Assembly: GCA_964016885.1 (NCBI GenBank)
Contig: OZ024743.1
Coordinates: forward strand, 170,438,001 to 170,502,000
Direction of reading: 5' to 3'
From: Eledone cirrhosa
Taxonomy: Eukaryota
Length of the DNA stretch: 64,000 nucleotides
Part shown: one piece after another, positions 1-64,000 of the stretch
Position numbering within the stretch: the first letter of the stretch is position 1
Layout: the number at the start of each line of letters is the position of its first letter
Notes under the pieces: model-generated
The model's database searches: none
The model's input: only the letters and a program-made list of their open reading frames with translations
Told to the model about the DNA's origin: nothing
Position numbers and translations under genes: made by a program

Positions 1-125
1 GGCACCCCCATTTCAACTGCTTGTATTTGTGATCATATTCTTTCAGTCATTACCCAAGATTCATGACCATAGTTGGCATGACTACCGAATTGAAGATAAC
101 GAGTTTGGCTTTTATGCTTCTGCTT
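1..125 (-). mobile_element. RTE LINE family 2 fragment (post-RT region)
   Basis: Matches 59060-59175 and 61820-61915 (tcattacccaagattcatgaccatag...gaagat...gtttggctttt), which encode the LxYGHESWVMT motif on the minus strand. Confidence 0.65.
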
Positions 126-224
126 CAATGAAACAGAATCACACATTTTCAAAAGTTCCTGTTTAAATTAAATCTTCCGACATAATTTTCATAAATTATG
201 TATGGTGCGAATACCATCTAATTA

Positions 225-750
225 GTAATGAAGGAGATTACTTTGAGAGCATCATAGCTCATAAGAACTGGATGGAAAAAGTTCAGAGAGCTTGTTGACA
301 GCAAAAGGTTTGAAAGAAAGGCTATCTGTATGATGCATGTATGTGAAGTGATGCAAGAAAGTGAAACATGGGCAAAAAATGTAGAGGATATGCAAAAGCT
401 AGAGAAAAATGAAGCACACAGGCTTCGATGGATATGTAATGTTAATAAGTATGAACAACAACACATGGATCAGCTGAGAGAAAAGTTGGGTATAAGAAGA
501 ATCAGATGTAGTGTGCAAGAGAGAAGACTCTGCTGGTATGGACATATGATGCATAGGATGAAGAAGTGCTAAAAATCCTTGTGGAAGGAAGCTTCAGTAG
601 AAGGTGACGAAGGAAGATCTGGGCAGAGATTGCGAGAGCTGTTCTCAAATTGTTGAAACTCACAGAGGAGATGACGTAGGGATTCTGTACTTAATGGAAA
701 AGACCCACCCAACCCATGCATGCATGGAAAAGCAGACATAAAACAATGAT
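225..750 (+). mobile_element. RTE LINE family 1, 3' fragment
   Basis: ORF 330-572 has SETW...LRWICNV...RRLCWYGH, homologous to the C-terminus of the copies at 38.6 and 54.4 kb, followed by the 3' tail. Confidence 0.85.
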
Positions 751-892
751 GTTGCTACTGGTGATGATATATACATACATATGTATTTTACACATATGTG
801 AATATTTACCTGCTATCTGCATGTGCACGTGTGGATTTGTTGTGTGTTTTAACACCCTGCTTGCTATAAACACATGTAGATGCTGGAAGCAA

Positions 893-1077
893 TAATTGTT
901 TCTGCTTTTGGCACAAGGCCAGCAATTATCCCAGTGCATTATTTTATTTTATCGACCCCGTAAGGATGAAAGGCAAAGTTAACCTCGGCGGGATTTGAAC
1001 TCAGACCATAAAGGACTGTAACTTTTTGCTGCAAAGCATGACGTCCGACCCGCTACCGATACTGCCAATCCACCACC
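893..1077 (-). mobile_element. tRNA-derived SINE (family S1)
   Basis: A-box-like TGGCAGTATCGG, B-box GAGTTCAAATCCC, central GCCTTTCATCCTTACGGGGTCGATAAAAT, 3' GAAACAATT. At least 9 copies or partial copies in the window. Confidence 0.9.
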
Positions 1078-1397
1078 TTAACAATAATGAAAGAGTGGCA
1101 GAGAAGGTGGAGAGATAAGTAAAAGAGAAAAGGTGGAGAATTCAGTCAACTACTGGGTGATGTAATATGATTCTAGGGTGTGGGTACCAATTTCTGGCAA
1201 TATTCACTCTCAAATACTTTATGGTATGGTCATTTTAAATTCATTAAACTAATGTTGTATATAAACTTATGCATATATATATTTATGTGAGAGTGTGTGG
1301 TTTTATGTAAAAGGTAAACAGATATAACAAAAATAACAAAACAAAAAGCACAGTACATGGAAGAAATATATTAGTTGATCACTTGAAATAGCAGGAA

Positions 1398-1439
1398 GAG
1401 TGTCTTAACGTTTCGAACACTAGTCCTTCATCAGACACC
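1398..1439 (-). ncRNA. Minimal type I hammerhead ribozyme (PLE terminal-repeat remnant)
   Basis: Reverse complement reads gtgt CTGATGA a ggac-tagt-gttc GAAA cgt TA agacac. Confidence 0.6.
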
Positions 1440-2190
1440 AGTATCTGTCCTTAGGGCATCAATATATGTCATCCTCGGTCTCCCTCTTCTAGTGTGTCTG
1501 TGTAGGGGATCCCAAAGGACCATTGAGTGCAGTGTCAACTCTGAATGTTGGTGAGCATGTCCAGCTAACCTCAGTCTCCTCTGTGCTACTTTCAAGCTGA
1601 CTTTGGGGATTCTCATGTACAGCTCTGAGTTCTCCACCCTCAGTGTATACTGATTAATGATCAGAGCCATCCTCAGCATTCTGAGTGAGTCTTTTGGTCA
1701 GTGTCCAAGTCTCAGACCTGTACAGCAGTACAGACTCCACTGTAGCGACAAAGAGGTGAATTTTCAGGTCATTACAAAGGTCCAACTGCCACACCGACCT
1801 CAAACTGTGACACATCACCCAGGCATTGCTCTTCCTCTCCAGCACATCTGTGTTCCCAATGTGTTCTCAATCTTTGCTCCCAGATACAGAAAGTCCTCAA
1901 CCAACTCTGGTGGCTTCCCACCTACATTCATAATCTCTGGCTTTTTAATGTTCTGTACCAGATACTTCATCTTACTCTCATTCATTCTCAGCCCCACACT
2001 CCTCGACACAGTCTCCACCCCCTGCATCAACTCCTCTGCCTCCTTCACTGTGTTTGTCACCAGAACTACGTTGTCAGTAAATTCAGCATCTGATATCTTT
2101 TTAGCCTTAACTCTCCTGCTCCGAGCTAGCGCAACAGTAAAGCCCAAGTCCTGGTGTTTTTCCATTGCAAGGCGCATACAATAGTCCACT
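1431..2190 (-). mobile_element. RTE-group LINE family 3, degraded RT and C-terminus
   Basis: ORFs with FTDN (degenerate YADD), GLRMNESKMK, FLYLG, ATVESVLLYRSETWTLTK, RLRLAGH, RGRPRMTY. Confidence 0.85.
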
Positions 2191-2207
2191 GTGATGATAA
2201 TGTATCT

Positions 2208-3535
2208 CCCTGCTTTCGCCCTTAACAGGATCTTCTGAAATTAAAAAAGAAACCAATCTGTGAACGCAAAAGTAAATATTTCGAAAAACGTTGCAACCGA
2301 AGGAAGTCAGGAAGACGATATTTTGGTTCGTGAAGACGTTCCCTGGCAATGAATGGAAAAAAAGCGAAGATAATACGTCGTTATGTGGAGCAATGAGAAC
2401 AAATAGACGCAAAGACAAAACCATGTCTATGGTATAAATGGAGTGGTAGACCAATATTCTATTTAGGAAATATTTAAGAATAATGAAAATAAAATTAAAA
2501 TAATAATAATTAAACACATATGTACATAAACCCGTGCGACACATGTACCCGCACACCTACGAACGTATACACCAAATACACATAAAAAATATATGTGTGT
2601 ATACATATATACATATTATATGTGTGTGTATACATGTTTACATATAATTATATAAACGTATATAAATAACACACATAAATACGTATATAACGCACACACA
2701 CACATACCTACAGGTAAATACACATATTTTCACCAAACGTATGTATACCAAAACTCAATGTGCACATACACACCTTACATCTGTACAAACACGCATACAC
2801 AGACTAACACAAAATACACATAACCATATACACATATACCAGAATAATATTATATAGACCTATAACAAATACAAGCATATATATACGTACGAGAAATTAT
2901 ACGTACCTCCAGAAACATACAGGTAAGGTATACTTACCTATACAAATAAGTAATGGTATAAACATAAAATATACTTAGCTACCACAGCAAGACATAAATT
3001 ATCCGCGTATTGTTTGTACTATCCGTTAGGGTATAATACAGGAAAGTTTTATACAATTTATGTTTACAAGCCGAAATTGCCTCACATTTTTGTTTAAGAT
3101 GTGGTCATTGGCTTAGAGTATTTCCAGGGCTTCAGCGACGTTTGCGCCGCTGAAGCCCTGGTCATTTATTCCATTATACGCATTATTCGCATTATTCGCA
3201 TAGTCATTTATTTCCATTATACGATCTAGCTTCAGCTAGGATCTCCCAGTGTAACCTATATTGGGTGTGGTTGTCTTTTAGACTCCAGATATGAGCTGAA
3301 AGTGACGTCATATTCTTACTTAAAGAATTAAGAAAAGAATGGGTGTGCATGTAAAGACACTGCTTCAATTTATTGGCAGTTAACCCTATGTAGGCCCTAC
3401 TAGACGTGGGTGTGTTGACCTTACATTTGTAGACAATGTTACTGGAGAGGCATTGCCCGGATAGAGGGCAGTCAACCCGATTCCTAGAATTACAGTTAGT
3501 ACTAGCTACAGGGTTGCACGTGTTACTACGGCTAG
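2208..3535 (-). mobile_element. 5'-truncated Penelope-like element: GIY-YIG endonuclease pseudogene (about 3045-3530), long 3' UTR and HHR half
   Basis: Manual translation of the minus strand: NCNSRNRVDCPLSGQCLSSNIVYKCKV...AYIGLTANKLK...HTHSF...TSLSAHIWSLKD...WEI...LNKKCEAISACKH. A CAGAAGA...GAAA motif lies at about 2212-2240. Confidence 0.85.
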
Positions 3536-3559
3536 ATAATTTATATTATATATATTATA

Positions 3560-3750
3560 GGGGCGGTAGATTGGCAGTATCGGTATAGGGTCAGACGCCA
3601 TGATTTGCAGCAAAGAGTTACGGCCCTTTATGGTCTGAGTTCAAATCCCGCCGAGGTTAACTTTGCCTTTCATCCTTACAGAGTCGATAAAATAAAGTAC
3701 CAGTAATGTACAAGGTAATAGCTGGCCTTGTGCCAAATGTAGAAACAATT
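3560..3750 (+). mobile_element. tRNA-derived SINE (family S1)
   Basis: Full-length match to the S1 consensus, inserted in TA-rich sequence. Confidence 0.9.
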
Positions 3751-3831
3751 ATATATATGATATATATATATGTGATATATATATATTATATATTATATAT
3801 ATATATATATTATATATATTATATATATATA

Positions 3832-4157
3832 TCATCATCATCACCGTTTTACGCCCGTTCTTCCACGCTAGCATGGGTTAGACGGGTTGTCCTGTAGTGG
3901 GCAGTGTCTGGTCGGCTGACCATGCCTTGCTCATACAGGAACTGATTTGGCTTGATTTCTACAGCTGGATGCCCTTCCTAACACCAACCTCATTTACAGT
4001 GAGTGCTGGGTGCTTTTTCGTGGCGCCTACACGTCCACTTTACAGTGTGGGCTGGATGCTTTTTTGCCGTGGCACCTCTACGACCACCTTGCAGTGGGGG
4101 GGGGGGGCATATTGTCTATATGCTTCAGCTTGTACCCATGGGAGGTCGGGTACTCTG
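3832..4157 (-). mobile_element. RTE 3'-UTR-derived short repeat with (GAT)n tail
   Basis: Near-identical to 54208-54550, the 3' UTR of the RTE at 54.2-55.8 kb. Contains GGAAGGGCATCCAGCTGTAG. Confidence 0.85.
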
Positions 4158-4182
4158 TATTATATATATATATATATTATAT

Positions 4183-4232
<50 letters not shown>

Positions 4233-4340
4233 AATTCAAAAAATTTATTTATTATAACAGATTCAAAGCACTCTACAAGTTTCCTGGAGTATAATATCAA
4301 TGATATTAATAAATGGAAACTATATTTATAAAACCATATT

Positions 4341-4404
4341 TATTTTATTATATATATTTCAAGGGTACCAAAAAAACTTTGGTACGCTCTCATCAGATAA
4401 AATA
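4341..4404 (-). ncRNA. Type I hammerhead ribozyme, PLE terminal-repeat family A (repeat spans about 4232-4465)
   Basis: Reverse complement: tattttat CTGATGA gagc gtaccaaa...tttggtac cctt GAAA tatata TA ataaaata. Stem I is 8 bp. Confidence 0.8.
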
Positions 4405-4464
4405 CAAAATTTGTTTTATAATTAGTGACATACCCGATAAACCAGACCTTAACGGTTCAGGATC

Positions 4465-7190
4465 CATCTCAGCCTTCTCTCCTGCACCCCGCAACTTATC
4501 CCTCTTATACCCAGTTTCTTTCTCAACTCGTCCATGCTTGGTCATTCACACACATTGACATTGCACATCCAACGGAGCATACTTGCTTCATTTCTCTCCA
4601 CCGTCGCATATCCTCTGCAGTTACTGCCCATGTCTCACTAATATGCAGCATCGCGCATCTCACATAGGCATCATATAACCGTCCTTTCGTATGCAGGGAG
4701 AAACCCTTCTTTGTCAACAGAGGAAGCAGCTCCCTAAACTTCTTCCAGCTCATCCTTACTCTAGATACTATGGCCTTGGATCTCCCTCCCATGCTAATCT
4801 GATCACCTAGGTACCAGAAGCTATCAACCACTTCTATAGAACCCACCTGCATTGGAAAAATGTACCCAAGATCCGCATTGCGTACATTTTATGGAATGTA
4901 TGCCAGTTCCTTTCCTACATATCGAACATGGCCATTTCCCTGATGGAACCAGGGTATTGTCCTCTCTTTTAATTATCAACATTTTTGTCTTAGCTATGTT
5001 CACTCTCAGGCCTCTTGATTCCAACTGCTGTTTCCATAGCCAGAATTTATTCTCTAGCTCCTCTACTGATTCTGCTATAAGAACCAGATCATCAGCATAG
5101 AGAAGGTCCCCTGGGCATCCAGTCTTAAACTCCTCTGTTATGGCTTGGAGGACTATAATGAACAAGAACGGGCTGAGGACCAAAGCCTGATGTACACCTA
5201 CTTATATCTGGAATTCCTCACTAAACTCCATTCCTAGTCTCACTTTACTGACAGTACCCCTGTACATAGCTTGCACTGTCCTCACAAGCCATTCCTCTAC
5301 ACCTAGTTTCCTTAGGGACCACCAGATGACAGATCGGGTTACCCTATCAAAGGCCTTCTCTAGGTCAACAAAAGCTTAGTGGCTTATTCTTCTCTAAGAA
5401 CCTCTCTTGTAGTTGCCTCACTAAGAAGAGGGCGCAGTTGTACTTTTCCGGGGCACAAAACCACACTTCATCTCATCTAATTTGACCTTTTCTCTAATCA
5501 GTTGCACTAATATTCTCTCTGCCACTTTCATAACCTGATCCATCAGTTTTATGCCCCTATAATTGCTCCTCTCTAGAGCATCCCCTTTACCTTTGTAGCA
5601 ATTTATGAGAATACTGCTGAACCAGTCTTTGGGTATGACACCACCATATATAGTCGGATTAATGATGTGTGCAACTAGTTAAGTGCCTACTTCTCCTGAT
5701 GCCTTCAGAATCTCAGCAACTATCGCCAACGCTCCAGCAGCCTTACCATTCTTCATTTCCTTAATTATCTCTTGAACCCTATATTCGTCAATCTCAATAG
5801 CTGGTCCCTCTGTCAGGTCTACTGGGGGTAATTTCTCTCTCTCCCATTCATTCTCCACATTCATCAGTCTCTCATAATGACATTTCCAGGCCTCCTTTTT
5901 TTGATCATTCGTGACTCTAAGTACACCGGCATCATTCCGGACACACTTATCTCCAACAATATCCTGATTTGCACTGACACACTGCCTTGCAATGCGGAAC
6001 ACCGCACGTCTCTGATCTTCCCGTCGCAGAACATTGGCAAACCTCCTACTCTCAGCCTCCCTGCGTGCTAAGTACACCTGACGTCTAGCTTCTCTCTTTT
6101 CCATGCCTTCCATGCATGTCTCTAATGGCCCTATCTACTGTGCTGTTCCACCACCAGGTCACTCTCAGTCTGTTTGAAGCTCTGCCCCAACCACAAGTTT
6201 CTTCAGTAGCCTGCAGTAAGTTGTCACGCAAGAAATTCCAGTTATCATCTATGTCATAGAACTCTAAATCGGCTGCTTTTTCGTCATACACATCTTGAAG
6301 GGCTTTGCTAAATTTATATTTTAATGAAAGGTCTTTTAGCTTCCAGTCCTTTCTTTTCCACACCTCTCTGTATGTCTCATTCTTTCTCTTGCTTACTGAG
6401 ATGTCACTAATGACTAACCTATGCTGTGGGGTACATTCTTCCCCGGGGTATGCCTTAGTATTTGACACCATCTGTCTGTCTTGCTGTCTAACTAGGAGTC
6501 AATGTGGCTTATGTGCTCGCTTGATTTGTAAGTTATTACGTGGTTGGTAGGCTTCTGGAAGTTAGTGTTGCAAATGGTTAGTGCATTTGCATCACAAAAT
6601 TCAAGAAGCCTCACTCCTTCATCTCTTGAACTGTAACTGTGCCCAACATGTACCCCACTGTATCCATCCCGGAGCTGTCCAACATGACCATTGAAGTCCC
6701 CTGCTAGCATAACGATGTCTCTGTCCTCTGTCATTGAGGCTGTTTCTAAAAGTTGCTCATAAAACGCAGTCTTTCTCTTCTTTACCTAGGCCTGCCTGGG
6801 GAGCATAGGCAGAGATGATTGTCAGTAGTCACTTGCCTACAACTAATCTAAGCTTAATTATACTATTACCAACTCTCACTACCTCTATTGTCTTATTGAT
6901 CCCTCTCTCAGCCAGTAATATGCCCACCCCCACACATCATCATTACCCACCCTGAAAAACTTATAACTACGATGTTTGCCTGCAATTAGTCTTGCAGAGG
7001 CACCTCTCCATCCCACCTCTTGCACACAGCACACATCCATATGCCATGTAACGTCTTGTTCTTTTTCCTGTTGTGTGATTGCCTGATGACGGTCATGGGG
7101 CTCTCACACATGGCCTCACTAGCCACCCCACTACCATGCGCAGCCCTAATATGGTTAGCGTTATTGCTGTTTACGCAGCTGGTTTTGTGC
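4465..7190 (-). mobile_element. RTE LINE family 1, degraded APE+RT ORF
   Basis: GDFNGHVG and HRLV (APE); QGxVLSP, LLYADDL and FWYLG (RT); many frameshifts. Confidence 0.93.
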
Positions 7191-7997
7191 GTTTGTTAAA
7201 GAGACATTGAGGAAGTAGTTTTGAGAAAGGAAGAGTGCAATAACAATTCATATGCAGGCATGTGGATAGTGTAACTGCGTAAGTTATATACATGAGGAGG
7301 AGACAAGCAAGGCATATATAGATGAATAAATACTGCACTTTAAGCAAATATGTTAATGTATTAGAATCTATGGTGGATGTTGAATGTTGATGGTGTTCGA
7401 ATTAATGTGTGTTGAGAAACACAGTTTTTGCAGACTTTTCCATGACATGTGTTGAATTAAATTTTAGTTAATGTTTATATTGAATGTTTTAAGTTAGTTA
7501 GATCAATGGATTGTAAATTAGTCTTAATGAATTCATATTCATTTTCTATATTTGATCAGCTGTTAAATTTTCAATCGTTAATTTCCTCAATGCCTCTTTA
7601 ATATTTGGACTATTCCCTTGTTTTAAATGTTGCATGTATTCCACTCCGTGCTTTTGATTTTAATTTAATTTGAATCTGAATTTGAATTTGCACTTGAATG
7701 TTTGTACAATTATTGTACAATTCTCGTAAAATAAATGTCACATCCATTCCACCCTGTAAATACGAAACTGTTGCTCACAACATCAATTTATATGTATATA
7801 TATTATTGTTCAGTTGAATAGGATGTTAATTATATGTGCAAACATTGATAATGCTTGGATGACTCCAAACGAGAGTTTGGAAGAAACGATTGTCAGCTAT
7901 TAAATGATTTGAACACAACTTTGATAATTATATAATGTATTTATTTATATATATATAAATATATATATATATATTTATATGTATGTGTATATATACA

Positions 7998-8938
7998 GTA
8001 TGGCCTTACCGTGGGAAATGGATGGAACCGCGACAGAAATTGCAACTGCCAATACAGGGGACGCTGCCCCTTAGAGGATACTGCTTGACTGATAGGGTTA
8101 TATATATGCACTGTAACTAGCCACAATAGCGTTAAACATTATATAGGGGATACCTCCGGCCCATTCAAAATTAGGTTTCGAACACATCTCCACTCTTTCA
8201 CAAATAAGAAATTAAGACACTCTTCTTCGCTCGAGGACTACATCACATCATTAAAGGACTTAAACATCAGCTTCTCCACGCACTGGAATATTGTCGGCAG
8301 GGCTGCACCATACAACTTCAAGAGGAAGTGCGATCTTTGCCTCATGGAGCTCTACCACACCATAACTGCACCCCACAAGCTCATCAACAGCAGAGCTGAA
8401 ACAGCGATAAGTTGTACACATCGCTTTAAAATATCCTTCTTCAGATGGGTTAAGGATGAGGAGTGAAACCGTGTACCGGATCTCCCTGCAACAAGTTTTA
8501 ATACCCCGGTGGGCAGGCGCTGCAAAATAACACCCAGAAAACTAACCATGCATACCAGACCCAGCCTCAAACGACCCAGGCAAACAGGTGCGGAAAAACA
8601 AACATCTCAAAATAAGCGTTGATTACATGACCCTGTGCGTATCGACAATGGTAAGGTTGTAACCACATCTTGTAATGGATAAAAATTTGTCCGGGAAAGA
8701 CTGCCCTAACACCGGCCAGAGTTACCTCCCTTGACCTGCTCCAAAATCAAAACACGCTATTTTTGCGAGCAATGAATCTTGACATGAACCTAACCCCAAA
8801 AACTCTTTCCGAGCAATGTAAGGAACATTTTTGGTTATTTATGCCCTTGAGAAGCCCAACTGGGCGAAACGTACGTAGGTGCTGTTTTAAATAAACATGT
8901 TTTAACGGTCTATTCTCCGATTTCTTACTTTTCCACGT
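7998..8938 (+). mobile_element. 5'-truncated Penelope-like element (GIY-YIG domain about 8041-8466) flanked by (TA)n
   Basis: Manual translation with two compensating frameshifts: CNCQYRGRCPL.G.CLTDRVIY.CTV...HYIGDTSGPFKIRFRTHLHSF...CDLCLME...LINSRAE..SCTH. HHR at 8843-8882. Confidence 0.88.
8843..8882 (+). ncRNA. Hammerhead ribozyme, U3:A8 core variant
   Basis: gccc TTGAGAA gccc-aact-gggc GAAA cgtacg TA ggtgc. Confidence 0.7.
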
Positions 8939-9003
8939 GTGTATATATATATATATATATAAATGTAATGAAGGAGTAACCAATCGTCCTTGTTATCCTT
9001 TCA

Positions 9004-9039
<36 letters not shown>

Positions 9040-9234
9040 CGAAGGAAATGTGGTAAGGAACCAGGTGGACCATAACGCACCAAAGTACTCAATACTTAGC
9101 GTAGTAGAGTGGGTAATAGGAACGAGTAGGACCCCGACGGCTGAGCTCAAGCCGTTTCGACGGCTAATTCTGGACTCCAGAATTAGCCGTCGAAACGGCT
9201 TGAGCTCCGCCGTCGGGGTCCTGCTCGTTCCTAT
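9040..9234. repeat. TA-embedded hairpin element (arms 9116-9174 / 9176-9234), each arm carrying the 3' half of an HHR
   Basis: About 59-bp arms with 2 mismatches. GAAA cggct-tgagctc-agccg TC forms stem III and a GUC site. Confidence 0.85.
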
Positions 9235-9259
9235 ATATATATATATATATATATATATT

Positions 9260-9602
9260 TAAAAGTTAAACAAGGTTCAATGAATACATCAAAGAATGAG
9301 TTTTACAATAGATTGGAAGCACTCAACAGTTAAAATGGTTTCCAGAGTTATTAATATTAATTCAAAATATTAACAAAATAGATATTCTTGTGATCAATTA
9401 TATTTTATTATACATATTTCAGAGGTACTGAGTTAAGTTCAACAGTACGTCCTCATCAGATAAAATAGAATGATGCATGACATAGTAGATGGTTAAGATT
9501 CAGTCATGGTAGCCATGACTGAATCTTAACCATAAATGAAATATGTATAATAAAATATAATTGATCACAAGAATATCTATTTTGTTAATATTTTGAATTA
9601 AT
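9260..9602. repeat. Family A PLE terminal-repeat hairpin; HHR on the minus strand at 9401-9467
   Basis: Central palindrome atggttaagattcagtcatgg-tag-ccatgactgaatcttaaccat. 9538-9602 is the reverse complement of about 9356-9421. HHR (rc): tattttat CTGATGA...GAAA tatgta TA ataaaata. Confidence 0.85.
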
Positions 9603-9616
9603 CTATCTATCTATCT

Positions 9617-9772
9617 AAGGCGGGTAAAATTCCCGAGATCCATGGACGAGTTCTCTCCAGCGGTCTCTGTCCCTCATTATCGCTGCCATATCCTGCATCT
9701 CCAACAGACCAGTGTCTGTCCTTAGGGCATCAACATATGTTAACCTTGGTCTTCCTCTTCTAGTGTGTCCAT
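9617..9772 (-). mobile_element. RTE-group family 3 3' end with (TAGA)n tail
   Basis: Shares ccagt.tctgtccttagggcatcaa.atatgt...cttctagtgtgtc with 1438-1499. Confidence 0.75.
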
Positions 9773-9795
9773 GAATTAATATGTATATTTATATA

Positions 9796-9841
<46 letters not shown>

Positions 9842-9849
<8 letters not shown>

Positions 9850-10220
9850 TAAAATAACAGATTAAAGTTTAAGCAAAGAATCGTTGCTTTCACCCTTAAC
9901 GGGATCTTCTGAAACTAACAAAGTCAATCTGTAAACGCAGAAGTGGATATTTCAAAAAACGTTGCAACCGGAGGAAGACAGGAAGACGATACGTCTTCCT
10001 CCGGTTGCAATGTTTTTTGAAATATCCACTCCTGTGTTTACAGATTGACTTTGTTAGTTTCAGAAGATCCCGTTAAAGGTGAAAGCAGCGATTCTTTGCT
10101 TAAACTTTAATCTGTTATTTTAATAAATATTTGCTCTACAGTTCTTATATATTTGATATATATTTATCCTTATCGAGCCCTCTTTGGAATTTAGTCTTCA
10201 AATTTATTATTATTACTATA
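9842..10220. repeat. TA-embedded head-to-head PLE terminal-repeat hairpin (arms about 9842-9979 / 9993-10130) with a CAGAAGA-core HHR in each arm
   Basis: About 138-bp near-perfect inverted repeat, homologous to the 3' end of the PLE at 2208-2320. Confidence 0.88.
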
Positions 10221-10242
10221 TATATATATATGTATGTATGTA

Positions 10243-11158
10243 TTCATTTCATTTCATTTCATTTGAGTTTGAGTCCATGCTCAGGCCAAGTCGAAGACTC
10301 CACCCTCAGAGTCTGGTGTGGTTGCCAGGTTGGATTCTCTGTTTAATTTTGACATGTGTAGGAGCGAGTTTGAGTCAGTTTGTGCTCATTGTGTATATCC
10401 TGGGAGATGGGGTTCATCTCTAATGGTGCTTAAGTATCTATCCAGCTGCAATTTGAATGATTCCACACTGCATCCTGATAGATTTCTGACATGTACCGGA
10501 ATGGAGTTGAATAGTTGTGTCCCTCTAACCAACAGACTTGACTCTCGCAGGGTTTTTGCGGCCTGGCCAGCCCTTTTGTTGATTGGTGGTAGCTGGCAGC
10601 GTCTTCCGTGGCGCAGTGAGTGGTAGGTTTTGATACCAAAGTTTGGCACCTTTTGCTCTATCATTTTCCAAATGTATATAATTTGGTATCGCTCAAATCT
10701 TCTTTCTATTGAGTACATCTTCAAGGTTCTGAGTCTTTGCCAATAGTCCAGGTCCCTCGTTTCTGAGAAGTATGAGGTAAAATTTCTTTGGAGCGATTCC
10801 ATCTTAGATAGTTGGCCCTTTGTTGTTGGTGACCACAACTGAGAACAGTAGTCAATCCTCGGAAGTATCATACTGTTCCAGAGGGTTTTCATTGTTGAGG
10901 TATCTCTTGATTTGCAGGTGTGCAAGATCCACCCGCTGTACTTTCTTGCAGTAAGACAGACTGAGTCAAGGTGTTCTCTGAATTTTAGGCTGGTTCCCAT
11001 GTGGATGCCTAAATCTTTCACACACTGTTTTTCCATTATTTGTTGTCCTGATGGGTTTCTGTAGTTTGTTGTATTTTTCAGATTTTGATCTGTTCCGTAA
11101 CGAATTAGTTCAAACTTCTTATCATTGAACAACATGTTGTTTGTTTCCTGCCATTTGT
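10243..11158 (-). mobile_element. CR1/L2-group LINE, 3' part of ORF2 with (GAAAT)n tail
   Basis: ORF 10386-11135: FNDKKF...VKDLGI...PRIDYCSQLWSP...ESLQRNFT...YWQRLRTLKMYSIERR. Confidence 0.85.
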
Positions 11159-11811
11159 GGTTAGGTCCTTTTGTAAGGCCTCTGTATCCACCTGTATATA
11201 TATATTTATATGTATGTATGTATGTATATATATATATATTTATATGTATGTATATATATATATTTATATGTATATATATATATATTTATATGTATATATA
11301 TATATATTTGTATGTATATATATATACATATATATATTTATATGTATGTATATATATAGTTATAACTCATAATTGATATATAAACAACTAATACATACGC
11401 AATTTATTAATATATATAGATATTTATATACATATAACCTATCCTAATGTAATAAGATAAAAATACTTACAACCATAATTCTTCATATAATTCTAATTGA
11501 TTATATATACTATATTATAACTCATAATATAGGTAAATAAACGTTGCCCCCCAAATTAACGTAAATACCAGCCCTTCTTCTTTTCTCTTCTTTCCTATGC
11601 ATACAATAACTTATCATAATTATTTAAATTTTTCATAGCGTCTAAAATAACTTTTTTTCATCCCTTTTACATAAACCTCATTTGCATACTCATCTTAATA
11701 ATTTGAAATATCTGAGTTTTCTTTCTTCTCTTCCCTTCACTATCCAGTGATAACTTGAACTGTTAAGGTATATTATCCTTGGTTATGTCAAAATTTATAA
11801 AACACACCTCG

Positions 11812-11873
11812 TATTTTATCTGATGATAGCATACCAAAATTGTTGGTACCCTTGAAATATATATAATAGAATA
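11812..11873 (+). ncRNA. Type I hammerhead ribozyme, family A
   Basis: tattttat CTGATGA tagc ataccaa-aattg-ttggtac cctt GAAA tatata TA atagaata. Confidence 0.75.
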
Positions 11874-12179
11874 AATATGGTTTTATAAATATAGTTTCCA
11901 TTTATTTAATATCATTGTATATATATTTATATGTACGTATATATATATAATACATATATAATTTATATAGATATATATGTATATATATATATCAATAATA
12001 TTGATAAATGGAAAATATCTTTATTTATAAATAAATTTATTAATATTATTAATATTAATGATACTCCAGAAAAACCCGTTCACTGCTTCTAATTTGTTGT
12101 AAATTAACTTTGTTGAATAATCAACGAACCAAATAACTCATTGTTTATATATATATATATAAATAATACATATATAGGC

Positions 12180-12478
12180 ACATGGAGGCACAAAAGGTTG
12201 TGAGTTCAATTCTCAGACCGGTGAGCAAGACACTTTATTTCACATTGCTCCAGTTTACTCAGCTGTAGAAATGAGATGATAGGGACTGGGGTCCATATCA
12301 CTCCACTGCAAAGTGGTCGTGGAGGTGCCACGGCAAAAAAGCACGCAGCACTCACTGTAAATGAGGTTGGTGTTAGGAAGGGCATCCAGCTGTAGAAATC
12401 AAGCCAGAAACAGTTCCTGTCCCACCCTTGCAAGCAGGGAAAAAGCGGACGTAAAATGAAATGATGATGATGATGATA
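12180..12478 (+). mobile_element. CORE-type SINE fragment joined to the RTE 3'-UTR-type repeat
   Basis: GTGAGTTCAATTC B-box and GAGCAAGACACTTT...TTGCTCCAGT, then GGAAGGGCATCC and a (GAT)n tail. Confidence 0.7.
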
Positions 12479-12627
12479 TATAATTTATAGATATCATCAT
12501 CATCGTTGAACCTCTATCTGCCACACTTTCATGGGTTAGACGGGAGTTGTCCCATTTGAGGCAATATTGGTCACGTGACCGTGTCATATATATATATATG
12601 AGAAAAACCACAAACCCTCCATCTCAA

Positions 12628-12671
12628 TTCTACTTTTGAAAAGCAGAAGAAGTGCGAAACCGGTAAAGGAA
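12628..12671 (+). ncRNA. Hammerhead ribozyme, U3:A8 core variant, in a TA-flanked repeat (about 12600-12800)
   Basis: ctt TTGAAAA gca-gaagaag-tgc GAAA ccgg TA aag. Confidence 0.6.
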
Positions 12672-12794
12672 CCAAATAAATATATATATTTTTTTTAAAG
12701 ACTCCAGTTGCATTTTCGATTTCATCTTTTTTCCTTATACTTTCACTCGTGTAGGACACCTCGGTTATTTTTCATTTTGTAAAAAAAACCTCAC

Positions 12795-12845
<51 letters not shown>

Positions 12846-12904
12846 TAACCCATGCTAGCGTGGAAGATGGGCGTTAAACGAAGATGATGATATATATGTG
12901 TATA

Positions 12905-13602
12905 TCTGTATATATATAAAGACGAAGTTTTCTGTATGTGTGTGTGGACAATTTTTAATGAGGGCTCATATATTCTAAACCATTCATGTGATTTCTTTGA
13001 AATTTTTTACAGAGCTTCTTGCACAAAACCTGTACATGATCTACAAAGGCTTTCAAAAATCGATATTGGTGCCTTTGGAGACATTAAAAAAGTTTCGGTT
13101 ATTTGTGTGAATTTTCGTGATTAAGTAAGACAAGAGTTATCTTTAAGTAATACAAGAGTTATCTTTCGTAATTCGGCTCATTCGGATTTTAATTTACTCT
13201 TTGTACTTGAAACAAAAGGTACGCTTCCTTGAGACTAACAATATCATTTTGTATATTTCACAACCAGCAATTACTAAGTTAAGTTATAGATTTGACATTG
13301 TATAATTTATCATTTCAAGCTTGATGTTCATACATTAAGTGATGTCATAACTTTTACAATATTATGCTTTGTACATAATAGTGTCTATTATTCACTTCAC
13401 TTTTCTATTACATGATGCGCTTTTACTGTTATCAAAAAAGACACCGAGCTCACATATTAATTATTTCGCTGGAATAGTGCCTAAGGTTTTCATGTTTACA
13501 TAAAGTACGTTTTTCTTCTATGTATTCAAATTTACTTTGTTTAGTTTAATGAGCTACATCGAAAGCTACTTGAACCGTCCAAAGGACGGGTAGTTTAGCT
13601 AG
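12905..13602 (+). mobile_element. Non-autonomous Helitron
   Basis: 5' a|TCTGTATATATATAAAG; 3' hairpin CCGTCC-AAA-GGACGG then ...CTAG|t (A/T target). Confidence 0.8.
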
Positions 13603-13914
13603 TATATATATATATATAATACATATATAATTTATATATATGTGTATATATATATATATATATATCAGTGGCAAAGGGTAATCTGGAAAGCAGGGCATGC
13701 AGTTCAATCGCCATGGCGGAAAGTGGGGCTGTGCAGCCTTACCCCCCCCCCAATTCCCTCTAAATGACTCTCCCGGTCAAAGCCGTATGTAGTGTTATCT
13801 AGTGTGTGTGTGTGTATATCTTTTTATGTGTCTACGATTTAGTAAGCAGCCAAAATTCTGCTTGCTTCAACCAACGCAATTGATCAACTCAAGATTCTAT
13901 GCACCCTTCGCACC

Positions 13915-13953
13915 TGATATATATATATATATATATATAATACATATATAATT

Positions 13954-13998
<45 letters not shown>

Positions 13999-14280
13999 CA
14001 TATATAATTTATATATATATAAATATATATATAATTTATATATATATATATAAATATATAATACATATATAATTTATATATATATATATACACAATACAC
14101 AATACATATATAATTTATATATATATGTATATATATATATATATAATACATATATCATTTATATATATATATGTATATATATATAATACGTATATAATTT
14201 ATATGTATATATGTATATAATACATATATAATTTATATGTATATATATATATATATAATACATATAATTTATATATATAT
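13915..14280. repeat. (TA)n / TAATACATATATAATTTA low-complexity minisatellite
   Basis: Directly visible tandem motif, also at about 11930, 13610 and 14900-15075. Confidence 0.9.
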
Positions 14281-14281
14281 A

Positions 14282-14905
14282 CTAGCAGTAAGGCATTGCC
14301 CTGGGCTGCTCAGTAGCTGTGTTAAAGTTACAATGTTAAGTTCCTTTCTTGGCTTAAAAACTGTAGAGTCTACAGTGTAGACTTTCATACGGTACTTTTG
14401 ATTAATATTCCCTCAACCAAGAGGATACCTTATGAAGTTAAGAAAACATAACCCTAACCCGAATGTTAAAACAAAAGAGGATGCTGGGGATAAATACTGC
14501 ACTGGTAATCTATTAACAAAAATCGAAAATGTAAACACTGCAACACTTGTCTCAGAGAAAAACATCAGTTTCACCAAACTATCAGTTATTTTGAAACAAA
14601 GAAATTGGATGGACATGAAAAACAAAAAAAAAATGCGTTATCTGTCTGTCAATGAAAATCTCATAAGGCTTTATTCGAGATCAATGTTTTTTTTACAAAA
14701 CATTTGCTTGTTTTACGGTGTATTCAAATAGGCTTGTTTTCAACTAAAAACATTGTTTTAAAAGAGTTTTTAATGGAAATGAAGCAAAATGGAAGCCTAA
14801 TGTTGAAACTTCGAACTCATGAAATTTGAACGTACAGTTTAGGAGGAGATGTGTGCTGACCGTTTTAGTAGACAGACAGCCAGATAACCTCAGTTTTATA
14901 TATAT
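14282..14905 (-). mobile_element. Non-autonomous Helitron
   Basis: a|CTAG terminus at 14282 with a GC-rich subterminal segment. The opposite end (rc) is TATATAAAACTGAGG followed by CTGT repeats, typical of Helitron 5' ends. Confidence 0.6.
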
Positions 14906-15689
14906 ATATATATATAATACATATATAATTTATATATATATATATGTATATATATATATGTGTGTATGTGTATATATATAATGCATATATATATATATAT
15001 AATTTATATATATATATATATAATACATATATAATTTATATATATATATATAATACATACATAATTTATATATATACGCGTGTGTGTGTGTACATATGAA
15101 GAACATTTTTTGTTTGTCTGTTTTTCTCCAATGCCTCTAAAATCCAGTGGCCCAATCATATGCATGAATAGGTTTTCGTCATACTTGGTTGTCATGGAAT
15201 GAAAGAAACATAAAGAATGTGAAGCAAGTGAGTCATATGCGTTCAAACATCCCTCCCCTTCCTCTGCGTTCAACATATTAGCCATCCTCTCATCTATCGG
15301 CTACAGCATGCGTGGTCATATATTTATATTACTTACTTATGGTCATATCTACTTCACATTTAACCTGTGTGTATATATTCTCCATATCTTTCCCTTATTC
15401 ATGTATATATGCTACCTGTTTGTATACAAGCTCCAAAATCAAATTGATTTATGGAAACACTACTAAAAATAACATTTGTGAAACTTTGTAATTGTTTTTT
15501 GCATATTCATTTCCATTAGTTTTTGTTGTGTTTTCCACAAGATAGCTCAAACAACTCAAAGGCTATGTCAATAGAGAGCAAGAACAGAATACTTACGAAT
15601 TAAAAAGATTGCCTCAAGAACTGTTAATTCAAATTTCCTCAAATTGTCCAAATTGAGGTGCTGAAGAATGGAATGGTGAGTCAATTGGA

Positions 15690-17088
15690 TTGATGAAATT
15701 AAATACATGAACAACCAGAATTCTCGAGGAGACTGCTGATTGGTACAACTACTGAATCAAGACACTTTCTTCAAAATATCCAGAAGTACAATAATGCATT
15801 CCAAATGACATCATTTGGTGCAAATGTCATCCATGAAGGTGGCTTTATGCTCATTTTCAAGATCCAAGAGCAATTGGACCACTTTAGCCACTTTCAGAAG
15901 AAGATATGAAAACCCAAGCACTGACAAGGTATGAAAGGAATAAGGAAACATATTGCAACTACAAGATATGTTACATAGCTATATTAGAAGTTTCAAATTT
16001 GACCTAGGAAATGCACCTGTAGAAGAACTCACAGTACTGATGAATGCTGACAGGAGACCACCAGGAGAGCATTCATGCTGTTATAATGCACCTGAATGTA
16101 ATGAAGTTGCTATTGTAATATCTGGAGAAGAGCATGGTGAACGTGACATAATCCTTCATAGGAGAGATAATCAGTTACAGAGAATAAATGAAACATCGCT
16201 CTTATGATGTCCTCCAGTATGCTTTAATTTATGTGAATGGAGAAGATGGACACCATTTTAAAATTCCTCAAAAAGATGAAAAGGAAAATACCAGGAAGAC
16301 AGTCTTGGGTATGGATTTTTACTCCTATTTTATGGTTCAAGACAATTTCAATTTCCTCCACAGAATGCAAAATTTGTTCCATCAATTTGCTGTGGACATG
16401 TATGCAAAAGTTGAGGCAGAAAAATTAGCATTAATCAGATATCACCAGAAAAAAATACAAAATGTTTTGCCCTGCATACAAAAAGATGACTGCATGACGC
16501 CTGTGAGCGAAGTGCAATGCTGCATGGTAGTGAAACGTGTGTTGTGACTGTAGAGGACATGTGTAGACTGGAGAGAAATGAAGCAACCAGGCTTCGTTGG
16601 ATATGCAATGTAAATGTGAGAGAGAGGCAGGGCTTGAATGAGCTGAGGGAGAAGCTAGGTTTAAGTATCAGTTGAAGGTATCAATAAGTCGTTTTATAGT
16701 CTTTGATTTTTTACAGAACAAAGAAAAATTGATACTATTTGAAATTTATCTACACTCCAGTTTTATCCATATACTATTTACAGTCCATCCTAACAAAGCA
16801 ACACTTCAGAAGCAATGTTATGCGGTATATTGCTGTGTTTCAGATGACATCCTTTGGAGATGAAAAAGATCATACTGACTATGGTTATTTCACAACATCC
16901 AAGGCCAATGCTACCATTTAATCCCCAGCCTAATAAAGGAGTTTTTTTTTTATGTCTCCCTCACACACACTCACACACACACATTACGGTCTCACCTCAT
17001 ACCAGACAACACATCCAATACAGTCATTTTCTCTTTTATCTGTCTTCTCTTAACTGTTCTCCCGAGTGAAGCGGAGTATTTCAGCTAG
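15690..17088 (+). mobile_element. Helitron RepHel pseudogene fragments plus Helitron 3' end
   Basis: YNNAFQMTSFG, GEH..YNAPECNEVA, RDIIL, HRSYDVLQY, LFHQFAVDMYAKVE. Second FQMTSFG fragment near 16800-16860. 3' end ...tcagCTAG|t at 17088. An RTE scrap interrupts at about 16470-16670. Confidence 0.85.
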
Positions 17089-17099
17089 TGTTCTCACAG

Positions 17100-17375
17100 G
17101 TACAAGCTGAAGCATATAGACAGTATGCCCTCACCCCGCTCCCACTGCAAAGTGGTCATGGAGGTGTCACGACAAAAAAGCACCCAGTCCACACTGTAGA
17201 GTGGCCGTGTAGGCGCCATGTAAGAAAGCACCCAGTACTCACTCTAAATGAGGTTGATGTTAGGAGGGCATCCATCTGTAGAAATCAAGCCAAAATCAGT
17301 TCCTGCATGGGCAAGACATGGTCACCTGACCTGACACTGCCCACAACAGGACAAACCCGTCTAACCTATGTTAGA
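17100..17375 (+). mobile_element. RTE 3'-UTR-derived repeat
   Basis: Homologous to 45905-46135. Confidence 0.8.
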
Positions 17376-17821
17376 TGTATGAGGTTATAGTGAATAAGTT
17401 CACTATTTTCATTGGTAAGATAAGTTAAGCTGAATGTCTCTTTTTCACTTTGTTCATCATGAGTGAATAGCTAGGGTAGCTGATCATTTATAATTCAAAC
17501 TTCAGTAAGATTAAAATTATTGTTTATTTACACATCTATGCACGTTTCAATACAACACTATATTATACATCTATAATAGAGAAAAATGAAAAATGTTCAG
17601 TTAATTAACTTCATGTAATTGCTTTACTTCAGGCTGTATCTCTTCAAGAAGTAGAAAAGGCAATAATATTTAACATCAAAAAGAAAAGCATGAATTTCAT
17701 AGGATTCCTTGTACAAAAGCAAAAAAGCAATATTATATACTTATGTTCATAAGTACATATATGTATATAAATATATATCCATATATATATACGTATATAA
17801 ATATAGATATATATATATATA

Positions 17822-19260
17822 TCATCATCATTTTACGTCCGCATTTCCCTGCTTGCAAGGGTGGGACGGGTCCTGTTCAGCACAGTATCTCTCCACTTGT
17901 CACGGTCTTTCATCATCTCTTCTGTGAGCTTCAGCGATCTGCCAATGTTTTTCGTGGTCTTCCTCTACTGCGTCTTCCCTCTACTGGGATTTCTTGACAC
18001 TTCTTTACCCAGCAGTCATCCTCCATGTGCATCACATGTCTATGCCATCGCAGTCTTCTCTTCCGCACACTACAACTCATCCCTCTTAAACACAATTCTC
18101 TCTCAACTCATCTATGCTTGATCATTCACGCACATTGACATTGCACATCCAACGGAGCATGCTTGTTTCATTTCTCTCCAGCCGTTGCATTTGCTGCCTC
18201 TGCAGTTGCTGCCCATGTCTCACTACCATGCAGCATCGCACATCTCACACAAGCATCATGTAACCGGCCTTTCATACGCAGGGAGAAACCCTTCTTTGTC
18301 AACAGAGGAAGCAGCTCCCTAAACTTCTTCCAACCCGTCCTTATTCTAGGTACTATGGCCTTAGAACATCCCCCTCCCATGCTAATCTGATCACCTAGGT
18401 ACCAGAAGCTATCAACCACTTCTATAGAACCCACCTGCATTGGAAAAATGTGTCTATCACTGCGACTTCTACTGTCAAATTTCCCTGTACATCTACTGCA
18501 TATGTAGTTTTCCCACCTGTTAGTTTGCCTGCTATCCCACTACATCTCTTGTGTATCCAAGATCTGCATTGTGTACATTTTATAGAATTTATGCCAGTTT
18601 TTTTCCAGATATCGAACATGGCCATTTCTCTGATGGAATCAGAGTTTTGTCCTCTCTTCTACTTATCAACACTTTTGTTTTAGCTATGTTCACTCTCAGG
18701 CCTCTTGATTCCAACTGCTGTTTCCATAGCCAGATCGTCAGCATAGAGAAGTTCCCATGGGCAGCCAGTTTTAAACTCCTCTGTTATGGCTGAGGACCGA
18801 ACCCTGATGTACACCTACTTGTATCTGGAATTCCTCACTAAACGCCATTCCTACTCTCATTTTACTGACAGTACATAGCTTGACTGTCCTCAAAAGCCAT
18901 TCCTCTACACCTAGTTTCCTTAGGGACAACCAGATGACAGATCGGGGTACCCTATCAAAGGCCTTCTCTAGGTCAACAAAAGCTAAGTATAGTGGCATAT
19001 TCTTCTCTAAGATCCTCTCTTGTAGTTGTCTCACTAAGAAGAAGGCATCTGTTGTACTTTTCCCAGGCACAAAACCAAACTGCATCTCATCTAGTTTGAC
19101 CCTTTCTCTAATCAGTTGTGCTAATATTCTCTCTGCCACCTTCATAACCTGATCCATCAGTTTTATGCCCCTATAATTGCTCCTCTCCAGAGCATCCCCT
19201 TTACCTTTGTAGCAATTTATGAGAATATTGCTGCACCTGTCTTTGGGTATGACACTGCCA
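17822..19260 (-). mobile_element. RTE LINE family 1, 5'-truncated
   Basis: AFVDLEKAFDRVPR, QGSVLS, FWYLG, HGSETW; (GAT)n tail. Confidence 0.93.
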
Positions 19261-19306
19261 TATATATATAATCCTTATTGAGCCCTCTTTGGATTTTAGT
19301 CTTCAC

Positions 19307-19342
<36 letters not shown>

Positions 19343-19844
19343 CGTGCTGAATCTCTTGAGACTTGTGTAACTATGAAGGAGTAAGTCAGTTGAATTTTAC
19401 TCTTTCAAAGGAGGTGGATTTTTAACTGTATCTCACGCCCTTAAGGGCTGAATTTGTATTCATTTAGAATCTTACCCCTCAATTTAAAAATAAAAAAATC
19501 ATGAAAAAAATTGTCCACAGGGAAGAACAGTGGGTTGTTCGGAGGGTAGAACAGCTGATTCCGTCCAATCACAAGGCACAGGCAAGAACAACAGAAACAG
19601 CAGCAGCCACAGTGGTGTTGACAACAGCAGCAACAACGACAGTGACAGTGGTGGTGACAACAGCAGCAGCAACTTGAACAGTAGCACCAGCCTCTCAATG
19701 TCAAACTACTATGAACATTTTCCATCATTAGAAGGATCAGGCACCACCGCCACCTCAATAACAACAATAACAGCAGCAACAACCATAAAGAACCCAGGGA
19801 GCAACAACTGTAACAGCAGCAACACAGAAAAAAAAAGAAAGACC

Positions 19845-19875
<31 letters not shown>

Positions 19876-22800
19876 GCAGCAACAAAGGCAAGACTAGCGA
19901 TGAGTCAACACAGCAGACCACAACCACATCGTTCATTAAAGCCACAAAAAATGTCCAATGAGGAGATAAAGCAAGCCAAGATGTTGGTTAAAAAGACTGC
20001 ACACAGGGTAAGTCTCAACCACCCAGCTTATATAATGGAAAACAAGCTTTTGTGTTCGGTCAATTTTCTGGGCACAGAAAACATACATAGCCCGAGAATC
20101 AAGGTATGGCACTGTGGATGTACCCTTTGCTACACCGGAAGAAGCCAGAGCACACTCCATTGCGCCACTCCACAGTGACTAAATAATAATGATGCCCACA
20201 TACTGTGGCCAGAGGGTCATGATGGTTCGAGTAACCAAGGTTCCTCCTTCAGTGAAGATCACGTGGCCGATGATGGCTGTCCTCGCTGACGTGGAGGATT
20301 CAACAACTATCCTCGACGTCATGTGGATAAGACAGGAGAATTGGACAGGGTCGGGGATGGAGCTAATCACCCAAGAAAACCATGAGAGTATTGAGGCCAT
20401 CCCCGATGTAATAGACCTGGGTGATGGCAGCCATCTACCCATGACTGTCGAAGGTAAGCGCCCAAGGTGTCATGGATGAAGTGACAAGACGCACCTTAAG
20501 GCCTTCTGCCCCAAACTCACCAAGATGGGCACACGCTCCCCCGTTCTCCCTGCGCCGTGTCCCGCGACTGGAGTGGACAAACAAACAAAGACCACAGTGG
20601 CAGAAGAAAATTCCTTATCACCAACAACAAAAACACCATCTCCTCCACCACCAACAGAACCAATGGAGAGCATGCTCCTTCCCAATAGTGCTAAATCGGA
20701 CAAGGCATGCGATGAAGTCGAAGGATGGAAAACCATCCCAGAAAAAAAAAAAAAGAACTCCCTACCTTCGCTCTCCAAAAAAAAAAGAGGAAGAAAGAAA
20801 CCCAAAAAAGAAAATGAAAACGACCCCACCTCCTTCACCACCATCAACAGCCACACCTCCACAACCACCTACACCATCACCACCACCACCACCATTAGCA
20901 TCTACCTCATCGTCTCCTCCAACAACACCACAGCAAACACAGAGAGCACCAACACCCCAACAACAGACACAATACACAGCCATAGACACAGACAACACAA
21001 AGCTTTTAAATTACATTCAACATCACAGAAACAAACTACGTACAGACCACCAAAATTGCCCCCCCCCCCCCCCCCCACACACACACACATAAAAATAATA
21101 GAAATCATGACACAAAAAAATTACATGACATTAAAAAGAATGTTCCCCACATCAATTGGAGACTACCGAGGGAACATCACTAAAAGAATATTCACAGACA
21201 TTCTCGTCGAGAAACCCGCCACTGTGTGTTCCGGAGAAGTCTGGATCTCAACGTAGTCTGGACCCAGAAGGTAAGTACGTGGTGCTGGACGTGACTAGCG
21301 GAGAAGGGCAAGCTTTCAGGCTAGTGGCCGTCTATGCCCCAACAGGAGCAGGACGGCCTGACTTCTTCCGGTGTCTGGAGACCTTTCTTGGAACGTCCCG
21401 CTCTTTAGTGTTAGTGGGCGACTGGAACGGGATATTAGATTCACGCTGGGACTGTGTGGGATTAGCAGATAGGGGAGGAGAGTGTAAAAGCCTCGCAAAC
21501 CTGCTCAGACGTTTTCAACTGTCTGACAGGTACCGGTTGGATTTCCGAATGTGCCAATGTGGACTTGGACAAACCGCATCGGGTCATCCAGATAGGGTAT
21601 TTTGTAGGGAAATAGATACGTCTAGCATAGGCTGTCCACAATTCAAGATAGTCAACTACACAGACCACAAATTCGTGATCTGTGAAGTTGAATTAGATAG
21701 GCTTCATAGACAGCGACCCAGCTACTGTAAGCTAAATGTGTCGTTAACAGCGCACAAAGCTTACAGAGACCGGATTAGTTAAGCGGGTGTTGACGGGGGC
21801 CATCGTCAACAACAAATGGTGGTTTGCCCTGAAAAGAGCGATTAGAATAGAGTCCATTAGGTTTAGTAAGGCTTTAGCAATAGAGAAAAATATAGCAGCG
21901 GGAGAACTAGTTAGAAATTTAGACGATGCGCTTAGGAGAAAGGCATCGTGAACGACGTGCTTGTGGCGAAATTGATCCTCGACCAATGTTTCAACGCAAA
22001 GCGGAGGTGCGTCGTGCCAACAAAGCCACGATCCGGTGTTTGGCGGACCACAACAGGCGCATGCTACTCGATCTTGGGCAGATGTGTGCGGTTTTTCAGC
22101 GATACTTTGCTCAGCTGTTTGGAGGCAGTGGCAGGATGGACTTTAGTGCCTACCTCGACGGACTGCCGCGGCTCTCGGACACTGAGGCGGAATGTTGCGA
22201 AAAGCCAATAACAGCTGCTGAAGTACAGAAGTCAATGACTGGCTGCACAATGCGTAAATCACCTGGTTTGGATGGTCTGCCCTACGAACTTTATGTACAT
22301 ATGCCAGACTTGTTCGGAGACATCTTGACGGATGTCTACTGCAACTGGCAGCAGTAGGGGAGAATTCCCAGCTCTGTGAGCCAAGGAGCGGTGGTGCTGC
22401 TGAGAAAGGATCCGAACAAGCATAACATAGATAATTTCAGGCCCATAACTCTGCTAAACACAGTGTTCAAGATTTTGACCAAGATGGTAGGAAAGAGGTT
22501 GGCACTTGTCGTCGGTAGTCTGGTGGGAGAGGCGCAGACATGCGCCATTCCAGACAGATCCATCCATGACAACCTCTACCTCATTTGATACATCGTGGAG
22601 AGGGTAGCTAGGGAACCTGGCACGGGTGGGTCCTTGATCAATTTAGATCAGTCGAAAGCTTTCGATAGGGTTGACCATCGTTATCTGGCGGCAGTCCTGA
22701 GGGCGGCTGGCTTTGGGCCTGTCTTTAGAGGCTGGATCGCTGCCATGCACAGCAACATCTGATCTGTGGTGAGAGTGAATTGTCACCTTTCGGAACCATT

Positions 22801-24373
22801 CAACATCATGCGCTCAGTCCACCAAGGATGTCCCCTCTCGTTCCTGTTGTATGTATTGACTCTCGAGCCATCACTGCACAAACTGGGATGCAGAAGAACC
22901 GTGTCAGGATATGGAGACGACGTCACTGTAGTGGTGTCTAACACCAAACACATCGAGGTGATCGGCACCACACTAAGAGAATACGAGGCGGTGACAAGAG
23001 TAATGATCAACCAGGAAAATCGGTTGCGGACAAACTGGTTAAATTGCTAGGAGTCTGGTTCTGTCCGGACCTCCAGTTGGATAAAAACTGGGATGAGGTG
23101 GCCTCGGTCGAGCGGAGGTGGCAAACGTGTACATTGCGTCCGTCATCTACTACTTCCTGACCTTGTCCTAAGCCTCGCCTGACTGCTCTGGAGCGTTTGT
23201 TCTTTCGCTTTTTGTGGAAGGGACGTGCTCCGATAGTCAGGCGGTCCATCTGCTGTCAGCACCCACTATGCAGAGGGCTAGTGATGCACAGACATGTTCT
23301 CAGGCTATGACATCTCCACCTCTTCCTCAACGGTGATCATGTGTGGTAGACGCGTGTTTCCCCAGCTCGTCTCCTTGACGGAGCTGCAGTCCTGGGTCAA
23401 GCGAAGACCGAGAGGGAGCGCTTGGAAACTGAAATATCTTCAGGCATTTACAGCCCTCGACCACTCGAGCAATGCGATCGGTGGAAACTGCACCTTGGCA
23501 TTCTACAGAGGGTTAGTGGAGGGAAAGAGCGATGACATCCTTGGGGAGACTCTAGGCATTGACTAAAATCAACTAGGCAATCTCTTCGGGAGAACTTTCA
23601 GGCTGAGGCCCATGGAAAACTTCCAGAAATCCCTGGCCTGGCAGTGCTATCGAGGAGCCTTGCCAGATCGGGATAAACTCTACAGGCATGGAAGTGCCAT
23701 CAACCGGGCATTTCCGAGAGGCACGCAGGGCAACGAAACCGTCCTGCATGCACTCGTCCGGCGTCCGAGCATTGCTGACTTGTGGGTTTATGTCGAACAC
23801 CTGCTGTCGCGTGTAGGACGGATCCGGTTATCAGCTGAGTCCATTGTGAGTATTGCCCCGCCGTCTTCCTTTAGCTGGGAAGGGCAGGCAGTTTTTATCT
23901 GTCTGGGGGCCATGGCAAAACAGATAGTGTGGTGGACGCGTTTGAAAGGGCTGAAGACGAGCACTTACCTCTTCGGTGATGCCCTGATTAAATTTTTCAA
24001 ATTTCATTTGAAAAGGAAAATCAGGGTAAAGAGGGAAGTGCTCTCTTCCCAGAATTTTGTTGAAAGATGGGTGAGAGAGGCAAGCATGACACGAGTGAAT
24101 GGGCCTACTCTGAGTATGGAAAGGTGGAAAACTGGGAGAAGGCACTTGACCTGGTGGTCAGGGTCACTGTGGCTATTTTAATGGGCTTTCTCCACGAATG
24201 TCCCTCAAAAGTCTCCCCCTTATTGGGGAATTTTTCATTGTTTCTTTTTTGTTACATCCTCTGTTTTTTGTTTTTTTTTACATGCAGAAATGCCCATTTG
24301 TACCATCCTCTATTGTCCTATTTTGTCCTTAATGTTATACTTTGTGTCAACCATTGTGGTTAATAAAGAAAGC
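19343..24373 (+). mobile_element. L1/Tx1-clade non-LTR retrotransposon, near full-length and degraded, inserted in (ATT)n
   Basis: ORF1 remnant with knuckle RPRCHG*SDKTHLKAFCP (about 20460-20512). ORF2: VYAP, GDWN, TDH (APE); KSPGLDG, NFRPITLLN, KAFDRV, QGCPLS, YGDD (RT); C-terminal ETVLHAL. 3' AATAAAGAAAG. Confidence 0.9.
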
Positions 24374-24417
24374 ATTATTATTATTATTATTATTATTACT
24401 ATATATATATATATATT

Positions 24418-24871
24418 TGGTTTTTGAATTTGTTTTGCAAAATTTCTTATCTGAAAATGTGTGTTGAAACAGATATTTTATACTTTGGGAGGGTCATGCT
24501 GCCAATAAAAACGCACGCCCCTATTGGTTTTCACTTCAATTTATTTCAGGTTGGTTGGTTGTTTCAATAACCGGAAGGTTGTTTATATATTGTCGAAGCC
24601 CTTTCATCACACATTCTGTGACCTCCTCAGTGACTGGGTTTTATTTTGTGTCTCTTCTTTGTTCATCTTGTTTTTGTGTTGTGTGCTATATCACAAAAAC
24701 AAGATGGTATAGGATTGAATAAAGCAGAGACATAAAATAAAAAAGCCAAGTCACTGAGGTTACAGAATGTGTGACGAAAGAGATTTTACAATATATAAAC
24801 AACCATCCAGTTATCGAAAATCAACAGGTGTGTGTGTTTTTATTGGCAGCATGACCCTCGCAAAGTATAAT
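24418..24871. repeat. Head-to-head PLE terminal-repeat hairpin in (TA)n; HHR at 24592-24634 (-) and a degenerate copy at about 24750-24790 (+)
   Basis: Diverged inverted repeat centred near 24685. rc reads gtca CTGAGGA g gtcac-agaatgt-gtgat GAAA gggct TC gac. Distal end resembles 44784-44860. Confidence 0.8.
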
Positions 24872-24890
24872 AATATATATATACATATAT

Positions 24891-26175
24891 GGCTACGTTG
24901 TGAGATGGGTTAGTCTCCTTGTACCGGTGCCATCCAGTACTCGGCTCCAACTGATGTTTTCATACTGAGAAGCATTTGTGTGTTGAGAGTTCCCAGCCCC
25001 AAAACTGGGATGTCACTGTGGGAGGGGTTCAGCGCAGCCAAATTGGCCTGTCCCTTCTCATGGTGGCGTCATACAGTGCTGGGCTCCAAAAAACTAAGTC
25101 CCTGCTGTACCGTGGTCCCACACTTATCCCCCCTCATAGCTGTGCCATTCAGTGTAGTGCTTCTAAACCATGGTTACGCCTGTCCCTCCTCTTCGCCATG
25201 CAATCCGATACTGGGTCATGAAACTGACTATACTATAAGATGGGTTAGGCTCCTTGTATTGGTGCCATCCAGTGCTGGGTCTCAACTGGCCTCTTTGCAT
25301 AGTGATGCCATCAAACAGCAGTCCCCCTCTCTCATTCTCAAAGAAGTGTATGTTGCATGGAGAGTGCCCTGCTCCGAAACTGAGGGTCTGCTGTGAGATG
25401 GGATCGGCGTGGCCAACTGGCCTGTCCCTCCTCATAGTGGAGTCACATGGCACCCAATACCTGAACTGAGGGTCTGCTGTGTGAAGGGTTTAGCGCGGCC
25501 AACTGGCTTGTCCCTCCTCATAGCAGTGCCATCCGGTTTCACATTTAGAAGTGTCCGTCACATGAAGAGTGCCCAGCTTTGAAACTGGAGTGTCACTGTG
25601 AGAAGTGTTTGGCGTGGCCAACTAGCCTGTCCCTCCTTATAGTGGTATCTCTGGTCCCTTCACATAGTGGTACCATCCAACGCCAGGCCCCCAAATTGTT
25701 ATTCCGCACCTGAGCCCCCTCATAGCAGTGCCATCGAGTACTGGGCCTAAAACGTTGTGTGATGGGTTTCATGCGGCCAACTTTCCACCCCTCCTCATAG
25801 CAGTGCCACTCACTACTGGGCCCCAAAGCTGTGAGATGGGTCTAGGCTCCTCATATGAGTGCCATCTGGTACTGGGCTCCAAAACTATGGTTCCACTGTG
25901 TGATGGGTTGGGCTCTGAAAACATGGTTCCGTTGTGAGAGGGGCTCAGCGCAGCGAACTGGCCTGTCCCTCCTCATAACAGAGCCATCCAGTTCCATACT
26001 GTAAACGTGGTTGGTGTTAGGAAGGGCATCCAGCTGTAATTTACAGTCCTCGCTGGAGCAAGGTGCGACACATGGCTAACCCTGGCCAGACTTGTTTCCT
26101 GACATGGACGACCCGTCAAACCCATGCAAGCGTAGAAATATTGATGTTAAATGGAAATGATGATGATGAGGATGA
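24891..26175 (+). repeat. Degenerate GC-rich tandem array ending in the RTE-type 3' module and a (GAT)n tail
   Basis: About 10 diverged units beginning CTGTGAGATGGG, many with GGCCAACTGGCCTGTCCCTCCTCATAG. Confidence 0.7.
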
Positions 26176-26989
26176 TATATATATGTGTGTGTGTATTATA
26201 TATTTGTGTGTATTTATATATATATGTATTATATATTTGTGTGTGTATAATAATATTAACATTAGTATTTATTCTGCATTTATGTTAGAAATCTGCATGT
26301 GTACACCGACACATACATGTACATTCTTACCGTTAGATATTTGAAAGTCAATAAATATACTTCAACTGATGATACAACCATCTTGTCTATTTAAACATCT
26401 CTCTTTCTCTTTTATTTACACATTCTCTTTTTTTCTCTCCCTCTCTCTCTCAATTATAATATCGTCCTTTCACACTCCTTTTCTTTTCTCACACATACTT
26501 TCTCACACTCATCCTCTTTTCAGCTCACTCCCATCCTCTCACACTCATCTTCTTTTCCTCTCCCTCTCATTCTCTCGTCATCTTACACTTACTCTCTCTT
26601 CCTTTCACAGTCACACTCTTTCTTTCTATTACTCACTCACACCCGATCTCATTTAATCATTCTTTCACTCACTTTAACTTTCAGTTATTCAGTCTCTCTC
26701 AAACATTCCCCCTCCCTCAAACTCATTAATATTATTTTTCTCCCCTCACTTGTTTACATTTTCTCTGCCTCTCTTACACCCTACCTCAACACACTGATGT
26801 AGAAGAAAATACATAGGGATAAACAATGACATTTGAAGTGTGTTACTGCTACTTTAGCTATGTAAGCCCCTTTTGGTCACAAATGACCTGGAAATTTCCT
26901 CTCCAAGGCATGCCAGTCTCCCCTCTCCATACCACCAATGTTGTCCAAAGGAAAAGCAAAGGCCAATACAGTTTGGCACCAGTGCCGTT

Positions 26990-27135
26990 GCAACACATTT
27001 TTACAGCTAAGTGAACTGGACCAATGTGAAACAAAGTGTTTTTCTCAAGAACACAATGCACCACCCACTCCACGATTTAAACTCACAACCTTATGGTTGT
27101 GAGCTCAATGCTCTAACCACTAAGCCCTGCGCCTA
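26990..27135 (-). mobile_element. CORE-type tRNA SINE, degraded (similar copies at about 27820-27950, 37375-37490, 63650-63800)
   Basis: rc: TTAGTGGTTAGAGCA...GTGAGTTTAAATC...TGTGTTCTTGAGAAAAACACTTT. Confidence 0.6.
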
Positions 27136-28079
27136 CTTTACCTTAATGTGTGAAATACTAGTCAATATAGTGTTGTGAAGACACATAGATCAGTGGTCAA
27201 TATGTATTGAAGAATGGTGATTGATATATAAACAGCAAGTGACTCATGGGGTAAAGCAGCAGAAATCACACCATTTTTACAAGATACAAATAAAATAATG
27301 TTATTGTCTAAGTTTTTGAGATGAGGTATTGTCATTATTATAAACTAATTTATTCAGACTAGTGTTTTCATCTTGATTGTTACAGACCCAGTGTTATTGT
27401 ACCTCCCAGCCTTTTTGAGCTGCCTGTTATATAGTCACACTGTTTTCACTGATGTACTGATGTCTTGAGTTGCCTGTCATATAGTCACACTGATTTCACG
27501 GCTTGAGCTGCCTATCATATTCAATAATATTTGAAAGATTTTGAACTGCCCCCTCCATTTTACCCACATAGGTTATTTGCTCTCATTCCTTTGTCCATGC
27601 CTGGAATATCCTCATGTTAATTAGTTACTTGTGATTTTGCTGGGTCATTCTTCTTAAACTAAAGTAGATGTTGAACTTTCCTCAGCTATGATAGTGAATG
27701 TTCCAGTTGTCTAAACAGTACAGCCTTCTTATGAATTTAACAAACAAGTGGCTGAGCATTTCAGAGACATATCTATTTTTAAAGTAATTCTCAGGAAGAG
27801 TCAGTGTGACATGGTTGGTCATTTGGATTTGGAGTACAACTCACATTTGCCTGCTGAGTGGACTAAAACAACATGAAATAAAGTGTCTTGCTCAGAGACA
27901 CAATGTACCCCTGGGAATTGAATGCAACACCATATGTCCATTAAGCCACATGTGGTACATGCTGTTAAGAATCAACCAACACTTATACTGACTATGCTTA
28001 TTGTATCATCAGACAATAACTGATATGAATTAGAAGCCTTAAATCTAACTTATTTTTTTATAGTCTTAGGTTTAAAAAA

Positions 28080-28300
28080 CACCCAACCCACACAGTAAAG
28101 TGGATCTAGCTCACACTGTAAATGTGGTTGGTGCTAGGAAGGGCATCCAACCACAGTAAACTGGCCAGAACCAGTCCTATATGAGCGAGACACAGTCACC
28201 CAACCCAACTTGCCTTTAAATGGGACAAACCCATCTAATCCATGCTAGCGTGGAAGATAGATGTTAAACGATGATGATGATGATGGTGATGATGATGATA
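28080..28300 (+). mobile_element. RTE 3'-UTR-derived repeat
   Basis: GGAAGGGCATCC module, CCATGCTAGCGTGGAAG, (GAT)n tail. Confidence 0.75.
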
Positions 28301-28314
28301 TATATATATATATA

Positions 28315-28623
28315 ATTGTTTCTACTTTTGGCACAAGGCCAGCAATTACCCAGTGCATTACAGGTACTTTATTTTATCTACCCCTTAAGGATGAAAGGCA
28401 AAGTTAACCTCGGCGGGATTTGAACTCAATAATAATTATATAATTGTTTCTACTTTAGGCACAAGGCCAGCAAATACCCAGTGCATTACTGGTACTTTAT
28501 TTTATCGACCCCGTAAGGATGAAAGGCAAAGTCAACCTCGGCGGGACTTGAACTCAGATCGTAAAGGGATGTAACTATGCTGGAAAGCATGGCGTCCGAC
28601 CCTCTACCGATACTGCCAATCCA
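28315..28623 (-). mobile_element. S1 SINE plus tandem B-box-truncated S1 copy
   Basis: Nearly full copy at 28442-28623; truncated copy at 28315-28427. Confidence 0.88.
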
Positions 28624-29162
28624 TGAGGATATATATAGTAATAATAATAAATGTGAAAACTAAAAGAAAGCATTACTCTGGAGAATAGAGAAGACCTATT
28701 GAAATAGCCAGTCTAACTGCTGGCTAAATAGTCTAAGGGGAAGGGATGAGAAATGGTATGGGTCAACATGGTGGTGGTTGTGGCTGAAGTTGAGGTGGAG
28801 GTGGTGGTGATGGCTGAAGTTGTGGTGGAGGTGGTGGATTAATGTATATTTTGATAACTGGGGCTGATTTAATCGACTTTCCCCTCCCCCAAAATTGCTG
28901 GCCTTGTGCCTATATAAGATACCATTATTTAGCCAGCCACCCCCTACACATACACTCAAGACAGTGCTAATTCAGTATACATATGATCAAAGGCATTCAC
29001 AGCTGTGCTTTTCCCCTGTCTTTTTTCAGACACAGTTATACTCCAAACAGATTGATTATAAAAAAGTTATGTTACTAAATCTCTCCAAAATCTTGATTAT
29101 TTTCAAATTTAATTGGAAATCATAAGCAATGTTAGTTCCTCTCTAACATAGCAGATAAGTAA

Positions 29163-29477
29163 ATGCATTTGTGAGTTTTATATCGAATAATAATAATATT
29201 CGATTTGTTTACAAACAAACAGCCTTATTACACTATGTGTTTTAGATGACCATCGCCATCTTTTGTTCTAGCAGTGACACAGAGAAACAAGCAACAATCT
29301 TATTGTTTCTAGGTTATTACAAGAGAATCAATCAACAATATTATTGTCAATTCATTCTCTGTGTCTCTTCTAGAACAAAAGAACGATGATGGTCATCTAA
29401 AACACATCATAATAAGGCTGTTTGCTTGCAAATTAATTGAATATTATTATTATTCGATATAAAACTCACAAATGCAT
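29163..29477. mobile_element. Palindromic MITE-like element
   Basis: About 120-bp imperfect arms: ATGCATTTGTGAGTTTTATATCGAATAATAATAATATT ... AATATTATTATTATTCGATATAAAACTCACAAATGCAT. Confidence 0.75.
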
Positions 29478-29749
29478 AAGCAATGTTTTTCATTATAAAT
29501 ATGGTGACAGAAGAGTTAAGGGGGGTAGCTGCTATTTCAGGTTCAGTAACTATGTAAGAGTCCCTCCTTTGTTAGTGTGTGATTTGAGTTGAAAGCCCAG
29601 GACATAAATATTTTGAAAGATCTTTTATTCCCTTCAGTGGATGGGTGGAACTGTTACAGCATCGAATATACTTGCCCTGCAGTATTTCTTCAACCTCTCT
29701 ATGTTCTAATTTGAAATCCTGCTATAACTTACTTATGTGGGAAACTTAC

Positions 29750-29914
29750 TCCATTACTGGTTTAACACCACCAGCTGACCTTTGAATGTCTGTAGTAGAG
29801 TCCAGTCTGTTGCAAACATTTAGGCCAGACCTCCAATTTGAGGACACCATCCTTCTCTTCCATTCTCCTGTTAGTCTCAGACAAATATCATTAGCACTAC
29901 CATTCCATCTCTGG
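29750..29914 (-). CDS. Candidate isolated coding exon of an unidentified host gene
   Basis: Pyrimidine tract with TTAG| acceptor, |GTAAGT donor, 165 bp (frame-preserving), and one open frame: QRWNGSANDICLRLTGEWKRRMVSSNWRSGLNVCNRLDSTTDIQRSAGGVKPVM. No repeat similarity seen. Confidence 0.45.
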
Positions 29915-30584
29915 CTAAGTAGTAATAAAACAAACAAAAACAAAAAACATACACGGCATGTATTTAACTCTAAACATCCTGTTATGATTTAACAGAAAAT
30001 AATCCAAAATAGGTTTGTTAATTCAAATGTTTATAGTATATTTACTAATGGTCTTCAAAATGTTTTTAAATAAACATACAGTATATTATTAAATACACAA
30101 TATGTACATTCATATATAAATCGCTATTTCAGAGCTCCAACACAAATATATATATATATATATATATATAAATCAACCTTTTGGTACCCAACTACCTGAA
30201 ATCAGCCCTGGTTCATTTTAAAGTGTTTATATTTATGTAGAATTCTTGCATCATAATGTCATGTAAGAATCTTTATTAGGTTATGTTCCAATCCCCAGCT
30301 TAGTAATTAGAAATTTAGTTATATTACTAAATGTCTTCAAATTCTTGATTATTTTTAAGCAAGCGGCCACACAAATAACTAATTAACTGATAGGAAGATA
30401 TCCCATGCATAGCACAAGAATATTTACTAAATATGACATGACCTGACCTGGAAGAAGGTGGAAGAGTGCAACAATTAAAATGTTCTTTCCATTCTGTCTA
30501 CTGTGACCATAAGGTTGCCTGTCCATGGGCTCCATACAACAGAGAACATTCCTCCACAACATCTGGGCCTACTTCATTGGACTA

Positions 30585-31261
30585 CAGGGTCGGACTTAGA
30601 CCTTGGAGGGCCCAAGTCACTTCAGGTTTGAGGGAGACCTCAAACAAAAAAAAAATTAGAGTACACAACAAACCCCCAATTTTATATATCAAAGTCTGCT
30701 TGCCGCAAGTAATTGGAATTGAAAAGTTATCCATACAGGTATAACATTTTTAAAAATCATCCTCATTTTACATTCCCTTTCCACACTGGTATGTGTTGGA
30801 CAGGTTGTTGCAGTCCAAGACCAGACTTATCGAAGCAACCTCATCTTGCTCATACATTACATATTTTGCATGGTTTCTATGGCCAGATGCCCTTCCTAAC
30901 ATAACCACTTTAGAATGTTTACTGTGTGCATTGTTTTTGTGATAGCAGCACAACCATTTTACACTGGCATCAAATACCTTTTATTACAATATTGTTCTGA
31001 TAATAACGTAATGTCTCTAAAGTTGAGAAAATTTGATAAATTTTGCCACAGTAAGGGGTTAAATAGTTTTTGATAAATTTTGCCACAGTAAGGCATTAAA
31101 TACTTTTTGTTCAAAATATAATTCTCATCGTCAAAGAGATAAAACTAAAAAGCCCAGCAAAAGGCGCAAATAAATTGCTACAGCTACAGCTGGCGGAAGC
31201 CCCCACTGCAGGGGGGCTTGGGCAATTGCCCCCCCCCCCCTCCCCATTAAATCCAGCCTAG
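30585..31261. mobile_element. Probable hAT-type non-autonomous DNA transposon, degraded
   Basis: Ends CAGGGTCGGACTTA ... TAAATCCAGCCTAG with GGGCCC and GGGCAATTGCCC subterminal motifs. Confidence 0.45.
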
Positions 31262-31758
31262 TGAAATTCTAGGACCCACCCAGTACTGCATGGTGTAACT
31301 AGACTCCTTAATGTCCCACTTGTCTGGAAATTTAAATACCAAACTTCAAAATATTTGTTGGTATGTGTGAGTGAGAGCTAGTGATAAAGAGAGAGAGAGA
31401 AAAAGATAGAGCAAGTGGTCTAGTGGAGAATGAGAGAGAATTAGAGGGAGCGTTAAGTATGTATTTCTCTCAGGAGTATTAAATGATTTTCTAATAATAA
31501 TTTTGTTTCTTTCTTTCTTCTTGAAGGATGAGGGTGGGGGTCTTTTTTTAGTTTGATATTGGGTGTGGGAGTGGAAGAGGTTATATATATCCTACAACAA
31601 TCTTGAAACTAGTCATCAGTAGTTTGAAGAAAAAAAAAAAATTAGGGCCTCATCAGTCATAATGTGGCAGAAAAAATAATAATAACAATAATAATTGTCA
31701 TTGTTGTCATTGTTATAATAATTTGAACTCAATAATAATAATAATAATAATAATAATA

Positions 31759-31797
<39 letters not shown>

Positions 31798-31803
31798 ATA
31801 TAA

Positions 31804-32244
31804 GGGCGGTGGATTGGCAGTATCGGTAGAGGATCAGACACCATGCTTTGACGCATAGAGTTATGGCCCTTTCCATTCTGAGTTCAAATCCCGCTGAGGT
31901 CAACTTTGCCTTTCATCCTTACGGGGTCGATAAAATAAAGTACCAGTAATGTACTGGGTAATTGCTGGCCTTGTGCCAAAAGTAGAAACAATTATTATTA
32001 TTATTGAGTTCAAATCCCGCCAAGGTTAACTTTGCCTTTCATCCTTACGGGGTCGATAAAATAAAGTACCAGTAATGCACTGGTTAATTGCTGGCCTTGT
32101 GCCAAAAGTAGAAACAATTATTATTATTATTGAGTTCAAATCCCGCCAAGGTTAACTTTGCCTTTCATCCTTACGGGGTCGATAAAATAAAGTACCAGTA
32201 ATGCACTGGGTAATTGCTGGCCTTGTGCCAAAAGGAGAAACAAT
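31804..32244 (+). mobile_element. S1 SINE followed by two tandem B-box-truncated copies
   Basis: Full copy 31804-31993; copies 32006-32118 and 32132-32244 both start GAGTTCAAATCCC after (ATT)n. Confidence 0.9.
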
Positions 32245-32257
32245 AATTATTATTATT

Positions 32258-33927
32258 GTTCTTTGAGTCTCAGTCATTGATGTTATTTAACTGGAAAGTT
32301 TGTTGAAATCAATATCAAGCCGCTACCTGCAGCCTCAGACATTCAGGATCTATCGGAGGGTTCTTGCTGTTCCCAGCAAGCATGCCTTTTGAAGTGTTCC
32401 AAAAAGCGGGACTGGACTAATCTTCTTTAAACTCTTGGAAACTCTTTGAGATAGTACCTAGTGCTCCTATGACAATCGGGATGACCTTGATTTCATGGCA
32501 GTTCCAAATCCTGTTTAACTCCCACTTTAAATCCTGGTATCGGTTAATTTTCTCCCTCTCCTTTTCTTGCACTCTCGTGTCTACATCTACAATCAGGCAC
32601 GATCTTTTTTCCTTGTCCAAAACCACCAGGTCAGGCCTATCGTGTTCTAATTTCTTGTCCGTCTGTATCCTAAAATCCCATAGCACCTTCACCTGATCGT
32701 TTTCTATCACCGACTCTGGCTTATGCTCATACCACTTCTCAGAATGTGGTAAATTGTTTACTTTTCATCAGTGGATCACCCTGTCTATCACATCATGTCT
32801 CCAGCCTTTATAGTGAGTCTGGGCTAGGTGTTTACACTCGGATACAATGTGAGCCGCAGTCTCCTCTCTCTCTTCACAGATCCTACACAGTGAGCTATCC
32901 TCCTCCTTGTCAATATGGTGTTTCACCCACTTCGTTCTGAGGGTTTGCTCTTGCGCAGCCATTAGCATTCCTTCTGTAGCTTTTTTAAGGTCTCCTCTTT
33001 TTAACCAGTTCCGTGTCTGTAGATCTCTAAATTCCGTTTTCTTAAAGAAGGTGCCATGAAGGGATTTTTTATGAAGGTTGCTCTTCCTCCTTGGACATCC
33101 CCTGGTCTCTTGTCTTCTCCTTCAGTACAATCTTGAGCATTGGCTCCCTACTGTCAGTCACATATTTGTGCATGTTGTTTTTCTCCATCTGAACACAGTC
33201 CTCTATGCTGATAAGACCTCTTCCACCTTCAGATCTCTTTAAGTAGAGTATATCGACATCACTCCTCTTGTGGAACATGTTGTAGATAGTCAATAGCTTC
33301 CTAGTCTTCCTATCCATTTCTTTTTGTTCAGCAACATTCCATTTCAGAATTCCTGCACTGTACCTAATAATTGTTTCTACTTTAGGCACAAGGCCAGCAA
33401 TTACCCAGTGCATTACTGGTACTTTATTTTATCGACCCCCATAAGGATGAAAGGCAAAGTCAACCTCGGCGGGATTTGAACTCAGATCGTAAAGGGACGT
33501 AACTATGCTGGAAAGCATGGCGTCCGACCCTCTACCGATACTGCCAATCCACCGACCTAATAATAGACACAGCTCGGGAATTCATTGCACTTATGACATT
33601 CCTACTATTTAGACGTGATTTTAATACGCTCCTTACTCTCCTAATGTACTCAGATCTTATCAATTCCTTCATTTTTTTGTTCTTATTGTCATCTACCTCC
33701 AGAACACCTAAATATTTGTATCCCTCTTCAGTGTTAATTTCCTTTATCATCTCACCTGTTGGTACCGGGATTCTGTTGCTTCTGCTCAATTTACCCCTCT
33801 TCATTACTAGGACTCCACACTTATTAATACCATATTCCATACATATATCATTGCTGAAAATGGTGACAGTGTCAACAAGTACATCCAACTCCTTCTCACT
33901 CTTCCCGAAGAGTTTAAGATCGTTTTC
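32258..33927 (-). mobile_element. R4/Dong-clade element copy 1 (RLE-type), interrupted by a SINE
   Basis: YKYLG, GGRGL, AAQEQ, CRIC...ET.AHIVSEC, RHD, RPD...D..EK..RY; (AAT)n tail. Confidence 0.9.
33372..33554 (-). mobile_element. S1 SINE with 10-bp target-site duplication (TSD) ACCTAATAAT
   Basis: The empty site is visible in copy 2 at about 35077-35087. Confidence 0.92.
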
Positions 33928-33943
33928 ATATTATTATTATTAT

Positions 33944-35667
33944 TGTTCTTTGAGTCTCAGTCATTGATGTTAGTTAACTGGAAAGTTTGTTGAAATGAAT
34001 ATCAAGCCGCTACCTGTAGCCTCAGATATTCAGTACGTATCGGAGGGTTCTTGCTGTTCCCAGCAAGCATGCCTTTTGAAGTGTTCCAAAAAGCGGGACT
34101 GGACTAATCTTCTTTAAACTCTTGGAAACTCTTTGAGATAGTACCTAGTGCTCCTATGACAATCGGGATGACCTTGATTTCATGGCAGTTCCAAATCCGG
34201 TTTAACTCCCACTTTAAATCCTGGTATCGGTTAATTTTCTTCCTCTCCTTCTCTTGCACTCTCGTGTCGAATGGGCAGGCTACATCCACAATCAGGCACA
34301 ATCTTTTTTCCTTGTCCAAAACCACCAGGTCACGTCTATTGTGTTCCAGTTTCTTGTCCGTCTGTATCCTAAAATCCCACAGCACCTTCACCTGATCGTT
34401 TTCTATCACCGACTCTGGCTTATGCTCACACCACTTCTCAGAATGTGGTAAATTGTTTACTTTGCATAGGCGCCAGTGGATCACCCTGCCCATCACATCA
34501 TATCTCCAGCCTTTATAGTGAGTCTGGGATAGGTGTTTACACTCAGATACAATGTGAGCCACAGTCTCCTCTCTCTCTCTCCACAGATCCTGCACAGTGG
34601 GCTAGCCTCCTCCTTGTAAATATGGTGTTTCAACCACTTCGTTTTGAGGGCCTGCTCTTGCGCAGCCAGTTGCATTCCTTCTGTAGCCTTTTTAAGATCT
34701 CCTCTTTTCAACCAGTTCCATGTCTGTGGATCTCTGAATTCAGTTTTCTCAAAGAAGGTACTATGAAGGGATTTTTCATGAAGGCTGCTCTTTCTCCTTG
34801 TTGTTATTTCCTCCTTGGACATCCCCTGGTCTATTGTCCTCTCCTTCAGTACAATTGGCTCTTTACTATCAGTCACGTATTTGTGTAGGTTGTTTTTCTA
34901 CATCTGAACACAGTCCTCTATGCTGATAAGACCTCTTCCACCTTCAGATCTCCTTAAGTAGAGTCTATCGACATCACTCCTCTTGTGGAACATGTTGTAG
35001 ATAGTCAATAGCTTCCTAGTCTTCCTATCCATTTCTTTTTGTTCAGCAACATTCCATCTCAGAATTCCCGCACTGTACCTAATAATAGACACAGCTCGGG
35101 AATTTACTGCACTTATGGCATTCCTACTGTTCAGATGTGACTTTAATACACTCCTTACTCTCCTAATGTATTCAGATCTTATCAATTCCTTCATTTTTTT
35201 GTTCTTGATGTCATCAGCCTCCAGAACACCCAAATACTTGTATCCTTCTTCAGTGTCAATTTCCTTTATCATCTCACCTGTTGGTACCTGGATTCCGTTG
35301 CTTCTGCTCAATTTACCCCTCTTCATCACAAGGACTCCACACTTACTAATACCAAATTGCATACATATATCATTGCTGAAAATACGGACAGTGTCAACAA
35401 GCACATCCAACTCCTTCTCACTCTTCCCGAAGAGCTTAAGATCGTCCATGAAGAGGAGGTGATTGATGGTAAGCTCTCCCTTTCCCAACTTGTATCCTGC
35501 TCTCACTTTTCGCAGTATAATGGTCAGGGGCATCAGGGCAAGGACAAATAACAGAGGGGACAGACTATCTCCCTGGAAGATACCTCTCTTGATCTTCATG
35601 ACTCCCAAGGATTCTCCAGCTGATGTTAACTCTGTTTTCCAGGACTTCATACTTTTGCCCAACAACA
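33944..35667 (-). mobile_element. R4/Dong-clade element copy 2
   Basis: ORF 34898-35668: RGIFQGDSLSPLLF, HLLFMDDLKL, YKYLG; RLE domain in ORF 34104-34595. Confidence 0.93.
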
Positions 35668-35694
35668 TTATTATTATTATTATTATTATTATAT

Positions 35695-36121
35695 TAGAGT
35701 CTCAGTCGTTGATGTTATTTAACTGGAAAGTTTGTTCAAATGAACATCAAGCCGCTACTTGCAGTCTCAGATATTCAGGACGTATCGGAGGGTTCTTGCT
35801 GTTCCCAGCAAGCATGCCTTTTGAAGTGTTCCAAAAGAGGGAGCTGGACTAATGTTCTTTAACCCTCCGTGAAAACTCTTTGAGATAGTACCTAGTGATC
35901 CTTTGACAATCAGGACGATCTTGATCTCATGACAGTCCCAAATCCGTTTTAACTCCCACTTTAAATCCTAGTATTGGTTAATTTTCTCCTTCTTTTCTTG
36001 CACTGTTGTGTCAAAGGGGCCAGCTACATCTACAATCAGACACAATCTTTTTTCCTTGTCAAAACCCACCAGGTCAGGCCTAATGTGTTCTAATTTCTTG
36101 TCTGTCTATATCCTGAAATCC
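35695..36121 (-). mobile_element. R4/Dong-clade element copy 3 (3' end only)
   Basis: Homologous to the 3' ends of copies 1 and 2. Confidence 0.88.
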
Positions 36122-36279
36122 CATCATCATCATCATCATCATCATCTTCTTCTTCTTCTTCTTCTTCTTCTTCTTCTTCTTCTTCTTCTTCTTCTTCTTC
36201 TTCTTCTTCTTCTTCTTCTTCTTCTTCTTCTTCTTCTTCTTCTTCTTCTTCTTCTTCTTCTTCTTCTTCTTCTTCTTCT
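36122..36279. repeat. (CAT)n-(CTT)n compound microsatellite
   Basis: Directly visible. Confidence 0.97.
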
Positions 36280-36815
36280 ATCATATAGGTCTGTTGTATC
36301 AGGGTTGATCAGGGGTAAAACTAAGGCTGCTGCTGCTACTACTTCAACAGCTGTGTAATGGTACCCACTACTATTAATACCACTACCACTAACAATGCTA
36401 CTACTACTATCCCCACCTAATGTCATATGATGACATCAATGATGATGCTGATGATAGTGAATGACACTGGTGGTGGTGAAGATAATGATGATGCCTATGA
36501 CTATACATCAGTAACAGCAAGCACAAAACAAGCTAGGTGGCTTGAAATTATAGTAGAAACCTAGTCACTTCAATTACTGGAAGAAACAAAGAGTACTCTT
36601 TAGAATTGTTCTAATTTTCATTCTCATCACTTCCTTCTTTTCATCCTAACATCCTAACATCACCTTTTGCTCCTTCTCCCTGTAATCAGCAGGAGCAATA
36701 TAAACTGATGAGAGTGTTTTTGTGAGCTTTAAAGTATGTTAGAATAATTTTGGTTGCTTTATAGGCAAATGTATCCTATTGTGGTGACTGCCACTGTTGT
36801 ATGTATATGTATATA

Positions 36816-38200
36816 TCTACTATATATATTGAGAGTGTATGTGTCTATGTATATATGTATGCACCCAAATGTGTCTATGTATATATGTATGCACCTAAAC
36901 AGTTCAGCCTAGAGAAAAACAGATTTGATTTTTGAGATCTGCATCCCAAAAAGAATCTTTTTTGTAATTAAAAATTAAAAGAGAAATTTGCTAAAAGAAA
37001 TAACTCAACTTCAAGATCTCCAAAATTGAATGTCTTTAGAAACTGCCATCATTTCTGTCAATGAAAATATCCATTAATGCATGGAGTGAAAAGATGACAG
37101 ATAACCAATCAGATTAGTGAATGGTTTTTTTCATCATCCATCGAAACACTCTTTTCTTTTGTCCGTCCTTCAATTTCATATTGTTAATGTGTGTATGACT
37201 TTTTGTTACAATCTGGCTTAGTGGTTAGGATATTCAGTTCATGATCGTAAGGTTGTGAGTTGATTCCCAGTGGAGTGTTGTTTTCATTGGCTGTCGAAAC
37301 GCTATTGTTTTCTGTCCCTCTTTAGATTTCATATTGTTAATGTGTGTATGACTTTTTGTCACAGCATGATTATGATTTAGTTCTCAGGGTATTCAGCTCA
37401 TGCTCAAAGGTTGTGCGTTTGATTCCTGGCAGTATGTTGTATCTTTGTGCAAGACTCTTTATTTCACATTGCTCCAATCTACTTTCCATAGAAACCAGCT
37501 TGGAGATAATTGACAATTTGTCGTGATGGATAGAATCCATACCCAATCTCATAGAAAACGTGTTCCCTAATGTTGAAGATCTTTTCACAAGTCGTAAGTG
37601 GCTCAGTGAAAAGGCTATAATGTGACAGTGAAATTGATAAATCAAGAGCTATTAAAAAATATTCTAGGGGTTTTAAAGCTCTATCGAATTGTCGACACTG
37701 TGGTGGAACAGTTAAAAGCCATCAATTAACCTACAAAGCTCTCAACTGTTTAGAATCATCAGGAATGCCTCCACTTGTTTTTCACCTTAACGAAGGACCA
37801 TCCATCATGTTATTGAGGTTTTTGGACCCACCTAAGCTACTCTTGAATGGTTGTTAAAAAAATTTATCCATACATGATTCAAGCCACCATTTCAACAGGA
37901 TGTAGTAAGGGAGAGGATGTGTTTCTTCCAAGAACTCCTCTCATTCCTAGTGATGTCCCATTTGAATTCAAACGACTTCAAATTTCAGTGAGACTTAGTT
38001 TTGCCCTGATTATCAACAAATTACAAGGACAAATATTTTCGATTGATAGTTTACAACTTGAAGAGACCTGCTTTACTCATGGTCAGCTTTACATTGAATG
38101 TTCAACAGTAAGATGTAAGTAAATTTTTTACATCTATACACCAAATAGAAAACAAATAACATCGTTTATTGAGAAGGGATAAATTGCCCCAAATAATGCA
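36816..38200 (+). mobile_element. Internally deleted Helitron with PIF1-helicase C-terminal remnant (about 37540-38170)
   Basis: 5' a|TCTACTATATATA. SGMPP, IMLLR.LDPPKL, GEDVFLPR.PLIP, FEFKRLQ, INKLQGQ, FTHGQLY. Confidence 0.8.
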
Positions 38201-38589
38201 GAAATCCGTTCTGATCAAGAGGCCTATCACTCTAAGAAAATCTTACTGAATAAAGAAGAAAGAAAAGAATTCCTTTCATGTATAAATCTGGATATTTGCA
38301 TTCCTAATAAATCTGTTTTACCATACTATTTGTTTTTCTAATTTAGCTTTATTTATTCCATGTTCAACTTACCCAACCCACCATATAAACAATGTGAAGT
38401 CAATTTTGGTGAAATCTCCACCCCAATAAGTAACTGAGGCACAGGAGAGACATGGTCTCACATGAAATAAAAAATGGGGAACAGACTCATATATCAAGAA
38501 CTGGTATCTTTATATTTTCATATATTACTTTCTTTTCTTTTTCTTCTTTTCTTATATATATATATATATATATATCATCATCATTATAA

Positions 38590-41500
38590 TCATCATCATT
38601 TTACGTCCGCTTTTCCCTGCTTAAAGGGGTTGGACGGGTCTTATTCTCCACTTGTCACGGTCCTTCGTCATCTCCTTGGAAAGTTTCAGCGATTTGAGGT
38701 CTGCTCTCACCACCTCGGCCCATGTTTTACATGGTCTACCTCTACTGCGTCTTCCTTCTACTGGGATTTCTTGGCACTTCTTTACCCAGCAGTCATCCTC
38801 CATGCACATCCATACCATCTCAGCCTTCTCTCCTGCACACCACAACTTATCCTTCTTTCTCAACTCGTCTATGCTTGGTCGTTCATGCACATTGACATTG
38901 CACATCCAACGGAGCATGTTTGCCAAATTTCTCTTCAATCGTCGCATATCTTCTGCAGCTGCTGCCCATGTCTCACTACCATGCAACATCGCGCACCTCA
39001 CACAGGCATCATATAACCAGCCTTTCGTACGCAGGGAGAAACCCTTCTTCGTCAACAGAGGAAGCAGCTCCCTAAACTTCTTCCAGCCCGTCCTTATTCA
39101 AGAAACTATGCCCCCCCCCCCTTCCTATGCTAATCTGATCACCTAGGTACCAGAAGCTATCAACCACTTCTATAGAACTCACCTGCATTGGAAAAATGTG
39201 TCTATCACTGCGATTACTACTGCCAACTTTCCCTGTACATCTACTGTATGCGTAGTTAGTTTTCCCTACCTGTTAGTCTGCCTGCTATGCCGCTACATCT
39301 CTTGTGTACCCAGGATCTGCATTGCGTACATTTTATGGAATTTATGCCAGTTCCTTTCCTACATATCGAACATGGCTATTTCCCTGATGGAATCAGAGTA
39401 TTGTCCTCTCTTCTACTTATCAACACTTTTGTCTTAGCTATGTTCACTCTCAGGCCTCTTGATTCCAACTGCTGTTTCCATAGCCAGAATTTATTCTCTA
39501 GCTCCTCTACTGATTCTGCTTTAAGAGCCAGATCATCAGCATAGAGAAGTTCCCATGGGCATCCAGTCTTAAACTCCTCTGTTATGGCTTGGAGGACTAT
39601 AATGAACAAGAGCGGGTTGAGGACCGAACCCTGATGTACACCTACTTGTATCTGGAACTCCCCACTAAACTGCATACCTACTCTGACTTTACTAACAGCA
39701 TCCCTGTACATAGCTTGCACTGCCGTCACAAGCCACTCCTCTACACCTAGTTTCCTTAGAGACCACCAGATGACAGATCGGGGTACCCTATCAAAGGCCT
39801 TCTCTAGGTCAACAAAAGCTAAGTATAGTGGCATATTCTTCTCTAAGAACTTCTCTTGAAGTTGCCTCACTTAGAAGAGGGCATCTGTTGTACTTATCCC
39901 AGGCATAAAACCAAACTGCATCTCATCTAATTTGACCCTTTCTCTAATCAGTTGCGCTAATATTCTCTCTTCCACTTTCATAACCTGATCCATCAGCTTT
40001 ATGCCCCTATAATTGCTGCTCTCTAGAGCATCCCCTTTACCTTTGTAGCAATTTATGAGAATACTGCTGCACCAGTCTTTGGGTATGACACCACCATATA
40101 TAACTTGATTGATGATGCCTGCAACCAGTTTAATGCCTACTTCACCTGATGCCATCAGCATCTCAGCAACTATCCCCGACTGTCCAGCAGCCTTATCATT
40201 CTTCATTTCTTTAATTGCCTCTCGTACCCTATATTCGTCAATCTCACTAGCTGGTCCCTCTGTTGGGTCTACTGGGGGTAATTTCTCTCTGTCCCATTCA
40301 TTCTCCACATTCATCAGTCTCTCATAGTGACATTTCCAGGCCTCCTTTTTTTGATCATTCGTGACACTAAGTACACCAGCAGCATTCCGGACACACTTAT
40401 CTCCAACAACATCCTGATTTGCACTGACACACTGCCTTGCAATGCGGAACACCGCACGTCTCTGATCTTCCCGTCGCATAACATTGGCAAACCTCCTACT
40501 CTCAGCCTTCCTGCGTGCTAAGTACACCTCATGTCTAGCTTCTCTCCTAGCGGCTGTGTATCCTTCCCTACTCCCACCATTTTTCTAAGCTTTCCATGCC
40601 ATCTTTTGTCTCTAATGGCCCTATCTACCGTGCTCTTCCAACACCAGGTCACTCTCTGTCTGGCTGAAGCTCTGCCCCAACCACAAGTTTCTTCAGTAGC
40701 CTGCAGTAAATTGTCACGTAAGAAATTCCAGTTATCATCTATGTCATACAACTCTAAATCGTCTTCTTTTTCGTCATACACGTCTTGAAGGGCTTTCCTA
40801 AATTTATATTTTAATGAAAGGTCTTTTAGCTTCCAGACCTTTCTTTTCCACACCTTCCTGTATGTCTCATTCTTTCTCATGCTTACTGAGATGTTACTAA
40901 CGACTAACCTATGCTGTGGGTTACATTCTCCCCCAGGGTATGCCTTAGTATTTGACACCATCTGTCTGTCTCGCTCTCTAACTAGCAGGAAGTCAATCTG
41001 GCTTATGTGCTCACCTGATTTGTAGGTTATTAGGTAGTTGGTAGGCTTCTGGAAGTTAGTGTTGCAAATGGTTAGTGCATTTGCATCACAAAATTCCCTC
41101 ACTCCTTCTTCATTTCTTGAGCCGTAACCGTGCCCACCATGTACCCCAGTGTATCCATCCTGGAGCTGTCCAAGATGTCCATTGAAGTCTCCTGCTAGCA
41201 TAACGATGTCTCATTACCTAGGCCTGCCTGGGGAGCATAGGCAGAGATGATTGTCAGTAGTCTCTTGCCTACAACTAATCTAAGCTTAATTATTCTATCA
41301 CTAACTCTAACTACCCCTATTGTCTTATCGATCCATCTCTCAGCCAGTAAAATGCCCACCCCACCTAACCCATTATCCAGAAAAGCTTATAACTAAGATG
41401 TTTGCCTGCAGAGGCACCTCCATCTCACCTCTTGTACGCAGGACACATCAACATGCCTTCTCTCTAGCATCTCCACTATCTCACCAAATCTATCTGTGAG

Positions 41501-42145
41501 AGTGCCAACATTAAGTGTTGCAGCTCTGAGATGCGACGTCTTCATATTTTTGTTCTTTTTCCTGTAGTGCGATTGCTTGAAGACGGTTGCGGGGTTCTCG
41601 CACATGGACGCACCAGCCACCCCACTGCCGTACGCAGCCCTAACATAGTGTTATCGCTGTTTACGCAGTTGTTGCAATTCTCAATTGTTGTGCTCATACT
41701 TTTAGGCAGTAGTATATATACTGGTTGGATGCCCTTCCTAACACCAACACCACTTTACAGCATGGACTGGGTGCTTTTATTCGTGCCACCAGCACTAGAG
41801 AGGTCGTCTTACTGGACTCAGGGGCCCTATCTATCCCTCCATTTTACAGCATGGATTAGGTGCTTTTATTCATTCCACCAGCACTAGAGCGGTTGCCTTA
41901 CTGGACTCAGGGACCCTAACCACCCCTCCATTTTTACAGCATGGACTGGGTGCTTTTATTCGTTCTACCAGCACTAGGGAAGTTGTCTTACTGAACTTAG
42001 GAGACTTCTCTACCCGCACCAATTTATTCAGAGTGGTAACTCTCCTAGACGGGCTGCCTACCATTTCGGCTTACGAAGCCTCCGTCCACCCCTTGTCTGT
42101 TCTATGATATATTCATGAGGGAGTGGTTAGCATACAGCGTCAGGC
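38590..42145 (-). mobile_element. RTE LINE family 1, near full-length and frameshifted
   Basis: TLNVGTL, VQEVRW, GDFNG, DLEKAFD, QGSVL, YADD, then a Cys/His insert and HGSETW. The upstream region has three tandem repeats of about 120 bp (41750-42000). Confidence 0.93.
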
Positions 42146-42323
42146 ATGTATACCGATTGTGGTGGAGGTGATAACGAAAATGGCTTATACATAAACATTT
42201 ATATGCAAACACTTTCAATGGCGTATACATACAAATTTTATATGCAAACACATTCAACACAGTTTATATCGCATACAAATCTCATACATATATACATATA
42301 CAAATCTCATATATACATATATA

Positions 42324-44862
42324 TAAGTCTGCAATCAGAATATTAAACTTAGCACTACTGGACATTGCTGAGTTTTTGAGTATCAGGTATTTGGAGGCCA
42401 TGGGTTTAGCATAGTGTGAGTGGAGAATTTGGGCTGGCTCGTCTATAGTGTTAATCCAGAGTTCCGTGTCTAATACCAACAAGACCCATATGCGGAGCAA
42501 ATATAGCTAGCAACTACAGGATCTCCTACTTCCTCTCAATGGTTATACGCCCCATAATCAAGATGTCCCCAGATGTATGTGACAGTACAGATGACCTCCT
42601 CAGCAGAATCAGTGAGTGCAACAAAAACAGGAACCTATCCAACTGCATAATAGGCAGCATGGATGTGGTATCACTGTACCCATCCATTAACATTGATTTT
42701 GCTGTGGAAAAATGTGTGGAGATGATCATTGAGAGTGAGGTGGAGTTCTGCGACCTCGACATAGATGAACTGGGCCTCCTACTTAGACTTAACTACGACA
42801 CTGACTACCTAGACGTTTCTGCCCCAGTAGACCCATAAGAGGTAGACCCCACACCATACCCTCAATGGCTAAAAAGACTCCCATGGGAAGGTGGATTGGG
42901 TGAATCAAAGCTATACGGATCCCCAAAACAATGATCAGGTAAGAAAAATGGTCGCACATGCAATAGAGGCTAGTATAAAAACTACCCTAAAGGGCCACAT
43001 ATTCAAGTTCAACGAGAAGATCTACACCCAAAATGAGGGAGCAGCCATTGGCGTCAGCATAGCTGGTGACGTTGCCAACCTTTTTATGGTATGGTGGGAA
43101 AGAAGACTTAAAGATCTCATTAATGAGAGCTCCATAGACCTCATCATGTACTCTCGTTACGTAGACGATATCAATATAGTTATAAGAACATCCCCACAAG
43201 AGAGCACTAACAAGTTTGATTTAGAATGTAGCACAATGGAAAGCATCCAGCAGATAGCTAATTCCATACACCAGAGTATAACTGTAACTATCGACTACCC
43301 TTCCAAACACCCTAACAATAGAATACCTGTATTAGACACGGAACTCTGGATTAACACTATAGACGAGAGAGCCCAAATTCTCCACTCACACTATACTAAA
43401 CCCATGGCCTCCAAATACCTGATACTCAAAAACTCAGCAATGTCCAGTAGTGCTAAGTTTAATATTCTGATCGCAGACTTAGTACGAGTGATGAAGAACC
43501 TGTCCCGCATGTGCAACCCAAACGAAATGGAAAGACACATCCAACACTTCATCAACCGCATGCAGTTCTCTGGCTACAACCAAAGAGACAGAATCAGAGT
43601 ATACGAAGGAGCAACGGAGAAGTATAAGACCCTCATAGAACTGGACATGAAAGGAATTTGCCCATTATACAGGAGCAAATCATGGAATAGCTTAGATATG
43701 GCTAGACATAAGATAGGGAAAGCCACCTCATGGTACAACAACCAGAGATACCAGAGTGTCATGTTTGTGGATGCTACCCCTGGAGGGAAATTAGCTAACC
43801 AGTGTAGAAAGGCCCTGAGAAAACCCACTTAAAGATTGGGGTGGTAGAAAAGCCAGGAACCACCATAAAATCCCTGATCAGCAAAACCTACCCTTTTAAG
43901 AAAACCCACTGTACTAATAGGAAATGTATCATATTTAAGGTAAACCCCCGGATAAACTGTAAAACTAGAAACGTAGTCTATAGCATAAGATGTACAGAGG
44001 GTACTTGCAGAAACATGACAACAACATACATAGGCGAGACAGCTCGTAGCATAGGTGAAAGGATAGACCAACACTGGGGGGAACTAAAAGGACGAAAAAA
44101 CGGTTCAGTACTATACGAACATGCCAGACAACAACACGACGGTAACAAAGACAACATAGAAATTAGAATAATATCTAAACATAGAAATTACCCAGCAGAT
44201 AGGCAAATCAGAGAGGCCAGTGAAATAGAACTTAGAAGGCCAAGGCTAAACAGAAAAAAATGAATGGAATAACAACACCCAAACAAACAACACTGACCTA
44301 AGAGAAGCATAAATAAATAAATAGATAAATAAATAAATAAATACATACACAAGCACAATAACAACAAACATATAAACACACACTAGTAAAGATAGAATAC
44401 ATTAACCAATACACAGTCACCCAATCACGAACACACATCAAACAAAACACTATACACACACGCAAACGCATGCGCAAAGAAGACAAAAAATAAACAAATA
44501 AATAAATATATAAACAGACTAAATAAAGATGGCATAGAAAATACAATGCAACGGGAGGAAACAATAGCACCACTGACGGTGTTGCAGATGTGCAACGAAA
44601 GAACTTTGATAAACTATATATATATGTGTTTGTGTCTATATTGTATCTGTATTTTTGACCGTTGGTCAGTCAATGGCAACATTGAGGACCGAATAAATTA
44701 AATTAACCGATATAAAAGACACAGAAGCAAAAAGCGAAAACCAACCAAACAGTGAGTGTGTTCTGTTATTAATTCTGGCAATATTACACAAATATGACCC
44801 TCCCCAAGTATAACAATATTTGTTTCGACACACGATTTCATATCAAAAATCTCGCAAAACTA
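42324..44862 (+). mobile_element. Penelope-like element, 5'-truncated: RT, C-terminal GIY-YIG endonuclease and terminal repeat with HHR
   Basis: SMDVVSLYPSI, Q..GAAIG...ANLFM, RYVDDI, IPVLD; NCKTRNVVYSIRC...YIGETAR..ER..QH...REA...LNRK. HHR-like CTGACGGt gttgca-gatg-tgcaac GAAA at 44573-44600. Flanked by (TA)n. Confidence 0.93.
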
Positions 44863-45779
44863 TATATATATATGATTTTTTAATATCAATCAAGCCAAAT
44901 TTGCAAACTAAAACATACCAAAAAATCAAAATATGGTCCATGTAGTGGATAGATATATTCTTTTCAGGATGAATGATAAAACGAATGATGCCAGAGTTGT
45001 GATGTTGACAATGTTTGTTTTACAATAACAAAATTCACTTATTGGTACATTGAATATTAAGTAATAAAATTGCGACAGCAATTATCACTACATTATTTTC
45101 TTGCTAGCTACTTCGAGCTAGCGTGTATGCATGTATCAATAAAGCGATACAATAGAAGTGAAATAACAGGAAGCCGAAAGGATAGATAAATTGTTGTAAT
45201 GAAATATATAATTAAACCTACTATATGTGTGTGCGTTTGTTTATCCTTAGTTTATGTTGCCCCTGTAGTTGGTCAATCTGTTGAGCAGGTATGAAATGTG
45301 AGGGTCTGTAAGGCTAGGAGAGAGAAAGAGTAAAAGGTCTGTAGATAGTGAATGGCTACATCGTTAACCTCTCACAGACTGCTGCTTCGGGGTCTCTCTG
45401 GTGGACACTCTAAGTACTTGTATTTATAATAACCCTATAACTGGAAGGATGTGTATATGGGTTGATTTATGAGTAGCCATGTGTGCTTCATTTGTCAGGA
45501 ACCTGGGGGTCACAGGTCAGGTGGTGTGTATGTTTATCATAGTTGTCTCTTGACGGGACAGTGGTGGGAACTCCCAACGGTGGGTGGTTTTAGAGGTGAG
45601 AACCCTCAGATTTGGTTTCGAATCTTCACCAGGTAAAAGGTAGTAGTATTCCGTTACAGTCCAAATATACAGAAAAGTCAAATTGTACCAACTCTGGCAG
45701 CACTGCTTGACAGTTTACAGTTGTAGCCGTAGGTCAATTCTAATCCAGTAGTTTTCGATGGAAACTGCGGAGTGGGGAG

Positions 45780-46185
45780 GCCCAAGAAGACCTGGGTTAA
45801 GGTGATAAAAGCCAACCTTGCCCAATTACACCTCTCAAAGGCGATGACACACGACCGTGACCTCTGGCGTCACGCAATAATACAGAAGACCCGAACCCCC
45901 ACGGGTACAAGCCGAAGCTGAAGCATATAGACAATATGCCCCCACACCCTCCCACTGCAAAGTGGTCGTGGAGGTGCCACGGCAAAAAAGCACCCAACCC
46001 ACACTGTAAATGAGGTTGGTGTTAGGAAGGGCATCCAGCTGTAGAAATCAAGCCAGAATCAGTTCCCGTATGAGCAAGACAAGGTCAGCCGACCGGCTAC
46101 TACCCACAACAGGACAACCCGTCTAACCCATGCTAGAGTGGAAGAACGGACGTAAAATGGTGATGATGATGATGATGATGATGAT
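45780..46185 (+). mobile_element. RTE 3' end (same family as 54.2-55.8 kb)
   Basis: Reverse complement of about 54208-54655. Confidence 0.88.
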
Positions 46186-47019
46186 ATACACACACACACA
46201 TAAAATGATGATGTTGATGATATATATATATATACATATATAACATTCATTTTCTACGCTAGCATGAGTTAGATCAGGTGACTGTTTCTTACTCATATAG
46301 GACTGTTTCTGGCTAGGTTTCTATGAATGGATGCCCTTCCACATTTACTGTGTGTGCTGGGTGCCATGACTCCTACACGACCACTTACAGTGTGAGCTGG
46401 ATATGTTTTTTTCACAGTGTAAGGGTGGTGTGAGCAGGAATGGGTGGGGGTATAGTGGTTAGGAGGTGCCTACTAGGTGTATGTTTGAGTCTCTGATTCA
46501 AATTGATTAGCACATCTTCAAACTTGTCCTCATATCTAGGGGTATCTGGTGGTTGATATGTGACACATTATTTTGAGTTGCTTTATATTTACTATTAGCG
46601 TGTCATGAGTTGGAATGTGGTGATCACCAATGTTGGTTTAACTGACTTTGGCTTTGTATCTGCTGTAGCCAAGTCGGCTATCTTACAATCTTTTCTGCCA
46701 TGTTTAAAAAAGACTGTTGTTACACAGCTGCAGTTTGTACTGCTTCTGTATACTGTCTCCGCTTCATCACCATAATCCTAGACAATGACCCTATGGGCTG
46801 TGTTGTTTGCTCATGTTTGTTTTGGCTGGAGTATTTGGGATGAGCAGGTTGGGCACAGCTAGCATAGAGTCTGGGGTGTGCAAACTGCAGCAGGTCCCTT
46901 TCTTGTAGATCTTACAGAGTACTTGGGCTTTCTTTTTCCCAGGGTCTCTGTTTTTCCTAGTTCTGGTCTTCTTTGCTTTAGCATTTACATATATATATAT
47001 ATATGTGTGTGTGTAGAAG

Positions 47020-47459
47020 TTCTATTTAAATTGTTGGGATACAACAAGCAAATATTTTTATAACTGATATAAAGCACTCAACAAATTATTGGAGTAAAAA
47101 TACGATATATTAACAAATGGAAACTATATTTATAAAACCATATTTATTTCATTATACATATTTCAAGGACACCAAGTTAAATTATGGTGTGCTTTCATCA
47201 GATAAAATATAATATAGATCAGTTTTATAAATAAATAAATATTGACATACCCTTAAAGAATGCGACCGGGAGCTTCCAACAGAAATGGTCGCATTCTTTA
47301 AGGGTATGTCAATATTTATTTATTTATAAAACTGATCTATATTATATTTTATCTGATGAAAGCACACCATAATTTAACTAGGTCTCCTTGAAATATGTAT
47401 AATGAAATAAATATGGTTTTATAAATATAGTTTCCATTTGTTAATATATCGTATTTTTA
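47020..47459. repeat. Family A PLE terminal-repeat hairpin (arms 47095-47267 / 47287-47459) with HHRs at 47145-47209 (-) and 47345-47409 (+)
   Basis: 173-bp near-perfect inverted repeat with a 19-nt spacer, flanked by TA/TG repeats. Confidence 0.92.
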
Positions 47460-47625
47460 TATATATATATGTATATATAAATATATACAAATGTAATCTG
47501 AGTTTTTCGAATATTAATAATAACATTCGATTCATTTGCAATTATGCAAAACAACCCTCATTTTTATAGCCATGTCAGTAGAATGAACTCTTCATTCTTG
47601 GTCATGTGTTGGGATGTAAACAGAA

Positions 47626-47669
47626 CTGCAGACACTAATGTTTCTGGGTATCACCATTCATCAGTACAG
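47626..47669 (-). ncRNA. Type I hammerhead ribozyme with GUC site (element about 47480-47827, hairpin 47687-47827)
   Basis: rc: ctgta CTGATGA a tgg-tgatac-cca GAAA ca-ttag-tg TC tgcag. Confidence 0.8.
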
Positions 47670-48594
47670 CTCACTGTTCACCTGCCAACTGTCAGAGCTA
47701 GTGAAAATATATGCTATTTTTTAAAATATACAGTGACTGATCGGCCTGATTTGCATATTAGCAGACTCGCTGATCAGTCACTGTATATTTTAGAAAATAG
47801 CATATATTTTCACTAGCTCTGACAGTTTAAATATATATGATGGTGATATATGTATGTATGTCCCTTGTTTAATGTGATAAACTGTAACAGCAACCAACAA
47901 CACCAGCCATGGAAGTCAACAGAGGGAGCATTCATTTAATGTACCTTCCACCCATCATCCCACTGTACTATATACCCCCCCCCCCCCCCCCTACACAGCA
48001 CAATCATCTCTTCTGCTGTCCAATACATCACAGTTGTCTATTGAGAGGCAGAAAACTACACCTCCCATAACACTTATGCCACCATCACTCTAGGCTTGCT
48101 TCTCTGAAAATGCACACATGGTTGTTGTTATTGTTGTTGTTGTGGCACATCTTCAAGCCACATGGTGCCTGAAATTATAAACCTTGGAGTAACTTTGATG
48201 GCAGTGTTGGTGCTGTTGAGCTTGTTGTGAATAGTGGTTGTGAAGGTACTTGTAATGGCAATGATTACGGTGGTGGTGGTGATGATGATGGAGATGATGA
48301 AGACAGTGGTGATAGTAGTGAATGTAGTGGTGACAGTGGTGGTGATGATGAAGTTAGTGGTAGTTGTGAATGTAGTGGTGGTGATGAAGACAATGGTGGT
48401 AGTGATGATAGTGAATATAGTGGGGAAGATGGTGATGGTAGTGAAGTTAGAGGATGAAGAGACATTTATAAAGTCCCGGCTCTCTTTAATTATTTTCAGT
48501 CTTATGATTTTTAAAGCTTTCTCCTCAATAAATTTTATCGTTTTCAAAATGTTAACCCTTCTTTTTCTTCTTCTTCGCCCCCTTATTTTTATAG

Positions 48595-50335
48595 GGGTCG
48601 TTGGGGCAGAGCCCTCAAACACCCCTGCCAATGAGTCCTGTCAGAAGCAACCATGTCCAGCTTATCTGGCTGGATCCACAAGTGTGACCAACCAAGCTCA
48701 TGGATGTTAACTCTCAGAGAAGTAGCAGCTCTACCTAGAGTGACTCTCTGATCTGCTAATTACACACTTTATTGAATAACGTTACTTCAAAGACTTTTCA
48801 GACGAATCCCATTTTGACCACTTGTATTCGCGATTGTATTTGTCATTGATTCATGACCATAGGTAAAGGTTGGCACAAATAGAAAGTTTTACGCCTACCT
48901 CCCTTCTTCTGATTACTGATTGCTGAAGTTGGCACATTACTGCAGCTCTTGCACTTAATTCAGCCTCCTGCATTCCATCACTCACAAACACAGCCCCGAG
49001 ATACTTGAACTTCTCTACCTGCTTCAGTGGAACTCCATTTACATGTGTAGTGACATACATTCCGAGGGCGCATGGATACATTCTCCGTACGTTGTTTGGC
49101 TCAGTTCAGCCAATCGCTACCAGCGTAGGAAAATGTATCTCGACTTCCGCCCAGAGGGAAAAATTCCCGCTGCGATTCGAAAATCTCTCTCTTGCAGCTC
49201 AACACCGTGAAGGTAAACAACTCTTGCTTTCGTTCCTCAAGCATAGACAATATGTAGCAACAAATATTACTATGGGTCTGGCTAACACCTCAGCCAGTTA
49301 ACCGTACCTCCTTAAACTCTTAATTTGTCTATTCACTTCTCTTGGTATGCCAGCTAAACCTTTGTAATCGGTTTGTAAATAAATTATATATTATAAACAT
49401 TATAAAGTCGTAAGATGCTATTTTCCACAACATTGCTTTTAACATCTTCAATGGTGACTTCTGTGATACAATACACAAATACACACATTCTCAACACATA
49501 CATATATATCATCTATTAACTTCCTCCTAAAGATACTATTTCTAAACATGTAGAGTGGACTGCACAGGCTTCCTTGAGAAGACGCGTGTCTCAGCTTTTG
49601 CAGCACTGATTTTCATTCCAGCCTTGCAGCACTCAGCATCAAACCTATCAAGTGCAAGTAAAAGATCATCTTCTGTCGAGTTAACTGACACTATGTCATC
49701 TGCAAATTTCAGCCGACTGATTATTCACCTGATTATACCACTTCTAATCCGGCCGTGCATGTCAATCCTGTTCAATGAACAGGAGAGGTGACAGTACACA
49801 CCCTTGATGGAGTCCGACTCCCACATTGAATGGTTCCGATTTAGCACCATTTATTCGAACACAAATACTTAGGCATTCATATAAAGACATCAGGGCAGCT
49901 AGAAGCTGGCTATCAATTCCATACTCCTGGAAGGAGACCCTTCTGTAATTGGAACAATCTCTCTTGTCTCCCTTTTAGAATGATCCTTGGGATGATCACT
50001 CCTAATTGCCATTGCTTAGGTACCTTTCCAGAGATCCAGGCCATCCGGCACTCACGAGTCAGCCAGAGAATACCTACTCTATTTAAGGTTTTTAATCTCG
50101 GCTTGGATTTTATCTTCCCCAGCAGCTTTGACACATTTGAGCTCTTTAACTGCTCTTGTGACCTCAGTCTCTGAGAGATTAGTCACTGCTTCTAGATGCA
50201 CCTTGTGTACATCAGAAGATGCTGTTGGGATTGGGTTTAGGAGATCAGCAAAATATTCTCTCCAGCCCGTGAAGATGCACCTCTCTGAAGATGCACCTCT
50301 CTTAGACTTAAAGATAGGTCTCTGTGGGTGGTGCA
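48595..50335 (-). mobile_element. RTE LINE family 2, degraded RT
   Basis: KAAGEDKI, VPKQWQ.GVI, VEKFKYLG; homologous to 58870-60590. Confidence 0.85.
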
Positions 50336-50379
50336 AGTTTATGCACCAAACAAATGGTCCGAATACAGGCCTTCCTTGA

Positions 50380-50700
50380 TGAAGTCACTGGAATGGCGAT
50401 CCCCAAACTAAATATGAATGGAGAGGCTTTACTAGACTTCTGTTCTGTTATGAACACCTTCTTCCAGCGCAGTGACATCCATAAATATACATAGTATAAG
50501 GGGAATCAGGGACAGAGATCAATAATTGATTTTGTTATTGTTTCTGATCTCTTTGATTCTGTGCTGGATGTTCATGTTAAGAGAGGGGCTGAGCTGTCAA
50601 CTGGTCCCCATCTAGTTATCTGTAACTTGAGACTACCTAAAGCCAAAGAAGCCCACAAAACAGGCAGGTCTAGGGCGACCTACAGGATAAAATGTTAACC
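50380..50700 (+). mobile_element. RTE APE-domain fragment in inverted orientation
   Basis: LLDFCSVMNTFFQ...HKYT*...RSIIDFVIVS...VLDVHVKRGAELSTGPHLV. Confidence 0.8.
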
Positions 50701-51304
50701 CAATGAATTTAACTCTATAAATAGAGCATTTTTTTTTTTTTTTTGACAGAGTTAGTAGAGCAGTGAACATCATAATGCTTTGCAGTATTTATTCGAGACC
50801 TGAGCGTACCAGTCAAATAAAGACATGTAACCTTGTGATTAGGGTGTTGTGCTCATGATCATAAGGTAGTCGGTTCGATTCCCACACCAGGTAACAAGAT
50901 ATGACTTTTATTTAACAAGGTCGTTCTCAGACAGATTTGCGATCAGGTGTGAAGCAGTGGAGACTTCTGCTGTCTTTGGCATTAGGATCACTTCTCTTCT
51001 CACCACCATTGGCTACCTGCAGGTGTGAGCCTCGCGAGCTGAAATGGCTCTTCCAACAAGTTTCCCTCACCTTCCTCCGGAGAAATGTCTTCTCTTTTCT
51101 GTCTGCCAGAGCCACTGGGCAGCCAAGGCATGGGCCCCCATTTGCTTATGATAGTGAGATATGGTGAGATTGAATCTACTGATACAGTGAATCCACAACA
51201 ATAATAATAATTCCTTCTAGCATTGGCACATGACCAACAAATTTGGGGAAGGGGAAAGTTGATAACATTGACTCCCCAGTATTTAACTGGTATGTTGTAA
51301 ATAA

Positions 51305-51491
51305 TTGTTTCTACTTTAGGCACAAGGCCAGCAATTATCCCAGTGCATTACTGGTACTTTATTTTATCGACCCCGTAAGGATGAAAGGCAAAGTTAACCT
51401 CGGTGGGATTTGAACTCAGATCATAAAGGGACGTAACTATGCTGGAAAGCATGGCGTCCGACCCTCTACCGATACTGCCAATCCGCCGCCC
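51305..51491 (-). mobile_element. S1 SINE with 16-bp TSD GTATGTTGTAAATAAT
   Basis: The duplicated sequence is present on both sides. Confidence 0.92.
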
Positions 51492-53021
51492 TCGTATGTT
51501 GTAAATAATGATAGTTGTTATTATCATCATCATCGCTCTTATCATTGATATAATTTTTGTATTTCTCTTTTGAATTCATGTGAAGAGAAGGAATAAGGGA
51601 ATATTGGGAGTGAAAGTGTGTATATATGAGTGAAGGGATTTATTTATACATATGTGTACATGTGTGTGTATGTATGTAAATTAGTGTGTGTATAACCGAA
51701 TGTGTTTCTATGTGAGCGAGTATATATCGAGTGTATTTGTGTATGAGTATGTGTATATATAAGTAAATGTATTTGTTTGTAGGTGTGTGTGTATAAGGGT
51801 ATGACAGAGTGACTGTAAATAAATGTGTTTGTGATGTGTGTTTATGTAAAGATCTATGTATGTGTTAGTGTGTATATATCCATTCATTCTTTTATTTACA
51901 CTATCCTTTCTTACATAAGTTTAATGTTTCACATATTTATTGTAAGAAAGGGTTGAAAGAAGCAGACAAAGTTTGTGGCATTCATTAGCAGCAAATATAT
52001 ACCTAAAATATTTACAACAGATTTGTTGTTGGTAGTGGTTGGGAAATATGGTTGTTGGGTGTATAGACTACTGCATCATTACCATCTTCATCATCATATC
52101 AGTATTGTATCACATGTAAATGAAGATTTCTATACTGCAGTAAGAGTGCACCTGGAATTAGTCAGAGTGACACTGCACCCAATGCAATACCTTGGCATCA
52201 ATTAGAGAATGTCATATGATATTGGCACTATTTAGTAATGTAATTCAGCAGATGTTTGGTGCAACAGATATGATGCAACAATTACTTTCATTTGAGGGAG
52301 ATTTGGCTGCTATTTCTACCAATTTGGGTATTCTAAATTAGATAAAAATATAACCAGCCTGGTCTTTTTTTCTCTTTTTCTTTAGGTGTAATATATCTAA
52401 AACTACATAGTTTTTGTGTCTTTATTTCTTTTTAGATGGTAACATAAGGTATGAATTGTGAGTTATTTGGCTGCTATTTCTTGTAGGTTGAATGGCTCCT
52501 GTGTGATTGTAGTTATTGTAGTTGTTTAGCCCCAGGTCAACTTTGATCAAATGCGTGCCAAATATAACATGAATCAATAGAAGCGTGTCTGGTATTTCGA
52601 CTGCTAGAAATAGCAGCCAAATTGGCTACATATCAAAACTTACTATCTTAAAAACAAAGATAAGGGCATATTAGATAATGTAGTCATAGCTTTATAAAGC
52701 ATTTTGGATGGTCACATTTGAAACATCTATGGTTTTAGATCTGGTCTGGGGCTCCACAACTACAACTGATCTCCTAGATGGATCAGCACCTCATTTCGCT
52801 TACATTTGTTCCTGCTTTCTACAAAATGTGCCATGCATGTAACCATGGCACAGCACTAGAGAGGTCATTATATCCTTCACACAAGTGAAGAGTTGTCTCA
52901 ATCCTTTTTTTGGTATGATTTCTTCAGCTGGATGCCCCTCCTATCACCAACCACATTATATATGGGAAGTGGATGTAAAATGATGACGATTATAATGGTT
53001 AGTAGCTGGTGATTCACTCTA

Positions 53022-53860
53022 TTATCATCATTTTTATGTCTGTTTCTCCATGCTTGCTTGGGTTAGACGGGTTCTCTTCAGCTCAGCATCTCTCCACTCA
53101 CTGTGTTCCATCATCATCTCCTCTGTGAGCCTCAGCAATCTGAAATCAGCTCTTACTACCTTGGCCCAGATCTTCCTTGGTCTACCTCTACTGCAGCTTC
53201 CTTCCACCAAAATTTCCTTGCACTTCTTCACTCAGCGATCATCATCCATGTGTATCACATGTCTCTACCAACACAGTCTTCTCTCTTGTACACAACTTCA
53301 GATTTATCTTAAATTTAGCTTCTCCCTTAGTTCATCCAAGCCCTGCCTTTCTCTCACATTTACATGCACATCCAATGAAGAATAGTTGCTTCATTTCTCT
53401 CTCGCCTACACATGTCCTCACACAGACATCATACAGTTGTCCTTTTGTATGTAGGGAGAAATCTTTTGTTGTCATTAACATTGGGAGTAGTTCTCTAAAC
53501 TTTCATCCCATCCTTATTCTAGGTACTATGCTCACAGAGCACCCTCCTCCGCTGCTAATTTGGTCACCTAGATATCAGCCACTTCTATTGATCCTTCCTG
53601 TGATTGGAAAAGGTTTATATCACTGACACTTTTTCCCTGTGCATCTTTAACATAGAAAGTCTTCCCTTCTTATTAGTCTACCAGATATCAGGCTACATCT
53701 CAAGATTTACATTGTGTACATTGTATAGAGTTTATACTTACTCCTTTTCCACATTTTGAACAGGGCCACCTCCCTAAGGGAATCAGATTCCTATCTTCTT
53801 TCCTACTTACTAGGACTTTAGTTTTGGCTAAGTTTTTATCTCAGATGTTTTGATTCCATA
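53022..53860 (-). mobile_element. RTE LINE family 1-like 3' fragment (old)
   Basis: RGRPRKIW; homologous to 38600-39480. Confidence 0.82.
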
Positions 53861-54143
53861 CAATATTAAGCAATTATTGTCTGATCAATAACATTTACAC
53901 TTTATATAAGTTAAACTTGGAGTAATAATAGAGTATTTACTAAATATTGTCTGATGGATCACAATATAATTGTATTTTGTGGGGTGTTTTGGCTAATTCG
54001 GTTTGTTGTATTTTGTTGTTGAGTAGGATTGTGTGAGGAAAAATTATATATATCATGTCTCTGATACTCTTTGGACTAAGATTCCTATTGAAAGGTTTCA
54101 GGTACAAAAGGTTTTTGTGTTATAGTTTCAATTTAAATTGTAA

Positions 54144-56224
54144 CTAGCAGAAAAAGCACCCTTCGGGTGGTTTTCTGCTAGCATGTGTAGTGTGTATATT
54201 GATATTATCATCATCATCATCACCGTTTTATGCCCATTCTTGCACGCTAGCATGGGTTAGATGGGTTGTCCTGTTGTGGGCAGTAGCCGGTCGGCTGACC
54301 ATGCCTTGCTCATACGGGAACTGATTCTGGCTTGATTTCTACAGCTGGATGCCCTTCCTAACACCAACCTCATTTACAGTGAGTGTTAGGTGCTTTTTTT
54401 CCGTGGTGCCTACACGTCCACTTTACAGTGTGGGCTGGGTGCTTTTTTGCCGTGGCACCTCCACGACCATTTTGCAGTGGGAGGGTGTGGGGGCATATTG
54501 TCTATATGCTTCAGCTTCGGCTTGTACCCGTGGGGGGGTCGGGTCTTCTGTATTACTGTGTGACGCCAGAGGTCAGGGTCGTGTGTCATCGCCTTTGAGA
54601 GGTGTAATTGGGTAAGGTTGGCTTTTATCACCTCATCCCAGGTCTTCTTGGGTCTCCCCACTCCGCAGTTTCCATCGACTTCTAGTGCTCTGCACCTTTT
54701 TATGCAGCTATCATCCTTCATACGCATTACATGTCCATACCAACGCAGCTGCCTCTCCTGCACAGAGCATTTGATTCCTCTTATGCTCAGTCTCTCTCTC
54801 AATTCATTTATGCTTTGCCGTTCACATATATTACTATTACACATCCATCGGAGCATGCAGGCTTCGTTTCTTTCTAATATACGCAAGTCTTCCACAGACA
54901 GCGCCCAGGTCTCACTACCATGTAACATTGCTGTTCGTATACATGCAGCATACAGTCTGACTTTCATTTTGAGGGAAAAACCTTTTGCAGCTAGCAGTGG
55001 CAGTAGCTCCCTGAACTTCTTCCATCCCGTTCTTACCCTAGTTATTGTACTTTCCGAACACCCACCTCCACTGCTAATTCGGTCACCTAGGTAGCAGAAG
55101 CTGTCTACTGTTTCTACAGAGCCCTCCCAGAGTTTGGTGGTACTTGTTTCCTGTGGCTGTTTGTTGCTTGCTGTCCCAGCACAGCTGCTACATGTGAAGC
55201 CTACATTTTTAGTTAAGCTTCCTGAGATCCCGCTACATCTCTTGTGTACCCATTGTTTGCATTTAGGGCAGAGAATGGAGTTCCTACCTACACCTTTCCT
55301 ACATACTGAGCAAGGCCATTTCCCTGAGGGGATCTGGGTTCTGTTTTCTCTTCTACTTACAAGGACCTTAGTCTTTGTTAGGTTGACTTTGAGACCCTTT
55401 CTTTCTAGTCCCTGCTTCCAAGTTTGGAATTTCTTCTCTAGTTCTACCATAGATTCAGCTGTAAGTGCAAGATCATCTGCATACAGGAGTTCCCATGGGC
55501 ATCCGGTCTTAAACTCTTCTGTTATTGCCTGCAGGACTATGATGAACAGGAGAGAGCTAAGAACAGAGCCCTGGTGGACCCCAACCTGTACGCTAAATTC
55601 CTAGCTATAGTCATTGCTAATCCTAACTTTGCTGACTGCTCCCCTATACATGGCTTGTACAGCTTTCACAAGCCATTCATCTACTCCTAGTTTTCTAAGA
55701 GCCCACCAGATTATAGCACGGGGAACTCTGTCAAAGGCTTTCTCGAGATCGACGAATGACAGGTAGAGTGGCTTACTTTTAGCTAGGCACTTTTCCTGTA
55801 ACTGCCTCACAAGGAAGAGATATACATATAGATATGATACATCAAATCAAATCGTAATTGATAATATACACAGAAATTGAACAAAGACTGTGTTACACTG
55901 TCTTAGGTAATCAGTAACGTAATCCATGATACATTAAAAAAAAGACGATATTATATATAAACTGTATTAGGAGAAAATTAGTGACAGAAAATTAATATGT
56001 TTATTTAAGCGATTGCCACCGGAAGTGTTGACATTTGAAAATTTGAAAGAAGTGAATCTTTAAATAAATAATAAAATATATTTAATGAACAGCCACGAAA
56101 TTTAGTAGATAAATTATGTAATATTCATTCATTATTTATTCAAAGTAATCCAACTTATTTTACTAATGGGATAAAAAATTATAAGCCGTACAGTCTCGCG
56201 CTTCTTACTTTATTATAGTTTAGA
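54144..56224 (-). mobile_element. Non-autonomous Helitron, split by an RTE insertion
   Basis: rc 5' a|TCTAAACTATAATAAAG at 56224; 3' hairpin plus CTAG|t at 54144. Confidence 0.75.
54208..55818 (-). mobile_element. RTE LINE (PHD-bearing subfamily), 5'-truncated
   Basis: DLEKAFDRV, QGSVLS, YADD, C4HC3 insert, FCYLG, HGSETW; long 3' UTR with (GAT)n tail. Confidence 0.93.
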
Positions 56225-56414
56225 TTTTATTTAATTGGGTAATTGTATTTCGTGTAGTGTGTGTTTGTTGATTTTGTTGTTGGTTAGGGTTGTGTAAGGA
56301 AAAATTATATATACTTTACAAGTAACAGTGGAGTATTTGATAAATATTATCTGATGGACATCAAACACTCTTTATAAGTGTGAAACTTCATGTAATACTG
56401 TTTTCCCAGGATTT

Positions 56415-56868
56415 TCTAAACTATAATAAAGTAAGGAATACGGGACTGCGTACGGTTTATAATTTTTTATCCCATTAGTAAAATAAGTTGGATTACTTTA
56501 AATAAATAATGAATATTACATATTTTTTCTAATAAATTTTGTAGCTGTTGATTAAATATATCTTATTGTTTATTTAAAGATTCACTTCTTTAAAATTTTC
56601 AAATGTCAACACTTCTGGTTAGCGATTGCTTAAATAAACATTCATATATTTCCGTCACTAATTTTCTCCTAATGCAGTTTATATATAATATCGTCTTTTT
56701 TTAATGTATCATGGATTACATGACTGATTACATAAGACAGTGTAACGCAGTCTACGTTCAATTACGATTTTAGTTGATGTATCATATCTACATACATGTA
56801 TACTTGCATATAATATGCACACTACACAAGCTAGCAGAAAACCACACGAAGGGTGGTTTTTCTGCTAG
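56415..56868 (+). mobile_element. Non-autonomous Helitron, sister of 54144-56224
   Basis: 5' TCTAAACTATAATAAAG; 3' CTAGCAGAAAACCAC..GTGGTTTTTCTGCTAG|t. Confidence 0.75.
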
Positions 56869-58869
56869 TGATGATAATGATTCCATTATTGCTAAATATT
56901 GGCTGATGGATCACATATGTATGCTTTACATGTGTGAAACTGAATAACAACTATCCTTTCATTCCTATACAAGCTTATCATGAGTTCTTTTTGGAGGTGA
57001 TGTTTTATGGCCAGGTGTTGCTAACGCTGTAGAAACCATACAGAAAAAGGGGCGAGACGACTCTTCAGTTTTGTCAAGGGCACAAGAATCTCTTTAGTGT
57101 TGGTGACAAACCTAGTACACTCTGTAAAGTGGTTGGTGATAGGAAGGGCATGCAGCTGTAGAAAGCTGAGGGTTAGTGTATTTATTCTAAACTGGATACA
57201 CAGAATATCATTTACTCTGTAGCTACTCAGAGTTTTCTCTGTCTCACCCTTCCAACTGCAACTAATGTTTTTTTCCTCCTACCCACTCTTTTATTTATGT
57301 ATACCAAGTTATTTGGTTCTCCTTGCTCCTTATTCAACACTCTTTCAGCTCTCCTTGCATCTTCTCCACCCCCTCTACTATCCCCCCTCCCCTGTGTCCT
57401 ATCCTATTTTAAAAATTCCTAACCACTATTACAAACTACTGTTCACTCCTTATTGCTACTGCTACAACTACTCCACCACCACTGCTACTGCAAGATTTCT
57501 CATTTTGTACCTTCAATATTCTTTTCCTTCAATTGATTTTTAACAATGGCAATATGTATGTATGGAGACACTTTTCGCTTTATTGGAGGTGGTGGTAGTG
57601 GTGGTAGATGTGCTTGTGAGGTTAATTGTTGGTAGTGAAGGTGTTTGTGAGGGTGGTCATTAGTGTTAATAGCAGTTCTGATCAGACAGATCTATGATCA
57701 AACGGTATTCCAGCCATGACCATCCAATCTTTTTTTTTTCTCAGACAAAATGTATCTAGGATTTCATTATACAACCCCTTTTTTAAGGCTATAAGGTATG
57801 ATTTGTCAATATCAGAATTAATATATCAGTAGATGCATAAAAATGACTCAAATGTCAGATCAGTCCCAGAAAATAATGAATACTATTATGTTAATAGTGA
57901 AATTGTGAGGTGAACAGAAGAAGAATCATGACATATTGAATGATCTACTACTGCGGAACCCAGCAGGACCACATGACAGGTGCAATGTGTCCCACTGTCT
58001 GTATTGTGAGCAAATGGGGTCCCATGTGCTTGCCATGCCACAGCCCCGGCGGACAGAATAGAGAAGCTGTTTCCCCAGAGGATGGTAAGGGAAATGTGCT
58101 GGAAGAGCAATATGATATAGGGCAATTTCTTTTACATAAATGTTGGTAGCAGTAGTGATTAGGAAAATATTTTGGAGGTTAAGGCAGTGTGTTGGTTTGG
58201 AGGGGTGTTGATGGATCTGGAGTTGTATGTAGTGATGGTAAAGGTGATAGTGATGGAGTTAATAGTGGTTAAGGCTTGCCATTGTGGTAACTGATAAAGG
58301 GTGTATGAGAGTGTGTGTGATGATGGGGTGAGTTAAACATTTAATAAATAAATAAAACTTACTGATTTATTTACAACAAACTCTTCCATAGCCACTACTA
58401 CTATTACCACAACAACCACCATAACACTGATCAGAGTTATCCCTTAAGCATGAAAATTTAATTTTTTTAATTAATTGTTTCTCCTCTATGCTAATGTTTA
58501 GTAGAGGGTCTCAGTGCAGGGTCTACTTCTTATTGCATTGATGTGACCAAGATATTGCTCCAGTTGTCATGTCTCTTCATCTCACATTGAAGCCCTATCA
58601 ACAATTGCTGGGTATCTAAATACCCTGTTTTTGTGTCACAAAGTGCAGGGTGGTCATAATTCATAATCTTTTGTGATAAATGCTGCTAGGCATTTTTGGT
58701 TTCTTTCTCCAAGAAGAAAAATTTCAAGGGTGGAAATAAAACAAGAAAAATAAAAATAAAATTCAAATTGTTTTCTTTGAATAAGTGATTCTAATGAAAA
58801 AAATTCTGTTCAAACTGCTTATTCAAACTAGTTCTGTCTTTCAATTAAGTTTGAAAATAAGCAAGAATT

Positions 58870-60590
58870 GCAGGTTGGTTTTGCCTGTAAAATCTGTCCA
58901 ATGATTCTTTCCTGAGACATTCTAACCACATGCCCATAGTATTGGAGATGTGATCTCTCAATTCGGAGAAGTGGTGGATCTACCTGGAGTGACTCTCTGA
59001 TTTCCAAGCTACGCACTCTATCAAGTAACATTACTCCAAAGACCCTTCAGAGAAACTCCATTTTGGCTGCTATTATTCGTGATCATATTCTTTTGGTCAT
59101 TATCCAAGATTCATGACCATAGGTAAAGTTTGGCATGAATACCAAATTGAAGATGGCGAGTTTGGCTTTTACACCTTCTTCTGATAACTGAATGCTGAAG
59201 CTGGTACATGACTGCAGTTCTTGCACTTAATTCAGACTCCTGCATTCCATCACTCATGAACATGGGTCTCGAGATACTTGAACTTCTCTACCTGCTTCAG
59301 TGGAACAACATTCACATGTAGAGTGCACTGCACAGGCTTCCTTGAGAGGACAAGCATCTCAGTTTATTGCTGCATTCCCGCCATGCAACACTCAGCATCA
59401 AACCTATCAAGTGCAAGTCAGAGATCACCTGTCAAGTTAAGTAACACCATGTCGCCTACAAATTCCAGCCGACTAATTTTACACTCATCAGTCATGTTAC
59501 CAACCCAGCTGCACATGTCAATCCCGTTCATGTAAATAAGGAACAGGATAGGTGACAGTATGCATTCTTGGTAGACTCTGACTCCCTCATTGAATGGTTT
59601 GGATTTAGCACCATTTATCCAAACACACGTACCCAGCCATTCTAGGGACAACAGAGCAGCAAGAAGCTGACCATCAATCCCATACTCCTTCCACAGCAGG
59701 TCCCGACGAATGTATTCATATGCTTTTACAAGGTCGACAAAACAAGAATATACTTCTTGGCAATACTCCTACGATTTCTCGAATACCTGCCACAGTGTTA
59801 ATATTTGGTCAGCTGTGCTGCATGCAGGGCAAAACCCACACTGTTCATCAGCTAGCTTGGACTCAACAATCTCCCTGCATCTCTTTGCTAGACATTTAGC
59901 ATAGACTTTACCAGGGAGGCTTAACAAGGAGATCCCTCTGTAATTGGAACAATCTCTCTTGTCTCCCTTTTAGAAAATTGGGATTATCACTCCTGATTGC
60001 CATTGCTTAGGTGCCTTTCCAGAGATCCAGACCACCTACCACACACGAGTCAGCCAGAGAATACCTTCTTTATTTAAGGCTTTTAACACCTTTGGTTGGA
60101 TTTCACCTTCCCCAACAGCCTTGCCACATTTGAGCTCTTTAACTGCTCTTGTGACTTCAGCCTCAGAGAGGTGCTCCCAGATGCACCTCATGTACATCAG
60201 AAGATGCTGTTGTAATCGGGTTTAGAAGATCAGCAAAATATTCTCTCGACCTTGTGAGGATGCACCTCTCTGAAGAGAGGAGGACATTAGATGTGTTTTT
60301 GATAGCAGGTGATGGGTGGTCTGCAGCACACTTTATTTGCTGATCTGAAGTCAGATTCCAGCTTAATCCGAAAGTCCTCCCATGACTTAACTTTGGATGA
60401 CTTTACTGTCTTTGCTGCAATTCTTCATGCCTGCATCTACGACAAGTGCAAGAAAGAGGACTATTTCGAAACCAAGCTTTGTAAGCCTCCTTCTTTGCTT
60501 GGATGGAATCTTTGACCTGACCTCTTGATTGAAGCAAGGGGTCCTCTTGCCATCCGGTGCCACACCAAGCCTCTTTGCCCACAATTTTCA
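58870..60590 (-). mobile_element. RTE LINE family 2, degraded
   Basis: NYRGISLLSLPGKVYA, FVDLVKAY, Q.CILSP.LF, FKYL, RIERS.L.YYGHVVRM. Confidence 0.88.
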
Positions 60591-61519
60591 AATAATTTTG
60601 GAAATAATGGAAAAATTGAATTGATTTAGGAATATGACTAACTTTCTAATTACTATGCTGGTGTTTGGAACGTAACTTAGCAAAAGTTCTTACATAAAAT
60701 TATGATGGAAGGATTTAAGATTAATATAAATGCTTTGAAATAATCAGCTTTAAATTTGTAGAACCAGGGGCAGTTTCAGGCAATTTAGTGTCAAAAAGGT
60801 TGATAAAAAACTGTCATAGTTATGAGTAAGTCCCAAAATAACACTGAAATCTTGCCTCAAATGACAAATACCTTGCTAATCTTAAAAGAAACAAAACAAG
60901 CCAAAATATTTGAGAATACATTGAAAACAATGTAGTTGTAGATATCCTGTTATATCTGATGGTGAGGTGTGAAGTGGGGGTAAAGATGAGATGATCATGA
61001 TTGGATGGAAGATCTTTGATCATAGGTCTGCTTAATCACCTCCAAACTGGGTGGTGGTGGTGGTGGTAGCAGTAATGATGGTGGTGATGGTTCTGAGAGC
61101 CAAACAAGAAAAACAAGATCTTATTAGATAAACAATATTGGATATCAGTACCACCAGTTTTCTAGAATTAATGTTATTGTTGATGCTGCTGTTGTGTCTG
61201 TATAACCTATCTTAATATACAATTTAGTTATTGAAACAAGGTCATATACACACACATACATAAACAAACACACACATACATACATGATGTTTATTTTGAA
61301 TTAGTTTCAAGATAAGGCAGATTATCTTGTTGCCAGTAGAAATGATGGTGGAAGGAAGATAAAACAACCAGTCAGCAAGTAAACCATCCAGCCAGCCAAC
61401 AAGTCAAATAAAATACTTTACATAGCTTTTTAAATATACTACTCACCCATCTTCACCTCCTACTTCTACTGGTTTCAGTTATTGAACTAAGGTAATTCTT
61501 TGTTGAATTATTTCTAGAG

Positions 61520-61975
61520 GGGTTGTTGGGGGTAGAGTCCTCAAACACACCTCCCCGAGGGTCTATCTGAAACAACCATCTCAAGCTCATGGACGTCATC
61601 CAACCACTGTGTTTGTGGAGAACCAAAGGTAGACCACAAATACAGTGGTTGGATCACTTTGTTCATAAAATCTGTCCAGTAATTATTTCCTTAGAGATTC
61701 TAACCAAATGTCCATAGTATCGGAACTGTGACTCCTTGATCTCTGAGCTGTGCACCCTATCAAGTAACATTATTCTAAAAACCCTTTGGAAGAACACCAT
61801 TCTGGCGGCGGTTTGTATTCGCAATTGTATTCTTTCTGTCATTACCCAAGATTCATGATCATAGATAAGGGTTGGCACAAATCTGAATTGAAGATAGCTA
61901 GTTTGGCTTTTACACCCACTTCCCTTCTCTGACCAAATGCTGAAGCTGGCACATTACTGCACCAGCTCCAGCAAT
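61520..61975 (-). mobile_element. RTE LINE family 2, 3' fragment
   Basis: PTLIYDHESWVMTERI; 3' end matches 48595-48710. Confidence 0.8.
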
Positions 61976-62779
61976 TCTTAGATTTAACTTAGCTTCCTGA
62001 ATCTTTAATACTCAAACTGCTAAATTATGGGACAATGACTGCACCTGTTGTTAACATAAATACAAGCATGAACACATATATATCTACGATGGGCTTCTGC
62101 ACAGTTTCTGACTACTAAATTTCAATGAGAAAGCATCGGTGAAACTGAGGCTAAAGAAAAAAAACATTTGCCATGTAGTGTGACTGAATCTGAAACTATG
62201 TGGTTGTAAAGAAAACTTCTTGACTACACATTTGTGCCTGTACCTATATTTGTAGTATCATCTTTAACTCTTTTGTTGCTTGTTGGTGTAGCTGTTGTTA
62301 TTGGTTGTTATTGTTGTTTTAGTCAGTCCTATGTGAGCAAGTCTACAATCAATGATATTCCAGCCATAGCCATTCCCTCTAATTTTGTTTTTGTAGACTA
62401 TACTACAATATTCAATATATTCTTTACTTAAGATGGTATGATTTGAAGGAGATTTGGCTGCTATATCTCAAGTAAGTTGAGTGAACACATAGAAGTTCCT
62501 TTGTTGTTGTTATCCTCAACTCAATGATGATCAAGCAGGGCTGATTCTCATGATAGGCGACCTAACTAACCTTCGAATCTTATTTTTCCTTTTTTTTTTA
62601 TTTTAGCCTCAGTCTACCCAGGATTATATTATTCAATGTGTCCCCTATTTTTTAAGATATTAGACATGGTTGGGTAGGAATTTAATTACTATTTCAAGAA
62701 GATCAATTCACCCATGAGAAGCCTAAGAGTTAGCTTGTTGACACTATCATTTTTTCTGTTGAGTGTGTGAAGCAGATTA

Positions 62780-63270
62780 AATATCCATCTATATATCATC
62801 CAGATCAAATATCCATCTATATGTCATCCATATCAAATATCCATCTATATGTCATCCATATCAAATATCCATCTATATGTCATCCATATCAAATATCCAC
62901 CTATATGTTATCCATATCAAATATCCATCTATATGTCATCCATATCAAATATCCACCTATATATCATCCATATCAAATATCCATCTATATGTCATCCATA
63001 TCAAATATCCATCTATATGTCATCCATATCAAATATCCATCTATATGTCATCCATATCAAATATCCACCTATATGTTATCCATATCAAATATCCATCTAT
63101 ATGTCATCCATATCAAATATCCATCTATATGTCATCCATATCAAATATCCATCTATATGTCATCCATATCAAATATCCACCTATATATCATCCATATCAA
63201 ATATCCATCTATATGTCATCCATATCAAATATACATCTATATGTCATCCATATCAAATATCCACTTATAT
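62780..63270. repeat. 28-bp minisatellite, about 17.5 copies (AATATCCATCTATATGTCATCCATATCA)
   Basis: Directly visible head-to-tail units. Confidence 0.97.
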
Positions 63271-63324
63271 GTGCCAACCCTACCCCCACCGCCATCTACA
63301 CCACCCCTTTCGATGTAAAGCTAT

Positions 63325-63580
63325 GTTGGTACCACATCCAGTCCTAAATAAATGAGGTCGTGTAGGTGTCATGACAAAAAGACACACAGTCCACGCTGTA
63401 ATGTGGCCGTGTAGGTAACACGGTAAAAACCTCCCAGTCCACACTGTAAACGTGGTTGGTGTTAGGAAGGGCATCCAGCCGTAGAAAACCCGCCAGACAG
63501 TCCTGAGCAAGACAACCAATCTTGCCTCAAGTGGGACAATTCCCATCCAGACCCATGCTAGTGTGGAAAATGGACGTTAA

Positions 63581-63622
<42 letters not shown>
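63325..63622 (+). mobile_element. RTE 3'-UTR-type repeat with (GAT)n tail
   Basis: GGTTGGTGTTAGGAAGGGCATCCAGCCGTAGAAA, CCCATGCTAGTGTGGAAAA. Confidence 0.8.
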
Positions 63623-64000
63623 TGCATGTGCATGTGTCAGTGATGAAGGTTCATGACGTAGTGGTTAGGGTTCGACTCATGATCATGATATTGTGAGTTC
63701 AATTCTTGGCTGTGCATTTTATCCTTGAGCAAGACACTCCACTTCATATTGCACCTGTCTGCTCATCTAGCAAAAATGAATTGTACCTGCAATTGAAATG
63801 GCCAGTCTTGTCTCAAACTGTGTCATAATTTAGTAGGTTCTTCAAAATTCATCATTAATTAATTGAAATAGAGTAGGGGTCTCAAATACATGACCTGAAA
63901 ACTATTTTTCAGAACAATTTCTATGTGTAGTGAAGGAAAATTTGAAATGGAAAATGTGTGCCTCTACATTTTGTACCAAGTCACATATCCCACTTACTAT

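Follow-up and report, generated by a model that had tools for sequence, protein, structure and literature searches.

Six head-to-head hairpins in the window

The window analysed here, a 64-kb stretch of the Eledone cirrhosa genome, was compared with itself, and all six palindromes that a preliminary description had reported were recovered at the coordinates claimed for them. Palindromes scoring at least 100 bits numbered seven (the seventh, beyond the six reported, lies at 29163-29477), whereas none was found in any of 20 block shuffles. The reported layout of one longer and one shorter arm, TA-type flanks and spacers of 1-30 nt was accurate for all six elements; the unpaired spacers measured 1, 3, 13, 13, 19 and 29 nt, and the right flank of 9260-9602 is (TCTA)n. 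The elements, termed E1 to E6, are laid out as follows.

9039 to 9234, minus strand: E1 hairpin; tailed arm 9174-9039 (minus sense), 1-nt spacer, tail-less arm 9176-9234 (plus); half hammerhead only
9115 to 9039: E1 tail, 77 nt, within the tailed arm
9260 to 9602, minus strand: E2 hairpin; tailed arm 9509-9260, 3-nt spacer, tail-less arm 9513-9602
9842 to 10219, plus strand: E3 hairpin; tail-less arm 9992-9842 (minus), tailed arm 9993-10219 (plus), tail of about 89 nt
24418 to 24871, minus strand: E4 hairpin, old and diverged; tailed arm 24678-24418, 13-nt spacer, tail-less arm 24692-24871
47020 to 47459, minus strand: E5 hairpin; tailed arm 47267-47020, tail-less arm to 47459
47480 to 47827, minus strand: E6 hairpin; short arm 47772-47827, which stops short of the ribozyme

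The families of E1-E5 have inverted terminal repeats of which one side only is tailed. The window copy of E6 has a long arm without a tail and a short arm with an internal end, and the 19-nt loop of E5 is part of the tail-less arm.

It is extremely unlikely that these palindromes are artefacts of assembly or of long-read fold-back. In an uninformative check, the E3 window joint was absent from four read-derived sets (three contig sets and one RAD read set, the best sets holding 63-68% of the window's words and some records being filtered out), and no listed piece spans a whole element. However, the arms differ by 1-30% and end at family-specific sites in different flanks. Moreover, read-derived contigs show many other arm-to-arm joints, E3 sequence running from arm to arm in 14 of the 15 joints listed, with 147 further, and RAD reads from a separate study with the same species label carry tail-less ends into (TA)n in 1,477 (E1) and 1,488 (E3) cases. 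Beside the E1 joint, RAD reads stop at cut sites.

Hammerhead motifs in the elements

Hammerheads were scored with custom descriptors, since Rfam gave no hammerhead family among 49 weak matches. The strict type I descriptor matched six sites in the window and, held to the same score, none in any of 30 shuffles. Four of the six matches fall inside the elements.

9459, minus strand: type I hammerhead core in E2, long (tailed) arm only
47201 (minus) and 47353 (plus): consensus type I hammerhead cores in E5, one per arm
47664, minus strand: type I hammerhead core in E6, long arm only

A type I hammerhead had been claimed for all six elements; an intact core is present in three of them (E2, E5 and E6), which makes the claim only partly right. 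In the tail-less arm of E2, an internal deletion takes out the CUGAUGA half. A whole hammerhead in both arms, expected at 9842 and 47020, was found at 47020 but not at 9842, where both arms of E3 form a hammerhead-like fold around the core CAGAAGA (U4 to A), which is not a whole consensus ribozyme. This U4A core is common to nearly all E3 family copies listed. E1 holds only the GAAA-stem III-GUC half, and CUGANGA is absent from the element and from its 3.4-kb coding parent, L308; for lack of that motif in the parent, two ideas were dropped, one that stem II of a hammerhead is formed by the centre of E1 and the other that the absent core is provided by splicing. Neither hammerhead descriptor matched E4. 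By eye, its long arm has a stem I mismatch and its short arm a 3-nt core deletion, and the minimal hammerhead is kept at 16 of 30 E4 family loci. The terminal repeat carries a type I hammerhead in E2, E5, E6 and the E4 family, a variant core in E3 and no full hammerhead in E1. The hammerhead would be a passenger.

Families and coding parents

At least five unrelated families had been proposed, and five groups stand: only E2 and E5 are related (64% over 192 nt, E 8e-15), and the other four elements show no pairwise match. The proposed homology of two elements to Penelope-like elements (PLEs) in the window also held, E3 matching 2211-2320 (86% over 110 nt) and E4 matching 44794-44860 at 84%, over only 67 nt.

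2208 to 3518, minus strand: decayed, 5'-truncated PLE related to E3; GIY-YIG remnant 3518-3159, 3' UTR, terminal repeat cut at 2208
42324 to 44860, plus strand: 5'-truncated coding PLE, distant relative of E4; RT about 42560-43829, GIY-YIG 43808-44260, end at 44860

The second of these has an inverted internal segment, 42324-42476, which is a copy of 43329-43481. The presumed PLE origin of the elements was supported, four families being traced to RT/GIY-YIG PLEs. The 3' end is continuous with an ORF encoding an RT followed C-terminally by a GIY-YIG domain for E1 (L308), E5 (L318) and E4 (L309, with GIY-YIG upstream also in L223, L238 and L243), and the link of E3 to a PLE coding part consists of the EN remnant at 3518-3159 only. 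For E2 there is no upstream ORF in L310 or L311 and no coding parent was found; the RT in L309 was rejected as its parent because it belongs to a nested E4-type element. No coding parent of E6 was found among the copies examined. In L317 an inverted GIY-YIG piece adjoins E6, its kinship to E6 being unproven. The E6 family is built on a hammerhead unit of about 440 nt that also occurs head to tail, and two hammerheads 440 nt apart were seen in one of four tandem-like loci checked.

The RTs of L308 and L316 are 46% identical, and each shares only 20% with the window RT. The latter matched RVT_1 at E 1.8e-4, below the Pfam cut-off; Pfam gave no match for L308 or L316, and a PDB search of the parent RTs returned nothing useful. 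Sequence-atlas matches carry RVT_1 and GIY-YIG on minorities of members. The assignment to EN+ PLEs is based on domain order and terminal structure.

Joints vary from copy to copy

Exact tail matches numbered 24,956 for E1, 14,236 for E3 and 3,662 for E5, a first look gave 1,629 candidate copies of E2, and candidates numbered 4,989 for E4 and 1,919 for E6. Conclusions on joints were drawn from position-ordered and tail-anchored samples, since a query with the whole element is bound to bring back joints like its own (30 of 30 loci for E1). The position samples came from the first 10-53 Mb of one contig (C1). The joint classifier gave false matches on AT-rich sequence (L288, L304, L107, L117, L033, L035, L040); its calls were corrected by hand in the E1 position set only, where two were changed by eye. 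E4 joints, with 28 of 30 loci read, were left out of the counts.

Compact hairpins were present at 23 of 30 position-sampled E1 loci, with 22 different joints. For E3, 12 of 30 loci were hairpins with 12 joints, and for E5, 16 of 29 insertions with 16 joints. E2 showed 20 joints in 21, and the E6 window joint occurred in none of 29 copies. The tail-less outer end, by comparison, is fixed (E1, 21/23; E3, 12/12; E5, 14/16). If the share of 23 in 30 is applied to the 24,956 exact tail matches, there would be about 19,000 E1 hairpins, a rough extrapolation from the one chromosome end sampled.

Within a copy, both arms carry the same subfamily variants. At polymorphic sites, arm mismatches against the shuffled mean were 3 versus 23.1 in E1 (14 copies), 19 versus 93.3 in E5 (27 of 39 loci), 6 versus 23.6 in E2 (15 of 28) and 14 versus 40.7 in E3 (14 of 14), and in each family none of 2,000 shuffles was as low as the observed value. 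This concordance fits one RNA molecule, one source locus or later gene conversion alike. Given the variable joints and the shared variants, every insertion makes its hairpin afresh, and the hairpin does not propagate itself as a unit. Of the two outcomes foreseen in the preliminary description, the near-unique joints of the sampled copies speak for one-off junctions and do not support a self-propagating class.

A non-autonomous hairpin retrozyme that inherits its joint, at least for a recurrent E1 subset, is accordingly very improbable. It would account for the 342 loci that carry the E1 window joint exactly, for one E5 joint seen in 4 of 31 copies of a query-biased set, and for the membership of E6 in a retrozyme-like 440-nt unit. 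However, the E1 joint makes up about 1.4% of the tail matches, is found in none of the 30 position-sampled copies, and sits on at least four arm haplotypes in both orientations, the tail lying on one side in 22 and on the other in 8 of 30 copies. In addition, 27 near-identical E1 copies show 31 single-arm changes, mostly private, with no arm-specific variant inherited, and the hammerhead of E1 is incomplete. The recurrence of one E1 joint at 342 loci is read as a hot spot.

Arm geometry and the origin of the hairpins

The tail-less arm extends further 5' than the tailed arm in 11 of 12 E3 and 9 of 16 E5 copies, and the tailed arm lies entirely inside the tail in 5 and 4 of them, respectively. 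In 10 of the 12 E3 copies, the tailed arm ends inside the tail or within about 15 nt of the tail-less start site. At L318, a 71-nt tailed arm is joined to a 3.8-kb tail-less coding arm, and at L174 two different families are joined directly head to head. L317 and L037 were dropped as cross-family joints for uncertain kinship and a TA spacer. Two tails were seen at L290 and L375/376.

Abortive PLE insertion by simple fold-back from the tailed end, as had been suggested, is contradicted, because the tail-less arm mostly reaches further 5' and the tailed arm often lies within the tail. Its rescue by later recombination between the arms, which would flip the loop in some copies, is very unlikely: it would explain the same joints in both orientations (E5, and E1 at 22:8), but flipping needs paired arms, the nine position-sampled copies with the tailed arm inside the tail and L318 have an unmatched tailed arm, and the class with the further-reaching tail-less arm is the majority in E3 and E5.

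Our preferred reading, which we regard as reasonably probable, is that each element is a PLE 3' end inserted twice, head to head, in (TA)n with a joint that varies per copy, both target strands likely having been nicked and two cDNAs primed on the same RNA. The element's enzyme would nick both strands; one cDNA would start at the far 3' site of the RNA and give the tailed arm, and the other would start some 55-95 nt upstream and give the tail-less arm. Tail-primed reverse transcription that stalls near the second start site would leave a plain inversion, and transcription that passes it a palindrome. The two cDNA 3' ends would then be joined through microhomology of 0-7 nt or a few extra bases, after which repair would complete the duplex. 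Twin priming, with its proposed joining of two cDNAs, is suggested here by genomic patterns, and the loops of zero to three nt suit fold-back equally well as end joining. LINE-1 twin priming likewise has two priming events on opposite target strands, with microhomology at the junction of the inverted 5' part. There, the position of the second priming site is variable and the arms are free of overlap; here, each family has a fixed second site, and one sequence is often present in both arms.

The closest biochemical parallel is the Poseidon PLE of Anolis, PAc, whose protein, a predicted dimer, nicks and extends both strands of AT-rich DNA from two RNA start sites whose separation is the tail, hammerhead cleavage being dispensable in vitro (PMC11167929). 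The main text and methods of that study are without head-to-head cDNA joining or hairpin insertions, in which PAc differs from our elements; later steps are left open there, and no difference in start site between strands was found, which speaks against the model.

A hairpin DNA intermediate is unlikely. A single cDNA would fold back, giving a tail on both strands, one of which an endonuclease would trim at integration; self-priming with endonuclease resolution has been proposed for PLEs in passages of PMC3846280 and PMC8557442. Such an intermediate explains the arm concordance, the tight loops and the two-tail copies and, if trimmed on either strand, the tail on either side of one E1 joint and the same arm patterns. 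Against it, long-range fold-back aimed at the tail would be needed often (10 of 12 E3 copies; 3.8 kb in L318), no cross-family joint such as L174 is predicted, and in PMC11167929 the tail is linked to a pair of RT start sites, with target priming on both strands.

Preferred 5' ends and a possible short template

E1 copies stop at a preferred 5' point, 17 of 30 ending 132-144 nt from the 3' end and only three extending beyond. A TATA-like box lies 29 nt upstream of this point in E1 (L308), two other E1 parents having a weaker one, and 31 nt upstream in E2 (L310, L311). Neither E3 nor E5 showed a TATA-like box, and the 5' ends of E3 range from 61 to 851 nt without a preferred stop. In a check for a cap signature, G directly precedes the putative +1 in 7/27 (E1), 3/14 (E2) and 3/5 (E5) broken arms. 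Truncation of a long mRNA, implied by the term abortive, fits the 9842 family but suits 9040 and 9260 poorly, because their copies stop at a preferred 5' point. In E1 and E2, and perhaps E5, the templates may mostly be short non-coding transcripts from a TATA/initiator that longer copies have in their terminal repeat, with predicted starts about 138 nt (E1) and 264 nt (E2) from the 3' end. Hairpins, whose sequence would start there or further in and leave out the TATA-like box, would be mostly dead ends. For E1 and E2, we infer such a template with less assurance than twin priming.

Comparison with known elements

Inverted PLE ends with a one-sided tail are already known; in the published literature searched, no genomic argument for twin priming turned up. 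Canonical EN+ PLEs with an inverted 5'-truncated pLTR, as described in passages of PMC3846280, PMC8557442 and PMC2377424, are alike in the head-to-head copy, the palindromic junction, the tail at one end, the AT-rich or (TA)n targets and the order RT then GIY-YIG. Unlike these, most E1 and about half of E5 insertions are ORF-less hairpins of 0.1-0.45 kb, the families have thousands to tens of thousands of copies, the tails measure 55-95 nt instead of 30-40, and twin priming accords better with the arm statistics than the self-priming suggested there.

In Schistosoma PLEs, pairs of minimal hammerheads on opposite strands, 100-700 bp apart, were read as truncated PLEs, in a one-sentence mention without junction analysis in the relevant passage (PMC4209133). 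Minimal type I hammerheads lying close together on opposite strands are the common feature, and the short palindromic stem III is likewise that of E2, E4 and E5. The U4A core of E3 and the half ribozyme of E1 fall outside the variants described in that passage. Non-LTR retrozymes, as outlined in parts of PMC7229834 and bioRxiv 10.64898/2026.07.22.740005, are also non-coding, PLE-related and provided with a type I hammerhead. However, they are direct tandem repeats giving circular RNA, whereas E1-E5 are inverted and four are coding PLE ends; head-to-tail hammerhead units of 170-400 nt are absent from E1-E5, and E6 alone partly fits.

How the inverted ends and the one-sided tails of PLEs arise is described as unsolved in PMC11167929 and in a passage of PMC8557442. 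With tens of thousands of insertions that are both young and short, the question can be approached by counting across the genome, by way of arm lengths, joints and shared variants; in the first samples, twin priming is favoured. Automatic annotation would probably mislabel such hairpins as MITEs or SINEs.

Potential for double-stranded RNA

Transcription had been predicted to give a long dsRNA containing one sense ribozyme. The structure is sound (a stem of about 173 bp, z -38.5), but the ribozyme lies inside the stem, where it would be sequestered, and only 47020 has two consensus cores. An RNA-like read set, from another organism, covered none of the elements. A wider proposal, which we hold tentatively and consider doubtful, is that PLEs integrate by priming twice on a single RNA, a reaction that would routinely leave perfect hairpins in the genome, and that in this animal short transcripts from the terminal-repeat promoter form a SINE-like class to which some twenty thousand palindromes or more, ready for ADAR, could be traced. 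These might be a main source of the excess of long dsRNA reported for octopus. According to passages of PMC5625713, octopus has an exceptionally high share of dsRNA-forming loci (4.4e-3), and heavy editing affects Penelope in lizard and a palindromic repeat in frog. The hairpins described here are accordingly a concrete candidate substrate.

Palindromes and hammerheads in the window

The window, C4:170438001-170502000, comes from the 3.0-Gb Eledone cirrhosa genome, in which TA microsatellites and LINE fragments abound. The preliminary description listed six hammerhead-bearing palindromic elements, here called E1 to E6, from at least five unrelated families. All six were found to be local palindromes, with spacers of 1, 3, 13, 13, 19 and 29 nt, and 20 block shuffles of the window contained none. 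A seventh, overlooked palindrome lies at 29163-29477 (arms 81% identical); its ends match the terminal region of E6 family copies at 80% over 46 nt, TA flanks are absent, and neither descriptor detected a hammerhead.

Palindromes and single-arm copies in the window
9039-9234, palindrome E1
9260-9602, palindrome E2
9842-10219, palindrome E3
24418-24871, palindrome E4
47020-47459, palindrome E5
47480-47827, palindrome E6
4236-4440, - strand, single-arm copy of the E2/E5 clade, type I hammerhead core at 4396
11793-11925, + strand, single-arm copy of the E2/E5 clade, type I hammerhead core at 11820

With a strict type I hammerhead descriptor, the window has six matches and 30 shuffles have none. 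The claim of a hammerhead in every element held for E2 (long arm), E5 (both arms) and E6 (long arm), but not for the others: E1 has the second half of the motif alone, and its coding parent was found to lack the first half; E3 has a hammerhead-like fold in both arms, with U4 changed to A throughout the family; and the window copy of E4 is decayed, a minimal hammerhead being retained at 16/30 family loci. E2 is related to E5, and E1, E3, E4 and E6 are mutually unrelated. The remaining two strict matches are the single-arm copies, with intact cores, and another E2-like arm lies at 11981-12130. The E3 family core reads CAGAAGA for CUGANGA in nearly all copies shown (for example window 10061 and L077-L155) and overlaps a splice-acceptor-like stretch; the fold represents a variant of the core or else an inactive ribozyme. 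Several E5 family copies, belonging to different subfamilies, have one G-to-C change in hammerhead stem II of a single arm; other variants, unlike this one, occur in both arms.

Family size and coding parents

Exact 30-32-nt tail matches numbered 24,956 for E1, 14,236 for E3 and 3,662 for E5, with 0 matches to reversed patterns; first-look candidates numbered 1,629 (E2), 4,989 (E4) and 1,919 (E6). E1, E3, E4 and E5 are tied to coding Penelope-like elements (PLEs) through longer copies. L308, a 3.4-kb E1 copy, contains an RT ORF and a GIY-YIG-like ORF, flanked by the tailed end and, at the opposite side, by a tail-less repeat in inverted orientation; among its Atlas look-alikes, RVT_1 and GIY-YIG are annotated on minorities of members. 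Locus L318 is the equivalent link for E5 and L309 for E4, and for E3 the link is a GIY-YIG remnant in the window copy at 2208-3518. E2 and E6 yielded no coding parent. The E6 family has a unit of ~440 nt that also occurs head-to-tail and is in this respect retrozyme-like.

A decayed PLE-type GIY-YIG fragment lies just upstream of E1 (8038-8340, +). Near position 3170, L308 contains a partial 5' copy of the E1 repeat, followed by a splice-donor-like motif. At L314 (3014-3955), an E1 end in matching orientation comes after the 3' UTR of another GIY-YIG element, possibly a template jump.

Joints between the arms

Whole-element E1 queries returned an identical or near-identical joint at 30/30 loci, because the query itself selects them. 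E1 joints were therefore sampled by genomic position from tail matches, with hand-corrected classification: a compact hairpin was present at 23/30 loci, and 22 distinct joints were counted among these, the window joint not being one of them. Sampled likewise, E3 had an adjacent inverted arm at 12/30 loci (12 joints) and E5 at 16/29 insertions (16 joints; two rows were merged as one insertion). For E2, sampled via the long arm, 20 joints were counted in 21; the window E6 joint was found in 0/29 E6 copies. The exact window E1 joint recurs at 342 loci, ~1.4% of the E1 tail count; in the initial 30 loci, the tail side was split 22 versus 8 and at least four arm haplotypes were present, and the joint reads as a hot spot rather than a lineage.

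With joints that differ almost copy by copy in the position samples (E1 22/23, E3 12/12, E5 16/16), the suggested self-propagating hairpin class is not supported. A PLE origin with newly made joints is very probable. The elements are a miniature and very abundant version of an insertion structure already known from PLEs, and not a new class that replicates itself. For PLEs, PMC3846280, PMC8557442 and PMC8969392 describe inverted copies with 5' truncation, palindromes arranged head to head, tails on one side and insertion into (TA)n, and PMC4209133 reports Schistosoma hammerhead pairs on opposite strands, 100-700 bp apart. Retrozymes, in contrast, are direct tandems in the relevant parts of PMC7229834 and bioRxiv 10.64898/2026.07.22.740005. 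The passages found of an Octopus vulgaris repeat paper mention neither palindromes nor hammerheads. In a search of the open literature, with subscription papers, Repbase and supplements outside its scope, neither a study of PLE hairpins at junction level nor an explanation of them by twin priming was found.

Formation of the hairpin

The tail-less arm ends at a fixed internal TA-like site followed by (TA)n, at 77 nt from the 3' end in 21/23 E1 hairpins, 89-95 nt in 12/12 E3 and 80-88 nt in 14/16 E5 copies. Arms within a copy match at subfamily-diagnostic sites far above shuffled pairs in four of four families tested (0/2,000 shuffles as low as observed, each family), which implies one template, one source or later homogenisation.

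Simple fold-back from a tail-primed cDNA, as previously suggested, would work only if the tailed arm extended 5' as far as its partner or farther. The tail-less arm extends further 5' in 11/12 E3 and 9/16 E5 copies, which contradicts this origin; in 5 E3 and 4 E5 of these copies, the tailed arm lies entirely within the tail, so that neither arm can have served as template for its partner. At L318, a tail of 71 nt is joined to a tail-less coding arm of 3.8 kb, and L174 directly joins arms of two families.

PMC11167929 shows for a PLE protein that both strands of AT-rich DNA are nicked and extended, that synthesis starts at two RNA positions with the tail between them, and that insertion proceeds in the absence of hammerhead cleavage; the protein is predicted to form a dimer. 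We lean towards twin priming, in which two target-primed cDNAs, one per flank, would be joined head to head, the tail-primed cDNA often halting near the second start site (~55-95 nt upstream of the 3' start site on the RNA). The tailed arm ends within ~15 nt of that site or before it in 10/12 E3 copies, which suggests that both cDNAs use one RNA. In the main rival model, hairpin DNA forms by fold-back and is then trimmed on one strand or the other; this accounts for the same arm patterns but requires frequent long-range fold-back aimed at the tail. Hairpin copies make the PLE integration mechanism countable.

In a coding PLE, 42324-42476 is a TA-flanked inverted copy, at the 5' end, of the internal RT segment 43329-43481; we read it as the inversion process acting on a long RNA whose second end is internal. 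A larger inverted repeat (55826-56224 / 56415-56793; 84% over ~400 nt, 191-nt spacer) has TA-rich outer flanks. At several loci, different PLE families adjoin in one TA tract (L012, L018, L037, L262), so TA tracts gather serial insertions. Another short repeat forms 126-128-nt tandem units (28309-28556, 31879-32258).

Template RNA

Among 30 position-sampled E1 copies, 17 stop at 132-144 nt from the 3' end, 10 earlier and 3 beyond. E2 arm ends cluster near 264 nt, and many E5 arms end near the equivalent point; E3 has no preferred 5' stop like that of E1 and E2. At their stop point, E1 and E2 have an initiator-like A, preceded by a TATA-like box at 29-31 nt; no TATA-like box was seen in E5. The base before the putative start is G in 7/27 (E1), 3/14 (E2) and 3/5 (E5) broken arms, which is no clear cap signature. 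The sequence pattern suggests that the templates may be short terminal-repeat transcripts mobilised in trans, and the resulting hairpins would lack the box. A pLTR with TATA and initiator is noted in a passage of PMC3846280. Against short templates of this kind stand the missing stop in E3, the missing box in E5 and the internal TATA-less promoter of Drosophila Penelope (PMC2377424), given which some hairpins might still be transcribed.

Possible double-stranded RNA and reality of the palindromes

The E5 transcript is predicted to fold into a ~173-bp stem enclosing the ribozyme (-264 kcal/mol, z -38.5); since the ribozyme would lie inside the stem, cleavage within the hairpin is unlikely. The hairpins are a possible, candidate source of dsRNA. 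The palindromes are unlikely to be artefacts, because their arms have diverged and their ends are family-specific. Searches of four runs did not recover the window E3 joint, the best runs covering 63-68% of the stretch's words; read-derived contigs contain many other arm-to-arm joints, and in RAD reads from a separate study tail-less ends abut (TA)n.
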